DNA from: Nannocystis bainbridge | GTDB taxonomy: Bacteria > Myxococcota_A > Polyangia > Nannocystales > Nannocystaceae | DNA length: 64,000 nucleotides | Assembly: GCF_028368995.1 (NCBI RefSeq) | Contig: NZ_JAQNDL010000001.1 | Location: 768,001-832,000 of the forward strand | Direction: 5' to 3' | Part shown: positions 1 through 64,000 of the stretch, piece by piece | Position numbering within the stretch: the stretch's first letter is position 1 | Layout: every line of letters starts with the position of its first letter | Translations under genes and position numbers: made by a program | The notes under the pieces: model-generated | Seen by the model: only the letters and a program-made list of their open reading frames with translations | Databases searched by the model: none | What the model was told of the DNA's origin: nothing

Positions 1-1210
1 CGGAGTCGGCCCGCAGCGTCGACGCCACCCCGGCGCCGATCACCGCCAGCGCGAGCATCAGCCACAGGTTCGGGCGCAGGCGCAGCGGCATCGGCCGCTC
101 GGCCCGCGGCGGGAGCAACCTGTCCGGAAGGACAGACAGGATCGCCGGCAGCACCAGCAGCGCCAGCGCCAGCAGCACCAGCACGCCGACGCCCGCGGTC
201 ACGCCGAACCGCTGCATCGGCAGCTGCGGCATCATCGTCAGGGAGAAGAACGACACCGCGGTGGTCAGGCCGCTGAGCAGCACCGGCAGCCACAGCTCGC
301 GCAGGGTCGCGCTGGCGCGCTCGCGGCTGGTGCCGTGCTGACGCTGGTAGCCGGCCAGCATGTGCACGCCGAAGGCGCCGCCGAGCGCGACCATCAGCAC
401 CGGCATCGAGCTGCTGACGATCGTCAGCGCCTCGCCGAGCACCCCGTGAGCGCCGAGCACCAGGCCGACGCCCAGGCCGGTGAGGATCAGGTTGATGCCT
501 GCCGCGACCACGCTGCCGAGCAGCACCGCCGAGACCAGCACGAGCACGCCGATCACGATCGGCGACAGCTTGTCGAGGTCGGCCCGGCTGGCGGTGGCCG
601 CCACGTCCTCGATGAAGGGCGCGCCGCCGAGGTGGGTCTCGCCCTGCCAGCCGGTCGCTAGCGCGCCGCGGATCTCCCGGATCGTCGCCGAACGGGCGTC
701 GGCGGCCGCGGCCCGGTCGTCGTGGTGCATCAGGAACACCATCAACGCCGCGGCCCGACCGTCGCGCGAGATCATGCTGCCGACGGCGTCGGTCGAGCCG
801 AGCACCTTCTCGCGGATGAGCGCCGGGTCGCGCAGCGCCTCGGGCACCAGCTCCGCGATCTCGAGCCCGTCGTCGGTGACGCGCGGGTCGGGCAGATCGG
901 CGAACGACAGCACCATGCGCACGCCGTCCTTGCGCTCGATCTCGCGGCCGAGCTCGCGGACCTCGTCGACGCGCTCGGGGGACAGCAGGTCGCCGTCGGG
1001 CTTCGTCAGGCCGACGAGGCCGACCTCGAGCACGCCGAAGCGCTTGGCGACCTCGCGGAACACGACCACGTCGGGGTGGTCGGGCGGCAGGAACGCGAGC
1101 ACGTCGTTGTCCTCGCGGATGGCCGCGAGGCCCGGCAGGATGATCGCCGCCACGGCGACGGCGAGCGCGAGGATGGCCCAGCGGGCGCGGACGAACGGGT
1201 GGTCGCGCAT
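1..1210 (-). CDS. MMPL/RND superfamily transporter (N-terminal part, runs off the window start)
   Basis: Not in the ORF track because it is truncated. Manual translation from ATG at 1210 gives MRDHPFVRARWAILALAVAVAAIILPGLAAIREDNDVLAFLPPDHPDVVVFREVAKRFG, followed by TM segments and the RND/MMPL-type motif SGLTTAVSFFSL. Confidence 0.85.
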   Translation of the reverse strand, partial: MRDHPFVRARWAILALAVAVAAIILPGLAAIREDNDVLAFLPPDHPDVVVFREVAKRFGVLEVGLVGLTKPDGDLLSPERVDEVRELGREIERKDGVRMVLSFADLPDPRVTDDGLEIAELVPEALRDPALIREKVLGSTDAVGSMISRDGRAAALMVFLMHHDDRAAAADARSATIREIRGALATGWQGETHLGGAPFIEDVAATASRADLDKLSPIVIGVLVLVSAVLLGSVVAAGINLILTGLGVGLVLGAHGVLGEALTIVSSSMPVLMVALGGAFGVHMLAGYQRQHGTSRERASATLRELWLPVLLSGLTTAVSFFSLTMMPQLPMQRFGVTAGVGVLVLLALALLVLPAILSVLPDRLLPPRAERPMPLRLRPNLWLMLALAVIGAGVASTLRADS

Positions 1211-1217
1211 CGTCGGC

Positions 1218-2126
1218 TCACTCCCAGACGGGGGTCAGCCAGCCGCGGCGCGCCTCGACGCGCCCGCGGACCACTTCGTTGAAGTGCGCGGTGAGGCGGG
1301 CGGTGATGGGGCCGATGTCGCCGTTGCCGATCGTGCGCTTGTCGACCGAGCGGACCGCCTGGATCTGGGCCCCGGTGCCGCACAGGAACAGCTCGTCGGA
1401 CACGTAGAGCTCGGTGCGGCCGATGACCCGCTCGACGACCGTGAGCCCGAGGTCCTCGGTCGCCAGGGTGATCAGCGAGCGGCGGGTGATGCCGTCGAGG
1501 TTGTCCTCGGTGCTCGGCGGCGTGTAGAGCACGCCGTCGCGGATGATGAACACGTGCTCGGCGCTGCCCTCCGAGACCTTGCCGTACTCGGTCAGGAAGA
1601 TCGCCTCGTCGTAGCCGTTGTCGTGGGCCTCGCGGCGCGCCAGGGCGCTGTTGAGGTAGAGGCCGGTCGCCTTGGTCCGCGCCGGGATGGCGTTGTCGGT
1701 GGCGCGCCGCCACGACGACACGCACACGTCGATCGCGTCCTTCTCCATGTAGCGCTGGAGCGGCAGGCAGTAGATCACCAGCATGCTGTCCTCCTCGCGC
1801 ATCACCGGCGCCAGCTTGGTCGAGGCGTTCAGCACCAGCGGCCGCACGTAGACGTCGTGGTGCACCTCGTTGCGTCGGAGCAGCTCGCCGATCAGGCCGC
1901 AGGTCGAGGCGTGGTCGCCCGGCAGGCGCATGTGCAGCACCCGCGCCGAGTGCGTCAGGCGGGTGATGTGGTCACCGACGCGGAACAGGTTGATCTGCTG
2001 CCCGTCGGCGGCGAGGTAGCCGCGGATCCCCCCGAAACAGCCGAGACCATAATTCAGCGCGCGCGTACGCACGCTGACGACCGCCTCGGCGTCGTCGACG
2101 AACTTGCCATCGAGGTAGGTGATCAT
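1218..2126 (-). CDS. ilvE: Branched-chain amino acid aminotransferase (PLP fold type IV)
   Basis: Motifs ALNYGLGCFGGIRGY, KATGLYLNS, EGSAEHVF, LDGITR, ELFLCGTGAQI. Confidence 0.93.
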   Translation of the reverse strand: MITYLDGKFVDDAEAVVSVRTRALNYGLGCFGGIRGYLAADGQQINLFRVGDHITRLTHSARVLHMRLPGDHASTCGLIGELLRRNEVHHDVYVRPLVLNASTKLAPVMREEDSMLVIYCLPLQRYMEKDAIDVCVSSWRRATDNAIPARTKATGLYLNSALARREAHDNGYDEAIFLTEYGKVSEGSAEHVFIIRDGVLYTPPSTEDNLDGITRRSLITLATEDLGLTVVERVIGRTELYVSDELFLCGTGAQIQAVRSVDKRTIGNGDIGPITARLTAHFNEVVRGRVEARRGWLTPVWE

Positions 2127-2332
2127 GCGGCGCGGAGGATGCCAGAGGAGGCTGGCGGCTCGCCACTGCGCAGCCGCCTGCTCGCCACCGGGGCTCCGCG
2201 GGTGCAGGCGCGAGCCAGCTCACGGATCCGCGATGCCCGCAGCGCAATGACATGTCTCTTGGGACATGCGAGCCGCGCGGGCCGCCGCGGCGCGACCGCA
2301 AGTCCGACCTCGAAGCCGGGATTCTCGCGCGC

Positions 2333-3400
2333 TCAGAACCGGCCTGCGAGCGCCCACCCGGCCAGCCCGGGCGCGGCCCACGGCGCGGTCGCGAACGCGC
2401 GCGCGCGCCGACGCCGGTCGGCCGCGTCGTGCGCGAGCGTGATCGCGGAGAACAGCACCAGGCCGGCGCCGATGCCGGTGAGCAGCGCGGCGGCGATCCG
2501 CGAGCCGTCGCGGTCGTCGAGGCGCGTCGGGCTCGGGCGCGGCGCGTCGAGCAGCCGCCCGCGCTCGCCCAGCGCGGTCCCCAGCCAGCCGCCGCAGCCG
2601 GCCAGCAGCGCCCCGCCGAGCCCGAGCTCCAGCACCGCGGCGCGTCGCCGGGCTCGCGCCGCGATCGGCAGCAGCGAGACGAGCGCGCCGATGCTCGCGC
2701 CCCCGAGCACCGCGCCGGCCGTGTTCAGCGCGCCGGCGTCCGCGAGGTCGCGACGCAGCCGGGCCGCCGGGTACGCCGCCTCGAGCGCCGCCGCGGCCGC
2801 CGGATCGATCTCCGCGCCGGTGTCCGGCTCGACCCCGGCTGCCTCGTACGCCGCCGCGTCGCGCCGTGACGCCCGCTTCTCGCGGCCGTTCGCGGCCACC
2901 AGCAGGCCGAGGCCGGCGACGTAGGTCGCCACGAACCCGCCGAACACCCCGAACATCAGCTTGCGATCGCGCTGCAGCCGCGGATCGTCGACCGGCCCGC
3001 GTCGGGTCAGCTCGACGTCGACCGGTGGCTGACCTGGCTGAACGGTCAGGTAGAGATCGGCCCCGTGGCGGCGCCCCCGGACTTGCAGCTGCCACACCCC
3101 GGACCGCAGCGTCACCGTCGTCGTCGGGCCCGTCAGCGGCCGCGCCTGCGCCGACGACGAGTCGTGATCGATCGGTCGCAGCCGCAGCTCCGCGCCGCGG
3201 GCCGCCCGCTCGGGCCAAAACCGCAGGTCGAGCACGACCTTCGGGCGGTACACCGGCAGCGGCGGCGCGGCGACCTCGGGCGGCGGGACCGGCTCGGTCG
3301 CGCCGGCGCGCAGCGGCACACCGGTGACGGTCAGGGCCAAAGCGATGCCGGCCGACCAGCCCCTGGCGACGACCCCGGCGCGCGCTCGCGTGGACACCAT
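2333..3400 (-). CDS. Hypothetical secreted/membrane protein (myxobacterial PEGA-like, C-terminal GRF)
   Basis: Signal-like N-terminus, several hydrophobic helices, ends GWALAGRF. Start chosen at MVSTRAR and uncertain. Confidence 0.6.
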   Translation of the reverse strand: MVSTRARAGVVARGWSAGIALALTVTGVPLRAGATEPVPPPEVAAPPLPVYRPKVVLDLRFWPERAARGAELRLRPIDHDSSSAQARPLTGPTTTVTLRSGVWQLQVRGRRHGADLYLTVQPGQPPVDVELTRRGPVDDPRLQRDRKLMFGVFGGFVATYVAGLGLLVAANGREKRASRRDAAAYEAAGVEPDTGAEIDPAAAAALEAAYPAARLRRDLADAGALNTAGAVLGGASIGALVSLLPIAARARRRAAVLELGLGGALLAGCGGWLGTALGERGRLLDAPRPSPTRLDDRDGSRIAAALLTGIGAGLVLFSAITLAHDAADRRRRARAFATAPWAAPGLAGWALAGRF

Positions 3401-3525
3401 CGCCGCGATGGTGCCAGGTTTCCCGCGCGGCGGCAGCCACCGTCGCGCGCGTCCCCGCTCGGGCTCACGACCCCGGGCCGCGCCCGATCGGGGCGCGGTC
3501 CCGGGACCTGGCCCCGCTCGCACCG

Positions 3526-3602
3526 TCGCATGTCCCGAAGGCCATGCCCTAAGAGACATGCCCGTTAGAACATGCCCTCTTGAACATGCCCCGATGGCCA
3601 GC
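3526..3602. repeat. 14-bp-period TGTCC-N4-GGACA array
   Basis: CATG cores at 3529, 3543, 3557, 3571, 3585 and a degenerate core at 3599; immediately downstream of the TolC stop codon. Confidence 0.9.
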
Positions 3603-3603
3603 C

Positions 3604-4971
3604 TCAGATCGCCGGGAACCCGAGCGCCTGCTCGACCCCCGCGAGGGCCACGTGGTAGGCCGCGAGCGCGCGGAAGTAGGCCAGGTAGACCAGCACGCGC
3701 CCCTCCTGGGCGCGCACCGCCACCAGGAACGGCGACTGGTTGGCCAGGAACGCCTGGCGCGCGTCCTCGTACACCGCGTCGGCGGCCGGCAGCAGCTCGC
3801 CCTCGTAGAGCCGCAGCTGCGACTGCTGGAACGACGCCAGCGCGACCGCGTCGGCCAGCTGGCGGGCGATCTCGTGGGCCAGCGCCGCCCCCTCGCTATC
3901 GATCTGCTCGCGCGTCGCCCGGACCTCCGCCATCGGCCCTTGCTGGCGGTTGAACAGCGGCACCTCGAGCGACAGCATGAAGAACGCGCCCCACATCGGC
4001 TTGCCCTGCGGGACCATGTCCGGGCCGGCCGACACCACCATGTCCGGGGCCCGGTTGGCGCGGGCCAGCCGCTCCTCCTTGTTCACCACCTCGCGCGTGC
4101 TCTTGAGCCGGGCCAGCTCCGGCCGCCGGCGCAGCGCCTCGACGATCAGGTGGTCGTACGCGGCCAGGAATTCGTTGCGCCAGTCGTCGTTGTCGAGCTC
4201 GAGCCAGCTCGGCGGGCGGTCGCGCGCCGGTGATATCAGCACCAGCTCGACGCTCGGCGCATTGCCGAGCAGGCTGTTGAGGCGGATGTCGGCCTGGAGG
4301 TGCTCGAACTTGGCCTGCTCGAGCGCCAGGCGGGCGTGCAGGCGGGTCGTGCTCGCCTCGAGCACGTCCGCGCGGGGGATGTCGCCGGGCAGCGCCTCGG
4401 CCTGGCCGAGCAGCTCGTCGACGCTGCGGATCAGGGCGATGAACTGGGCCTCGCGCTCCTGGGCGAAGAACGCCTCCATGAACGTGCGCCGGGCCTCGGC
4501 CCGCAGCTCCGCCGCGAGGATCCGCAGGTCCGCGTCGTGCACGCCTACCTGCGCCCCGGCGACCTCGACCCGCCGGCGCCGCTTGCCGAGCTCGAACGTC
4601 TGCGTGAAGCCGAGTCGATAGGTGTACTCGGCGGTGCCGTTGTCCGAGAGCAGGTACGGGTTCGGCATCGAAGTGCGCGCCGTCAGCACGCGCGCGTCGA
4701 GGACCCCGCGCTTGGCCTTGAGCGCCGCCATGCGCGGGTGCTTGCTCTCGACCGCGCGAACCACTCGATCGACCGTCCACCGCTGCGTCGGCCCGGGCCG
4801 CAGCGGCGCCGGGGCCAGCTCGCGCGGCTCCGGCTTGTCGAGCGTCGGCGCGGGGTGCGGCGGCGGCGTTCCGTCGCTCACCGGCGGCCCGGCCGCGGCG
4901 TGATTCGTACCTGTCCCAAAGTACAGCATGGCGAAGCACGCCGTGGCGCGGAGCGAGGCGAAGAGCGACAT
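3604..4971 (-). CDS. TolC/CzcC family outer membrane efflux protein
   Basis: Two OEP-like repeats (PNPYL...TQTFELGKRRRR; RRPEL...LSLEVPLFNRQQG) and a signal peptide. Start uncertain. Confidence 0.85.
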   Translation of the reverse strand: MSLFASLRATACFAMLYFGTGTNHAAAGPPVSDGTPPPHPAPTLDKPEPRELAPAPLRPGPTQRWTVDRVVRAVESKHPRMAALKAKRGVLDARVLTARTSMPNPYLLSDNGTAEYTYRLGFTQTFELGKRRRRVEVAGAQVGVHDADLRILAAELRAEARRTFMEAFFAQEREAQFIALIRSVDELLGQAEALPGDIPRADVLEASTTRLHARLALEQAKFEHLQADIRLNSLLGNAPSVELVLISPARDRPPSWLELDNDDWRNEFLAAYDHLIVEALRRRPELARLKSTREVVNKEERLARANRAPDMVVSAGPDMVPQGKPMWGAFFMLSLEVPLFNRQQGPMAEVRATREQIDSEGAALAHEIARQLADAVALASFQQSQLRLYEGELLPAADAVYEDARQAFLANQSPFLVAVRAQEGRVLVYLAYFRALAAYHVALAGVEQALGFPAI

Positions 4972-5366
4972 GGACTTCCTCGTTGTACACTGGGATCTCC
5001 CCCACGGCCGGCCCATGCATGGTTCTTCATGGGCAAAATCGCGCATTGCCGCTCTCGCGGGGTGCGGTCGCGGGCTGCCATCATTCACGGGGACCCGAGC
5101 AATCATGGCAGTCGATCCCTCGGCAGTCTCCACATTCGTCCTCCGGCCCCCATCGAATCGCAGGACTCGGGCGGCAGCGGCGCGCGGCGGGCCGGGCCGG
5201 CGAATGGCGACCGCCCCGGCGGGGCTGTGCGCTGGATCGCCGATCTGGGCGACCGGCGCCTGGACCCTCGCCGCCGGTCCGCCCTCGCGCGACCCCTGGT
5301 GCGCGGCCAGGTCCACGCGCCGGGCCTCGGCGGTGGACGCCGGGCCCGGCGCTATCGACAGAGGGT

Positions 5367-6878
5367 ATGCACACCAACGCCTCGTCGCACTCCATCACCC
5401 GCCGCGAAGAGGTTTGGGTCGCGGCCGGCCTCAGCGGCTCGGGGGCCGCGGCCTCGGGCCTGGGCGTGCGGCCCCGCCTGCCGCTGCGCGAGCGCCTGTT
5501 CGCGCCGGTCGACATCGCCTCGCTGGTGGTATTCCGGGTCGTCTTCGGCCTGCTGATGATCGTCGACGTGTGGCGCTATTACGGCAAGATCGACGCGACC
5601 TACATCCAGCCCGGGTTTCACTTCACCTATTATGGATTCGACTGGGTGCGGCCGTGGCCGGGCGACGGCATGTACGTGCATTTCCTCGTGCTCGCCCTCG
5701 CGGCCGCCGGCGTCATGGTCGGCTGCTGTTACCGCGCCGCCGCCACCGTGTTCTTCCTCGGCTTCAGCTATTGGTTCTTGCTCGAGCAGGCGCGCTACCT
5801 CAACCACTTCTATTTGATCGCCCTGCTCGCCTTCGTCATGATCGTCCTCCCGGCCCACCGCGCCTTCGCGGTCGACGCCTGGTTGCGCCCGCGGCTGCGC
5901 GCGGCGACGGTCCCGGCCTGGGCCCTGTGGCTGGTCCGGTTCCAGATCGCTGTTCCCTACCTGTTCGGCGGGATCGCCAAGCTCAACGGCGATTGGTTGC
6001 AGGGCGAGCCGATGCGCATGTGGCTGGCGGCCCGCGCCAGTCGTCCGATCGTCGGCCCGCTCTTCACTCAGGAGTGGGTCGTCTATTTCTTCAGCTGGGG
6101 CGGCCTCCTTTTCGACCTGGCCATCGTGCCGCTGCTGCTGTGGCGCCGGTCACGGCCGTTCGCGTTCGTGGCGGCGCTGCTGTTCAACCTCGTCAACGGC
6201 TACGTGTTCACGATCGGCATCTTCCCGTGGGTCATGGCCGCCGCGACGTTGATGTTCTGCGAGCCCGACTGGCCGCGGCGCTGCGGCCGGGTCCTGGCGC
6301 GCCTGTTCGGCCTCCGGCCGGCGGGCCTCAGCGCGCCGCGGCTGTTCGTCCGCCCGCGCGAGCGCGTCTCGCTGTCGCTGCGAACCGGACTGCGGCCCGG
6401 TCAGCGCTGGACCCTGGCCCTCCTCGGCACCTATTGCGGCTTTCAACTGCTGTTCCCGCTGCGTCACTGGCTGTACCCCGGTGACGTCGCCTGGACCGAG
6501 GAGGGCCACAAGTTCTCGTGGCGGATGAAGCTGCGCGACAAGGAGTCGCGGGTCCGCTTCCTCGCCACCGATCCGCACGAGGAGCGGACCTGGGAGGTCG
6601 ACGCGCGGCAGTACCTCACCCCGTGGCAGCGCACCGAGATGTCCGGCCGGCCGGAGATGATCCTGCAGTTCGCCCATCACCTCGCCGCCGACCTGCGCGC
6701 GCAGGGCCACGAGGACCTCCAGATCCGCGCCGTCGCCAACGTCTCGCTCAACGGTCGCGCGCCGCAGTTGATGATCGATCCGGAGGTCGACCTCGTGAAG
6801 CAGCCGCGCTCGATCCTGCCGGCGCCGTGGATCTTGCCGATGGCCGAGCCGGCGCTGGCGCCCGAGCGGCGGCTCTGA
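5367..6878 (+). CDS. HTTM domain protein, vitamin K-dependent gamma-carboxylase-like
   Basis: Motifs SLVVFRVVFGLLM, YLNHFYL, AKLNGDWLQGEP, WTEEGHKFSWRMKLRDK, VSLNGR. Confidence 0.9.
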   Translation: MHTNASSHSITRREEVWVAAGLSGSGAAASGLGVRPRLPLRERLFAPVDIASLVVFRVVFGLLMIVDVWRYYGKIDATYIQPGFHFTYYGFDWVRPWPGDGMYVHFLVLALAAAGVMVGCCYRAAATVFFLGFSYWFLLEQARYLNHFYLIALLAFVMIVLPAHRAFAVDAWLRPRLRAATVPAWALWLVRFQIAVPYLFGGIAKLNGDWLQGEPMRMWLAARASRPIVGPLFTQEWVVYFFSWGGLLFDLAIVPLLLWRRSRPFAFVAALLFNLVNGYVFTIGIFPWVMAAATLMFCEPDWPRRCGRVLARLFGLRPAGLSAPRLFVRPRERVSLSLRTGLRPGQRWTLALLGTYCGFQLLFPLRHWLYPGDVAWTEEGHKFSWRMKLRDKESRVRFLATDPHEERTWEVDARQYLTPWQRTEMSGRPEMILQFAHHLAADLRAQGHEDLQIRAVANVSLNGRAPQLMIDPEVDLVKQPRSILPAPWILPMAEPALAPERRL

Positions 6879-6908
6879 CCGGGGCCCGGCCCGCACCGGC
6901 ACCGGGCC

Positions 6909-7463
6909 TCAGAGCACCTCGAACTGTTCCATGAACGAGGCGACCTGGATCGTCCAGGTCCCGCTCGCCAGGTTCGAGATCTCGGCGGAGATGTTGTACT
7001 TGCAGACGCAACTGTCCATCGGATTGCCGCCGATGTCGTAGATCACGAGCAGCGAATTGTTGGACAGCAGCTTGACGTTGGGCGAAAAGCTCAGGTTGCA
7101 CGCCGCGTCGTGGCCGTACTCGGTGAAGCGGATGTGGCCCGCGCCGAGCACCTCGACCACCAGCGAGGCGGGGTCCTCCATGTCGGGGCAGGACGACATC
7201 GGCGGCCCGACGTCGATACCGCACTCCATCGCCGAGGTCTCGCAAGCGGGCGCCGGCTCGGTGCTCGTGCCGGTGTCCGTGGTGTCCTCGGCGGTCGTCG
7301 ACGACGTCGAGGTCGGCTCCGCGGTCGTGCTCGCCGTCGTCGTCGTGGTCGACGTGTCGGTCGTCTCGGCGGTGCCGGCGGTCGGGGCGGTCTCGGTGGA
7401 ATCGGAGTCCTGGCCGCACGCGGCGGACAGGGCGAGGACCAGGGCGATGCAGGTTCGGCGCAT
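6909..7463 (-). CDS. Lipoprotein with Thr-rich linker and Cys-containing C-terminal domain
   Basis: Lipobox LSAAC, Thr/Ser/Glu-rich linker, CVC motif near the C-terminus. Confidence 0.75.
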   Translation of the reverse strand: MRRTCIALVLALSAACGQDSDSTETAPTAGTAETTDTSTTTTTASTTAEPTSTSSTTAEDTTDTGTSTEPAPACETSAMECGIDVGPPMSSCPDMEDPASLVVEVLGAGHIRFTEYGHDAACNLSFSPNVKLLSNNSLLVIYDIGGNPMDSCVCKYNISAEISNLASGTWTIQVASFMEQFEVL

Positions 7464-7469
7464 AAACAC

Positions 7470-8261
7470 TCAGGAGCGGGCAGAGATCTTGTATTCGGTG
7501 GAGTTGCGTTCGCCGCGGCGCGCGACCTGGCCGGAAGCGACCAGGCGATGGAGGGCGATGCGGACCTGGTTGTCGGAGCCGCCGACGTGGGCGCGCAGCT
7601 GCGACGCGCCGATCCAGCCGGTCGTCTGCTGCAGCAGATTCATCACCGCCGCGTCGTAATGCGCGCGGCCCTCGAGCGTGCGCGCCGAGACGACCGGCGG
7701 TCGCCCGCGCTTGCTCGGCGGCGGCAGGCTGACGGCGTCGTCCTCCTCCTCTTCCGTGACGTCGTATTGCGCCCCGGGGATCCACGAGTAACGCGCGGGC
7801 TTGCCGTCGCTGCGGACCTTGCCGGCCTTGATCAGCTCGGTGACGGCGCGGTACATCGTGCTCGGGCTGCCGCCGAGCTTGGCCCGCAGTTCACCTGATG
7901 TCAGCCCGGTCCCTGCGGCCTGCAGCATCTCGACGATCGAGGCCACGTAGTCGCTGCTGGTGGCGCTCGGCGACCGCCCGGACCGCACTGGCGCAGACGC
8001 TTCCCGGGTCGCCCGTCCTCCACCGCGCTTGACCGGCCTCCCGCCTGGCTTGCTCGCGTCGCTCGGCGGCGCGGCGCTCTGGCTGAGCTCGGCGAGCTTG
8101 AGGTTGTCGAGGCCGCGTCCGAGAGGGCTCGTCAAGATCTCGCGCAGGTCGCCGAGGGTGAGCTCCGAAAACCTTTGCCGCAGCACTTGTGCCAAAAGGA
8201 TGGCCTGGTGCTCCGCGACGCTGCGCTGCAGATCGGACCGGAGGCGGTGAAGGATGCTCAT
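7470..8261 (-). CDS. Putative DNA-binding protein with two winged helix-turn-helix domains
   Basis: Repeated wHTH pattern (LTSGELRAKLGGSPSTMYRAVTELIKAGKV; IGASQLRAHVGGSDNQVRIALHRLVASGQV), basic linkers and a KRGRP motif. Confidence 0.75.
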   Translation of the reverse strand: MSILHRLRSDLQRSVAEHQAILLAQVLRQRFSELTLGDLREILTSPLGRGLDNLKLAELSQSAAPPSDASKPGGRPVKRGGGRATREASAPVRSGRSPSATSSDYVASIVEMLQAAGTGLTSGELRAKLGGSPSTMYRAVTELIKAGKVRSDGKPARYSWIPGAQYDVTEEEEDDAVSLPPPSKRGRPPVVSARTLEGRAHYDAAVMNLLQQTTGWIGASQLRAHVGGSDNQVRIALHRLVASGQVARRGERNSTEYKISARS

Positions 8262-9112
8262 GCGCAAGATATGCCGCAAACCATGGGCGGCGTCACGACA
8301 TAATTCGTCCGCGGCGCGTCCGAGCCCATTCGCGTCTCCGCGCCACGCGTCTCCACCACCATCTGCGTGCGAACAGCCCCAGCACGCTCTTTACGCCGCG
8401 TTTATAGAGCCGGAGCCCATTGGCGTCCGCACTCGCGGAAGCACAGAACACGCGCCCCTGACGATTCACCGCGCCCCGGCCTCTGCACTGAACCCGGTTC
8501 AATATCGGTACGATTACGGTAACTTGCGGGGCCCGCTTCGATGGCCGGGCGGGCCAATGCGCCGAGGCGTCTGCGCACCGCCTGCGCGCCCCGCGAACAG
8601 CGTTCTGCTTCAGCTTTCACGCCCGACAGCAGGAGCGCTGCGAATAAACAGCGATCGTCGAGCCACGTGCGCGTCGTCGCATCGCTAGCCACGTCCGCGG
8701 GCCGGAGGCGAGATCGCGGGAATGTGAGCACCGATTTGCCGATGTGAATGGGCGGTGTCACGGTCGGGCCCTCGACGGCGGTCACGGGTATCACCGGACG
8801 GCCCGCGGCGTGCGCATCCTACAATCCCCGAGGCCGTGCTCATTGAACGCTGCGGACCGTTGCGATGTGCCAGCGCCCAGTGCGAGACATCACCCGCGCG
8901 GGCGAGTATGACGAATCGGCGGTTTGTTCGGATCGGGTCGCCAGCCTGCATTCGCGTTCGGCCGCCCGACCGACCCCGACGCGCCGCGCTCTGTCCACGA
9001 GGACATGTCCTCCCCGTCAGCCGCCCGTTCTCGCGCGGCTCGCCGGCGATCTCGCGGCGGTCGCCGGGCCCTTCCCTGCCCGGCCGGCCCCGCGTTACCG
9101 TGGCCGCCCCGC

Positions 9113-10165
9113 ATGCCCGTCCGCCGCGTCCGCACGCCGCTGCTCGCCCGCCTGCGCTTCCTGGCGTACGCCCTGCGCCTGCTGGCGCCGCGCCTGGCGA
9201 TCCTGGCCGGGCTGACGATCGCCGGCGGCCTGACCCTGCTGGCGCGCGGGAGCGCGCAGGAGGTCGGGGGCCTCGATTTCGTCGCCGCCTGCTACCAGGT
9301 CTACACCCAGCTGTTCTTCGAGCACGTCAGCGCCCTGCCCGAGGACTGGGCCCTGCGCCTGATGTACTTCACGGTCCCGATCGCCGGCGCCTTCATCGTC
9401 GCCGAGGGCCTGCTCAAGGTCGGCCTGTCGCTGTTCGACTTCAACAACCACCAGACCGCGTGGATCCGCATCATGGCCCAGACCTACCGCGATCACATCA
9501 TCCTGATCGGCCTCGGCCACGTCGGCTACCGCGTGCTCGAGGAGCTGCTGGCCCGCGGGCGCGAGGTCATCGTCGTCGAGGCGCGCGCCGAGGGCCACTT
9601 CGTCGAGGAGGCGCGGGCCCGCAACGTGCCGCTGGTGATCGGCGACGCCCGCCGCGAGAGCCTGCTGCGCGAGCTCGGCCTCGACCACGCGGCCTGCCTG
9701 GTCGCCTGCACCAACGACGACCTCGTCAACCTCGAGGTCGGCCTCGACGCCCGCCAGATCAACCCGAACATCCGCCTGGTGATGCGCTTCTTCGACCAGA
9801 ACATGGCGCGCAAGCTCGGCAAGGCGTTCTCGGTCGACTCGATCTTCTCGACCTCGGCCCTCTCGGCCCCGCTGTTCGCCGCCGCCGCCCTCGACGAGAA
9901 GATCCACGGCGCCTACCGCCTCGGCGACACGCTGATGGCGACGCTCGAGATCGAGGTCCTCGCCGGCGGCCCGCTCGCCGGCAAGAACGCGACCGAGATC
10001 CGCAGCCTGCTCGACGCGCCGGTGGTCGGCCTGCGCCGCGGCAAGGACGCGCCGACCCACCGCTTCGACCGCACCGAGCCGCGCCGCCCGGGCGAGAGCG
10101 TGATCCTCCACGTGGCGGTCGACGAGATCGCCGGCGTCAAGCAGCGCGCGCGCGCCGGCGCCTGA
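9113..10165 (+). CDS. TrkA-N/RCK domain potassium channel-related protein
   Basis: N-terminal TM helices, Rossmann motif HIILIGLGHVG, GDAR, TNDDLVNL, C-terminal RCK-C-like region. Confidence 0.85.
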   Translation: MPVRRVRTPLLARLRFLAYALRLLAPRLAILAGLTIAGGLTLLARGSAQEVGGLDFVAACYQVYTQLFFEHVSALPEDWALRLMYFTVPIAGAFIVAEGLLKVGLSLFDFNNHQTAWIRIMAQTYRDHIILIGLGHVGYRVLEELLARGREVIVVEARAEGHFVEEARARNVPLVIGDARRESLLRELGLDHAACLVACTNDDLVNLEVGLDARQINPNIRLVMRFFDQNMARKLGKAFSVDSIFSTSALSAPLFAAAALDEKIHGAYRLGDTLMATLEIEVLAGGPLAGKNATEIRSLLDAPVVGLRRGKDAPTHRFDRTEPRRPGESVILHVAVDEIAGVKQRARAGA

Positions 10166-10174
10166 GCCGCCCCG

Positions 10175-13100
10175 TCAGCGCGGCTGGAGGTACTCCCAGT
10201 GGTTGCCGTGGACGTGCAATAGATAGCCGACGCCCTGCAGCGCGGCGCCCGGCGGCGGGTCGAACTCGGTGTAATGATCGGGGCCGGGGTGGGTCGGCGC
10301 ATAGACCCGAACCCGCAGGCGATAATACCAGCAGAACGCGTGGATCTCGGGGTCGCCGCCCCACCGGCCGATCTGCCCCGGGTGGGCGCAGGTCTGCGCC
10401 ATCTCGGCCAGGTAGGGCGCGTCGATCGCATATTGCCCGCGCAGGGCCGCGTGCGTCGGCTGGCCCATCGCGTGCACCACCTGGTCGCGGACCGCCCGGT
10501 GGTCGAGGCCGCGGCCGAGCGTCAGCCGCAGGATCCCGGCGAGGGCGTGGAACAGACAATTGCCATCACCCGGGGTCGCGTGCACGAAGTACGGCCCGGC
10601 CAGGCGATCGCGCAATTGCTGGCGCGGCCTGTCCCAGGTCGACCGCTCCTTGTCGATGATCGCCTGCTTGTTGTCGGGATCGCGGGTATGGGTGTAGCGC
10701 CGATCCTTGCGCAGGACCATCGGGTCCTGGCCCTCCAGGCCGCGCTCGCCGGGCAATCGCACGCCGTTGACGACGGTCGAGCTGAGGGTGCGATCGAGCT
10801 CGCCGAGCGAATTGCGGTACACCAGCAAGCGTCCGCGCGACAGGGCGATCCGGCGGGCGATCTCGACGATACGGACCTCCTGATAATTGACGAGCCACGC
10901 GCACAGCCGCTGCAGGAACCAGTCGACCTCGGTCTCGAGCCCGCCGTCCTCGTCGCGCTCGACCTCCTCGTCGGGCGCCGGCTCGCTCTTCTTGCCCGGG
11001 TCCGGCTCGCCCTTCTTACCCTTCTTCGGCGCGTCTTTCTTGCCCTTGTCCTTCTTCGCCTTCTCGGCCTCGGCCTGCTTCGCGTCGGCCGCTTGCGCCT
11101 TGCGCAGCATCGCGTGCAGCTCGGCGAACTCCTCGCGATCGATGCCGTACTTGTAGAGGTGGGCGTCCGAGAAGCCCTCCTCCGGGGTCGCGCCGGCGAA
11201 CGATGGGATCTTCGCCACGTGCTCGATCACCGTCCGGCCGCCCGGGATGTAGGCCGGGAAGGTCGCCTCGCGCTCGTCGGCGATGCTGTCCCCGACGATG
11301 ATCCGCGCGTGGAGGTTCATCGACGGCACGTGGTTGGGCGCGTCCTCGAGGTAATCCTCGAGGGTGTGGAGGCTGGCGTAGACCTTGCCGACGTACGGCC
11401 GCTTGGCCCGGCCGAGCGCGCTCCAGCCCGGCTTGAGCCGCTCGTGGTAATGGCCGGAGTAGAACTTCATGCCATAGGCGTACTTCAGCGCGTGGCGCGG
11501 ATTGTCGCCGGTCGAGACCAGCGGGCAATAGCCGTTGAGCAGGCCGTCGAAAAGGACCCAGTCGTCCGGCGGGACGAAGCCGTACTTGGCCTTGAGATGA
11601 GCCTGGATGAACTCGTCCTCGAGCTGGAGCAGGACCTCCTCGTTGCGCTCCCCCGTGCGCGCCAGATACTGCATCCATCCGGCATAGTCGGCGGAATAGC
11701 CGGAGTAATCGGCGTGGAGCTTGAGGTATTCCGCGTACTCGAACTTGGGCTTGCCGCGGGCGTAATTGTCGTATTGATAGAGGCCGAACTCGGCGCTGAG
11801 CGGCGTCTTCTGCCGGTCCGCCTTCTTGAAAGTCGGCTCGTCGGCGACGAACCCGTGCGCCTTCAGATAGGCGCCGTAGCCGATAAAGTCGGGGCCGAGC
11901 CCGGTGAGCGCGCGGACATGGGCGACGAAGACCTCCTGCGTGGCGGGCATGACCGTGCGCCGGGCCGCCTCGGGGCTCCGCCGCGCCTCCTCGCGCACCT
12001 TCGCGAGGCCGCTGGCCTGGTCCTCCTGCCACGCCTCGCGGTTGGCCAGGTAGCGGGCGACGGAGCTGTGGAAATAATCGTACTGATTTGTATAAATGTG
12101 CTGAATGGCGTCGGCGTGGCTGTCGAAGCGGACCCCGCCGACCCGTACCTCGCCGGTGTTTCGCTTGTCGAGCAGCACCTGCTTGAGCTCGAGGGCGATC
12201 CGCTCGAGCGCCTCGAGCTCCTTCGCCGAGCAATTGCCGCGGAAGTATTCGGTGGGCGAGACGCCGGCCTGGTGGAGCACCGACATGCTGTAGATCGCCC
12301 GCCCGACCTCGTTCTCGTGGCGGCTGATCTGCCGCGCCCGCGCGTCGAAGGTGCTGGTCTTGAACGTGATGCCGCGGTACTGCGCGAGGCAGAACTTGGT
12401 GGCGAGCCCGCGCAGCGCCTCGCGGTCGCCGGCCTTGAACGCGGCCTTGGCGACCTGGAAATCGGCCTCGGCCTGACGAGTCCACTCGTCCGGGCGATGG
12501 TGGATGCCGGCCATCGCGATCTGCTCGTGCTCCTTGGCGCGAGCCCCGTCGCGCACCCCGTGCACCCGCGCGATCAGCAGGTCCGGGTCCGGCTCGATCT
12601 CCGGGCCCTGGTAGCGAAAGGTGATCTTGCGCTGGTCCCGGAGCGCGCGCACGGTCTCGGCCTTCTTGTTGCGCGCGTCGAGCACGCCGCGCTGCTTGGC
12701 GCGCCGCGACAGCCACTTCTTCTTCTTGCTCCGCTCGGACGGCCGGTCGCTCTCGGGGAACCCGAACTGCTCGATGGTGAGCGCGCGCGGGTCGTCGAAG
12801 ACCTCGAGCAGGTCCTCCTCGAACTCGTCGTCGGAGTCGTCGGATTCGTAGCCGCCGGTGTCGGGCGGCGGCTCGTCCTCGTCGTCCACCAACCATTCGA
12901 TCCACTCGCGCGCGCCCGCGTCGTCGTCGTCGTCGCCCGGGTTGGCGTCCTCGCCGCGAGCCACGCGCGCGTAGACCTCGGGGTCATAGGCGACGAACAT
13001 CGGGTGACAGGCGGCCAGCAGCTTGTGGGCCCGCTGGCACTCCACCGACTCCCACTGACCCTCCTGGATCAGCGCGTCGATCAGCGTGATCGAGGGCCAC

Positions 13101-13273
13101 ACCATGGCGCGAAACGCCTTCATCGCCCCGGCATAGACCGCGTACTCGGGCGTGCCGGCGTCTTGATCCTTCCACGAGTCGATCGCCAGCAGATACGCCC
13201 CGAGCTCTCCCAGCTCGCCCCGCGCGCGCAGCCACTCGATACGGTGCAGACAGGCCTTGGCTTCGATGCACAC
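10175..13273 (-). CDS. Large multidomain putative toxin/effector: ADP-ribosyltransferase-like motifs plus C-terminal OTU cysteine protease domain
   Basis: OTU signature PGDGNCLFHAL...WGGDPEIHAF...HGNHWEYL. Central region has YRG, VSTG and EREATFP. GAGG RBS lies before the GTG start. Confidence 0.8.
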   Translation of the reverse strand: MCIEAKACLHRIEWLRARGELGELGAYLLAIDSWKDQDAGTPEYAVYAGAMKAFRAMVWPSITLIDALIQEGQWESVECQRAHKLLAACHPMFVAYDPEVYARVARGEDANPGDDDDDAGAREWIEWLVDDEDEPPPDTGGYESDDSDDEFEEDLLEVFDDPRALTIEQFGFPESDRPSERSKKKKWLSRRAKQRGVLDARNKKAETVRALRDQRKITFRYQGPEIEPDPDLLIARVHGVRDGARAKEHEQIAMAGIHHRPDEWTRQAEADFQVAKAAFKAGDREALRGLATKFCLAQYRGITFKTSTFDARARQISRHENEVGRAIYSMSVLHQAGVSPTEYFRGNCSAKELEALERIALELKQVLLDKRNTGEVRVGGVRFDSHADAIQHIYTNQYDYFHSSVARYLANREAWQEDQASGLAKVREEARRSPEAARRTVMPATQEVFVAHVRALTGLGPDFIGYGAYLKAHGFVADEPTFKKADRQKTPLSAEFGLYQYDNYARGKPKFEYAEYLKLHADYSGYSADYAGWMQYLARTGERNEEVLLQLEDEFIQAHLKAKYGFVPPDDWVLFDGLLNGYCPLVSTGDNPRHALKYAYGMKFYSGHYHERLKPGWSALGRAKRPYVGKVYASLHTLEDYLEDAPNHVPSMNLHARIIVGDSIADEREATFPAYIPGGRTVIEHVAKIPSFAGATPEEGFSDAHLYKYGIDREEFAELHAMLRKAQAADAKQAEAEKAKKDKGKKDAPKKGKKGEPDPGKKSEPAPDEEVERDEDGGLETEVDWFLQRLCAWLVNYQEVRIVEIARRIALSRGRLLVYRNSLGELDRTLSSTVVNGVRLPGERGLEGQDPMVLRKDRRYTHTRDPDNKQAIIDKERSTWDRPRQQLRDRLAGPYFVHATPGDGNCLFHALAGILRLTLGRGLDHRAVRDQVVHAMGQPTHAALRGQYAIDAPYLAEMAQTCAHPGQIGRWGGDPEIHAFCWYYRLRVRVYAPTHPGPDHYTEFDPPPGAALQGVGYLLHVHGNHWEYLQPR

Positions 13274-13283
13274 GATTCGGACC

Positions 13284-13946
13284 TCAGTAGCCGTGAGCGA
13301 CCGTCAAGGCGCGCCGGGTGGCCGCGTCGAGCTCGCCGGTCGGTTCGAGCCCGTGATCGCGCTGGAACCCACGCACCGCGGCGCGCAGGGCCCGTCGGGC
13401 CTGCGGCGTCGCCTCGTCCTCGGGCGCGTCCGCGGGCAAGTAGTCGAGGTTGCGCAGCCGGGCCCGCGCGCCCTCGGGCGTGTCGACGGGCCGGAGGGCG
13501 CCGAGTCGCAGCTCGATGCGCCGCTCGTGCGCGCCCTCCGGATCGATGATCACCGTGGCCGAGCCAGCGTCGCACGGGATGAAGGCGGCGACCGCCCCCT
13601 CGGCGTCGACCTCGCCGCGGATCTGCGGCAGGCCCGGCATCTCGACGCGAAACGGCAGGCCGACGAAGCTGTGGCGAGCGCCGTCCTCGTCGAGGCGCAC
13701 CCGCACGATCGAGGGCACGGCGCGGCGACGGAACACGGTGCAGGTGTCGGTCGGCGCCGAGGCCTCCTTGTCGCGGCGCGCGGGGATCTCCAGCACTTCG
13801 CCGGGCGCGAGCACCGACCCGTGGCTGCGCGCCGCCGCCAGCGCGGCGTTGGCCGGGTGCCGCCACAGCGTGTCCGGGAAGAACCCATACAGCGCCGCGA
13901 TGCTCTGCAGGCACTCTCCGGCTCGAACGACATGAGACTTGGCCAT
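13284..13946 (-). CDS. LysM plus peptidoglycan-binding domain protein
   Basis: N-terminal LysM-like HVVRAGECLQSIAALYG...LAPGEVLEIP; C-terminal PG_binding_1 pattern AVRGFQRDHGLEPTGELDAATRRAL. Confidence 0.88.
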   Translation of the reverse strand: MAKSHVVRAGECLQSIAALYGFFPDTLWRHPANAALAAARSHGSVLAPGEVLEIPARRDKEASAPTDTCTVFRRRAVPSIVRVRLDEDGARHSFVGLPFRVEMPGLPQIRGEVDAEGAVAAFIPCDAGSATVIIDPEGAHERRIELRLGALRPVDTPEGARARLRNLDYLPADAPEDEATPQARRALRAAVRGFQRDHGLEPTGELDAATRRALTVAHGY

Positions 13947-14080
13947 GCGGCTCCGCGCGCGGACGGCCGCAGGACCCTGTCGGCCGCCCGTCGCTGGCGC
14001 GAGCCTACCCCGCCGCGTCGCGGCCCCGCATCCGCGTTCTCCCCGAGCGCGATCCCGAGAGCGCGCGCTGCTTCGCCCGG

Positions 14081-14330
14081 CCGACCTCGCGCGCTCGGCC
14101 TTGAACTGCGTCCCCTCCGCGCTGGGCGATGGGCCGCGTCGAGGCGAGGTCCGCCGGACCCGACCTCGCGCTCGACCTTAACTTCGTCCCCTTCGCGCTG
14201 AAGATGGGCCGAGTCGGCTCGCCGAGCCCAGCCTCGCGCGCTCGGCCTTTCGCGACTTCCCTTCGCGCTGGCGATGGACCGAGTCGAGGCGTCGGCTCGC
14301 CGAGCCCGACCTCGCGCGCTCGGCCTTTCG
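14081..14330. repeat. Degenerate tandem repeat, about 70-80 bp unit, 4 copies
   Basis: Core CCGACCTCGCGCGCTCGGCCTT (with variants) near 14081, 14160, 14228 and 14306; the intervening CCCTTCGCGCTG...GATGGRCCG is also repeated. Confidence 0.75.
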
Positions 14331-14547
14331 TTACTTCGACGATCGCTGGCGGCTCGGCCTCGCCCACGTGCGCGTCGGCGTGCGCCCGTGGTGGGTCGAG
14401 GCCGGTCGCCCTGCTTGGAGCCCACGTCGCCGACTTCGATAACGGCCACGAACGACGTGCGTGGCCGTCGCGCAGCGGCCCGGCGCATTACCGACGAGGC
14501 ACGCGGCTGCTTCCTCGCGCCTCGTCGTTCGGCGCATACTCGCGGCG

Positions 14548-15555
14548 ATGCTCCGCCGCGCCGTCCTCGGCCTCGCCTCGCTGCTCGCCTGCGACTCTGC
14601 CGGCGTCGCCCCTCCGGCCGCCCCGCAGCCGGGCGCCGCCGCGACTGCCCCGAAGGACATGCCGAAACAGCCAGGTCCTCAAGGACATGCTCCCGGGGAC
14701 ATGCCCCCCGAGACAGCCTCACCCGCCGCCGCCGCCGCGCCGGTCCCTCCGCTGCCCCCGCTGGCGCGCTACGACTGGCTGACCGAGGCCGGCGGCGAGC
14801 CGCCCGCGCGCGAGCAGCTGGCCGCCGCGATCGCTCCGCCGGCCGGCGCGCGGCGGGTCGCGCTGGCGGACGGCAGCTTCGGCGCCTGGCTGCGCGGCCT
14901 GCCGCTGCTGCCGCAGGGCGCCCCGGTGCTGCTCTACAGCGGCGCCACCAAGCCCAACCAGGCCGCGCACTTCCGGGTCGTCGACCTCGACGTCGGCGAC
15001 CGCGATCTCCAGCAGTGCGCCGACGCCGTCATGCGCCTGCGCGTCGAGTACCAGTGGGCCGCCGACCAGCGGCGCGCGATCGCCTTCAAGCTGACCGACG
15101 GCACCGCCTGGACCTTCGCCGCCTACCTCGGCGGGACCCGCCTCAAGCTGGTCGGCAAGAAGGCCGAGCTCCAGCCCGGCAGCCCGCGCCCGGCCACCCG
15201 CGAGACCCTGCGCGGCTACCTGCGCACGCTCTTCACCTACGCCGGCACCGCCTCGATCGCCGCCGAGCTGCCGCGCCGCGAGCTCGCCGGGCTCACCGCC
15301 GGCGACGTGCTGGTCCAGGGCGGCTTCCCGGGGCACGCCGTCCTCGTGCTCGACCTCGCCGAGGACGATCAGGGCCGCCGCTACTTCCTGCTCGGCCAGA
15401 GCTACATGCCGGCCCAGCAGTTCCACGTGCTCAACAACCCGAGCGAGCCCGACCTCTCGCCGTGGTACCGCGCCGACGCGCTGACGACCGGCGCGATGAC
15501 CCCCGAGTGGGGCCCGTTCACGGACCGCGACCTGCGCCGCTTCCGCGACGGCTGA
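14548..15555 (+). CDS. DUF4846 family lipoprotein
   Basis: Lipobox LLAC; motifs DLQQCADAVMRLRVEY, YAGTASI, GGFPGHAVLVLD, LLGQSYMPAQQFHVL. Confidence 0.85.
   Translation: MLRRAVLGLASLLACDSAGVAPPAAPQPGAAATAPKDMPKQPGPQGHAPGDMPPETASPAAAAAPVPPLPPLARYDWLTEAGGEPPAREQLAAAIAPPAGARRVALADGSFGAWLRGLPLLPQGAPVLLYSGATKPNQAAHFRVVDLDVGDRDLQQCADAVMRLRVEYQWAADQRRAIAFKLTDGTAWTFAAYLGGTRLKLVGKKAELQPGSPRPATRETLRGYLRTLFTYAGTASIAAELPRRELAGLTAGDVLVQGGFPGHAVLVLDLAEDDQGRRYFLLGQSYMPAQQFHVLNNPSEPDLSPWYRADALTTGAMTPEWGPFTDRDLRRFRDG
14655..14720. repeat. 14-bp-period array inside the DUF4846 CDS linker
   Basis: Cores at 14658, 14672, 14686, 14700, 14714. Confidence 0.85.
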
Positions 15556-15557
15556 GC

Positions 15558-15651
15558 GCGCCTGTCCTCACGGACATGCCGCAACGGACATGCCGCAACG
15601 GACATGCCGTCTGGGACATGCTCTCACGGACATGTCGCAAGCGACATGTCC
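15558..15651. repeat. 14-bp-period TGTCC-N4-GGACA array (7 units)
   Basis: Cores at 15561, 15575, 15589, 15603, 15617, 15631, 15645, between convergent genes. Confidence 0.95.
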
Positions 15652-15666
15652 TGCACCCGTCGCGCC

Positions 15667-16041
15667 TCAGCTCGGGTCTTCGAGCAGCTCGGCGCGGACC
15701 ACCACCGGGCCGTTGCGGTCCTTCTTGACCGTCGCCGTGACCTGGACCGGGAAGCGCCCGGGCTTGCGGATCTCGATGCGGTGGATCCCCGGCGCCAGCA
15801 GCAGCGGCCCGGTCTCGGGCTCCTGCAGTACGCGGATCTGGCCGACGTAGTTGCCGTCGACGAACACCTCGGCGTCGAGGTCGGCGGGCGCCGCCTCGAT
15901 CACCAGCGGCGCCGACTGCTCCGCCCCGCTGAGCTCGCCGCGCTTGCAGCCCCCGGAAAGCGCCAGCGCCAGCGCCAGCGCGCCGATCGGCGCCATCCAC
16001 CCCGAGCTTCTCTTCTTATTGCAGCCGCGCGTGTACGACAT
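15667..16041 (-). CDS. PEGA domain lipoprotein
   Basis: Lipobox LSGGC; AEVFVDGNYVG...LAPGIHRIEIRKPG. Start may be 15996. Confidence 0.8.
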   Translation of the reverse strand: MSYTRGCNKKRSSGWMAPIGALALALALSGGCKRGELSGAEQSAPLVIEAAPADLDAEVFVDGNYVGQIRVLQEPETGPLLLAPGIHRIEIRKPGRFPVQVTATVKKDRNGPVVVRAELLEDPS

Positions 16042-17032
16042 CGGGCCCCTCCACCTCCAACGCCACGAGCGTCGCCCCGGGCACCTGCACCGCGGCGAGT
16101 CGCTCCTGGAGATCGGCCGCGCTGAGCGGGCCGTCGATCTTCAAGATCACCGAGCCGTCCCCGCCGACCCCGGCCACCTTGACCGCCTGGGCGCCGATCA
16201 CCGACTCCGCGATCGCGCGCTCGACCCGCCGCACGCGTGCGGCCGGCCACGGGGTGGTGAGGCGCAGGCGCAGGCCGCTGGCGGTCTGCACGGACATGCT
16301 CGAAGAGACCTGATTCGTGGCGCTCTCGAGGGCCGCCGCCGCCGCCGCCGCCGCGTCGGGCGCGAAGCCGGTGGCGGTCGCCGAGGCGGCGCCGTCGCGA
16401 CCCTCGCCGCGCAGGACCACGGCCGCCTCGGCCACGACCCCGCGGGGATACGCGACCGCGCCGAGCTCGCGACAGCGGAGCTCGAGCGTGCGGGCCGAGC
16501 CGGCGGAGATCGTGCCGCCACGGCCGTCGCGGAGCAGACCGGCCTTGATCCACCGCTGGGCGACGGCTTCGGCGGCGCCCTCGGCACAGCCCTCGCCGCG
16601 CACGGCCACCAGCGCCGGGGCCTCCTTCGTCACGGGCGCGGCCGGCAGGGCCAGCGCCTTGGACAGCCGCCCGGTGTCGATCTCGACCGACACCACGGCG
16701 GTCGCGGTCGCCCCGTCGTCGCCCTGCTGCAACACCCGATAGGCCCGCGTCCACACCGCGGCGGCGTCCATGATCTTCTTGCGCTGGACCGCGTCGGCCG
16801 GGCCGACCTGCTCGAGCGCCGCCTCGAGCGCCGCCCGCCGCGCCCGCTCGAGCGCCTGGCCGCGAGCCTTGAGGCTGTCGACCTTCTCGCTGATGGGCGC
16901 GTGTCCGGTGCCCGCGAAGGGGGCGGCCCAGGCCGGCAAACCGCCCAGGACGGCCGCCAAGACGATCGCGGCAGCGAGGCCCCGGCCGACACGGCCGCGA
17001 CCGAAGGTCTCGCCTCGCGGATGTCTCGGCAT
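16016..17032 (-). CDS. Hypothetical secreted protein
   Basis: Signal peptide (LAAAIVLAAVLGGLPAWA), coding-like composition, co-oriented with the PEGA gene. Confidence 0.65.
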   Translation of the reverse strand: MPRHPRGETFGRGRVGRGLAAAIVLAAVLGGLPAWAAPFAGTGHAPISEKVDSLKARGQALERARRAALEAALEQVGPADAVQRKKIMDAAAVWTRAYRVLQQGDDGATATAVVSVEIDTGRLSKALALPAAPVTKEAPALVAVRGEGCAEGAAEAVAQRWIKAGLLRDGRGGTISAGSARTLELRCRELGAVAYPRGVVAEAAVVLRGEGRDGAASATATGFAPDAAAAAAAALESATNQVSSSMSVQTASGLRLRLTTPWPAARVRRVERAIAESVIGAQAVKVAGVGGDGSVILKIDGPLSAADLQERLAAVQVPGATLVALEVEGPDVVHARLQ

Positions 17033-17154
17033 GCCCCCCAGAGCCTGACAGAGTGCCGCGGCGCGGCGCAAGTATGTCGCAAATTTCAACTGCGCCCGCC
17101 GATGCGCGGTGGCAAACTCGTCGCCGCCGCGATACACCCGCGCGGCAGAGCACC

Positions 17155-18000
17155 ATGCGGAACCCGTTTCCCGGTCATCGTCGCTACAGCATCACCCACC
17201 GCGCCGTGCAGCGCCTGCGCGAGCTCGTCCCCACGCTCGGGGAAGACGACGACGAGGCGCTGCGCGACCGCCTCGACCACGCGATCACCAACGCCGAGGA
17301 CTCGGGCAAGGCCGTACGCACGCTCGATGTCATGCTGGCCGAGCCGCAGATCCTGATCCCGCTCGAGAGCTTCGGCGACGTGCTCTACGCCATCATCAAG
17401 GAGGACACCGTCGTGACCGTGCTGCCGCGCGGCCACGGCGAGGAGATCCTCCAGCGCGGTCAGGCGCTGGAGCAGCGGGTCGCCGCCGGCGAACCGCCCC
17501 CGCGGCCCGGCGAGCGCGACGAGTGGGAGCGCCGGCGTTGGCGGCGCGACGCGCCCACGCCGGTGATCGAGCGCGTGCGGGCCTCCGGGCCCGGCGAGCG
17601 CGACGAGGCTGCCCCCGCGGCCGCGCTGATCGAGGAGGTCGTCGCCGCGAGCCCCGCGCCCGAGGTCGTCGAGCCGGTGCCCGCGAGCGAGCCCGAGATC
17701 ATCACCCGGCGCGCGCCCGACGCGGCCGCCCGCCGCGTCGGTGGTCAGCGGATCATCGCCGGCGCCGCCGCCCAGCCCCCCGAGCGCAAGCGGCCGACCA
17801 ACCCGATCGCCGACGCCCTGGCCCGCGGTCTCGCGCTCGGCAAGCGGCGCGCGGCCACCCGCGCTCTCGGCGAGGCCCTGCGCGAGCAGCCGGCCGACGC
17901 CTCGCTACAGCCGCTGTGGAACCTGCTCGGCGAGAAGGGTTTGCCCGAGGCGCTGACCGTCGGCGACCTCGTGGCCGCCGTCCGCGGATTGCCCGGCTGA
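17155..18000 (+). CDS. Hypothetical protein
   Basis: Globular N-terminal domain (SITHRAVQRL...IIKEDTVVTVL), Pro/Glu-rich linker, strong GC3 bias. Confidence 0.75.
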   Translation: MRNPFPGHRRYSITHRAVQRLRELVPTLGEDDDEALRDRLDHAITNAEDSGKAVRTLDVMLAEPQILIPLESFGDVLYAIIKEDTVVTVLPRGHGEEILQRGQALEQRVAAGEPPPRPGERDEWERRRWRRDAPTPVIERVRASGPGERDEAAPAAALIEEVVAASPAPEVVEPVPASEPEIITRRAPDAAARRVGGQRIIAGAAAQPPERKRPTNPIADALARGLALGKRRAATRALGEALREQPADASLQPLWNLLGEKGLPEALTVGDLVAAVRGLPG

Positions 18001-18223
18001 GCACCCGTTTGCACGCCCCGCGGCTCGCCTCTCGGGGCGACCACCTCCCGGCCCGGTCCGCCTCACGGCGCGCCGGGCCGACGTTCATCGCCCGAACTGG
18101 GGGTCGCCCGGGGTCTCCCCTGCGGCGCGAACGCGCGCGCGCGGCGAGACGACGATCGCGGGATGGGGGCCACCACCGCCCCGGTTCCACGCGCCTGGGG
18201 TATGCTGACACGACCCGTCATTC

Positions 18224-20080
<1,857 letters not shown>

Positions 20081-20082
20081 CC

Positions 20083-20176
20083 GCGCCTGGCCTCTGGGAC
20101 ATGTCCAGGAAGGCATGTCCAGAGGGACATGGCGCGACGGACATGCCCAGGACAGCATGTCCCCGAGGACATCCAC
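20083..20176. repeat. 14-bp-period TGTCC-N4-GGACA array (7 units)
   Basis: Cores at 20086, 20100, 20114, 20128, 20142, 20156, 20170, directly after the kinase stop codon. Confidence 0.93.
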
Positions 20177-20336
20177 GAAGATCGCCCGCGGGGGCTCCGA
20201 ACGTCCGCGCTCGGTCCCCGCCCGCCGCGACGAGCGCTGCGACACCCGCCCCGAGCTCATCACCCGCACGCCACGACGCGGTGCTGTCGATCCGGCGTCA
20301 CGCGTACGCCTGCGAGCACGGCCCCTCGCGCCCCGC

Positions 20337-22094
20337 TCACTCCGCGGTCGCCAGGCGGGCCGCGTCGGCGACCGGCTGGAGCACCACGCGCGCCAGCCCG
20401 CGCAGCAGCGGCTCGCCCGCGATCACCCGCGCGAGCGGCGGGCTGTAGGCGTAGTAGAACCGCACCAGGTCGAGCCCGGTCGCCGAGGGCTTGAGCCAGG
20501 CGTCGCGGAAGGCCCGCAGCGCCGCGACCTGGGCCGCCCACGGGGCGCCGTACGCCGCGGTGGCGACGAAGCAGAACGAGTCGACCGTCTGGAACTTCTG
20601 CGCCGTGGTGGTCGCGCTGACGGTGGTGATCGTGCTGCGGTTGGTGCAGCTGTCCTCGTACAGCACCGCGAACTGGTAGGTGTAGTCGCCCCACAGCTGG
20701 GCGACCTCGACGGTGCTCGGCTGGCCGAGCGGGGCCAGCACCGACGGGTCGAGCGGCGGCACCTCGTAGGCGCCGTCGAACACCTCGCGGGTCCAGGTCA
20801 CGTCCTCGCCGGTGACGTGGCGGATCTTCAGGCGCGCCGGGCGGAACTCCGGGTCGTCCTGCCGCGGCACCACGAAGGTCAGGCGCACGCGGTCGAAATC
20901 GACGACCTCGGCCTGCAGGTCCTCGATCGGCGGCAGCTCGCGCAGCACGCAGCTGCCCTCCCAGCCGTCGCCGTCGGTCTCGCCCTCCAGGCCCGCCTCG
21001 CCGTACGAGAACACGCCCCAGCGGAACGTGTCGCCGTTCTTCGTCATCGACCGCAGGCGGTCGGCGCCGCTGCCGTCGGCCTCGCTGATGCTCGGGTCGG
21101 GCGGGTGGATCGCCCCGGTGGCCCCGTCCCAGTCGCCGAAGCCGGCGTAGCGGGTGGCGCCGGTGAAGCCGCGCGCGAGCGGGTCGAAGCCCACCTCGTA
21201 GAGCACCGACGGCTGGCCGAGGTAGGCGACGCCGTAGGTGCTGAGCCGTGGATCGACGAAGTGGTCGGCCTCGCGGGCGAACCGGAAGGCGTCGTTCTCG
21301 TCGCCCTCGCGGCTGACCTCGACGCGGGCGGTCAGCGGCCCGCGCTCGACCACGTCGGCGGGGATCAAGAAGGCGACGAACTCGGCCCGGTCGCCGACCG
21401 GCGTGGCCGCGGTGACCCCGTCGAGGGTGTTGAGCGCCGCGAAACTCTTGGCGTCCTGCGAGTCGAGCGCGGGGTCGAAGACCAGCAGGTCGTTGCGCGG
21501 CGGATAGACGCTGGTCCCGCCCCGCGGGTCGAAGCGGCCCTTGTCGGTGCTGAAATTCTTCGGCGAGGGGCACGTCATGGTGTCGACCACCACCGTCTCG
21601 TGGGCCTCCGGCGTCAGCGGGATGCAGAAGTAGCTCTCGGCGGTGCTGCTGTTCTCGTGCCAGCCGAGCGACTCCTGGTCGAGCGGCTCGTCGTCGAAGA
21701 AGACGACCCGCGGGTAGGTCTTGCCGGTGCCGTGGGCCCAGATCGGCAGGACCGACGGTCGCGGGCCGTAGGGCGCGCGCCAGCTCGAGAGGAAGTCCCA
21801 GCGCCCGGGCCGGTTGCCGATCCCGTACTTGCCGGTCGCCTGGGTCACGAGGACGTCGAGCGCGTGCTGGCCGTCACGGTCCTCGAGCCAGATCGCCAGC
21901 TGCACGTTGGGCACCGGCGTGTAGTGGAACTCGACCAGGATCGGCTCGGTCGCCGCCGCGTGCCCCGGGACCAGCGCCGCCGCCACGGCCAGCAGAGGCC
22001 CCACGACGGCCCGCGCGCGACGCCGGGCCGGCGTCGCGGCATGCGTCCCCAGGGCTCCGAGGTGCCTCGCGCGGGCGACCATGGCCGGGACCAT
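20337..22094 (-). CDS. Secreted protein with FN3-like domain and C-terminal CFI-box-CTERM domain
   Basis: Signal peptide; C-terminal CFVATAAYG...LRAFRDAWL...FYYAYSPPLA. Confidence 0.8.
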   Translation of the reverse strand: MVPAMVARARHLGALGTHAATPARRRARAVVGPLLAVAAALVPGHAAATEPILVEFHYTPVPNVQLAIWLEDRDGQHALDVLVTQATGKYGIGNRPGRWDFLSSWRAPYGPRPSVLPIWAHGTGKTYPRVVFFDDEPLDQESLGWHENSSTAESYFCIPLTPEAHETVVVDTMTCPSPKNFSTDKGRFDPRGGTSVYPPRNDLLVFDPALDSQDAKSFAALNTLDGVTAATPVGDRAEFVAFLIPADVVERGPLTARVEVSREGDENDAFRFAREADHFVDPRLSTYGVAYLGQPSVLYEVGFDPLARGFTGATRYAGFGDWDGATGAIHPPDPSISEADGSGADRLRSMTKNGDTFRWGVFSYGEAGLEGETDGDGWEGSCVLRELPPIEDLQAEVVDFDRVRLTFVVPRQDDPEFRPARLKIRHVTGEDVTWTREVFDGAYEVPPLDPSVLAPLGQPSTVEVAQLWGDYTYQFAVLYEDSCTNRSTITTVSATTTAQKFQTVDSFCFVATAAYGAPWAAQVAALRAFRDAWLKPSATGLDLVRFYYAYSPPLARVIAGEPLLRGLARVVLQPVADAARLATAE

Positions 22095-22222
22095 ACCACG
22101 CGTCCCCGGGCCGCGCCCGTGGCCGCGGCGGCCTCGCCCGGCCCCGTCACTCGCGCGACGCTGCGCGCCCGAGAGCAGCGCAGGCTCGCGGGTGCTCGCC
22201 CGCGCGAGCGCGCTGGCCGGCG

Positions 22223-22295
22223 CAGCATGCCTCTCGGGACATGTCCACGAGGCCAGGGCCCTCAGGACATGCCCGCATGGACATGTCCCTTCGGA
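22223..22295. repeat. 14-bp-period TGTCC-N4-GGACA array
   Basis: Cores at 22226, 22240, 22254, 22268, 22282, directly downstream of the gloA stop codon. Confidence 0.9.
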
Positions 22296-22299
22296 CTGC

Positions 22300-22686
<387 letters not shown>

Positions 22687-22691
22687 GGGCG

Positions 22692-23519
22692 TCACTTCCC
22701 GTTCGGCTTGGCCGTCACCGTGCCGGAGGCCGGCGACGCCGGGGTGGCGACGCCGGGCGACGTCGGGCTCGCCGGCGTCGTGCCGGTCGCGCCGGCGGCC
22801 GCGCGCAGGGCCGCCTCGACGAAGCTGTCCTGCTTGCCCATCTCGACCACCAGTTGGTCGCAGTTGGCGTAGTCCTTGATCGTCACGAAATTCTCGGGCG
22901 GATCACGGAACTGGATCGGGTCGGCCTTGAGCGTGATCTCGCCGCCCCACGGCACCAGCTTGGTGGTCGACACGCCGGGCCCGTTGACCAGCGCGACCGC
23001 CACGCACGAGTTGTTCTGGCGGGTGAACAGCACGCCGATCGACACCCCGTCGCAGCCGGCCTTGGGGCACACGCGCTCGGGCGACGGGCGCACGTCGATC
23101 GGCCGGCCCGGCAGCGCCTTCTCGACCAGCTGCTTCACCTTCTGCTGGATCGACTGGCCGTAATTCTGGTTCTCGGCCGCGATCGCGCTGGGGATGATGC
23201 GGGGGAACAGCACCACCACCCCGCCGGCGACCCCCTTCGAGTGCGAGATCTCGGGCGCCAGGAAGCGGGTGTCGTTCGGCGAGCCCGCCGCCACGCCCGT
23301 GCCGCCCGCGGTCGGGTCGGTCGTGCCGCCGGAGCCGCCCGGGTTCTGCGCGTCGCCCGGCGTGGTCCCGGCGCCGTCCGCGGGGCCCGGGCCGCCGATC
23401 GTCGGCCCCGTGGCGCCGCCGCTGGTGTCGGTGGGCGGGGTGGTGCTGCCCGACGTGGTCGGGGTGCAACCCAGGCTCACGGCGGCGAGGACGAGGGCGA
23501 GGCGGGGGATCGACGGCAT
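22692..23519 (-). CDS. Hypothetical lipoprotein
   Basis: Lipobox SLGC, Gly/Thr/Pro linker, globular domain with Cys residues. Confidence 0.75.
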
Positions 23520-23662
23520 GGGGCCGATTGTACGAAAACGGCCCGTCCACGGCGAAAATTCGCCGATCGGGGCCGGGTCCGGGGGGTCGCCGGGGCCGCC
23601 GCCGCCGCCGGGCATGTTCGATTTCGCCCCCGTTTCGAGTACCCTGCCTGCACGGCGTCCTC

Positions 23663-24343
23663 ATGAAGCGCAGCGAAAAGGCCCTCAAAATTCAGGCCGT
23701 CCTCGACCGCCTCTACCCGCAGCCCGCGGTCCCGCTGCTCCACGGCGATCCGTTCACCTTGCTGGTCGCGGTGTTGTTGTCGGCGCAGACCACCGACGCG
23801 CGGGTCAACCTCGTCACGCCGGCGCTGTTCCAGCGCGCGCCGACGCCCGCGGCGATGGCCGAGCTGTCCGAGGCCGAGATCCTCGGGTTCATCCGCTCTT
23901 GCGGCCTCGCCCCGGCCAAGGCCAAGAACATCCGCCGGCTGTCGCAGCTGCTGCTCGAGCGCCACGGGGGACATGTCCCGAAGGACATGGCCGCGCTCGA
24001 GGACCTGCCCGGCGTCGGCCACAAGACGGCCAGCGTCGTCATGATCCAGGCGTTCGGCGTGCCGGCCTTCCCGGTCGACACCCACATCCACCGGCTGGCC
24101 GCCCGCTGGGGCCTGTCCGACGGCACCACCGTCGAGAAGACCGAGGCCGACCTCAAGGCTCTGTGGCCGCAGGACGCGTGGGCCAAGCTCCACCTGCAGA
24201 TCATCTACTTCGGCCGCGAGCACTGCCCGGCCCGCGGCCACGACCCCGAGGTGTGCCCGATCTGCGCGTGGGCCGGCGTCAAGACCCGCCTCGCCGCCGA
24301 GGCCCGCGCCCGCGCGGCCGCCCGCCTCTCCGCGTCCGGGTGA
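23663..24343 (+). CDS. nth: Endonuclease III
   Basis: LLSAQTTD, HhH motif LPGVGHKTA, VDTHIHR, C-terminal 4Fe-4S-type Cys cluster. Confidence 0.95.
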   Translation: MKRSEKALKIQAVLDRLYPQPAVPLLHGDPFTLLVAVLLSAQTTDARVNLVTPALFQRAPTPAAMAELSEAEILGFIRSCGLAPAKAKNIRRLSQLLLERHGGHVPKDMAALEDLPGVGHKTASVVMIQAFGVPAFPVDTHIHRLAARWGLSDGTTVEKTEADLKALWPQDAWAKLHLQIIYFGREHCPARGHDPEVCPICAWAGVKTRLAAEARARAAARLSASG

Positions 24344-24423
24344 GCCGCGGCGCTCGCGAGAACGGGCGCCGCGAGGGGGCGGCCTGTTTCACACGAGACG
24401 AGCCGAAGCGACGCGTACTCCAT

Positions 24424-24489
24424 GGGCATGTCCTTCGGGGCATGTCCGATGCACCATGCTCCTTCAGACATGCCCTTTCAAGCATGTCC
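24424..24489. repeat. 14-bp-period TGTCC-N4-GGACA array
   Basis: Cores at 24427, 24441, 24455, 24469, 24483, between convergent genes. Confidence 0.9.
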
Positions 24490-24834
24490 TCAAGACCTGT
24501 CGAGGTAGCGGCTGGTCGCCAGCGGTCCGAGCGCGGCCTCGGCCAGCGCGCGGACCGTGCGGCCGATCTCGCGGCGCACCTCGGGCTGGGCGAACATCCC
24601 CGGCGGCAGCAGCGAGGCCACGAATTTGCTGCTGCGGATCCGCAGCGCGTCGGCGCGGGTCAGGCTGCCGTGCGAGGTCGGCTCGACGTCGTGGCTGTCG
24701 GGGTCGTCGATCGCCGCCAGCGACGCCACGAACTCGGCCCGCGCCGACGCGAGGTCCAGGCGCGGGCCGTCGGGATGCAGGCGCCGGATCAGCGCCTCGA
24801 GGCCGTCGCAGAGGTCGTCCACGGCCGGCAGCAT
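24490..24834 (-). CDS. Small hypothetical protein
   Basis: Helical, coding-like ORF starting MLPAVDDLCDGLEALIRRL, directly downstream of the propeller gene. Confidence 0.5.
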   Translation of the reverse strand: MLPAVDDLCDGLEALIRRLHPDGPRLDLASARAEFVASLAAIDDPDSHDVEPTSHGSLTRADALRIRSSKFVASLLPPGMFAQPEVRREIGRTVRALAEAALGPLATSRYLDRS

Positions 24835-24860
24835 AGCCGCCGGCCGGGCCGGGCGCGAAC

Positions 24861-26762
24861 TCAGCCGCCCGGGTCGTCGTTCTTGTGGACCCAGAAGCCG
24901 CGCATGTTGAGCGTGTTCACGTCCTGGCCGTGCAGCCAGAACCCGGGGTGGCTCGGGTCGACGCCCGGCTGCGGGTTCTCGTCGATGGCGACCACCCACA
25001 GCTGCTTGACCGAGTTCTTGTCGGCCTCGAGCTTGTTGCCGAAGGTGCGGCGCGACGTGAACACGACCCAGTTGTAGCCGCCGGAGCTGCGCGGCGCGAA
25101 CGTCGGCTCGTAGTTCCAGTGGCGGTCGCGGTCACCGGCGTAGAACGGGTGGTCGTCGCCGTTGCCGGCGCGCAGGCGGATCTCCACGCCGGGCTGCTCG
25201 ATGCTGGCGAGGAACATGTCCGACGTGCCGTTGCGGGTGTCGAGCATCGCCGGGTAGGCGCCGCGGTGGTAGATGACGTAGCGCCCGTCGGGCGTCACGC
25301 TCGGGAAGATGATCCCGTTGAGCGTCGGGTCGGCGCCCGGATCGACCAGCTTGACCGGGTTGGCCGCGGTGCGGTTGACGGCGTCGTAGTCGAGCGCCAT
25401 CAGCGACAGCGTCGCGTGGTCGACGTAGGCGATCTTGCGCCCGTCCGACGAGAACGCCGGCATGTTGAGCACGAGGTCGTCGATGCCGGTGCCCATCAGC
25501 TTGGCGCCGGTGGTCGCGTCCCACATGCCCGGCTGACCGCCCGGCGGGCCCGGCAGGTTGAGCTCGCCGTTTTCGATCACCACCGTGCCGTCGGGCGAGA
25601 TCGCCGACATCGCCCAGCTGCGGACCGGCACGCCGATGCTCGTCGAGGCGAACACCGGCGTGTTGTTGACGAGGTCCCACGTCGACACGTTGATGTCGCC
25701 GCCGATGATGAGGCGCGTGCCGTCGGCCGAGGCCGAGTGACAGGTGCTGCAGCCGTCCTGGCCGCCGGCCAGCAGGAAGTCCTCGGGCGCGTCGGCGCCG
25801 GGGTTGATGCGGAGCACGCGGCCGAGGCTGTTGGCCCAGTAGTACACCGAGCCGATCAGCGGCTCGGAGGCGATGGTCCACGTGTCGTCGGCGAGCACGA
25901 AGGCCGACGCCTGCCCGGCGGGCAGGCGGTGCACGTCGAGGCCCAGCGGCAGGCCCGAGCTCGACTCGGAGATCTGGACCCACAGCGGCTTGGGGATCGC
26001 GTGCCGCGAGGGCGGCTCGGCCAGCGTGTAGATCTTGGCGTCGACGAACTGGCCGCTGTAACGGACCAGGTACTTGTCGCCCGCGGTCGAGCCGTGCCAC
26101 ATCAGCTCGGCCGGCGACAGGCCCTTCGGGAACACGGTGCCGTCGTACGGGTACGACAGCGCGGCCGTGTCGGGCAGCGTCGCGCCGTCGAGGAGCTGCT
26201 TGTCGGCCTCGGTGATCTCGGGCGGCAGCTGATCGATCTTGAGGAACACGTTGACCGTGGCCTCGGCGACCTTGTTGCCGTGCAGCGCCTCGACGACGAG
26301 CTGGCCGCCGTACTGGCCGCCGGCCTCCACGGTGCCCTTCTCGTCGACCGACGCGATGTAGCTGGCGTCGGCCGACCAGGTCGCGGTCACCGGCTGCCCG
26401 TCACACAGCGCGTTCAGCTGCACCGGCGCGTGCACGCCGTTGTCGATCAGGATCATCGCCTCGGGCGGATCGACCGTCAGCGTGTTGCAGTTCGGGACCC
26501 CACCGGAGGTGGAGGTGGGCGCGTCGGTGGTCCCGGTCGCGCCGTCGGTGCCCTCGGAGGTGGTGGGCGCGTCGGTCGCGGTGCCGTCCGACTCTGAACC
26601 GGCCGTCATCGTCGACGCGATCCCCGTCGGGGAGGACGGCGAGCTCGCGCCCGCCGTGTCTCGCGTACCGTCGTCGCCGCACGCGGTCGGGACCGCGGCA
26701 CACGCACTCACCAGGAGCAACCCCCGCCACGGCCTCGTCGCCTTGTCGCGGTCTTTCATCAT
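24861..26762 (-). CDS. TolB/WD40-like beta-propeller lipoprotein
   Basis: Lipobox PTAC, Thr-rich linker, PD40-like repeats (ISPDG, FSSDG, VTPDG), CSTCH, WVVFTSRRTFGN. Confidence 0.85.
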   Translation of the reverse strand: MMKDRDKATRPWRGLLLVSACAAVPTACGDDGTRDTAGASSPSSPTGIASTMTAGSESDGTATDAPTTSEGTDGATGTTDAPTSTSGGVPNCNTLTVDPPEAMILIDNGVHAPVQLNALCDGQPVTATWSADASYIASVDEKGTVEAGGQYGGQLVVEALHGNKVAEATVNVFLKIDQLPPEITEADKQLLDGATLPDTAALSYPYDGTVFPKGLSPAELMWHGSTAGDKYLVRYSGQFVDAKIYTLAEPPSRHAIPKPLWVQISESSSGLPLGLDVHRLPAGQASAFVLADDTWTIASEPLIGSVYYWANSLGRVLRINPGADAPEDFLLAGGQDGCSTCHSASADGTRLIIGGDINVSTWDLVNNTPVFASTSIGVPVRSWAMSAISPDGTVVIENGELNLPGPPGGQPGMWDATTGAKLMGTGIDDLVLNMPAFSSDGRKIAYVDHATLSLMALDYDAVNRTAANPVKLVDPGADPTLNGIIFPSVTPDGRYVIYHRGAYPAMLDTRNGTSDMFLASIEQPGVEIRLRAGNGDDHPFYAGDRDRHWNYEPTFAPRSSGGYNWVVFTSRRTFGNKLEADKNSVKQLWVVAIDENPQPGVDPSHPGFWLHGQDVNTLNMRGFWVHKNDDPGG

Positions 26763-26914
26763 CACCTGCCCTTCCAAAAAAACTCTTCCGCCAGCCGTAT
26801 CACAGACCTACCACCCGCGCAGGCGGGGAAACCCTCTGCGCGCGGCTTCGCTGGAGACCTCGGCATCTCCCCGCCCCGGCGTTTGCGGTCCCGTGCTAAG
26901 GTGGCTGCGCAGGC

Positions 26915-29900
26915 GTGGTCGACCTCGAGGCGGACAGACTGCGCGCCTTGATGCGCGCCGCGGTGTTCAAGCAGCCGCACCAGCCGGTGCTCCTCGGCAA
27001 CTTCGAGATCATCAAGGTGCTCGGATCGGGCGCGATGGGCATCGTGTATGAGGCCTTCGACCCCCGTCGCGGCGAGAGCGTCGCGCTCAAGACGTTGCGG
27101 GCCCCGAGCGCGCGCGCACTGGCGCTCTTCAAGCGCGAGTTCCGGGCGCTGTCGCGGCTGTCGCACCCGAACCTGGTCGAGCTGCACAAGATGTATCGCG
27201 ACCACGACCAGTACTTCTTCACGATGGAGCTCATCCGCGGCTCGCCGCTGCTGACGTACCTGTGGGGCGTCGAGGCCGCTCCCGACGCGCCGACGGCCAC
27301 TCCCGTCACCGACTTCGCCCGACTGCGCGCGGCCTTCGCCCAGCTCGTCGACGGCGTGTTCGCGCTCCACCAGAGCCACAAGCTGCACCGCGACATCAAG
27401 CCGACCAACGTCATGGTCAGCCCCGAAGGCCGCGTCGTCCTCATGGACTTCGGCTTCGTCGGCGAGGAGTCCGTCGGCACGCTCGAGTCGACGGCCGGCA
27501 GCCTGGTGGTCGGCACGCCGGCGTACATGGCCCCCGAGCAGGCGGTCGGCGGCGCGCGCACGCCCGCGAGCGACTGGTACAGCGTCGGCGCCACCCTCTA
27601 CATGGCCCTCACCGGCCGCGTGCCCTACTCCGGGGAGAACCTGGCGCGCATGATGGAGCGCAAGCAGGCGTCGGCGCCCCCGCCGCCGCGCACGCTCGTG
27701 GCCGGCATCCCCGACGAGCTCGACGTCGTCTGCGTGCGCCTGCTCCAACCTGACCCGAAGGTCAGGCCCGGCGCGTCCGAGCTGATGGCGCTGTTCCACA
27801 GCGACCGCGGCCACCTGCAGCGGGTCCAGGCGGCCGCGTACGTGTCGCCGGCCGCCACCCACGTCGGCGCGCGCAGCTTCGTCGGCCGCACCGCCCAGGT
27901 GCGCGCGATCCGGCTGGCCTTCGACGCCGTCGACCGCGCGGCCGCGCCCGTCCCCCCGCCCGAGGCAGTGCCCGCGGTGGTGCTCGTGCACGGCCGCGCC
28001 GGCCTCGGCAAGAGCGCGCTGATCCGCCACGTCACCGACGGCCTGCGCCAGCGCGCGACCCTGCTGCGCGCCCGCTGTTACGATCGCGACACCGTCCCGT
28101 ACAAGGCGCTCGACAGCCTGGTCGACGCCCTGGCCCGCCAGCTGCGCCAGCGCGACGAGGCCGAGGTCGCTACCGTGCTGCCGCCCGAGATCGACTCGCT
28201 GGTCGCGCTGTTCCCGGTGCTCCACCAGGCCCCGGCCGTGGCCGCCGTCACACCTGTCCCTTCGGCCATGCCCACGCGGCGCGATCTCCGGGCCGCGCTG
28301 CGCCCGGACGCCCCGGCCTTCCGCGCGCTGCGGCGGCTGCTCGTCGGCCTCGGCGGCGGCCGCCCGCTGGTGCTGTGGATCGACGACCTGCAGTGGGGCG
28401 ACGCCGACAGCGTGCGCGTGCTGGCCGAGCTGCTGCGCCCGCCCGGGGCCCCGCGCGGCCTGCTGATCGCCAGCTACCGCAGCGAGGACGGCGACAGCCC
28501 GGCGCTGCGGGCCCTGGATGTCCTGAGGGACATGGTCGAACAGGCAGGTTCTTCGATGCAGGTGCTCGAGGTGCCGCCGCTGTCACCCGACGAGACCGAC
28601 GCGCTGGCCGAGATCCTGCTCGGGCCCGACACCCCGCCGCCGCGGCTGCGCCGGGTCGCCGCCGAGGCCGGGGGCAGCCCGCAGCTGCTTCACGAGCTGG
28701 CGCGCTTCGTCGCCCACGGGGCCGGCAGCGCGCCCGAGGTCACGGTCGACGAGCTGATCGAGATCCGGATCTCGCGCCTGTCCGCGCCGCAGCGGCGCCT
28801 GGTCGAGGTGCTGGCGGTGGCCGGGCGCCCGCTGGCCCAGGCGGTCGCGTTCACGGTCGCCGGGGTCGCCCCCGCGGCCGCCAACGCCGGGCTGGCCGAC
28901 CTCCACCAGCTGCAGGCCGCGGGCCTGGTCCGCAGCTTCACCGCCGCCGGCTCCGACCTGCTCGGCGAGCAGGGCGAGCTCGTGCTCGACGTCCAGCACG
29001 AGCGCACCCGCGACGCGGTGCTGATCCGCCTCGACGGTCCGGCCCTGCGCGAGCTCCACGGCCGCCTCGCCGCCGCGCTCGAGCGCGACCCGCAGACCGA
29101 CCCGTTCGCCCTCATCGAGCACCTGCGCGCCGCCGGCGACACCGCCCGCGCGCTCGCCCTGGCCCGCCGGGCCGCCGGCTTCTACCGCGAGGCCGACGAT
29201 TTCCTGCGCGCGGCCGCCTTCCTCCGGGTCGCCCGCGACCTCGCCCCGCCCGGGGCCGCACCGGCGCTCGCGCGCGAGCTCGGCGATGCGCTCGCGCGCG
29301 CCGGCCACAGCCGCGAGTCCGCCGAGGCCTACCTCTCGGCCCGCAACGGCAGCGACCCGGCGGGCGACCTCACCCTCGTCGGCGCCGCCGCGGCCCAGTT
29401 CATCACCGCCGGCCACCTCACCCGCGGTCAGGAGATCCTGAGCGCCGCCCTCGTCTCGGCCGGGCTGTCCGCCGGCGACGCGTCGGTGCGCGACAAGCTC
29501 GGCGCGCTGTGGCGGCGCGGCCAGAAGATGGTCCGCGGCCTCGACTTCACCGCCCGCGCCGAGGCCGACGTCGACCGCATGGACCTGGCGCGGGTCGACC
29601 TGTGCTTCGCCGCCGCGCTGTCGACCATGGCCGTCGACCCCAGCGCCGCCGCCGACGCCCAGGCGCGCCACCTGCTGCTGGCCCTGCGGGCCGGCGAACC
29701 GCGTCGGGTGGCGCGCGCCTTCGCGCTCGAGGCCTGCCTGCTGGCGCCCGGAGGCGCGCGCGCGCGCGGCCAGCTCGACCCGCTGCTCACCTCCGCGCGC
29801 GCCCTCGCCCGCTCGACCGGCGCCACCGGCATCGCCGACCTGTGCGACCTGGTCGACCTGCTGGCCGAGACCGCCGGCGGCTCGCCCACGCGCGCGCTGG

Positions 29901-30724
29901 CGCTCGCCGGGCCGCTGCTGCGCGCCGGCACCCTGCACGCGCCCGAGCTGCCGGGGCTGTCGACCCTGGCCCGCCTGTGCCAGTTCCGCGCGCTCACCCA
30001 CCTCGGCCGCTACGACGTGCTGCTCGAGGAGGTCCCGGCCCTGCTGACCGCCGCGCGCTTCGCCGACGACCGGGCCGCCCACGTCGCCTGCGCCTCGCTG
30101 GCCGCCTGGCTGGCCGCGGTCGACGGCGACCCGGACGGCGCCCAGGCGCTCGCCGCCGAGTGCGCCGCCGCCTGGCCGTCCGCCGACGCGCGCGCCTTCC
30201 ACATGCAGCACCTGCAGATCGTCGGCGCCGAGGCCCACGCGCTGCTCGCCGCCGACGATCCGGCCGGCGCCTGGGCCCGGGTCGACGCCGCCGGGCCGGC
30301 GCTGGCGCGCAGCGGCCTCGGCAACCTGCTGCCGCTGCGGATCCAGGCGACCGAGCTGACCGGCCGCACCGCCGTGGCCGCGCTCGCCGCCGGGCCGCCG
30401 CCGGGCGCCCGCGAGGGCCTGCGCCGCGCGGTCGAGCGGGCCTCCGACAGCCTCCAGCGCGACGGCGCCATGGGTCACGCCGCCCTTCTGCGCGCCGCTC
30501 TGCGCCACCTCGCCGGCGACCCCGCCGCCGCTCAGACCCAGCTCCAGACCGCCAGCGACGCGTTCGCGGCCGCCGGCATGGCCGCGCACCAGGCCGCCGC
30601 CGAGCTGCGCCTGGCCCGCCTGGCCGGCCGCAGCGGCGACGTGCCACGCGGGGCCCTGCAAGCGCTCGGCGTCGAGCACCCGAACCGCTTCGCCGACCTC
30701 CTGGCCCCGGCGCTGCCCGCGTGA
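26915..30724 (+). CDS. Ser/Thr kinase fused to AAA/NTPase domain and helical repeats
   Basis: LGSGAMG, HRDIKPTN, DFG, GTPAYMAPE; Walker A GRAGLGKS; Walker B LWIDDLQW. Confidence 0.92.
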   Translation: MVDLEADRLRALMRAAVFKQPHQPVLLGNFEIIKVLGSGAMGIVYEAFDPRRGESVALKTLRAPSARALALFKREFRALSRLSHPNLVELHKMYRDHDQYFFTMELIRGSPLLTYLWGVEAAPDAPTATPVTDFARLRAAFAQLVDGVFALHQSHKLHRDIKPTNVMVSPEGRVVLMDFGFVGEESVGTLESTAGSLVVGTPAYMAPEQAVGGARTPASDWYSVGATLYMALTGRVPYSGENLARMMERKQASAPPPPRTLVAGIPDELDVVCVRLLQPDPKVRPGASELMALFHSDRGHLQRVQAAAYVSPAATHVGARSFVGRTAQVRAIRLAFDAVDRAAAPVPPPEAVPAVVLVHGRAGLGKSALIRHVTDGLRQRATLLRARCYDRDTVPYKALDSLVDALARQLRQRDEAEVATVLPPEIDSLVALFPVLHQAPAVAAVTPVPSAMPTRRDLRAALRPDAPAFRALRRLLVGLGGGRPLVLWIDDLQWGDADSVRVLAELLRPPGAPRGLLIASYRSEDGDSPALRALDVLRDMVEQAGSSMQVLEVPPLSPDETDALAEILLGPDTPPPRLRRVAAEAGGSPQLLHELARFVAHGAGSAPEVTVDELIEIRISRLSAPQRRLVEVLAVAGRPLAQAVAFTVAGVAPAAANAGLADLHQLQAAGLVRSFTAAGSDLLGEQGELVLDVQHERTRDAVLIRLDGPALRELHGRLAAALERDPQTDPFALIEHLRAAGDTARALALARRAAGFYREADDFLRAAAFLRVARDLAPPGAAPALARELGDALARAGHSRESAEAYLSARNGSDPAGDLTLVGAAAAQFITAGHLTRGQEILSAALVSAGLSAGDASVRDKLGALWRRGQKMVRGLDFTARAEADVDRMDLARVDLCFAAALSTMAVDPSAAADAQARHLLLALRAGEPRRVARAFALEACLLAPGGARARGQLDPLLTSARALARSTGATGIADLCDLVDLLAETAGGSPTRALALAGPLLRAGTLHAPELPGLSTLARLCQFRALTHLGRYDVLLEEVPALLTAARFADDRAAHVACASLAAWLAAVDGDPDGAQALAAECAAAWPSADARAFHMQHLQIVGAEAHALLAADDPAGAWARVDAAGPALARSGLGNLLPLRIQATELTGRTAVAALAAGPPPGAREGLRRAVERASDSLQRDGAMGHAALLRAALRHLAGDPAAAQTQLQTASDAFAAAGMAAHQAAAELRLARLAGRSGDVPRGALQALGVEHPNRFADLLAPALPA
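28514..28565. repeat. Degenerate 14-bp-period array inside the kinase CDS
   Basis: Cores at 28517, 28531, 28545, 28559 with locally atypical codons. Confidence 0.7.
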
Positions 30725-31285
30725 GCTGCAGCGCGGCCCTTCGCGCCCTGCCCCGCCTCCCGCGGGCCCTGCCTCGCTCAACGCAGCGGCCCGCCTCGCC
30801 TCCCGCGGACACTGCCTCGCAACTCACCAGAATGCGAGCCGTCGGGGCCCGGTCCGAGTCGCGCGCGGCTCTTCTCGAGCGCACCCGCGTGAGCCCGTCG
30901 CGGCCCCACACGCCCTTCGCTAGCCTCGCCGCCGGCCGGTCGCGACGCCCGCCACGGACCTCTCGCCGCCGCCCCGAAATGCGAGCCTGCGCCGCGCGAG
31001 CCTCCGGCCCCTCGGGTGACGTCGCCCCTCTGTCGGCGCCGCCCGCGTGTGCCTCGCGACCCGCGCTCGTCCGAGCCGCCAACGCGCCGTGGATCCCCGA
31101 ACTCCTGCGCGCACGACCTCTCCGCCCCGCGAGGCTGCGGACCGCGAACTCGCAGGGCCGGCGAGCGCCCGGGCGCCTGCGGACTCGTGCGCGCGGTTCG
31201 GCTTCTCCCCCGCTGTCCGCGCGTGATCCGGCGCTGGGCGCCCGCTCCGCCGAAGCCGCGGCCTCGCCGTGCTACCGTCGCCGGG

Positions 31286-31972
31286 ATGTCCGACGACTTC
31301 GAGCTCCTCGACGCCTGGCGCGGCGGTGACCTGCAGGCCGGCAGCAAGCTGTTCGACCGCCACTTCGAGAGCATCCACCGGTTCTTGCGCAACAAGGTCG
31401 GCGACGACACCGACGAGGTCATGCAGCGGACTCTGCTCGCCTGCGTCGAGACCCGCGACCGCTTCCGCGGCGCCTCGACCTTCCGCACCTACCTGTTCGG
31501 CGTCGCCCGGCTCGAGCTGCTGGCCCACTACCGGCGCCGGCGCAAGCTCAACAACGAGCTCGACATCGAGTCGAAGTCCTTCTTCGACCTCGACCCCTCG
31601 CCGAGCACCGTCGTCGCCAAGCACAACGAGCAGCGGCTGCTGCACGAGGCGCTGCGCCGGCTGCCGATCGACCTCCAGATCGCGCTCGAGCTGCACTACT
31701 GGGAGAACATGTCGGCGACCGAGGTCGCGACCGTGCTCGAGATCCCGTCCGGCACGGTCAAGAGCCGGCTGCGGCGGGCCAAGGAGATGCTGCGCGAGAT
31801 CATGGAGTCGATCACGCTCAGCAAGACCCAGCTCGAGAGCACCATGGGTGACCTCGACGGCTGGGCCAAGCAGCTCGGTGAAACCCTGCGCGAGGGCGCG
31901 GCGGTCTCACGCATGACGGCCAAGGACGACAACGACGACGAATCGCCGTCCGGAGCCGCCGCCGCCACCTGA
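31286..31972 (+). CDS. ECF-type RNA polymerase sigma factor
   Basis: Region 2 FRGASTFRTYLFGVAR; region 4 EVATVLEIPSGTVKSRLRRAK. Confidence 0.92.
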   Translation: MSDDFELLDAWRGGDLQAGSKLFDRHFESIHRFLRNKVGDDTDEVMQRTLLACVETRDRFRGASTFRTYLFGVARLELLAHYRRRRKLNNELDIESKSFFDLDPSPSTVVAKHNEQRLLHEALRRLPIDLQIALELHYWENMSATEVATVLEIPSGTVKSRLRRAKEMLREIMESITLSKTQLESTMGDLDGWAKQLGETLREGAAVSRMTAKDDNDDESPSGAAAAT

Positions 31973-32010
31973 GTTCGGCGCCCTCGCCGCTCCTGACCCG
32001 CGACATCGGC

Positions 32011-33798
32011 ATGACTCGACCGTCCCGCAGCCTCCGGTTCTTCGCCGTCATCGGCGTCCTCTTTACTGCCCTCGTCGCCCTGGCGATGCTGACCGTCTCG
32101 CTGCGTTGCGCCTGCGGCGGGCCCGGCGTCCCGGTCAAGACGGTGCTCGAGATCGACTTCGAGCGGCCCTTCCTCGAGCACCAGGCCGCCGACCCGGTCG
32201 CGCGCGTGCTCGGCGGCGGCGGGCCCACGGTCGACGACCTCGTCGCCGCGCTCGAGAAGGCCCGCACCGACGACCGCGTGGTCGGCCTGGTCGCCCACGT
32301 CGGCGGCGCCGGCTCCGGCTTCGCCCGCACCCAGGAGCTGCGCGACGCGATCGCCGGCTTCCGCGCCAGCGGCAAGTTCGCCGTCGCCTTCTCCGAGACC
32401 TTCGGCGAGTTCGGGCCCGGCAACCAGGGCTACTACCTGGCCACCGCCTTCGACGAGATCTGGCTGCAGCCGTCCGGCGACGTCGGCCTCAACGGCCTGA
32501 TGATGCAGGGCATGTTCTTCCGCGGCGCGCTCGACAAGCTCGACATCGCGGTCCGCATGGACCACCGCCACGAGTACAAGAACGCGCTCAACCAGTACAC
32601 CGAGCGGGCCTTCACCCCGGCTCACAAGGAGGCCAGCCAGGCTGTCCTTTCGAGCATGTTCGATCAGCTCGTCGCCGGCATCGCCGAGGGCCGCAAGCTC
32701 GCGCCCGAGGCCGTGCGCGCGCTGGTCGACCGCGGGCCGTTCCTCGGCCCCGAGGCCCACCAGGAGGGCCTGGTCGACAAGCTCGGCTACCGCGACGAGG
32801 TCATGGACGCGGTCAAGGCCCGCGCCGGCGACGGCGCCGAGCTGCTGTGGCACGACCGTTACCTCGACCGCGCCGGCCGCCCGTGGACCCGCGGGGCCCG
32901 GATCGCCGTGGTCTACGGCCTCGGCCCGGTCCAGCGCGGCGAGAGCAGCTTCGACCCGCTGTTCCGCGAGGCCACCATGGGCTCCGACACCGTCGCCGCG
33001 GCCCTGCGCGCCGCCATCGACGACCGCGAAGTCAAGGCGATCGTGTTCCGCGTCGACAGCCCCGGCGGCTCCTACGTCGCCTCCGACGCGATCTGGCGCG
33101 AGACGGTGCGGGCCAAGCAGGCCGGCAAGCCGATCATCGTCAGCATGGGCAACGTCGCCGGCTCGGGCGGCTACTTCGTCGCCATGCACGCGACCAAGAT
33201 CGTCGCCCAGCCCGGCACCATCACCGGCTCGATCGGCGTGCTCGGCGGCAAGATGATCACGCGTCAGCTGTTCGAGCGCCTCGGCGTCACCTACGACGCC
33301 ATCGGCAGCTCGGCCAACAGCGACTTCTTCAGCGAGACCCACGACTACAGCGCCCACGGCTGGCAGCGCTTCCAGGCCTGGCTCGACCGCGTCTACGTCG
33401 ACTTCACCAGCAAGGTCGCCGAGGGCCGCGGCCTGCCGATCGAGAAGGTCCGCGAGATCGCCAAGGGCCGGATCTGGACCGGCGCCGACGCCAAGCAGCT
33501 CGGCCTCGTCGACGAGCTCGGCGGCTGGCCGGTCGCCCTGCGCCTGGCCCGCGAGTCGGCCGGCCTGGCCGCCGACGCCGACATCGAGCTCAAGGTCTAC
33601 CCGGCGGAGAAGGGCCTGCTCGGCGCCCTCCTCGGCGGCGGCCACGGCGACAACAGCGAGTCGGTCGAGGCCCGCGTCCAGCTCACCATCGGCCTGGCCG
33701 ACGAGCTGCGCCCGGTCGCCGCCGAGCTGCGCGCCCTCGGCCTCGGCCCCGGCGCCCACGGCGTGATGAGCACCCTGCCGGTCGCCGTCGGCGAGTGA
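32011..33798 (+). CDS. sppA: Signal peptide peptidase SppA (protease IV, 67K type)
   Basis: YYLATAFDEIWLQPSG, EYKNA, RVDSPGGS, SMGNVAGSGGY, TGSIGV, GLVDELGG. Confidence 0.95.
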   Translation: MTRPSRSLRFFAVIGVLFTALVALAMLTVSLRCACGGPGVPVKTVLEIDFERPFLEHQAADPVARVLGGGGPTVDDLVAALEKARTDDRVVGLVAHVGGAGSGFARTQELRDAIAGFRASGKFAVAFSETFGEFGPGNQGYYLATAFDEIWLQPSGDVGLNGLMMQGMFFRGALDKLDIAVRMDHRHEYKNALNQYTERAFTPAHKEASQAVLSSMFDQLVAGIAEGRKLAPEAVRALVDRGPFLGPEAHQEGLVDKLGYRDEVMDAVKARAGDGAELLWHDRYLDRAGRPWTRGARIAVVYGLGPVQRGESSFDPLFREATMGSDTVAAALRAAIDDREVKAIVFRVDSPGGSYVASDAIWRETVRAKQAGKPIIVSMGNVAGSGGYFVAMHATKIVAQPGTITGSIGVLGGKMITRQLFERLGVTYDAIGSSANSDFFSETHDYSAHGWQRFQAWLDRVYVDFTSKVAEGRGLPIEKVREIAKGRIWTGADAKQLGLVDELGGWPVALRLARESAGLAADADIELKVYPAEKGLLGALLGGGHGDNSESVEARVQLTIGLADELRPVAAELRALGLGPGAHGVMSTLPVAVGE

Positions 33799-33912
33799 CC
33801 TGTCCTTCGGGACACACTTGAAAATCAGGCGTCGCGGCGCGAGGGCTGTCCTGCGGGGCAGCCCTTTCCCGTCGCGCAGGCGAGCCGAGCCGCCTGTCCT
33901 TCGGGACACCTC
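33796..33912. repeat. Three single TGTCC-N4-GGACA-type units
   Basis: TGTCCTTCGGGACA at 33801 and 33895; TGTCCTGCGGGGCA at 33847. Confidence 0.8.
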
Positions 33913-33999
33913 GCCCGCCCGCTTGCGCCCCCCGCCGCCATGCGTACGGTTCGATCGGCCCGGCGATGCGCCGGACGAACCCACAGGAGGGGAAGACCC

Positions 34000-34254
34000 A
34001 TGTCGGCCGTGCTCGCCTTCACCGCGCTCCTCGGACTGCTCGCCCCCGAATCGCCGCCGCCCGCCGAGCCCGAGCTGCCGAAGCGCGGCCCGCCGCTCGC
34101 CACCGACTGCGCGACCGACTGCGACGCGCGCTGCACCTGGGACGTCTGCCCGCACCCGCTCGGCTGCTTCGCCGCCCTCGACGAGGCCTGCCACACCGCC
34201 TGCCTGACCGAGAAGAAGGCGCAGTGCCCCAGCGAGCTGACGATCCCGCCGTGA
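34000..34254 (+). CDS. Small secreted Cys-rich protein (8 Cys)
   Basis: AGGAGG RBS before ATG 34000, hydrophobic N-terminus, CxxxCxxxC pattern. Confidence 0.7.
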   Translation: MSAVLAFTALLGLLAPESPPPAEPELPKRGPPLATDCATDCDARCTWDVCPHPLGCFAALDEACHTACLTEKKAQCPSELTIPP

Positions 34255-34256
34255 CC

Positions 34257-34390
34257 AGGCCTGTCCTTTCGGACATATCACAAAAGCGCCGCCCCGAAGG
34301 CCAGGCCCGCCGTGCGCGCGGCGAACATGTCCTTCAGGGCAGCAAATCAAACCGCGCGAATCGACGGACCTGTCCCTTCGAACAGCGACC
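34257..34390. repeat. Three single TGTCC-N4-GGACA-type units
   Basis: Core pairs at 34260/34274, 34326/34340 and 34369/34383. Confidence 0.7.
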
Positions 34391-34487
34391 GACAAAAGAC
34401 CGTCCTGAAGGGTGAGCCCGGCGATGCAGCCCGCTCGCCGGGCCCCCCTTCAGGACGGCTGAGAATCCTCCAGTCCCGCAGGGCAGC

Positions 34488-35960
34488 TCAGCGCCGGCGC
34501 CGACGCCGGACCGCGAACGCCCCCAGCAGCGCCAGGAGCCCCGCCCCCGAGCCGGACGACTGCGCGCAGCCGCAGCCGTCGTCGCTGTCCTGCTGGCCCC
34601 ACCCGGGCGGGAACAGCGGCCCGGGCGGCACCACGGGCCCGCCGCTGTCGGTAGCACCGGCGCCGCCGGCACCGCCGGTCGAATCGTCGGCCCCGGTCGA
34701 ATCGTCGGAATCGCTGTCGCCCTCGCCCTGCGAATCACCGGACGTCGACCCGGTCGACTCGCCGCCCTGCGGCTCGCTCTCACCGGTCGAGCCGCCCGGC
34801 TCGCCGCCAGGCATCGGCTCCCCGCCGCCGTTCGGCGCCTCGCCGGTGTCGCCCTCGCCGGGCTCGCTCGCGGCGACGACGGTGAAGCACACCGGATCCG
34901 ACATCACCACGTTGGGCTCGTCGTCACGCGCCTCGGCGGTCAGACAGAACGAGCCCTCGGGGAAGTTGGCGTCCTTCCATTCGTACGGCGGCGCCGTCAC
35001 CGGCGCGGCCTGGTCGACGCCGTCGACGTAGAGGTCGACCCGGGCCACGCCGACGTTGTCGCTGGCCTCGACGGTGATCGTCACCGCTGCCGGCGAGACG
35101 AACTCCTGGCCGTCCTGCGGGCTCGTGATCGCCACCGTCGGCGGGGTCGGGTCGGGCTCGTTGGCGCCGAACAGCCACATCAATTCGGCGTGCGAGTTCT
35201 GGCCCTTGTCGCAGAACTGCTTGTGCTGGGCGCCGCAGTGGACCTGCACCTTGGTGTCGAGCTTGAGGCACTCGTCGCGGAAGCTGGGGTCGCCGCCGGC
35301 GTTGTAAGGGTTCATGATGTCGTCGGGCTCGTTGACGTGCTCGAGCCCGTACGCGTGGGCGATCTCCTGGCTCATCGTCGTCGCCTGGGTCGCCGCCGAG
35401 TACTTGTCCTTGGCGCTGTGGAACGCCAGCACGACGTTGGAGGCGACCTTCTTGTCCTCGCAATCGAGCATCGCCACCCCGAGCACGCCGCCGCCGAACA
35501 CATTGGTCGGCGAATTGACGCACATCGTGTATTCGCCCTGGTCCGGCCGCTCGTCGGTGATCACCACCTTGTACTTGGCCCAGTCGGCCTTGACCGCCTG
35601 CAGCGAGGCCGCGCGCTTGCTGCCCTCGCCGTACGGCGCGTACTCCCCCGCGAACTCCTTGAAGGCGCTCTCGTCCTTCTTGGCGTCGTCCTTGCCCGTG
35701 GCCTTGAGGGTCACGCCGTCGTAGTTCAGGAAGAACACATTGGTCTGGGCCTGCCCGACGGCGCTCGGCGGCACGTTGGCCTTGAGGCGCGTCGTCCCCT
35801 GCGAGGCCGGCGGCAGCAGCGGAGCGGCGCGCACGCCGGTCGGCTCCGGCTCCGCGGCGGCGGATTGCACATACGGCGCCGCCCCCGCAGCATTGCTCAC
35901 GAGACATGTCGCAAAGGACAGGACGAACATGCGCTTCCGGCGATCGGTGGTGAATGTCAT
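34488..35960 (-). CDS. Metzincin-like protein with Ig-like domain and MYXO-CTERM-type anchor
   Basis: QEIAHAYGLEH plus Met-turn DIMNPY; Ig-like PTVAITSPQDG...DNVGVARVDLYVDG; C-terminal GCGC-TM-RRRRR. Confidence 0.85.
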   Translation of the reverse strand: MTFTTDRRKRMFVLSFATCLVSNAAGAAPYVQSAAAEPEPTGVRAAPLLPPASQGTTRLKANVPPSAVGQAQTNVFFLNYDGVTLKATGKDDAKKDESAFKEFAGEYAPYGEGSKRAASLQAVKADWAKYKVVITDERPDQGEYTMCVNSPTNVFGGGVLGVAMLDCEDKKVASNVVLAFHSAKDKYSAATQATTMSQEIAHAYGLEHVNEPDDIMNPYNAGGDPSFRDECLKLDTKVQVHCGAQHKQFCDKGQNSHAELMWLFGANEPDPTPPTVAITSPQDGQEFVSPAAVTITVEASDNVGVARVDLYVDGVDQAAPVTAPPYEWKDANFPEGSFCLTAEARDDEPNVVMSDPVCFTVVAASEPGEGDTGEAPNGGGEPMPGGEPGGSTGESEPQGGESTGSTSGDSQGEGDSDSDDSTGADDSTGGAGGAGATDSGGPVVPPGPLFPPGWGQQDSDDGCGCAQSSGSGAGLLALLGAFAVRRRRRR

Positions 35961-36285
35961 GTGCCTCACTCCGTTACGACATTTCACATAGGCAATTCAT
36001 GCCACCGTGCTCAAGCCTTATTTTCAGCGGCGCATGGACGATTCGCGCGGTGCGGACATTCCGCCGGCGCACCGCGAGCCCCGAGGCGTGTTGGAGGGAA
36101 TTGATGCATCCGTGTGAGGCTGCGCAAGTTCTTGCGCGCCGCTCGCCGCGCACGGCAAGTTCCGCACAGTCAACGCGCCGCACGCGCGTTGACAACGTCA
36201 ACCACGCACGGCGCGCCTGAAGCCGGCAAAAACTCGGGCCCGCCGCGGCTGCGCGGCAGGCCCGGGCGGTCGCTCCTCGCCGCGC

Positions 36286-37698
36286 TCAGCCGCGCCGGCG
36301 CCGCCGGACCAGCCCGAGCGCCACCAGCACCAGCAGCCCCGCCGCGCCCGGCCGGGCCGGCTGGGCGCAGCCGCAGCCCGTGTCGCCGCCGTCCTGGCCG
36401 AACCCCGGCGGCAGCGCCGAGCTGTCGGACGACGGCAGCAGGCCGCCGTCGTCGCCGCTGTCGCTGCCCGGCTCCGGCTCGGGCTCCGGCTCACCGGTCT
36501 CGAGGCCACCGGTCTCGCCGCCGGTGGTCGGCGGCTCGCCGGTGGTCGGGTCGGGCTCGCCGCTGGTGCTCGAAGGCCCGGTCGTGGTGCCCTCATTCTG
36601 CTTCACCACCGAGAAGCAGACCTCGGCCGACATCGTCGAGTTGGGCTCGTCGTCGATCGCCTGGGCCGCCACGCAATAAGTCCCCTCGGGGAAGGCCGCG
36701 TCGGACCACTGATACGGCGGCGTCGAGTCGGGCACGCCTTGATTGGCGCCGTCGATGAAGAGGTTGACCTCGGCGACCCCGATGTTGTCGTTGGCCTCGG
36801 CGGTGATCGTGATCGTCGCCGGGGCGACGAACTGATCGCCGTTCTTCGGGTTCGTGATCGTCACCGACGGCGGCGCCGCGTCCGGGGTCGCGCTGCCGAA
36901 CAGCCACAACAGCTCCTGGTGCGAGTTCTGCTGGCCGTTGTTGCAGAACTGGTTGTGCTGGGCCCCGCACTGGATCGGGTTGCCGCCGCCGTCGAGGTTC
37001 AGACACTGGTCGAGGAAGCTCGGATCGCCGCCCGCGTTGTACGGGTTCATGATGTCGTTGGGCTGATTGACGTGCTCGAGCCCGTACGCGTGGGCGATCT
37101 CCTGGCTCATCGTCGTCGCCTGGGTCGCCGCCGAGAACTGATCGTTGGCGCTGTGGAACGCCAGCACGATGTTGGCCGCCATGTTGTCGTTGCAATCGAG
37201 CGGCGCCACCCCGAGCACGCCGCCGCCGAACACGTTCGTCGGCGAATTGACGCACATCGTGTAGAGCCCGCCGCCGGGCCGCACGTCGGTGATCGTCACG
37301 TCGTACGGGGCCCAGTCGGACTTGACCGCCTGCAGCGAGGCGGTGCGCTTGTTGCCGGCCCCGTACGGCTGGAAGTTGGCGGCGAACTCGGCGAACACCG
37401 TGGTGTTGGTCGCCGAATTGTCCTGCCCGCCCTGCTGCAGCGTCACGCCGTCGTAGTTCAGGAAGAACACGTTGGCCTGCGCGTGCCCGGCCGCGGTCGC
37501 GCGCGTGCGGTCGGCCAGGTCGAGCCCGTCCTGCGCCGGCGGGACCATCGGCGTCGCCCGCCAGGCCGCCGGCTCGGGCGCCTCCGGCGCAGCCGTTGGC
37601 TGCACGAACGGAGCGGCGAATGCGCTCGGAGTCAACAGGCACACCCCGGCGGCGACGGCCACGGACTGCGATCGGAAGGCGGCGAACGGCAGGATCAT
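36286..37698 (-). CDS. Paralogous metzincin-like protein with Ig-like domain and MYXO-CTERM-type anchor
   Basis: Same architecture; long segments identical to 34488-35960 (NVFFLNYDGVTL, SAATQATTMSQEIAHAYGLEHVN). Confidence 0.85.
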   Translation of the reverse strand: MILPFAAFRSQSVAVAAGVCLLTPSAFAAPFVQPTAAPEAPEPAAWRATPMVPPAQDGLDLADRTRATAAGHAQANVFFLNYDGVTLQQGGQDNSATNTTVFAEFAANFQPYGAGNKRTASLQAVKSDWAPYDVTITDVRPGGGLYTMCVNSPTNVFGGGVLGVAPLDCNDNMAANIVLAFHSANDQFSAATQATTMSQEIAHAYGLEHVNQPNDIMNPYNAGGDPSFLDQCLNLDGGGNPIQCGAQHNQFCNNGQQNSHQELLWLFGSATPDAAPPSVTITNPKNGDQFVAPATITITAEANDNIGVAEVNLFIDGANQGVPDSTPPYQWSDAAFPEGTYCVAAQAIDDEPNSTMSAEVCFSVVKQNEGTTTGPSSTSGEPDPTTGEPPTTGGETGGLETGEPEPEPEPGSDSGDDGGLLPSSDSSALPPGFGQDGGDTGCGCAQPARPGAAGLLVLVALGLVRRRRRG

Positions 37699-37925
37699 GG
37701 GGTTTGTCCAAGTTCCACCCTAGGCAATCCCTCGCCTGGCCTTCAAGCGCTAATTTCGACGGACGGCTGCAGAGAATCTGCGCCCGCGGACGCCCGGACA
37801 GCGGTCCGGGGCCCCCACGGCGCTCGCCAGGCGCGTGACGCTGCGCATGCAACGATGCCCCGCGGCCTGACGCACCCGGTTGGCACTGCCCGCACTCGCG
37901 CGCGTCGGCTACATTCACGGCCCGC

Positions 37926-38903
37926 ATGGTCGCCCGCCCCAGCGCGCAATCCACCCCCGCCGAGGTCCTCGTGCTCGGCGGCGGCGTCGCGGGCCTGACC
38001 ACCGCGCTGTGCCTGCTGCGGGCCGGAAAGCGCGTCCGCGTGGCCGCCCGGGCCTACCTCGCCGGCACCACCTCGGCCGTCGCCGCGGCCTTCTGGTACC
38101 CCTATCGCGCCTATCCCGAGGCGATGGTGGCACCGTGGGCCCGCGTCAGCTACGCGCGCTTCGCCGAGCTCACGCGCGCCACCCCGGAGGCCGGCGTGCT
38201 GCGGCGCGAGACCGTCGAGGTGTTCCCGCAGCCGGCCTCGCCGCCCGCCTGGGCCCTCGACCTGCCCGATTTCGAGACCTTGCCCGCGGCCGCCCTCCCG
38301 CCCGGGTACGGCGCGGGTTATCGATTCACCACCTTCGTGATCGAGACCACGATCTACTTGCCCTGGCTCATGCGCCAGGTCGAGGCGGCCGGCGGCGAGC
38401 TGACGACCCGCGCCTACGCGAACCTCGACGAGGCCGTCGCCGACTGCCCCGACGTCGTCGATTGCACCGGCCTCGGCGCCCGCGAGCTCGTCCCCGATCC
38501 CTCGGTCTACGCGGTGCGCGGTCAGGTCGTGAGGGTCAAAAACCCCGGGCTTTCTCGCGTGTGGATCGACGAGCACAGCGGCGACGGGATCACCTACATC
38601 GTGCCGCGCAGCGGTGACGTCGTGCTCGGCGGCACCGCGGACGAGCACGAAGAAGACACCACGCCCGACCCCGGCCGCACGCCCGCGATCGTCGAGCGCT
38701 GCGCTCGCCTCGAGCCGGCGCTGCGCGGCGCCGAGGTGGTCTCGGTCGTCGTCGGCCTCCGCCCCGTGCGCCCGACCGTCCGCCTCGAGGCCGAGGCGCG
38801 CCCCGGCGGCCGCATCGTCCACAACTACGGCCACGGCGGCGCCGGCGTCACCCTCTCGTGGGGCTGCGCCGAGGCGGCCGCTCAATTGATCCTCCACACC
38901 TGA
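37926..38903 (+). CDS. D-amino acid oxidase family FAD-dependent oxidoreductase
   Basis: [48 protein letters not shown]. Confidence 0.92.
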
Positions 38904-38913
38904 CCTTCAAGCC

Positions 38914-39819
38914 ATGTCGCAAACGCTGACCCACCTGCGCCAGCTCGAGGCCGAGAGCGTCCACATCATCCGCGAGGTCGCGGCCGAGTTCGAGCGGCCG
39001 GTCCTCCTGTTCAGCGGCGGCAAGGACTCGGCCTGCATGCTGCACGTCGCGCGCAAGGCGTTCCACCCCGCGCCGCTGCCGTTCCCGCTGCTTCACATCA
39101 ATACGACCTGGGACTTCCGCGAGCTGCTCGAGTACCGCGATTGGTTCGCCGCCACCCACGGCATGAACCTCATCGTCTACACCAACGAGGCGGCGCTGGC
39201 CGAGGGCATCAACCCGTTCGACACGCCGACCCCCAAGTACAGCGCGGCGATGCAGACGCAGGCGCTGGTGCAGGCGCTGCGCCAGGGCGGCTACGACGCC
39301 GCGTTCGGCGGGGCCCGCCGCGACGAGGAGAAGGCCCGCGCCAAGGAGCGGGTCTACTCGTTCCGCAACAAGCAGATGCAGTGGGACCCGAAGAACCAGC
39401 GGCCCGAGCTCTGGAACACCTACAACGGCAAGGTCAACCCGGGCGAGAGCATCCGCGTGTTCCCGCTGTCGAACTGGACCGAGCTCGACGTGTGGCTGTA
39501 CATCCACCTCGAGCAGATCCCGCTGACCCCGCTCTACTTCGCCAGCGAGCGGCCCTGCATCGAGCGCAACGGGGCCATCATCGCCGTCGACGACGCCCGC
39601 ATGCGGCTGCTGCCCGGCGAGGTCCCGCGCCCGCGCACGGTCCGCTTCCGCACCCTCGGCTGCTACCCGCTGACCGGCGCCGTCGAGAGCCCCGCCGCCA
39701 CGGTGCCCGAGATCATCGAGGAGATGCTGGTCGCCACCCACTCCGAGCGCCAGGGCCGCCTCATCGACTACGACGAGGCCGGCAGCATGGAGCAGAAGAA
39801 GAAAGAGGGCTACTTCTAG
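38914..39819 (+). CDS. cysD: Sulfate adenylyltransferase subunit 2
   Basis: [51 protein letters not shown]. Confidence 0.97.
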
Positions 39820-39883
39820 CCCTGTCCTCCGGGGCATGTCCAAGCGGGCATGCCCCCCGGGACATGCCCTTTCGGACATGTCC
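39820..39883. repeat. 14-bp-period TGTCC-N4-GGACA array
   Basis: Cores at 39821, 39835, 39849, 39863, 39877, directly after the cysD stop codon. Confidence 0.92.
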
Positions 39884-39976
39884 CGACAATTGTCCCTCTG
39901 CATGCTCGTGGACACGGAGCGCGGGATGACGGTGCCACGCCGATGGCGTATGGCGGCTTCAGGGGCGCCGCCCGAC

Positions 39977-40570
39977 CTACAACGCCGTGCCGGGCGGTCG
40001 CCGTGCCACCAAGTTGAACACCTCGGTGCCGAGCGCGATCTGCGTATCGATCGCGGTGATCAAGTCTACCGTCGGGATCAAGATGCCCTGCGTTCGAATG
40101 GTGTGGGTGTCGCGATATTTTTGGCGAATGCTGGCCAAGTTGTCGTCGACATAGCCGTAGAGCGCCTGCGCCTGATCGACACCTTCGAAGTAATTCGGTG
40201 ACCTTGACGCCGCATAATATCCATTGTACGGCTCGGGGAACGTGCCGAGGACCGACACTTCCGTGCCGCCCTCGGCGGGCTCGAGGAGCAAAAACAGCTG
40301 CTCACCGCCATTCGTGCACAACAGTGCGTATTTGCCGGCGGTGAGGCGCGCACGGACTTCTTCGAGTTGCAACACGATGTGGCTGAGATAGCCAAAGCTG
40401 TTGATGTCGTCGTTGAAGACGGGCGGCAGCATGTCGAACATCAAGACCGTGCGATCGAGCCGCGGCGTCCACGGCGGCCGGTCTCGCAAAAACGCCGCGA
40501 GCGTCATTGCACTCGGCGGCGGAAATGCATCGCGTTCGTCGTCTGGATCGACCACATAGAGCGTCAACAC
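39977..40570 (-). CDS. Hypothetical protein with lower GC content
   Basis: GGAG RBS before GTG 40570; globular sequence with many A/T-ending codons. Confidence 0.65.
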   Translation of the reverse strand: MLTLYVVDPDDERDAFPPPSAMTLAAFLRDRPPWTPRLDRTVLMFDMLPPVFNDDINSFGYLSHIVLQLEEVRARLTAGKYALLCTNGGEQLFLLLEPAEGGTEVSVLGTFPEPYNGYYAASRSPNYFEGVDQAQALYGYVDDNLASIRQKYRDTHTIRTQGILIPTVDLITAIDTQIALGTEVFNLVARRPPGTAL

Positions 40571-40861
40571 GGCATTTCTCCACGATGTGCGCGCCGCGCT
40601 TCGGTCGCTTGTTCGGTGTCGATGCCCATCGCTGCCTCCTGCGTACGGCCCGACGGTAGCATCGAACGCGGCGGTCAGAAAATGAACCCCCATCCCCGCG
40701 CTCTCCCCCGGCCTCACCCGGCCGTCAAGCGCGGCGGAGGCCAGCGGGCGGACCAGGGTGGCCCGCACGTGGGCCGGGTGACGCTCGGGCGCGCCCCCCT
40801 TCGTCGCCCCTCGCCCACCGCGCTCCGGCCGCGCCGCGACCGAAGTGTTAGGCTCGCCGCG

Positions 40862-41557
40862 ATGCGTCGCGTCGTGTCGGTCTTGATTGCCGTGTTCGTG
40901 ATCCTCGTGTTCCTCGGCACGATCGCATTTGCGATCGTCGCCCAGATGACCGACACGCCGCTCGAGCCCGCATACACGTTGATGCGCTTGCAGGCGGTGT
41001 GGGACGACGGCCGCTACGGCCTGAAGTACACCTTCGCCCTCACCTGGTTCTGCACCCTGTGCGCGCTGTTCGGCCCGCTCGGCCTGATCTCGATCAGCGT
41101 CGGTCCCGTGCGCAACGCCAGGTCGATGCCCGCGATGCCCGCGTGGCCGCGGCTCGAGTGGACCCGCATGCGCGAGGGCGCGCGGGCGCGCCTCGGCTTC
41201 GCGCTGACGGTCGTGAGCCTGCTGTTCGCCGGCGGGTGCCTGCTCGACCCCGAGATGTTCACGCCGGTCGGCTTCCTCGCCAAGATCTTCCTGATCTTCT
41301 TGCCCTTCACGCTGCTCGCCGGACCGGCGCTGCTGCTCGACGTGATCCTGCCCGCCAGCGTGCTGCGCGGCCCGATCACCGCGCTCGAGCGGGTGCCCGG
41401 CGCCACCGCGCAGCAGGCCGCGCAGCAGTTCGTCACTCTCGGCGAGCAGCGCATCGAGCTGCCCGCCGCGCTGTGGGAGCAGCTGAAGGTCGGCGAGGTC
41501 ATCGCCCTGCGCCGCAGCGGCGGCTTCGAGCGCGTGCTCGAGCTGGCGCGCGAGTGA
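40862..41557 (+). CDS. Hypothetical membrane protein
   Basis: Four hydrophobic helices and a short soluble C-terminal domain. Confidence 0.75.
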   Translation: MRRVVSVLIAVFVILVFLGTIAFAIVAQMTDTPLEPAYTLMRLQAVWDDGRYGLKYTFALTWFCTLCALFGPLGLISISVGPVRNARSMPAMPAWPRLEWTRMREGARARLGFALTVVSLLFAGGCLLDPEMFTPVGFLAKIFLIFLPFTLLAGPALLLDVILPASVLRGPITALERVPGATAQQAAQQFVTLGEQRIELPAALWEQLKVGEVIALRRSGGFERVLELARE

Positions 41558-41827
41558 CCTGGCGCTCACAGCGAGCGTCGCCCTGCAACGGCAGCGCATC
41601 GCCGCCGACCGGCACGAAGCCGTTCTTGTGCAGCACCTCGCGGATCTGCAGCGGACCCAGGGTGAACGCTCGCCCGGCAGGGGCGCTCACCCTCGGTCAT
41701 CAAGCTGGCCTGCAAGACATCCCCCGCGGTCAGAGAGTCCTCGGCCCAGCGTCGGCGGACGGGCGCGCGCACGCACGCCCTCCGCGGCGCAGGGCGAGCG
41801 TGCAGCGGCACGCTCGCGGCCGAGCCC

Positions 41828-42427
41828 TCAGCCCTTCTTCTGCAGGGTGTCGCAGGCCTCCTTGTGGCGCGCGAGCGACTCCTGCGAGGCGATGCCGACC
41901 ATGTAGTTGTTCTTGCAGGTGACCTCGCGGTCGCCCGCCTTCATGTTGCGCACGAAGTTGTACTTCACCGCGCCGTAGCCGTCGGCGGTCCACTCGAGCG
42001 CCTCGGGGGTCTCGGTCGTGAAGGTCAGCTTGAGCTTGCCCTCGGAGGCGCTGGCGCCCTTCTCGAGGCTCTCCTTGAGGGTGGCGAGGTCGGTGTGCTT
42101 GGGCGCGAACGCGAGGTCGAAGCCAGCGGCGCGGCCGGCGGCGATGCGCGCCCCCTTGATACCATCCTGCATCACCTTGCCCTCTTTCGGACCCTTGGCG
42201 ACCCACCCGGCCCACTCCGGATCGGCGCTCGCCAGGTCGTGCTCGATCATCTCGACCGGCGCGTCGGCCTTCGGCGCGTCAGCCTTCGGCGCGTCGGCCT
42301 TCGGTGCGTCGGCCTTCGGCGCTTCGGCCTTGGCGTCGGCCTTGACGTCGGTCTTCTTGGCGTCGCCACCACAGGCGGCCAGCGCGATGACGAGAGGGAG
42401 GGCGAGGAAGCTGTGAATCTTCTGCAT
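41828..42427 (-). CDS. Lipoprotein with ADAPK pentapeptide repeats
   Basis: Lipobox LAAC; 15-bp tandem repeat at about 42260-42335 encoding KADAP. Confidence 0.85.
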   Translation of the reverse strand: MQKIHSFLALPLVIALAACGGDAKKTDVKADAKAEAPKADAPKADAPKADAPKADAPVEMIEHDLASADPEWAGWVAKGPKEGKVMQDGIKGARIAAGRAAGFDLAFAPKHTDLATLKESLEKGASASEGKLKLTFTTETPEALEWTADGYGAVKYNFVRNMKAGDREVTCKNNYMVGIASQESLARHKEACDTLQKKG

Positions 42428-42509
42428 GCGCGGGCGACATACCCGACTCCCGGTACGCGTGGCAAGATCGCACCTGGCGAATCACGCCAGCGCAGCAAGA
42501 GTTTTCCTC

Positions 42510-43350
42510 GTCGGTGACGAGCGCGGCGCGGCGGTCGGGATCGCTGTCGAGGTGGCGATAGAGTGGGGGCCCGTCCCGGGTCACGAGGTCGACGCGGCCG
42601 CCCGTGTCGGCGCCGCTGAACATCGCCAGCTCACCGGGCAATACCTCCGGCTCGCCCCACACGCGGGCCTCGACGTTCCGTACGAGCACGGCGGAGCCCG
42701 ACACCGGATCGATCACGAAGTCGAGGCGGCCGTCGCCGTCGAAGTCGCCGACGTGTAAGGCCGCGTCGTCCCACCGGGTACGCTCGCAATCGGCTGCCAG
42801 GGTTTCGTAGCGGCGGGGCTCGGCGGTAACCGTAGGCAATGGACAGCTCGCTCTGCATGTCGGCTCGGCCATCGGCGTCGACGTCGTCGAGGTCGAGGTC
42901 CGCGCTGGCGAACGCCCTCGCGGGCCCGGAGAACACGACGAGAGGGGCGGCCCACCCCGGCTGACTGTCGGGCGGACGAGGTGTGCACTGACCTCCTCGC
43001 GCCCGAGCGCGACGACGTCGAACTGCGCGCCGGGACAGGCGAACACCATCTTGGTGCCATAGCGAAGGTTGTGACCTCGGGTCTCCGTCGACGTCGCGCA
43101 GGACCGTCGGCGCATGCACGGGCTCGAAGGTCGCCTGCGGCGCGTCGTCGACGAGCCCGGCGACCACGAACGCCTGGTCGCCGGTCAGCTCGTGCACCCC
43201 GTCGGGCTCGCCGGTGGTGGTCGTGGTGGTGGGGTCCGGCAAGATCACCGGTCATCGTCACCGCCGCGGTCGCCGAGCTGCGTCGCTGCGGCCGCCGCTG
43301 TCGCCGCTGGCCGCCAGAGCGAGCAGACCGAGGCACACACGAATCGTCTT
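42510..43350 (-). pseudogene. Frameshifted FG-GAP/VCBS repeat protein remnant
   Basis: Fragments in different frames: LRDVDGD and DLDDVDADGRADM (ORF 42631-43248), VGDFDGDGRLDF (ORF 42279-43115); signal-like RVCLGLLALAA in a third frame. Confidence 0.6.
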
Positions 43351-43554
43351 GCAGTCACGGATGCGAATCAGCCCTCGATCGCCGCACTGTCGCGGAGAAC
43401 CGGACGCAAGCGGCGCGCGGGCCCGTGCACGGCCTCGCACGGGGGTAGGACCCCGGGGCCGCGGGCCCGCATCGCCCCGTTGCAGCGCTGTCATGACCCG
43501 GCGATCCACGCCGACGCGGTTGCGCGAGGCGGCGCCGTACGTCATCGTCGCAGG

Positions 43555-43932
43555 GTGAGCGGCCGTTCCCGTCCTGCCCGCGCCGGCTTCGTCGTCCTCC
43601 TCGCGGCCCTCGTCGCCCTCGTCGCCGGCTACCTCAACGACTGCTTCGTCGGCTTCGGCTTGTCCCCGAACGCGGGCTCGCCTGCGCCGGCCGCCGAGTC
43701 GGCCAAGCCCGCCGCGACCCCGGCGCAGACGAGGGTCCGCGTCGTCGTCCAGGGCGAGCAGTGCCGCCTCGGCGAGGCCAGCGAGGCGCGAGCCTGCGAC
43801 GCCGTGTGCGCCGACCAGGCCGCCGGCACCACCGTCGAGATCGAGGCCACCGCCGGCTCGCAGCGCGCCGTCGAGGCCCTGCGCGCCTGCCTGCAGGGCC
43901 GCGGCGCCAAGGCCCAGGTCGTATCGGAGTAG
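43555..43932 (+). CDS. Small membrane-anchored protein
   Basis: N-terminal TM helix, Pro/Ala linker, Cys-containing domain; 3 bp upstream of the MotA-like gene. Confidence 0.7.
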   Translation: MSGRSRPARAGFVVLLAALVALVAGYLNDCFVGFGLSPNAGSPAPAAESAKPAATPAQTRVRVVVQGEQCRLGEASEARACDAVCADQAAGTTVEIEATAGSQRAVEALRACLQGRGAKAQVVSE

Positions 43933-43935
43933 CGC

Positions 43936-44502
43936 GTGTTCTGGCAGGCGCTGTTCGACCCCTTCAGCATCGTCGTCCTCGCCGCCGTCCTGGCGATGAC
44001 CGCCCTGTCGCTCGGCTGGCTGGCCGGCGCGGCCCGTCACCGCGACGTGCTCGCCGGCGGCCTCGTCGTCCTGCGCAAGATCGGCGCCCAGCTGGCCGAA
44101 AACCACCCGATCCGCCGCCGCCTCGAATCGGCCCCGGTGGTCGACCTCTCGTTCGAAGAGCTCGCCCGCCTCCTCAGCGGCCAGCAGGTCGAGCCGGCCG
44201 CGCGCGCGCTGATCCGCCTCGGCGAGCGGATCTCGTGGATCGAGCGGTTCGCCCAGCTGGCGGTGCACCTCGGGATCCTCGGCACCGTGTTCGCGCTGGT
44301 AAGCTCCGATCCGACCGACCTCGAGGGCTTCCGCGCCAGCCTGCCGATGGCCCTCGGCACCACCTTCTGGGGCCTCATCGGCGCGATCGCCCTGTCGCTG
44401 GTCGCCGGCGCCTGCGAGACCCTGCTCGAGCGCGCCTCGCAGCACGTGCGCGAGGCCCTGCTCGAGGGCCTCGAGCACCCGCCCGCGAGGCCCGAGCCGT
44501 GA
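43936..44502 (+). CDS. MotA/TolQ/ExbB proton channel family protein
   Basis: LGILGTVFAL and MALGTTFWGLIGAI match the family TM2/TM3 signatures. Confidence 0.8.
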   Translation: MFWQALFDPFSIVVLAAVLAMTALSLGWLAGAARHRDVLAGGLVVLRKIGAQLAENHPIRRRLESAPVVDLSFEELARLLSGQQVEPAARALIRLGERISWIERFAQLAVHLGILGTVFALVSSDPTDLEGFRASLPMALGTTFWGLIGAIALSLVAGACETLLERASQHVREALLEGLEHPPARPEP

Positions 44503-45263
44503 AGCGCCGCCGTCGCCACGCCCTCGACCTGCTGCCGCTGCTCGACGTCTTCATGGTCGTGCTGTTCGTGTTCGCCACCATTCAGGAGGGCCAGCTCGAC
44601 GCCTCGACCGCCACCACCGCGGCCCTGCAGGCCGAGCTGCAGCAGCTGCGCGCGCAGCAGGTCGACCCCGCCGAGCTCGCGCGACTACGGCAGCAGGACG
44701 ACCCCACCGAGCTGGCGCAGCTGCGGCAGCAGCACGCCGCGGCCAGGGCCGAGGCCGAGGCCGCGCGGGCCGAGCTGGCGCGCGCGAGCGAGGCCCAGAC
44801 CGAGCTGCGGACCGCCCTCGCCGCGCTGCGCACCGCCACCGAGCAGGCCGCCGCGACCGCCACCACCTCCGGCGCCGAAGTCCTGCGCCGGCAGGAGGTC
44901 CTGGCGCGCCTGCTCGATCACTTCTCGGTGTTCGAGATCGAGGTCGACGGCGAGCTGGTCGGCGACGCCGTCGTCAACCATTGCTGCTACCGCACCGAGC
45001 CGCTCGCCGGGGCCTGGAAGCCGTGCGGCGTGGTGCCCGCGGCGCTCGGCGAGCTGCAGGACTGGCTCGCCGACGGCGGCGCCGGCCTGGTCGACGCCCT
45101 GCGCCGGACTCGCGGCGGCAACGCGATGACGATCGTGCGCCAGGACGAGGCCGCGACCTGGCGGGTCGCCCGCAAGCTCGAGGAGCACCTGCGCGAGCGC
45201 TTCCCCGAGCACAAGATCTACGGCGAGGGCGTCGCGACCCACTCGCTCGCCTGCCCCCGCTGA
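44499..45263 (+). CDS. ExbD/TolR-like partner with coiled coil
   Basis: GTGA overlap with the upstream gene; [17 protein letters not shown] with the conserved Asp; long coiled coil. Confidence 0.75.
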
Positions 45264-45271
45264 GCCACCGC

Positions 45272-45365
45272 GCACATGGCCCAAGAGGCATGTCTTCTCG
45301 GACATGCCCCTTCGAGCATGCCCGATACGACATGCGCTCCTGAGCATGTCCCAAAGGCCATCCCA
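45272..45365. repeat. 14-bp-period TGTCC-N4-GGACA array (7 units)
   Basis: Cores at 45275, 45289, 45303, 45317, 45331, 45345, 45359. Confidence 0.93.
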
Positions 45366-45618
45366 TCGCCGCGACCCTGCCGACCCGCCGCGCAGCGCCT
45401 CGCGGCCACGCGCCAGCCCGCCGGAGCGTCGGGCCCCAAGACAGCCCCGATCCCCGCGCCCGCAGCGCGTGCGCGAACTCAACCTTCCGCGCCAGCGGCG
45501 ACCAGGCCCCGGGCAGCGACGCGGGCGCCCTCGCGGCCCGTCAGCGGCGACGGCGCGACGGCCCGTGGACCGTTGCCAGCGGCCCCCCTGGCCGCGCAAG
45601 CTCGTGGCCGCCGCCGCC

Positions 45619-47535
45619 ATGACCGACGACATTCACGCCTATCTCGAGCGCCACCAGCAGAAGGAGCTCCTGCGTCTCTTGACCTGCGGCAGCGTCGACG
45701 ACGGCAAGTCGACCCTGATCGGCCGGCTGATGCACGACACGCGGGCGATCTACGAGGACCAGCTGGCGGCGATCCGGCGCGACAGCGTGCGCCAGGGGAC
45801 CACCGGCGGCGAGCTCGACCTGGCGCTGCTGACCGACGGCCTGCGGGCCGAGCGCGAGCAGGGCATCACCATCGACGTCGCCTACCGCTACTTCAGCACC
45901 GACCGGCGCAAGTTCATCATCGCCGACTGCCCCGGGCACGAGCAGTACACCCGCAACATGGCGACCGGGGCCAGCACCTGCCAGCTCGCCATCATCCTGA
46001 TCGACGCGCGCCACGGCGTCATGCCGCAGACCCGGCGGCACAGCTTCATCTGCAGCCTCCTCGGCATCAAGCACCTGGTCGTCGCCGTCAACAAGATGGA
46101 CCTCGTGGGCTTCGACGAGGCCGTCTTCGAGGACATCCGGCGCGCCTACACCGACTTCGCCGCCGGCCTGCAGATCCACGACATCACCTTCATCCCGATG
46201 TCCGCGCGCGAGGGCGACAACGTCGTCGAGGCCGGCGAGCGCATGCCGTGGTACCAGGGCCCGCCGCTGCTGGCCCACCTCGAGACCGTGCACATCGCCA
46301 GCGACCGCAACCTCCGCGACCTCCGCTTGCCCGTGCAGCTGGTCCTGCGGCCGAGCCACGACTTCCGCGGCTTCGCCGGCTCGATCGCCTCCGGCGTCCT
46401 GCGCGTCGGTGACGAGGTCGTCGTCCTGCCGTCGCGCGCGCGCTCGACCGTCAAGCGGCTCGTCACCTTCGACGGCGACCTCGACGAGGCCTACGCGCCG
46501 ATGGCCGTCACCGTCGTGCTCGCCGACGAGGTCGACGTCAGCCGCGGCGACGTCATCGTCCGCCCCGGCGGCGAGCCGCAGCAGGCCAGCGAGGTCGAGG
46601 CCATGATCGTGTGGATGGACGAGCGGCCGCTGGTGCGCGGGCGCAGCTACCTGGTCAAGCACAACACCCGCACCGTGCCCGGCGAGCTCGAGGCCGTCCT
46701 TCACCGCGTCGACATCGCCACCCTCGATCGCCGCCCGGCCGACAGCCTGGCGATGAACGAGATCGGCCGCTGCCGGCTCGGCCTGCACCGCCCGATCGAC
46801 TTCGATCCGTACACCGTCAATCAGGCCACCGGCGGCTTCATCCTCATCGACCGCGCCACCAACGGCACCGTCGGCGCCGGCATGCTCTGTGATCGAGGCG
46901 ACCGCGGCGGCATCGGCGATTCGTGGGCCGCGCCCGGCGTCGAAGAGGGCGGCCGCGATCCTCGCAGCGCGGTCGCGCGTGAGGCCCGCGAGGCCCGCTT
47001 CGGCCAGCGCGCCGTCACCCTCTTGCTGACCGGCCTGCCCGGCTCCGGCAAGGCCACCCTCGCCTACGCGCTCGAGCAGCGGCTGTTCGCCGCCGGCCGC
47101 GCCGTCACCGTGCTCCACGGCCCGGCCATGCGCCGCGGCCTCGCGCGCGACCTCGGTTACACCGCCGACGACCGCAGCGAGAACCTGCGCCGCGCCGCCG
47201 AGGTCGCTCGCCTCTTCAACGAGGCCGGCCTGCTGTGCATCTGCGCCTTCGTGGCCCCGCACGAGGCCGTGCGCGCCCGGGCCCGCCAGGTCATCGGCGA
47301 CGGCCGTGTGCTCGAGGTCCACCTCTCGGCCCCGCTCGAAGTCTGCCGCGCGCGCGACCGCACCGGCATGTACGCCCGCGCCGACGCCGGCGAGCTCAAG
47401 GCCTTCCCCGGGGTCAGCGCCGCCTACGAGGCCCCCGCCCGCCCCGACCTGGTCCTGCCGACCCACGAGCTCGACGAGGCCGCCTGCGTCGACGCTCTGG
47501 TCGAGCTGCTGCGCTCGCGCGGCGCTCTCGGCTGA
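45619..47535 (+). CDS. cysNC: Sulfate adenylyltransferase subunit 1 fused to APS kinase-like domain
   Basis: [46 protein letters not shown]; C-terminal GLPGSGK...DRSENLRR. Confidence 0.95.
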
Positions 47536-47730
47536 CCTGCGCGTCGGGACCCTCGCGTCACGCTCGCGCGCGGCCTGCGACAGCAGGCCCGAACGCGGGG
47601 CCCGGCGAGCGCGCCGGACCCAGGCATGGAGCCCGGCGAGCGCGCCCACGCCGGGCGTCACACCTGTCCCTTGCGACCTGCCCCTTCGGACAGGCTCGCC
47701 GCCTCGCAGCGATCCTGCTATCCTGAGACT

Positions 47731-48309
47731 ATGGTCGATCCCGGCTCGCCCGTCCTCCCGCGCCACAGCGCCGCCCTCGGCCTCACCCTGTTCTCCGCCA
47801 TCGCCCTGCCGATCATCGGCGACGCCAGCCTGCTCGACTGGCTGCTGGCGATCGGCGCGCGCGATCCGGTCGCCGCCGTGTTCAGCCTCATCACCTTCGG
47901 CTCGCCGTTCCTGTTCGGCCTCGCCGTCGCCGCCGCCGGCCTGATGCGCGATCGCCAGCGCGCCGCCAGGATCATCGAGCTCCCGCTGTCGCTGACCCAC
48001 GCCCTCCTGGCGCTCCACGCCATCGCGCTGATCCAGGCCCCCGGCATCCCGATGCGGGTGTCGTTCATCGGCTTCACCGCCGTGGCCTGCATCTACTACA
48101 TCTACACCAAGGCCGAAGCCGAGGCCTCCGACCGCCCGGTCGGCGCGCGCTGGCTGACCCGCTGGGGCGGCGTCGTGCTGACCGGCACCACGCTCTGGAT
48201 GCACTTCCAGACCTTCGGCCACCGCCCGTTCGGCCTCGCCATTCACGTCATCCTCGCCGCCGCGTTCCTGCTCGCCGCCACCACCCCGCGCGAGCCCGCG
48301 AGCGCGTAG
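47731..48309 (+). CDS. Hypothetical membrane protein
   Basis: About six hydrophobic helices. Confidence 0.75.
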   Translation: MVDPGSPVLPRHSAALGLTLFSAIALPIIGDASLLDWLLAIGARDPVAAVFSLITFGSPFLFGLAVAAAGLMRDRQRAARIIELPLSLTHALLALHAIALIQAPGIPMRVSFIGFTAVACIYYIYTKAEAEASDRPVGARWLTRWGGVVLTGTTLWMHFQTFGHRPFGLAIHVILAAAFLLAATTPREPASA

Positions 48310-48520
48310 CGCCGCGATCGTCACCCAGCGACTCGCGATCCCGACTGGCGCTTCGCCAGTGGTCGCTCCCCGCGCACGCGCCAGTTCCCCGGACCGCCGC
48401 ATTGCCACCTGTCCTCTGAGACAGCCAGCGCCCGCCATCGCGCCCGGGGCCGCGCCGCTCGCGTGACATCGCCCGCCGAAGCCGCTTGCCTTCGGCGCCC
48501 TCGCCGTCGACCCTGGGGCC

Positions 48521-48940
48521 GTGATCCGACTCCTCTTCGTCCTCGCGCTGACCGCCTGCGAATCCCGGGGCGCCGCGGGCTCGCAGTGTTCGGCCGACGC
48601 CGACTGCAAGGACGGCCTCGCCTGTGTGCTCTCGGTCTGCGCCGACCCTGCCCTCTCCGGCCCCGTCGACGCGGCCCGCAAGAAGGCCCAGGAGCACCAG
48701 AAGCGCCTCCAGGAGGCCCAGCAGGAGGTCGCGGCGGAGCGCGCCAAGCTGGCGGGCGGCGACGAGCTCGAGGTCCTCGAGAAAGAGCTCGAGGGCCTCA
48801 AGAAGTCCCGCAAGGACGCCGAGCCCTACCTGGACTCCGGCTCGGAGCAGGATCGCCAGATGATCCGCAACACCATCCAGAACCTCGACGACGCCATCGC
48901 GGCGCACGAGGCCAAGATCGCGGCGCTCAAGGCTCGCTGA
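48521..48940 (+). CDS. Lipoprotein with Cys-rich motif and coiled coil
   Basis: Lipobox LTAC; CSADADCKDGLACVLSVC; heptad-rich C-terminus. Confidence 0.75.
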   Translation: MIRLLFVLALTACESRGAAGSQCSADADCKDGLACVLSVCADPALSGPVDAARKKAQEHQKRLQEAQQEVAAERAKLAGGDELEVLEKELEGLKKSRKDAEPYLDSGSEQDRQMIRNTIQNLDDAIAAHEAKIAALKAR

Positions 48941-49192
48941 GACCGCGTCCGAAATTCTCGCCCCGAGAGGATGCGCCGCGCGTGTGATCCGGATCGCAGA
49001 ATCGACGCACCGGGCTGCGGCCACGCGCAGGCGCTCCCCCCGCGGCGCGGACGCCCCGCCGACGTCGCATGTCCCGAAGGACATCTCCAGATCGCCGCGA
49101 GCCCGGCCGCAGCCGGTCTCTCCAGCGCTCCGTCGCCCCGGCGCGGCCTGCCATGATTCGCCGGCCGGTGGTTCATTCGTATCTTCGGACGC

Positions 49193-50767
49193 ATGTCACG
49201 TCGCGTCGTCTTGCTGGTCGCCGCCACGGTCTCGTGCACCCGGCCCAACCCTTACTTCGCGCTCTCGGAGGGCGATCCGGCGCCGGTCGACGACGACGAC
49301 GACAGCCCTGACGACGGCGAAGCCCCGAGCGACAGCGGCGGCCCCACGACCGGCGTCACCACCGGCAGCGCCTCGACCGACGATCCCGATCACACCGGCT
49401 CGACGACCTCGACGACCAGCGAAGGCGCCTGCACCGACGATTGCCCCGCGCCCGCCGACGATTGCGAGGACGCCCTCGAGTGCGCCGGCAAGCTCGAATG
49501 GTTGCGCCGCAGCGGCGACGCGGCGATCCAGCGAGCCACCGACGTCGCCGTGCTGTCCGACGGCAGCGTGGTCGTCGTCGGCGAGTTCACCGGCGAGCTC
49601 GGCACCGCCCCCGACGTGATCGTCGCTCCTGCCGATCCGCTCGCGGGCGACAGCTTCGTCCTGCGCCTCGATCCCGCCGGCGAGCCGCTGTGGATCCGTC
49701 ACTTCGCCGGCGCCGGCCTGCAGCGAATCAGCGCCGTCGTCGCGCTCTCCGACGATCGGATCGCCGTCGCCGGCTCGTTCACCGGCCAGCTCTTGCTCGA
49801 TCCGCATCAGCTCGACGGCCTCGGCTCCCGGCCCGCCTTTGTCGCAGTCCTCGAACCCGACGGCGCCACCGCGATCCTCCACCCGATCGGCGGCGACGAC
49901 GTCGAGGCCCTCGACCTCGCGCGCACGCCCGCCGACGACCTCGTGGTCGTCGGCGATCACGACGGCGACATCGTCATCGCCGGCGACAAGACCAGCAGCC
50001 TCGATCGCGACCTCTTCGCCATCGGCCTCGATCCCGTCGCCGGCCCGACCTGGAGCTGGCTGCCGCTCGCGCCCGCCGATCAGACCGCCCACGCCGTCGC
50101 CGTCGCGCCCACCGGCGCCGTGTTGCTCGCCGGCGAGCTCGAGAGCGGCCTGCAGATCGCCGACATCAACCTCCTGGGTCAGGGCCGCGACGGCTTCCTC
50201 GCCGGCCTCGACGTCGAGGGTGTCCCGCAGTGGGGCGCCCAGCTCGGCGGTCCGGGCGACGATCGCGTGCGCGCGCTCGCGGCCGCGCCCGACGGCAGCT
50301 TCGTCGTCGCCGGCATCCACGGCGGCGGCCTCGACCTGGGCGACGGACCGCTGCCCACCCCGGCCGCTGGCGAGCTCGGTGGTTACCTCGCCGCCATCGA
50401 CCCCGACGGCGACCTGCTCTGGGCCCGCAGCGGCTTCATCCTCGGCGCCGAGCCGCCGGGCCTCGCCGTCGATCCCACCGGCCGCGTGCTCGCCTACTTG
50501 CCGCTCGGCGCCCAGCCGATCGATCTCGGCAGCGGCCCGCTCGGCGACGCGCCCGGGGCCCTGCTCGTCAAGCTCACCAGCGGCGGCAACTTCGTCTGGG
50601 GTCGGCACCTCGTCGGCGCCCTCGCGCCCGCCGGTCCTGGCCTCGGCGTCGGCCCTGCCGGCGAGATCGCCATCGCCGGCGCATTCGCCTCCGAGCTCAC
50701 CCACGACCCCCTGCAGGTCGTCTCCGCCGGCGCGCTCGACGTCTACGCCGGTCGCTTCCTGCCCTGA
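49193..50767 (+). CDS. Beta-propeller repeat lipoprotein
   Basis: VSCTRPNPYF lipoprotein start; repeated units of DG.VVVVG.F.G...FVL.LD..G...W. Confidence 0.8.
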   Translation: MSRRVVLLVAATVSCTRPNPYFALSEGDPAPVDDDDDSPDDGEAPSDSGGPTTGVTTGSASTDDPDHTGSTTSTTSEGACTDDCPAPADDCEDALECAGKLEWLRRSGDAAIQRATDVAVLSDGSVVVVGEFTGELGTAPDVIVAPADPLAGDSFVLRLDPAGEPLWIRHFAGAGLQRISAVVALSDDRIAVAGSFTGQLLLDPHQLDGLGSRPAFVAVLEPDGATAILHPIGGDDVEALDLARTPADDLVVVGDHDGDIVIAGDKTSSLDRDLFAIGLDPVAGPTWSWLPLAPADQTAHAVAVAPTGAVLLAGELESGLQIADINLLGQGRDGFLAGLDVEGVPQWGAQLGGPGDDRVRALAAAPDGSFVVAGIHGGGLDLGDGPLPTPAAGELGGYLAAIDPDGDLLWARSGFILGAEPPGLAVDPTGRVLAYLPLGAQPIDLGSGPLGDAPGALLVKLTSGGNFVWGRHLVGALAPAGPGLGVGPAGEIAIAGAFASELTHDPLQVVSAGALDVYAGRFLP

Positions 50768-50779
50768 CCGCGGAGCCCT

Positions 50780-51457
50780 ATGCTGCCGTTGACGCCCCCC
50801 CTCATGAACGACCTCGCCGCCACCTGGAGCCGCTGGAAGGAGGACACCTTCGGCACTGGTTATCACATCTGGCACGAGGGCCTCGACGTCGCGGCCGTCA
50901 CCAGGCTCAAAGGACAGGCGCGGACCCGGGCCCTCGCCATGTTGCAGCTCGGCCGCTCGCTCGGCGACGACCACGCCTCCGAGGCCCTCGCCGCCATGCG
51001 TGACCCACCGACCCTCGAAGCCATGCGGGTCCGCCTCGACGGCGGCGATCCTCCCCTCGATCCGTCCACCCGCGTCCGCTTCGTCCGCGCCCTCCACGAC
51101 GTCGCGCCCGACCCGCGGCTCGCCGATCACCTCGTCGCCATCCTCCAATCAACCTGGTCCAAAGGACAGCCATGGTCCGCGCGGGTCGACGCCGCCATGG
51201 CCCTGCGCGTCTTCGCCGGCCCGGCCGACGAGGCCGCCCTCCTCCACGCCGTCGCCGATCCCAGCTACCTCGTCCGCAGCCACGCCTGCGACTCGCTGCT
51301 GCACCGCTGGGGCGTCCGGCGGCGCCGGATCAGCGATCATCCGGCCCTGTTCGCGCTGATCCGCGGCCCTGACGACGACACCGTCCCGACCGCCGACGAC
51401 CTCGCGCGCTTCGCCGAGGCCCGGCGACGCCTGCAGGCCCTGCGCCCCGATCAATAA
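50780..51457 (+). CDS. HEAT-repeat-like protein
   Basis: ARVDAAMAL...ALLHAVADPSYLVRSHACDSL. Confidence 0.7.
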   Translation: MLPLTPPLMNDLAATWSRWKEDTFGTGYHIWHEGLDVAAVTRLKGQARTRALAMLQLGRSLGDDHASEALAAMRDPPTLEAMRVRLDGGDPPLDPSTRVRFVRALHDVAPDPRLADHLVAILQSTWSKGQPWSARVDAAMALRVFAGPADEAALLHAVADPSYLVRSHACDSLLHRWGVRRRRISDHPALFALIRGPDDDTVPTADDLARFAEARRRLQALRPDQ

Positions 51458-53808
51458 TCGAGGCGCAGCCCCAGCGACGGGAAGATCGGCAGCCCGAAGC
51501 CGCCGACCGTGTCGCGGAAATCATAGCTGTACACGTACATCTCGACGTTCTGATGGTTGTACACGTTGAGGATGTCGAGGTACGCGAGGAAGCTGACCCG
51601 CTTGTAGATCCAGCGCCGGTCGACGCGGATGTCGAGCTGATGGAAGGGCGGGAAGCGGGCCGAGTTCTGCAGCCCGCGGATCGGCAGGAAGCCGCCCTCG
51701 TACTCGAGCGAGCCGACCACTGGCGTGTACGGCTGGCCCGACACCAGACGGAACCGGCCGCCGATCTGCCAGCCGCGCCCCAGCTTGATCGACCCCACGA
51801 TCGTCAGGTTGTGCCGCTGGTCGAAGTCCCCCGGGCGGCGCCCGCCCGGATCGCCGTGCTGCTGCGCGAACAGCAGCTCGCTGTGCATCAGCGTGTACGC
51901 CAGCCAGCCGTACAGCCGGCGCGTCAGCGGCTTGCGCAGCAGCAGCTCGAGCCCGTACGTGCGCCCGTACGAGATCCGCGTGGCGAACCCGCCGAGGCTC
52001 ACCGGCGGCACCGCGTTGTCCTGATCGCGATAAAACCCCGTCGCGTCGATCGTCATGTCGGCCGGCAGGTCGTGCGACGCCCCTGCCGACAATTGCAGCG
52101 CCCGGATCACCCGCAGCGTGTTCTGCCCCGGCAGCACCGCGAACGCCGGCTCGAAGTTGGCGAAGTACGCCGGCAGCACCACCTGATTGGTCCCGATCTG
52201 CCCCGAGCTCGGCACGATGCGAGCGTCGACCCCGAACTCCGACTGCCGCGACTGCGAGTAGATGCCCGCGCCGAAGCGCAGGCGCCAGGCGTCGCTCACC
52301 TCCCACAGCCCGTTGATGCGCGGGTCGAGGGCGAACGCCCGCTCCGACCCGAGCGCGAACCCTGACGCGCGGAAGCCCGGCACCAGCAGCAGCGACCCGA
52401 GGCGCAGTCGCCCCGACGAGTACAGCCCGAGCCACGTCTGCTCGCCGCGCGCCGACTGCTCCGGCGGCGGCCAGCTGACCCCGTCGGGCACCTGGCCGCG
52501 GGCCCGGTAGTGATCGACGATCAGGTCCGCGCCGACGATCAGGTCGAACCGCTTCGACATCGAGCGCTGCAGCTCCGCCCGCAGCGACCCGACGTAGTCG
52601 CGGCGGAACTGCTCGCGCTCCTCGACCGGGATCAGCTGGCGGCCGACATCGAAGCGCAGCGCCGGCGACACCATCGTCGACCACGCCCCCATCTTCTTGC
52701 GATACGTGAAGTCGACGCGATGGAAGCTCGAGCGGTAGTCGACCGCGTCCTCGTAGCCGCCCTCCTTCTCGTAGTCGCGGAAGCGGAACCGGATGCGGTC
52801 GCCGGCCCCGAGCACGCGGGCCGAGATCGACGCCCCCTGCTTCAGCGGGAAGTCGACCATCGCCTGGTAATCGTAATAGGTCGGCAGCACCGTCCCGTTC
52901 GAGTCGGTGATCGACATGAACGCGCGCAGGCCCGCGTCCAGGTAGCCGCGCTGGGCCCCGACGATGAACGACCCGCGCTTCCCCAGCGGCCCCTCGACCA
53001 GCGCGCTCGCGGCTCGCAGGTCGACCCCGAGGTGCCCGTGGACCCCGTCGCGTCGCCCGCGGCGCGGCTCGATCACCACCATCCCGCCCGACGCGTTGCC
53101 GTAGCGGCTGTCGAAGTTGCCCGGCACGAAATCGAGGCGCTCGATCACATCACCCGGCACCACGCTCGCCAGCGCCAGCGCGTGGAACGCCCGCGGCACC
53201 GGGTGCTCGCCGACGAACACCCCCGACTGCAGCGGGCTCGCCCCGCGCAGCACCAGCAGCCCCAGCCCGCCCGGCGTGCGCGCCACCCCGGGCAGGTTCT
53301 GCAGCGCCCGCAGCGGATCGCCCTGGCTGCCGGGCATCGTCGCGATCTCCTCGCGCGACAGCGACCGCGCCCCCGCCTCGGGCCGCTTCTCCGTGGCGTC
53401 GCGGACCACCGTGCGATACGGGTTCCACTCGGTCGGCCGCGGGAACAGCTGCCGCTCCGTCGTCGCCCGCGCGAGGATCTCGAGCGTCTGCTCGAGCCGC
53501 TCGAACCCCGGCGTAGCGATCACCAGCCGCAGCTTCCCTGGCGGCAGGTCGACCGCGATCCGCCCCGCCGCGTCGGTCTCGACGATCGTCGTCTCGCCGC
53601 CGGCGCTCACCAGCACCACCCGCGCCTCGGCCAGCGCCGTGCGCAGCCCGGCCGCCCGCACCCGCGCCCGCAGCGTGCCGCAGTCGTCGCGCCCGGCGCA
53701 CGGCTCGCTGACCTGCGGCGGCGGCCGCGGCGGTGGGGCGGCATGCGCCTTCAGACATGCTCCAAAGTACATGACCAGAGCGACATGTCCCTGGCGCCAG
53801 CCGCTCAT
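51451..53808 (-). CDS. TonB-dependent receptor
   Basis: CarboxypepD_reg-like N-domain, plug DPLRALQNLPGV...YGNASGG, beta-barrel with YLDILNVYN, C-terminal LGLRLDY. Confidence 0.9.
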   Translation of the reverse strand: MSGWRQGHVALVMYFGACLKAHAAPPPRPPPQVSEPCAGRDDCGTLRARVRAAGLRTALAEARVVLVSAGGETTIVETDAAGRIAVDLPPGKLRLVIATPGFERLEQTLEILARATTERQLFPRPTEWNPYRTVVRDATEKRPEAGARSLSREEIATMPGSQGDPLRALQNLPGVARTPGGLGLLVLRGASPLQSGVFVGEHPVPRAFHALALASVVPGDVIERLDFVPGNFDSRYGNASGGMVVIEPRRGRRDGVHGHLGVDLRAASALVEGPLGKRGSFIVGAQRGYLDAGLRAFMSITDSNGTVLPTYYDYQAMVDFPLKQGASISARVLGAGDRIRFRFRDYEKEGGYEDAVDYRSSFHRVDFTYRKKMGAWSTMVSPALRFDVGRQLIPVEEREQFRRDYVGSLRAELQRSMSKRFDLIVGADLIVDHYRARGQVPDGVSWPPPEQSARGEQTWLGLYSSGRLRLGSLLLVPGFRASGFALGSERAFALDPRINGLWEVSDAWRLRFGAGIYSQSRQSEFGVDARIVPSSGQIGTNQVVLPAYFANFEPAFAVLPGQNTLRVIRALQLSAGASHDLPADMTIDATGFYRDQDNAVPPVSLGGFATRISYGRTYGLELLLRKPLTRRLYGWLAYTLMHSELLFAQQHGDPGGRRPGDFDQRHNLTIVGSIKLGRGWQIGGRFRLVSGQPYTPVVGSLEYEGGFLPIRGLQNSARFPPFHQLDIRVDRRWIYKRVSFLAYLDILNVYNHQNVEMYVYSYDFRDTVGGFGLPIFPSLGLRLDY
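53739..53790. repeat. 14-bp-period array within the signal peptide coding region of the TonB receptor
   Basis: CATG cores at 53742, 53756, 53770, 53784. Confidence 0.85.
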
Positions 53809-54917
53809 CGCCCCGCGACCTCGACCCGCAGCCACGCCGTCGTGGCGCTGCGGCCGTCGGCGAGGATGACGTACAGGTGGTGCGTGCCCGGCTGCTCGGG
53901 CGCGCGCCACTCGACCTCGAAGCCCGGCCCGGCGGTCGCCTCGAACGGCGCCGGCACCGTCGCAAACCACGCCGCCCCGCGGATCTCGACGATCGGCGAC
54001 ACCGAGACCGCCAGCGTCGACTGGTCGACCGACACCGAGTAGTACGTCTGCGGCGGCGCCGCCTCGACCAGCGACAGCGTCAGCTCGTCACCTGTCCCAA
54101 CGGACAGGGTCGCCCCCGACTGCGCCTCGAGGAAGTACTCGCCGCCGCCCGGCGCCGGCACCCACGCCGCGAAGTGGGCGATCGCCGGCGCCACGTCCGG
54201 CTCGACCTGGCTGATCTGCCACGGCAGGTCCGACGGCCCCACCGGCGAGGTCGCCCCCATCGCCGCCCCCGCCACCACCGTGCGCCAAGTCGGCCCGATC
54301 CGCAGCGTGCGGACGAAGAACAGGCAGTCGCGCAGCGACGACGACGCGGTCGCCAGCGCGTCGGCGCGGCGCAGGCACTCCTGCGTGCTCGGCCCCTCGG
54401 GCGTGCCCGCCACCATCATCACGATCACGCCGATGCTGGCCGCGTCGACCACGTCGCGCAGCGGCCCGAGCTCGAACGTCGCCGCCGGCCCCGGATCCAG
54501 CGCGCAGGTGTCGAGGTTCGGCAGCGCGACCGGGCCGCACGGCAGCGCCTCCGTAAGGTCGACCACCTGGCCGCCGGTGCAGCCGATCCCGCCGCACACG
54601 AACCATCGCGGCTGCAGCGCCGCGACATCGACCGGCCCCTCGGGCCCGGCCACGAACGCGGTGGCCCGCACGCGGTCGCCGGGCATCGCCTCGACCACGG
54701 GGCCGCCGCCGGGCGGCGGGTCCGCGCCCCACGGCCCCGGCTCGATCACCTCGAAGCGCATCGCCAGCGCGTCGGTGTGATCGATCACCCAATACGGGCG
54801 CTCCTCGGGCAAGCAGCTCGCGCCCGCCAGCGCCGCCGCGACCATCACCAGGCTCGCGCCGATCGGCGCCGCGGCGCCCTCGCGGGCCCGGGAGCGCAGC
54901 CATGCGCGGAGCGGCAC
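53805..54917 (-). CDS. Lipoprotein co-transcribed with the TonB-dependent receptor
   Basis: Lipobox GASC; 4-bp overlap with the receptor start. Start may be 54845. Confidence 0.75.
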   Translation of the reverse strand: MPLRAWLRSRAREGAAAPIGASLVMVAAALAGASCLPEERPYWVIDHTDALAMRFEVIEPGPWGADPPPGGGPVVEAMPGDRVRATAFVAGPEGPVDVAALQPRWFVCGGIGCTGGQVVDLTEALPCGPVALPNLDTCALDPGPAATFELGPLRDVVDAASIGVIVMMVAGTPEGPSTQECLRRADALATASSSLRDCLFFVRTLRIGPTWRTVVAGAAMGATSPVGPSDLPWQISQVEPDVAPAIAHFAAWVPAPGGGEYFLEAQSGATLSVGTGDELTLSLVEAAPPQTYYSVSVDQSTLAVSVSPIVEIRGAAWFATVPAPFEATAGPGFEVEWRAPEQPGTHHLYVILADGRSATTAWLRVEVAGR

Positions 54918-54983
54918 CGGGGGAGCCTAACCGCTCAGATTCTCGTTGTCGACCGCGCCCGCCTCCGCGATCCTCCGGCCCGC

Positions 54984-56045
54984 ATGGTCTCCTTGCACGA
55001 GACACTCCACCGGCCCTGGTTGACCGAGCTCTTGCGCAGCTGGCACGAGTTCAACAAGCGGCACCTCGGCGGCGCCCTCAAGCCGCCGGTGCTGCAGATC
55101 GATCTCTCGACCGCGCGCCTCGGTCACTGGCAGCGCGAGACGCGGACGCTCGGCCTGGCCCACGAGCACCTGCTGTCGCATCGATGGGACGACGTCCTCG
55201 ACACCCTCAAGCACGAGATGGCCCACCAGTACGTCGACGAGGTCCTCGGCGGCGACGTGCGCCCGCACGGCCCGCAGTTCGCCCGCGCCTGCGCCTTGCT
55301 CGAGATCCGGCCCGACGCCACCGGCAATCCGCGCGCCAGCGACGACCCGGCCGCGCGCGTGCTCAAGCGCGTGCAGAAGCTGCTCGCGCTGGCCACCAGC
55401 GCCAACCGCCACGAGGCCGAGGCGGCCATGGCCGCCGCCAACACCTTGCTGCTGCGCTACAACCTCGACCTGCCGCAGGACGGCCCGCCGCGCGACTACG
55501 AGGCGCGCCGCCTCGGCGACAGCGCCGCCGCGATCGGCCTCGAGGCCAAGCTCGTCAGCTCGATCCTCAGCGAGTTCTTCTTCGTCGAGTGCATCTGGGT
55601 CACCACCTACAACGCCCGCCGGCTCCGGACCGAGCGCGTGCTCGAGGTCCTCGGCACCGCCGAGAACCTCGAGATGGCCGCCTACGTCCACGACTTCCTG
55701 CACGCTTCCACCAAGCGCCTGTGGCAGCAGGCCAAGCAGGACATGGGCCTGCCCGCCAACCGCCGCCGGGAGTTCAGCGCCGGCCTCCTCACCGGCTTCC
55801 GCGACAAGCTCCGCGGCGAGCGCCAGCGCAACGAAGAGCAGGGCCTCGTGTGGCTCGGCGACGTCGACCTCGACCGTTACCTCCGCGGCCGCCACCCGTA
55901 CATCCGCAGCATGGGCTCCTCCGCCGTCCAGCGCGGCCGGGCCCACGCGGCTGGCCGCGCCGCCGGCGAGGGCCTCACGCTGCACAAGCCGGTCCGCGAG
56001 CACGCCAGCCGCGGCCTCGCCCTCCCGCGCGGCCGCGACGACTGA
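54984..56045 (+). CDS. SprT-like zinc metalloprotease domain plus DUF2786 domain protein
   Basis: TLKHEMAHQY, PHGPQFARAC; RVQKLLALATSANRHEAEAAM. Confidence 0.85.
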   Translation: MVSLHETLHRPWLTELLRSWHEFNKRHLGGALKPPVLQIDLSTARLGHWQRETRTLGLAHEHLLSHRWDDVLDTLKHEMAHQYVDEVLGGDVRPHGPQFARACALLEIRPDATGNPRASDDPAARVLKRVQKLLALATSANRHEAEAAMAAANTLLLRYNLDLPQDGPPRDYEARRLGDSAAAIGLEAKLVSSILSEFFFVECIWVTTYNARRLRTERVLEVLGTAENLEMAAYVHDFLHASTKRLWQQAKQDMGLPANRRREFSAGLLTGFRDKLRGERQRNEEQGLVWLGDVDLDRYLRGRHPYIRSMGSSAVQRGRAHAAGRAAGEGLTLHKPVREHASRGLALPRGRDD

Positions 56046-56055
56046 CCGACCCTTG

Positions 56056-56121
56056 GGACATGTCCTCTCGACCATGCCCTGAAGGGCATGTCCCATCGAG
56101 CATATCCCAAAGCCCATGTCG
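56056..56121. repeat. 14-bp-period TGTCC-N4-GGACA array
   Basis: Cores at 56059, 56073, 56087, 56101, 56115. Confidence 0.9.
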
Positions 56122-56310
56122 CAAATGGGGCCACGCCGGGCCGCGCTCACCTGCCACCGCTTCGCACACGGCGGCGCGCCCCGACAGCCTCGCCCCGTCA
56201 GTGACAGCGATGTCGCGGCGGCCCCGGCCCGATCCGCGCATTTGGGCCCGAACGGCCGCTGGAGGCCCTCAGACCGCCTTGGCACGCCTCCTGCTTTGTC
56301 CCCTCGCATC

Positions 56311-57366
56311 ATGCTCAGCCCGCGGATCGTCCTCAGCCTCGCCCTCCTGCCCGCCCTCGCCCTCGCGCCTGCGTGCGACGACAAGCAGGGCCCCAGCACC
56401 GGCGACGTGACCGACGACACCACCACCGACGGCCAGAGCAGCACCGCCGACGTCCCCGACGGCCCGCCCGAGCCCGACACCACCGAGGGCGAGGGCGCCA
56501 CCAGCAGCCCCGAAGTCCCCGAGGGCACCGACAGCGAGAGCGAGAGCGAGGGCGAGAGCGAGGGCGAGGACCAGCCCGAGCCGCCCCCGCCGGCGCCGCG
56601 CCCCCAGGCCGTCCAGCCCTGTGACGGCTGGGAGTGGCCGCATCAGCGCGAGTGCGACACCGAGGACGGCCAGATCGGCGTCCAGGTCTGCTTCGTCCAC
56701 GAGGGCCAGGAGCACTACACCGAGTGCGACAGCGACGAGCTGCCCGCCTGCCTCCCGGAAGACGGCTGGGACCTGGGCTGCATGGGTGAGTTCTGCGCCT
56801 TCGACGGCGCCGAGCTGTACCTCTACTCGTGGGCCGAGGACCGCTGCGACACCCCGCTCGTCCTCAACTTCGACGGCGCCCCGCTGCGCTTCGACGCCGC
56901 CTCCGCCGCCTCGTTCGACATCTCCGGCGTCGGCCAGTGCCTGAGCACCGACTGGCCGACCCTCCCGTGGCTCGCGCTCGACCGCGACCGCGACGGCGCG
57001 ATCGACAGCGGCCGCGAGCTGTTCGGCAGCGGCACCGTGCTGCGCAGCGGTCGTCGGGCCGGCCACGGCTTCGAGGCGCTGGCCGAGCACGACCTCAACC
57101 GCGACGGCAAAATCGACGCCGCCGACCCCGTGTTCGCCGAGCTCGTGCTCTGGTCCGACGGCGACGGCGATCGCCGCGGCGAGCTGTCCGAGCTGGTGCC
57201 CGTCGCCCACGTCGATCTCGTCGCCATCCACCTCGACGTGGCAGTGCGCGCCGAGTGCGACGACCGCGGCAACTGCGGCCGCGAGCGCGCCCGCTTCGAG
57301 TACAGAAACCTCGCCGGCGAGGTCCAGAGCGGCGAAGTCGTCGACGTCTACCTCGCCTGCCAGTGA
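56311..57366 (+). CDS. Calcium-binding (EF-hand-like, RTX-associated domain) lipoprotein
   Basis: Lipobox APAC; TPLVLNFDG, LALDRDRDGAIDSGRELFG, DLNRDGKIDAAD. Confidence 0.85.
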   Translation: MLSPRIVLSLALLPALALAPACDDKQGPSTGDVTDDTTTDGQSSTADVPDGPPEPDTTEGEGATSSPEVPEGTDSESESEGESEGEDQPEPPPPAPRPQAVQPCDGWEWPHQRECDTEDGQIGVQVCFVHEGQEHYTECDSDELPACLPEDGWDLGCMGEFCAFDGAELYLYSWAEDRCDTPLVLNFDGAPLRFDAASAASFDISGVGQCLSTDWPTLPWLALDRDRDGAIDSGRELFGSGTVLRSGRRAGHGFEALAEHDLNRDGKIDAADPVFAELVLWSDGDGDRRGELSELVPVAHVDLVAIHLDVAVRAECDDRGNCGRERARFEYRNLAGEVQSGEVVDVYLACQ

Positions 57367-57515
57367 GCCTCCGCCCTCGTCCTCCATCAACCCCCCGCGC
57401 GCGGTCGCCTCTACAGGCGGTCGCGCGCGGTCCTTCGTGCTCCTGCCGCCGCTCCGGTCGGCGCCCCTTCACGCGGCGCTTGCCCTCCCCGGCGCCCCCG
57501 CGGCATGTTTCGCCC

Positions 57516-58679
57516 GTGTTCTCGCGCCGCACCGCCTGGCCGCCCGTCGACGACGCCCCGCTCGTCGCGCCGCCCGGCGCCCTCGACCTCACCGTCTCCA
57601 ACCCCACCGCCGTCGGCCTCTCGCACCCACCCGACTTTTGGGCCAGCCTCGGCGATCCCGGCAGCGCCGCCTACGACCCCGACCCGCTCGGCCTCCTGCA
57701 GGCGCGCGCCGCCGTCGCTGACTACTACCGCGCCCGCGCCCCCGGCCTCGCCCTCGACCTCGCCGACATCTGCCTGCTCGCCGGCACCAGCGAGGCCTAC
57801 GCCCACCTCCTCGCCGTGCTCTGCGACCCCGGCGACGTCGTCCTCGTGCCCCAGCCCGGCTACCCGCTGCTGCCGATGATCGCCGACCTCGCCCACGTCG
57901 AGCTGCGGCCCTATCCGCTCCTGTACGACGGGACATGGTCGATCGACCAGGCCGCCCTCGCCGCCGCCGTCTGCCCGCGGACCCGCGCGATCGTCCTCGT
58001 CGCCCCCAACAACCCCACCGGCAACTACCTCGCCGCCGACGAGCTCGCAGCCGTCGACGCCCTCGCCGCCGCTCACGGCCTCGGCGTGCTCGTCGACGAG
58101 GTCTTCTTCGACTATCCCATCGGACATGTCCCCGGGGCCAGCCCCCTCGACGCCCCGCGCCAGGCCCTCACCTTCGTGCTCTCCGGCCTGTCGAAGGTCG
58201 CCGCCCTGCCGCAGCTCAAGCTCGCCTGGGCCGTCGCCCGCGGCCCGCAGGCGCTCGTGCGCGAGGCCATGCGCCGGCTCGAGCTCGTCGCCGACACCTA
58301 CCTCAGCCTCGCCACTCCGGTGCAGCGGGCGGCCGCTACCCTCCTCGCCGCCGCCCCGGCCATGCAGGCGGCGATCTGCCGGCGCGTCCGCGCCAACCTC
58401 GACCGCCTGCGTCGCGCCTGCATCGGCACCGCGCTCGGCGTCCTCGACGTCGAGGCCGGCTGGACCGCGCTCGTCCGCATGCCGCACGTGCTCGACGACG
58501 GCGGCCACGGCTGGGCCCGCGAGCTCGCGCGCGTCGGCGTGCTCACCCAGCCCGGCGAGCTCTACGAGCTGCCCCCCGCCCACCTCGCGCTGTCCCTCAT
58601 CACCCCCGAGCCCGACTTCGCCGACGGCCTCGAACGCATCACGGAGCATGTCGCGCACGTGCTAGCCTCCGCCCCATGA
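57516..58679 (+). CDS. PLP-dependent aminotransferase class I/II
   Basis: LDLTVSNPT, PNNPTG, VDEVFFDY, LSGLSKV. GTG start assumed. Confidence 0.9.
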   Translation: MFSRRTAWPPVDDAPLVAPPGALDLTVSNPTAVGLSHPPDFWASLGDPGSAAYDPDPLGLLQARAAVADYYRARAPGLALDLADICLLAGTSEAYAHLLAVLCDPGDVVLVPQPGYPLLPMIADLAHVELRPYPLLYDGTWSIDQAALAAAVCPRTRAIVLVAPNNPTGNYLAADELAAVDALAAAHGLGVLVDEVFFDYPIGHVPGASPLDAPRQALTFVLSGLSKVAALPQLKLAWAVARGPQALVREAMRRLELVADTYLSLATPVQRAAATLLAAAPAMQAAICRRVRANLDRLRRACIGTALGVLDVEAGWTALVRMPHVLDDGGHGWARELARVGVLTQPGELYELPPAHLALSLITPEPDFADGLERITEHVAHVLASAP

Positions 58680-59326
58680 TCTCGCTGATCGGCCCCGACC
58701 TCGCCGCCTACGTCGACGCCCATACCACCGCCGAGTCGCCGCTGTTCGCCCGCCTGCGCGCCGAGACCCAGGCCGACCTCGCCTCGCCGCAGATGCAGGT
58801 CGGCCACGTCGAGGGCGCCCTCCTGCGGATCCTCGTCGCCGTCAGCCGCGCCCGCGACGTGCTCGAGATCGGCACCTTCAGCGGCTACTCCGGCCTCGCC
58901 ATGGCCAGCGCCCTGCCCGACGACGGCAAGCTCGTCACCTGCGACATCGACCCCGTCGCCACCGCCGTCGCCCGCCGTTACTTCGCCGAGTCCGGCCACG
59001 GCCACAAGATCGACCTCCGCCTCGCGCCCGCGCTCGACACCATCGCCGCGCTCGCCCGCGAAGGCCGCCGCTTCGACCTCGTCTTCATCGACGCCGACAA
59101 GCACAACTACATCAACTACTGGGACGCCGTGCTCCCGCTGGTCCCCGTCGGCGGCCTCGTCGTCGCCGACAACACCCTGTGGAGCGGCAAGGTCGTCGCC
59201 CCCAAGGAAGACAGCGACCACGCCATCGTCGCCTTCAACCGCCACGTCGCCGCCGACCTGCGCGTCGAGCACGTCCTCCTGTCCGTGCGCGACGGCGTCA
59301 TGCTCGCCCGCAAGCTGCGCGATTAG
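58676..59326 (+). CDS. SAM-dependent O-methyltransferase (caffeoyl-CoA OMT-like)
   Basis: VLEIGTFSGYS, FDLVFIDADK, DNTLWSG; ATGA overlap with the upstream gene. Confidence 0.93.
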   Translation: MISLIGPDLAAYVDAHTTAESPLFARLRAETQADLASPQMQVGHVEGALLRILVAVSRARDVLEIGTFSGYSGLAMASALPDDGKLVTCDIDPVATAVARRYFAESGHGHKIDLRLAPALDTIAALAREGRRFDLVFIDADKHNYINYWDAVLPLVPVGGLVVADNTLWSGKVVAPKEDSDHAIVAFNRHVAADLRVEHVLLSVRDGVMLARKLRD

Positions 59327-59366
59327 ACATGTCCCTCGGGACATCCCCCGCCCTTCGGACATGTCC
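59325..59366. repeat. Short TGTCC-N4-GGACA array
   Basis: Cores at 59328 and 59342, plus an out-of-phase core at 59360. Confidence 0.75.
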
Positions 59367-59466
59367 CAAACACCCGCCGATGTCCGCGGCCTCCTCCGCC
59401 GTTCGGCCAGGTCCCAACCCCGGCCGAGCCCCGCCCCTCTCTCGCTCCTGACCTGACTTGAAAGCC

Positions 59467-60321
59467 ATGTCCCAAGCGCCCTCTTCATGGTTCTCCGCCG
59501 ACCCGGGCAAGGCCTGGACCGAGCGGTTCATCCTGCTCTACAGCCCGATCTGGATCGCCCTCGTCGGCTGGGCCCTGCTCAGCCGGGCCGTGCTCGCCTG
59601 GGACGACCTCACCTTCATGGGCTTCGGCCTGCTCGTCGGCGCCCCGCCGGTGCTGGTGCCCGCGCTGCTGCACCGCCGCCACCCGGCCCTGCGCGCGACC
59701 CCGTGGTACGACAGCTACTGGTTCAAGTTCAACGCCTGGATCTTCCTGTTCGTCTTCGTCGGCACGTACTTCCTGACCCACTACTTCTTCGACGTCCTCG
59801 GCATGCGCTACGCCTTCCCGACCCAGTGGAACGGCGGCGCCGCGCTGGTCGGCCGCTCGCGCGGCGAGATCCCGCTGTTCATGTACCCGCTGACGCAGGC
59901 CTACTTCGTGACCTACCACGTGGTCATGTTGGTCTGCATCCGCCGCGTCCGCGGCCTGCTCGGCCTCGCCGAACCTGGCGCCGAGGACATGTCCCCGAGA
60001 TCGACCCGGTTCGTGCGCCGGCTCGCCCTCGCCTGCGTCGTGGTCGGCCTCGCCTACGCCGTCTCGTTCGCCGAGACCTGGTTCATGGCCAGCGACGCCA
60101 TCAGCGAATACTTCCGCTACGCCGACAAGGCGCGCATGCTCAAGTACGGCTCGCTGTTCTACGCCTGCTACTTCCTCGTCAGCCTGCCGCTGCTGGAGCG
60201 CCTCGACCCCGCGGGCAAGCGCACCCCGCTCGGCCAGGCCGTGCTCTCGAGCCTCGCCGCCGGCATGCTCGTGTTCTTCATCCTCGACCTGCTCACCTGG
60301 GTCATCGGCCCGATCGTCTAG
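59467..60321 (+). CDS. Cyclopropyl sterol isomerase (cycloeucalenol cycloisomerase, CPI1) homolog
   Basis: WFSADPGKAWTERFILLYSPIW, YWFKFNAWI, GTYFLTHYFFDVLG.RY.FP, YFVTYH, GSLFYACYFLVSLP, SLAAGMLV match plant CPI1 motifs as I recall them. Confidence 0.85.
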   Translation: MSQAPSSWFSADPGKAWTERFILLYSPIWIALVGWALLSRAVLAWDDLTFMGFGLLVGAPPVLVPALLHRRHPALRATPWYDSYWFKFNAWIFLFVFVGTYFLTHYFFDVLGMRYAFPTQWNGGAALVGRSRGEIPLFMYPLTQAYFVTYHVVMLVCIRRVRGLLGLAEPGAEDMSPRSTRFVRRLALACVVVGLAYAVSFAETWFMASDAISEYFRYADKARMLKYGSLFYACYFLVSLPLLERLDPAGKRTPLGQAVLSSLAAGMLVFFILDLLTWVIGPIV

Positions 60322-60325
60322 CCGC

Positions 60326-60724
60326 ATGCGCCCGCCGACCCCCGACCCCCAGCTCGCCGACCTGTGGCTCGTGCTCGACGACGTGCACCCGGCCCTGCGC
60401 CAGCGCGGCCTCGACCCGGCCTCGCGCTGGCCGGTCCCCGCCGGCATTCGGCTGACGATCGGCCAGCGCCCCGCCGATCACATCCAGCTGCCGCTCACCC
60501 GCCAGGCCCTGCTCGGCGGCCAGACCGCCTACGTGTTCGTGCGCCGCGACGACGGCCGCGTCGAGGTCCAGCACACCGGCCACATCGGCCACTTCCGCCT
60601 CGGCGGCCGCGTCTTCAACAACACCGTGCAACCGCCGCCGGCCCTGGCCCCCGGCGAGGCCGTCGACCTGCTCACCGTCGACGGCGAGCTCGGCCTGCGC
60701 CTGCGCCTCCAGGCCGGCTCCTGA
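60326..60724 (+). CDS. Hypothetical protein, possibly FHA-like
   Basis: LTIGQRPADHIQL...LAPGEAVDL resembles an FHA beta-sandwich but lacks the canonical GR/SxxH residues. Confidence 0.55.
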   Translation: MRPPTPDPQLADLWLVLDDVHPALRQRGLDPASRWPVPAGIRLTIGQRPADHIQLPLTRQALLGGQTAYVFVRRDDGRVEVQHTGHIGHFRLGGRVFNNTVQPPPALAPGEAVDLLTVDGELGLRLRLQAGS

Positions 60725-60735
60725 CCGGTATCGAG

Positions 60736-60801
60736 GGACATGCTCCGAGGGACATGTTCGATGGGACCTATCCTTACGAACATTCCCCGAGGGACATGTC
60801 C
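60736..60801. repeat. 14-bp-period TGTCC-N4-GGACA array
   Basis: Cores at 60739, 60753, 60767, 60781, 60795. Confidence 0.9.
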
Positions 60802-60813
60802 CAAACCGTCGCC

Positions 60814-61359
60814 ATGAAGCTGCGCCCCCTCCGCTGGCCCGCCGACGCCGACGCGCTGCGCGATCTGCCCGCCGCCTACAGCACCTCGGCCATCTTCGTG
60901 CCGGAGGTCGACGGCCTCGGCGTGCGCCTGCGAGAGACCCGGCTGCGCGTCCCCTTCGCCAAGACCTACCCCGCCGAGACCCTGCTCGAAGCCGCCGCGA
61001 CCGCCTCCTTCGCCGTGGTCGCCGAAGCGGCGGCCGGCGGGCTCGCTGGATTCACGGCGGTCCAGCTGCGGCCGTGGAACCGCAGCGCCGAGCTGAGCGC
61101 CCTCTTCGTCGCGCCCGACAGTCGCGGCCAGGGTCTCGGCAGGGCTCTCATGCTCGCCGCCATCGAGTTCGCCCGCGGCGAGCGCGTGCGGTGCCTGACC
61201 CTCGAGACGCAGTGCACCAACGCCCCCGCGATCCGGTTCTATCAGCGCGCCGGCTTCCAATTCTGCGGCGTGCACACCGCCCTGTACGACCCCGCCACGG
61301 TCGCGCCCGAGGAGGCCGCCGTGTTCTTCACGTACCCGCTCGACGCCGTGGGCGGCTGA
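60814..61359 (+). CDS. GNAT family N-acetyltransferase (streptothricin acetyltransferase-like)
   Basis: WNRSAEL, VAPDSRGQGLGRAL, LETQCTNAPAIRFYQRAGF, LYD. Confidence 0.88.
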   Translation: MKLRPLRWPADADALRDLPAAYSTSAIFVPEVDGLGVRLRETRLRVPFAKTYPAETLLEAAATASFAVVAEAAAGGLAGFTAVQLRPWNRSAELSALFVAPDSRGQGLGRALMLAAIEFARGERVRCLTLETQCTNAPAIRFYQRAGFQFCGVHTALYDPATVAPEEAAVFFTYPLDAVGG

Positions 61360-61399
61360 TTCCCGCCCCGCCCACGAGCTCCTCGCGCCCGGCTCGGCT

Positions 61400-62548
61400 T
61401 CAGAACCGCAGCGCCCCGCCCACGAACTCCCACGCCGTCCGCCGCCCGCGACGGTGCTGCAGCGCGTCGACCACCAGCCCGCCCGCGGCCGTCGCCGCCA
61501 GGCCGAGGCCTGCGCCGATCAGGCCGAAGCCGGTCATGTAAAGCACCTCGCCGCGCTCGACCGCCTCGCCGACCCACGCCTCGGCCGCGTTGGCAGTGAC
61601 GAAGAAGGTCGTCCCGTAGGCCAGCGTCGCCACCCCCGCCCCGGCCACCGCGCCGCCGGCGATCGCCTCGGCCGTCCACAGCCGGCGCCGCACCCCCTCG
61701 TCGCGCGCCAGCCCCGTCAATCCTGCCACCAACACCCCCGCGCCGAGCCCCAGCGCCACCGCCCCACCGCCGCCCCGCTCGGTCCAGATCGCCAGCGGAC
61801 GCCGGCAGCCGGCCGCGCTCGCGCCTGTCCCGCAGGACATGTCCTGCAGGACATTGTCGGCACCGCGCAGGCTGATCGCCGTGACCGCCGCCCCGCTGAC
61901 GATCCCCGCCCCGCCGATCAGCGGCGTGGCGATCGCCCACGAGCGCCGGCGCCGACGCTCGTCCGGCGCGCCCTCGGTCGCCCGCGGCAGCCGCGTCATG
62001 TCGGCCGCCAGCGTCGTCGCCTGGCCCTTCGCGCTGGTCACCTCGAGCCGCGCCTCCGCGAAGCCCGGGCGGGCGATCGTCACCACCCAGCGGCCCGGAT
62101 CGAGCACCAGGGTCGCCGCGCCGCCCTCGAGCAATTCGTCCCAGCGCGCCCGCAGCGTCAGCGCCTCGCCGTCGCCGTCGCGACGGGCCGTCAGCGTCAG
62201 CGCCTCGTCGGGGGCCACCGTCGGGTCGACCGCAAGATGCAGCGTGCCCGACTCGCGGACCGCCGACGCCGCCACCAGCTCGGCCACGTTGCGCGCGGTC
62301 CGATCTCGAGCTGCCCGCAAGGCCAGGTAACGCCGCGCCGCCAGCCGCGCGTGCGCCATGCGCCCCGCCTGCAACCACGCCTGGCTCGCCAGCAGCAGCC
62401 CCTGCGGGTGCCCCCCCGCGCGGAAGCAGGCCTCGCCGCGCCGCGCCGCGCCCTCGACCTGCCCGCGCCCCAGCGCCTCGCCGGCCGCGCGCACGCAGTC
62501 GGGCGCCGGCACCAGGACCATCCACAACGACAGCCCGAGCGCGCTCAC
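61400..62548 (-). CDS. Hypothetical TPR/PEGA-like membrane protein
   Basis: GTGA overlap with the upstream gene; helical N-terminus, LDPGRWVVTIARPGF, C-terminal TM helices, ends GGALRF. Confidence 0.65.
   Translation of the reverse strand: MSALGLSLWMVLVPAPDCVRAAGEALGRGQVEGAARRGEACFRAGGHPQGLLLASQAWLQAGRMAHARLAARRYLALRAARDRTARNVAELVAASAVRESGTLHLAVDPTVAPDEALTLTARRDGDGEALTLRARWDELLEGGAATLVLDPGRWVVTIARPGFAEARLEVTSAKGQATTLAADMTRLPRATEGAPDERRRRRSWAIATPLIGGAGIVSGAAVTAISLRGADNVLQDMSCGTGASAAGCRRPLAIWTERGGGGAVALGLGAGVLVAGLTGLARDEGVRRRLWTAEAIAGGAVAGAGVATLAYGTTFFVTANAAEAWVGEAVERGEVLYMTGFGLIGAGLGLAATAAGGLVVDALQHRRGRRTAWEFVGGALRF
61821..61858. repeat. 14-bp-period array inside CDS
   Basis: TGTCCCGCAGGACA TGTCCTGCAGGACA; cores at 61824, 61838, 61852. 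Confidence 0.85.
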
Positions 62549-63630
62549 TGGATCTCCAGCCGCAACGGCACCACCAGCTGCGCCTGCGGCCCCGGCAAGA
62601 ACCGCGACTTCCCCAGCTCGTCCGCCACGCAGGCCCGCGCCGCCGCCGGCACCGCCCCATCGCCCGCCCGCACGCTCGCCCGCACGACCTCGCCCCCGCT
62701 CGCCACCACCAGGCTGCCGGTCAGCGCGGTGCGCCGACCGACGCCGATCGTGACATGCCCCAAGAGACAGGCCAATATTCGCGGCTCGGCCATCAGCGCC
62801 CGCGCCTGCCCGGCGATCTTGCGCCGCCGCTCGGCCGCCTCGCCATCGGCCTGCGCCACCGGCACCCACAACGACCCCGCGCCGCTCGCGTCACCGGCCG
62901 CCGCTTGCGAGTCCGCCGGAGCATCCGCCGGACCCGCTTCTGCCGCACGCCACCCGCCGTCACCCGCCGCGGAAACGTCACCAGCCCCCGGAGCTCCGCC
63001 CTCGACGGCACTCGCAGCCTCACCCTCGACAGCTTCAGCGCCGGGCCCCGCAGCCCCCCGCGCCTCGACACCGACCGCCCCCGCAGCGCCGCGCTCCTCG
63101 CCACCGACCGCTCCGCGGCCCTCCGCATCGGGCCCCCGCTCCTCGCCGTCCCGCGGGCCCGCCTCCGCACCTGGCGTTTCGGACATGCGCGAAACGACAT
63201 AAACCATCGCACATGTCCCGACGACCATGGCCCCGAGGACAGCCATTCGAAGGCCCGGGGCGAACGATCGCCGCGCCTGCGAGCCGGCGCGCGCCACCGC
63301 GGCCGAGAACCCTGGCGTTCGGCCCTGCGTCGTCGACCCCGTCGTCCGTGGCGCCTCGCGGATCGTCGACATCCCCGCGTCGCTGTCGCCCGCCGCCGGC
63401 TCGCGCGGAGCTAGATCTCGCGGGGCCCGGAGCATCGCCGCCGCGACCGCCCCTGCATCCGCCTCGCCGTCGCCCGCGCCGACCCCACGCCTCGCCGGAG
63501 CTCTCGCACGCGCGCCCGCCTCGCCCGCCTCATGCGCCGCCGCGCCGTCGTCTTCGTCGGCGCCCGCAACGGGTCCGCGCGTCGTCTCACCGGTCGTCGC
63601 GCTGCTCGTGCTGTCTCGCCACTCGGGCAT
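62545..63630 (-). CDS. Single-pass membrane protein with TonB-C/AgmX-like C-terminal domain
   Basis: Low-complexity N-terminus, one TM helix, C-terminal ACL...SGGEVVRASV...ACVADEL...VVPLRL. Confidence 0.6.
   Translation of the reverse strand: MPEWRDSTSSATTGETTRGPVAGADEDDGAAAHEAGEAGARARAPARRGVGAGDGEADAGAVAAAMLRAPRDLAPREPAAGDSDAGMSTIREAPRTTGSTTQGRTPGFSAAVARAGSQARRSFAPGLRMAVLGAMVVGTCAMVYVVSRMSETPGAEAGPRDGEERGPDAEGRGAVGGEERGAAGAVGVEARGAAGPGAEAVEGEAASAVEGGAPGAGDVSAAGDGGWRAAEAGPADAPADSQAAAGDASGAGSLWVPVAQADGEAAERRRKIAGQARALMAEPRILACLLGHVTIGVGRRTALTGSLVVASGGEVVRASVRAGDGAVPAAARACVADELGKSRFLPGPQAQLVVPLRLEIQ
63181..63246. repeat. 14-bp-period array overlapping the TM helix coding region
   Basis: Cores at 63184, 63198, 63212, 63226, 63240. 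Confidence 0.8.
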
Positions 63631-63711
63631 CGTGCCGAATATACACGCCCGGCGAGCGGGGCGCGCGCAGGCGCGCATCGCGGCATTTGCTGCTACCCTC
63701 CGCGCCGCGAA

Positions 63712-64000
63712 ATGCCCGTCGAGCTCCACTTCGATCACGGCACGCTCATCATCCTCGGGGTCCCCGACGGTGACGCGCGGTTGGCTGCGCTCGTGAGCCT
63801 CGACAAGCGCACTGGCACGCATCGGGCACCTGCCCACCGATACCGCGCCATCGTCTCGCATCTCCACAACGCCCACATTCCTTACGTCGACAAAGCTCGC
63901 ATCTACGATCGCCTCGACCTCGCGCTGTCGGGCCCGCTCGATCCCTTCCCGCACCAGCGCGACGCTCTCGCTGCGTGGCGGGCCGCCGGGGGCGTCGGCG
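63712..64000 (+). CDS. XPB/Rad25-like DEAD/DEAH helicase (N-terminal part, truncated by window end)
   Basis: Manual translation: MPVELHFDHGTLII...DKRTGTHRAPAHRY...PFPHQRDALAAWRAAGGVG (damage-recognition-like domain and Q motif). Confidence 0.8.
   Translation, partial: MPVELHFDHGTLIILGVPDGDARLAALVSLDKRTGTHRAPAHRYRAIVSHLHNAHIPYVDKARIYDRLDLALSGPLDPFPHQRDALAAWRAAGGVG

Follow-up and report, generated by a model that had tools for sequence, protein, structure and literature searches.

How should a 14-bp inverted repeat that is tiled head to tail along a bacterial chromosome be explained: as a chance pattern, a mobile repeat, an RNA structure, or a word read on the DNA itself? An earlier note described arrays of TGTCC-N4-GGACA in a 64,000-nucleotide stretch of Nannocystis bainbridge DNA (the window). 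Here we quantify these arrays, place them relative to genes and related genomes, and weigh the explanations that have been or could be offered.

Excess over chance and structure of the repeating unit

The phased palindromes are real and lie far above chance. CATG occurs 236 times in the window, and pairs of it are spaced 14, 28, 42 and 56 bp apart in 38, 27, 23 and 10 cases, compared with 0–6 at any other distance up to 89 bp; the peaks that the earlier note predicted at 14, 28 and 42 bp are therefore present. Dinucleotide shuffles, used as the null model for window counts and spacing, gave 0.55 ± 0.74 copies of CATG-N10-CATG, and none of 100 shuffles reached the observed 38. Likewise, TGYCC-N4-GGRCA at up to one mismatch was found 68 times, against 10.0 ± 3.3 in shuffled sequence (largest count, 21). 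The excess extends across the 11-Mb genome, which holds 3736 CATG pairs at 14 bp versus 72 at 13 bp and 262 at 15 bp, and 954 arrays with at least three phased cores. All nine multi-unit arrays named in the earlier note are present (Table 1). Its 13 one- or two-unit copies are each recognisable as TGYCC-N4-GGRCA with 0–2 mismatches, the one at 16295 being the weakest, and its estimate of about 40 loci was of the right order, given 16 CATG chains plus single units.

The repeating unit is TGYCC-N4-GGRCA, an interrupted 5-4-5 palindrome of 14 bp, which bears out the definition given earlier. Inspection of 1908 array ends placed the unit boundary at TG...CA, with the terminal half-site retained and the outer CA at background. 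The spacer is strict: the genome contains 1987 exact units, compared with 16 carrying N3 and 5 carrying N5, and control words with swapped or reversed arms occur 13 and 3 times, respectively. Preferred flanks extend the word to ~20 bp (RCM-TGTCC-N4-GGACA-KGY). When oriented by the transcribed strand, 1286 units proved symmetric, their arms differing only at position 3/12, and the enriched spacer pair TTCG/CGAA was not skewed towards the sense strand, with counts of 29 vs 33 in 3' contexts and 32 vs 47 within genes. Units diverge while the phase stays constant, as had been noticed by eye: the unselected middle core was CATG in 1670 of 2073 triples with CATG at both outer cores, and per-base retention in these triples was 92–94% in the core and ~70% in GGR/YCC, with the spacer near random. 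Judged by CATG spacing, insertions at unit junctions are absent from the genome. No terminal repeats or target duplications were found beside the arrays, where composition is at background just past the last half-site. The abutting repeated units at a fixed phase are a feature shared with cooperative tandem operator arrays.

Table 1 Arrays and units in the window. CATG cores are given for the multi-unit arrays named in the earlier note.
Position	Units	CATG cores	Context	Relatives
121..134	single exact unit		in MMPL-family gene	
3531..3600	5 abutting units	3529-3585	3' of minus-strand gene	4-5 cores at same place
14646..14715	5 unit positions, one degenerate			array also in one relative (L006)
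15563..15660	6 CATG cores + terminal half-sites; two adjacent units identical (local duplication)	15561-15645	fills 111-bp convergent intergenic region; starts 7 nt past TGA at 15553-15555	2-5 cores
20088..20171	6 units	20086-20170	convergent intergenic region; 7 nt past TAG ending 20080	2-5 cores
22228..22297	5 unit positions, one degenerate	22226-22282	beside minus-strand gene stop	2-5 cores
23974..23987	single exact unit		in HhH-GPD domain of base-excision repair gene 23528-24343 (+)	exact in 3 of 4
24429..24498	5 CATG cores	24427-24483	convergent intergenic region	4-5 cores
28519..28532	single exact unit		in 1269-aa Ser/Thr kinase / AAA_16 gene	arms retained; spacers TGAG, TGAA, TCAA, TCAA, TTCA
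33801..34485	seven single units, out of 14-bp phase		one long intergenic stretch; units at 33801 and 34262 lie 2 and 9 nt past stop codons	
39823..39878	4 units, 0 mismatches to TGYCC-N4-GGRCA	39821-39877	starts 3 nt past TAG ending 39819	
45277..45360	6 units	45275-45359	follows TGA at ~45261-45263	
53744..53799	array of 4 CATG cores			
54093..54106	single exact unit		called divergent intergenic region	arms and flanks conserved, spacer alone variable (3 relatives)
56061..56116	4 units, one core CATA	56059-56115		2-4 cores
60741..60796	degenerate array, 2 exact CATG cores + 2 decayed units	60739-60795		3-5 cores
61826..61853	two abutting exact units		within called minus-strand ORF 61400-62869 without Pfam match	
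63186..63241	array of 4 unit positions, one core CATA			

Position relative to genes and conservation among relatives

Arrays immediately follow stop codons, and most lie between convergent genes, a position that the earlier reader had missed. They begin within a few bases of the stop, and in 42% of 1158 cases the distance from stop to array does not exceed 10 nt, a figure that is approximate because the gene calls are crude (GC3-based, covering 75–77% of the genome, with starts placed too far upstream). The 953 arrays that could be classified include 421 in convergent and 41 in divergent positions; arrays occupy 56–68% of convergent intergenic regions and 4–25% of divergent ones. This placement suggests a role at transcription-unit ends. 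The 3'-end bias could also stem from tolerance, not function.

Units are not confined to gene ends, which the earlier reader likewise did not note. With the same caveat as to gene calls, 829 of the 1987 exact units (~40%) lie inside called genes, as single copies. Coding interiors hold 658 units, compared with 17–31 in five synonymous-codon shuffles, the null model for the motif count in coding sequence (~29-fold, ~23 expected). For three window units, a Pfam domain of a real gene contains or adjoins the site. The word is scarce in low-GC, atypical 100-kb bins of the genome.

Comparison with orthologous sequence separated the arms of the unit from its spacer. For in-gene units, identity to orthologs was 0.884 in the arms, 0.690 in the spacers and 0.843 in the flanks; for alignable intergenic units the values were 0.840, 0.616 and 0.790. 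The arms are conserved 2.4–2.7 times better than the spacers, and four relatives retain them at the same positions while the spacers change. Judged from these alignments, the arms are under purifying selection and the word is maintained by selection. The arrays themselves are also conserved. All seven array-bearing intergenic regions compared from the window bear arrays in relatives (2–6 cores), eight regions without a phased core in G000 have 0–1 cores there, and arrays occupy the same places in five species with gene identities of 85–90%.

The word is present across the genus, and the records with the double unit are titled Nannocystis and, by their titles, include cultured type strains. Two sister genera have lower word counts of 87 and 161, versus 10 and 1 for controls. 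In the sampled sister genus (G013; few loci, 13 sites) the units are single and mostly inside ORFs, so the gene-end role may be secondary. The window had no Rfam match at gathering thresholds, and we found no similar description in the literature, just as the earlier reader knew of no described element with this structure. A GTDB-wide scan did return a 44-bp perfect palindrome repeat of Mesorhizobium that contains exact TGTCC-N4-GGACATGTCC-N4-GGACA. Unlike the Nannocystis arrays, it folds into a single long perfect hairpin whose outer arms are GC-rich (…CCCCCTC/GAGGGGG…) and whose spacers are fixed; we regard it as a different repeat family, and the common core looks coincidental.

RNA folding and competing explanations

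RNA copies of the arrays fold strongly, at a mean of −33.7 kcal/mol per 76 nt, with no significant difference between sense and antisense (−33.7 vs −31.9, p = 0.08). Convergent regions with units have a fold z-score of −4.7, with z below −2 in 87%. Convergent regions without units are also somewhat structured (z −1.3 vs −0.5 in divergent regions, p = 0.002), and hairpins therefore appear to matter at 3' ends in this genome. Canonical hairpin-plus-T terminators occur at chance level (2 sites in 12 kb of the window, where 2.1 are expected), and no T tract follows the arrays, T making up 15% of the next 20 nt behind 197 oriented arrays. Like intrinsic terminators, the arrays lie just behind stops and yield stable RNA folds on either strand, but they differ in their shared sequence, strict 4-nt spacer and in-gene copies, and lack the T/U tract that follows the GC-rich hairpin of such terminators. 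An isolated unit has a stem of only 5 bp, and no complementarity covariation was detected in its flanks (z 0.9, −6.0 and −1.9). Within units, complementarity is weakly positive (z 3.0, 4.0, −0.4, 4.4 and 1.6); the spacer pair 6-9 covaries, where pairing would leave a 2-nt loop, and inner stem positions are Watson–Crick in only 41–58%. On the sense strand, pair 3-12 is U.G in 234 cases and C.A in 151 (p = 3e-5), an excess to which a transcription-linked C-to-T bias could have given rise.

These data bear directly on the view that the arrays act as RNA, forming stacks or foldbacks of UGYCC-N4-GGRCA hairpins in 3' UTRs that would serve as bidirectional terminators or 3' exonuclease blocks, like E. 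coli REP, and sharing sequence through common descent or an RNA-binding protein. The starts at or just past stop codons, the abundance in convergent and scarcity in divergent regions, the very stable folds, the structure of unit-free convergent regions, the lack of canonical terminators, the sense-strand U.G excess and the weakly positive covariation all agree with it. However, the units in coding interiors cannot be terminators, a lone unit offers a short stem with unpaired flanks, and the spacer is strictly 4, although hairpin loops usually tolerate 3–6. Moreover, UUCG has no sense-strand preference, the two strands fold alike, inner stem positions are often not Watson–Crick pairs, the covarying spacer pair would leave a 2-nt loop, and no T tract lies downstream. 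On balance we judge an RNA-level function unlikely. REP/BIME elements of enterobacteria and pseudomonads, the model for such a function, comprise hundreds to thousands of imperfect palindromes that are clustered past stops, often between convergent genes, and have proposed actions at two levels: stabilisation of RNA 3' ends, and binding of gyrase and IHF to the DNA. The Nannocystis arrays resemble them in copy number, clustering and position, but their unit is 14 bp rather than ~35 bp, abuts its neighbours in strict phase without alternating orientation or linker motifs, and is not strictly extragenic; no RAYT gene was found either. This result also counts against a selfish, REP- or MITE-like repeat that is of no use to the host, is copied by a transposase or recombination, and survives only where harmless. 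Such a repeat would account for the large number of copies, the palindromic form of the units, their mainly extragenic placement on the 3' side and the local duplications. Yet a search for the REP-associated tyrosine transposase (Y1_Tnp, PF01797) found no match in the 11-Mb, 90.5% complete genome and was positive in 6 of 14 control genomes; arrays stay in the same places in five species with their arms preferentially conserved; the domains around in-gene units are intact, although a 14-bp insertion would shift the reading frame; and the terminal inverted repeats, target-site duplications and presence/absence differences of MITEs or transposon ends were not seen. We therefore consider a selfish origin very improbable.

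A different proposal is a self-tag resembling an uptake signal, in which a DNA receptor or a repair/recombination factor prefers the word, which then spreads through genes and spacers by molecular drive, that is, through biased uptake or conversion; arrays would accumulate at gene ends through tolerance and may also terminate transcription, like paired DUS. The USS of Pasteurellaceae and DUS of Neisseriaceae are asymmetric 9-12-mers present at about one copy per few kb, with genus or family 'dialects'; they are scarce in foreign islands and frequent in terminators, which are formed from inverted pairs. The Nannocystis word shares with them its thousands of copies in genes and spacers, its lineage specificity with lower counts in the sister genera, its scarcity in atypical DNA and its enrichment behind genes, and the genome encodes ComEC and DprA homologues. 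These two proteins are common in bacteria, however (10 of 14 and 11 of 14 control genomes), Nannocystis is not known to be competent, and drive leaves the absence of insertions at unit junctions unexplained. In addition, each Nannocystis unit is itself palindromic and units are tiled in phase, whereas no uptake signal is known to have either property. A self-tag is accordingly a decidedly unlikely account of the word. Plain slippage microsatellites, or a chance pattern, can be set aside as virtually untenable: some adjacent units are identical, but the shuffles never reached the observed counts, neighbouring units carry different spacers in 95% of pairs but retain their cores, and arrays are conserved at orthologous places. 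The earlier remark that the arrays do not look like slippage products stands in that slippage is a minority process; it missed that local unit duplication is real, identical spacers occurring in 4.5% of neighbouring pairs versus 1.1% of pairs between arrays.

Putative recognition by a symmetric dimer and its meaning

The explanation that we favour, with slightly less than even confidence, is that the word is lineage-specific, selected and read on double-stranded DNA by a putative symmetric dimeric protein, and that arrays of it grow, phase-locked, behind stop codons. Recognition of double-stranded DNA by a dimer is favoured because of the symmetry, strict spacer and in-gene copies. The earlier proposal of dimeric-protein sites is strengthened at this level by the strict N4, the symmetry under transcriptional orientation and the lack of TTCG/CGAA strand bias; the chromosome-organising or nucleoid role attached to it is a guess. 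In tiling geometry, the closest match is to arrays of MetJ met-boxes, in which an 8-bp palindrome is tiled 2-5 times, and of omega-repressor heptads; rows of dimers cooperate on both. Those systems control initiation at a handful of promoters, whereas Nannocystis has ~1000 gene-end arrays that are depleted in promoter regions.

Single sites are scattered over the whole chromosome, genes included, and units tile without gaps behind stop codons, mainly between convergent genes. Under the dimer model, where two units abut, the CA that closes the first and the TG that opens the second would serve as each other's preferred flanks, and this mutual supply would fix the 14-bp phase. Arrays would grow by local unit duplication, followed by drift of the spacers while the arms are held. 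By B-DNA arithmetic, an array may hold a cooperative row of putative dimers, each rotated by ~120 degrees, with three units (42 bp) spanning four helical turns. Such a row would serve as a two-way marker where a transcription unit ends. It may be a roadblock or insulator that prevents read-through and collision between convergent genes, or may handle the positive supercoils that accumulate at gene ends, as proposed for gyrase at E. coli BIMEs. The stable fold of the array's RNA copy may contribute to termination. A more specific version, possible but doubtful, is that an abundant putative dimeric protein of an undescribed kind polymerises on the arrays as a three-start helical filament, providing ~1000 gene-end marks (terminators, insulators or supercoil handlers), and that the in-gene sites serve chromosome organisation.

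The nearest analogue as a genomic word is HIP1 (GCGATCGC) of cyanobacteria. In the part of the HIP1 study on which we draw, it is a lineage-specific palindrome, over-represented many-fold in and between genes and conserved in a manner that points to selection, with its function unsolved and a nucleoid role proposed (PMC5861425). The Nannocystis word is likewise a lineage-specific palindrome; it exceeds expectation many-fold both inside and outside ORFs and is kept in related genomes. It is interrupted and operator-like, whereas HIP1 is an 8-mer with no interruption, and that part of the study reports neither tiled arrays nor gene-end concentration for HIP1 (PMC5861425). As a different word in a different phylum, the Nannocystis repeat is an analogue of HIP1, not a member.

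The termination and insulation of transcription units in GC-rich bacteria without hairpin-plus-U terminators are poorly understood, and in Nannocystis most convergent gene ends in a genome of 11-13 Mb carry one and the same short word, which is under measurable selection. It provides a second, independent case of the 'highly iterated palindrome' problem, with a clear positional signal that HIP1 lacks, and can mark foreign islands as well as serve as a sharp genomic signature of Nannocystis. The operator-like shape should ease isolation of the word's putative reader, and since cultured type strains are among the carriers, pull-down, ChIP/DAP-seq and 3'-end mapping are feasible. Myxobacterial engineering could also draw on the arrays as candidate compact two-way insulators. 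A filament-forming gene-end protein, if true, would amount to a sequence-coded marking of gene ends with no known bacterial counterpart.

The phased unit and its distribution

The phased word is a real, strongly non-random, selected feature that is restricted to one genus and its near relatives. Arrays are present where the earlier note had placed them, and each of seven one- or two-unit copies that it had reported (4910, 16295, 28253, 32641, 48408, 57920 and 62754) contains a unit with one or two mismatches. Its 14-bp spacing also exceeds the shuffled control, with CATG-N10-CATG occurring 38 times in the window versus 0.55 ± 0.74 in 100 dinucleotide shuffles, none of which reached 38. The 236 CATG of the window form 38, 27, 23 and 10 pairs at 14, 28, 42 and 56 bp, respectively, and 0–6 at all other distances up to 89 bp. 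Moreover, TGYCC-N4-GGRCA with at most one mismatch was found 68 times in the window, compared with 10.0 ± 3.3 after shuffling (largest, 21). Across the genome (11.05 Mb, 71.5% GC, five contigs), 3736 CATG pairs lie at 14 bp versus 72 at 13 bp and 262 at 15 bp, with further peaks at 28 (2073), 42 (1586), 56 (751) and 70 bp (383). Chains with steps of 14 or 28 bp number 2074 with at least two cores, 954 with at least three and 607 with at least four; the longest has 16.

The repeating unit was identified from 1908 array ends: the terminal half-site TGnCC is retained (T 0.49, G 0.69, C 0.56, C 0.57), while the CA needed for one more CATG, and all bases beyond, are at background level. This supports the 14-bp inverted repeat TGTCC-N4-GGACA proposed earlier, in the form TGYCC-N4-GGRCA, and rules out the decamer GGACATGTCC, a string whose published matches, among those listed, are mainly p53 papers. 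Conservation within the unit was measured in 2073 triples with CATG at both outer cores, so that the middle unit was unselected. The middle core was CATG in 1670 of these; each core base was kept in 92–94%, the R/Y beside the core in 85–90% and GG/CC in ~70%, and the four spacer bases were near random and richer in A+T. Exact TGTCC-N4-GGACA occurs 1987 times genome-wide, versus 16 times with N3, 5 with N5, 13 with the arms swapped and 3 reversed. The preferred flanks of an isolated unit are RCM (left) and KGY (right), and a neighbor in an array provides exactly these flanking bases (RCA-TGY), which accounts for the CATG junction and the intolerance of junction insertions.

Within the junction, the two bases flanking CATG avoid complementarity (z = −9.3, genome-wide). 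ACATGC and GCATGT together are ~1.5–1.7 times as common as ACATGT and GCATGC combined in arrays of at least five cores, and half of the two-core chains are ACATGT.

Four CATG in 14-bp phase were found in 10 of 10 same-genus genomes, and the single exact unit is spread far more widely than such arrays (see table). The word seems to predate its tiling, and long arrays seem typical of the large-genome species. Sites in the sister genus G013 are single and, in a small sample of 13 distinct sites, mostly lie in ORFs. A GTDB-wide scan with one genome per species for two abutting exact units yielded 49 stretches: 32 in Nannocystis-titled records (punicea, pusilla, exedens, radixulma and unnamed species), 14 in Mesorhizobium and 3 singletons. 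The Mesorhizobium match is the center of a 44-bp perfect palindrome repeat (…CCCCCTC TGTCCTGCCGGACATGTCCGGCAGGACA GAGGGGG…) kept across 14 records (L045–L091); judged by its sequence, this is an unrelated REP-like element with a core in common by coincidence.

Window features, ortholog identities and genome counts (coordinates are window positions unless a contig is named)
Feature	Location or set	Observation	Control
Four phased CATG	window's own genome	869	0 (reversed)
Four phased CATG	five genomes of 12–13 Mb	409–527	0 (reversed)
Four phased CATG	five genomes of 4.5–9.1 Mb, less complete	1–13	0 (reversed)
Four phased CATG	14 other genera of the family	0	0 (reversed)
Four phased CATG	16 genomes, other families of the class	0	0 (reversed)
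Single exact unit	all 10 genomes of the genus	114–2090	1–6
Single exact unit	sister genus G011	87	10
Single exact unit	sister genus G013	161	1
Single exact unit	12 other genera of the family and 16 genomes of the class	0–8 (background)	
In-gene units	17 of 17 alignable	identity to orthologs: arms 0.884, N4 spacers 0.690, flanks 0.843	
Intergenic units	21 of 46 alignable	identity to orthologs: arms 0.840, N4 spacers 0.616, flanks 0.790 (biased toward conserved sites, the 25 non-aligning units being uncounted)	
Longest array	G000:C3:1237904-1238197	16 cores over 294 bp; unusually AT-rich, degenerate, between co-directional genes	
Long intergenic region	33799–34487	seven single units, out of 14-bp phase	
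Small ORF in that region, by eye	ATG 34000 to TGA 34252–34254	84 codons, Cys-rich	
Multi-locus match	20343–20715	several other places in each relative, 82–85% identity; looks like a multi-copy gene family or repeat	
Multi-locus match	18379–19229	many places in relatives at ~70%; looks like a multi-copy gene family or repeat	
Tandem repeat	14189–14405	78-bp unit, 2 copies	
76-bp piece beside the 78-bp repeat	14330–14405	other loci in relatives, 91–95%	
Tandem repeat	42257–42356	15-bp unit CGGCGCGTCGGCCTT, about 6 copies; unrelated to the palindrome arrays	

Gene ends, coding copies and conservation

Array positions were classified with a crude GC3-based gene caller that covers 75–77% of the genome, with exact stops and starts set too far upstream. 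Among 953 classified arrays of at least three cores, 421 are convergent, 158 + 158 co-directional and 41 divergent, and 175 were called 'inside'; genome-wide, the four intergenic classes have roughly equal frequencies. Co-directional intergenic arrays adjoin the stop of the upstream gene (median 23–25 bp, versus 225–280 bp to the next start). Measured from stop codon to first unit (1158 distances), the unit overlaps the stop in 19% of cases and begins 0–10 nt after it in 23%, with peaks at −3 (TGA itself supplying the first TG), +2 and +3. At least one unit matching 9 of 10 specified bases is present in 56–68% of convergent, 16–43% of co-directional and 4–25% of divergent intergenic regions. 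Promoter-region arrays gave no lead to a binder: most of the 41 'divergent' arrays are artefactual, arising where small genes were missed or a false start was called at an array ATG. Around the 12 longest arrays, the neighboring genes revealed nothing beyond the usual convergent setting.

A T tract was looked for after the arrays and not found, and hairpin-plus-T terminators in 12 kb of the window were at chance level (2 versus 2.1 expected). At 33847 the unit forms part of a larger hairpin, GGGCTGTCC-TGCG-GGGCAGCCC, with TTT behind it; no other terminator-like context was seen. ARAGORN detected no tRNA in the window.

The word is also abundant within genes. The 1987 exact units include 1176 that are strictly isolated and 829 within called genes, the latter distributed over the reading frames as 439/290/100, the favored frames being those that fit GC-rich codon usage. 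These in-gene units share no common peptide and are scattered along genes. In coding interiors (6299 genes, 7.2 Mb, with the first 150 and last 30 nt cut off), 658 exact units were counted versus 17–31 in five within-gene synonymous-codon shuffles and 7 for the swapped-arm control. Window genes with internal units include a repair glycosylase (unit in the HhH-GPD domain), a gene with an MMPL domain (unit within that domain) and a large kinase, in which the unit closely follows the AAA_16 domain.

Synteny with most of the window was found in four same-genus relatives (G003, G005, G007 and G010), whose genes are 83–93% identical. In all seven comparable array-bearing intergenic regions the relatives carry arrays at the same place, with 2–6 cores, different N4 spacers and occasional local expansions; in eight intergenic regions lacking a phased core in the window's genome, the longest chain in relatives is 0–1. 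Ortholog alignment covered 63 window units matching at least 9 of 10 bases, namely the 68 less five that fell within a called gene's first 150 nt. From the arm and spacer identities in genes and intergenic regions, the arms diverge 2.4–2.7 times more slowly than the spacer, as is visible base by base at 28519, 54093 and 33801. Even within genes, the spacer is conserved less than the flanks (0.69 versus 0.84 identity): either the encoded protein accepts substitutions where units lie, or the spacer is a local mutation hotspot. Window segments 10155–14530 and 39885–43510, which have few units, are probably strain-specific insertions, since no syntenic counterpart of either was found in the four relatives.

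Recognition as DNA or RNA

On balance, these sequence patterns favor recognition of the word by a protein on duplex DNA. Its 5-4-5 layout matches helix-turn-helix dimer operators, such as the FNR-type site. That the arrays act instead as stacks of RNA hairpins is unlikely, although they sit behind stop codons, their predicted folds are very stable (mean −33.7 kcal/mol for 76 nt), and convergent intergenic regions with units fold at z = −4.7 versus shuffles. Even convergent regions that lack units show more structure than divergent ones (z −1.3 versus −0.5, p = 0.002), and hairpins therefore seem to play a part at gene ends in this genome. Units show weakly positive internal complementarity (z 3.0, 4.0, −0.4, 4.4 and 1.6), and on the sense strand U.G exceeds C.A at pair 3-12 (178 versus 99; in another count 234 versus 151, p = 3e-5). 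Position 3/12 is the sole asymmetry of units oriented by transcription, which could alternatively reflect a C-to-T bias on the non-template strand; the otherwise perfect symmetry argues against RNA, as do the in-gene copies and the strictly 4-base spacer. Further against RNA, sense and antisense fold energies do not differ significantly (p = 0.08), inner stem positions are Watson–Crick in only 41–58%, covariation extends to spacer pair 6-9, implying an impossible 2-nt loop, and isolated units would be a bare 5-bp stem with unpaired flanks. TTCG/CGAA spacers are ~6-fold enriched over the product of positional base frequencies, but this tetraloop was dropped as RNA evidence because it has no sense-strand preference (29 versus 33; 32 versus 47). 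Mirrored spacers are rarely complementary (perfectly so in 1.1–3.5% of pairs versus 1.0% in the control), and whole-array foldback was rejected as a general feature. Rfam gave no match in the window, and a sequencing-run search returned metagenome runs only, with 6–11% of the words. RNA folding of arrays may be an added effect.

Spread by drive, as for DNA uptake signals, is quite improbable: the word resembles them in copy number, lineage specificity and liking for terminators, but uptake signals are asymmetric. ComEC and DprA homologues are present in the genome and neither support nor exclude uptake, because both are nearly universal. A selfish repeat is very improbable. REP/BIME elements have the place and clustering of the arrays in common and differ on two tested features, as no RAYT (REP-associated tyrosine transposase) gene was found and the word is not strictly extragenic; a RAYT-driven REP model was rejected because the genome has no PF01797 match. 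Slippage can hardly be the source. The earlier note had regarded the divergent units as unlike slippage products, which holds for the 95% of neighboring spacers that differ but not entirely: neighboring spacers are identical in 4.5% of pairs versus 1.1% between arrays, indicating local unit duplication, and some arrays have super-periods of 28 or 42 bp. A restriction target is disfavored because the word is over-represented.

Known systems and proposed role

The element has features of both highly iterated palindromes and REP-like gene-end repeats, and we did not find its tiled form described; no published account of a similar Nannocystis or myxobacterial element was found in the open-access literature searched. 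Its tiling geometry resembles that of MetJ and omega operator arrays, which, however, occur at few promoters. Like HIP1, which its abstract describes as over-represented within and between genes and conserved by selection, the word is enriched in both settings and conserved by selection; HIP1 is an uninterrupted, different word, and the abstract reports no arrays (PMC5861425).

We propose that each duplex-DNA unit is bound by one dimer. At 10.5 bp per turn, 14-bp steps would place successive dimers ~120 degrees around the helix, with three units making four turns. Cooperative binding would give arrays a high occupancy and mark transcription-unit ends in both directions; an array may serve as an insulator or roadblock, or may be where the positive supercoils arising between convergent genes are handled. 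Sites occurring singly in genes would be weak and tolerated.

Loose units are roughly evenly spread, at 22–32 per 100 kb on each of the five (unordered) contigs. Unit-poor 100-kb bins (2–4 units) on contig C1 at 0.5–0.6, 1.1–1.3 and 1.8–1.9 Mb are probably acquired or foreign islands, because they combine lower GC (0.686–0.711) with atypical coding statistics, namely a poor GC3 gene-model fit. The 0.4–0.5 Mb bin of contig C5 holds 3 units. The word could act as an island detector.
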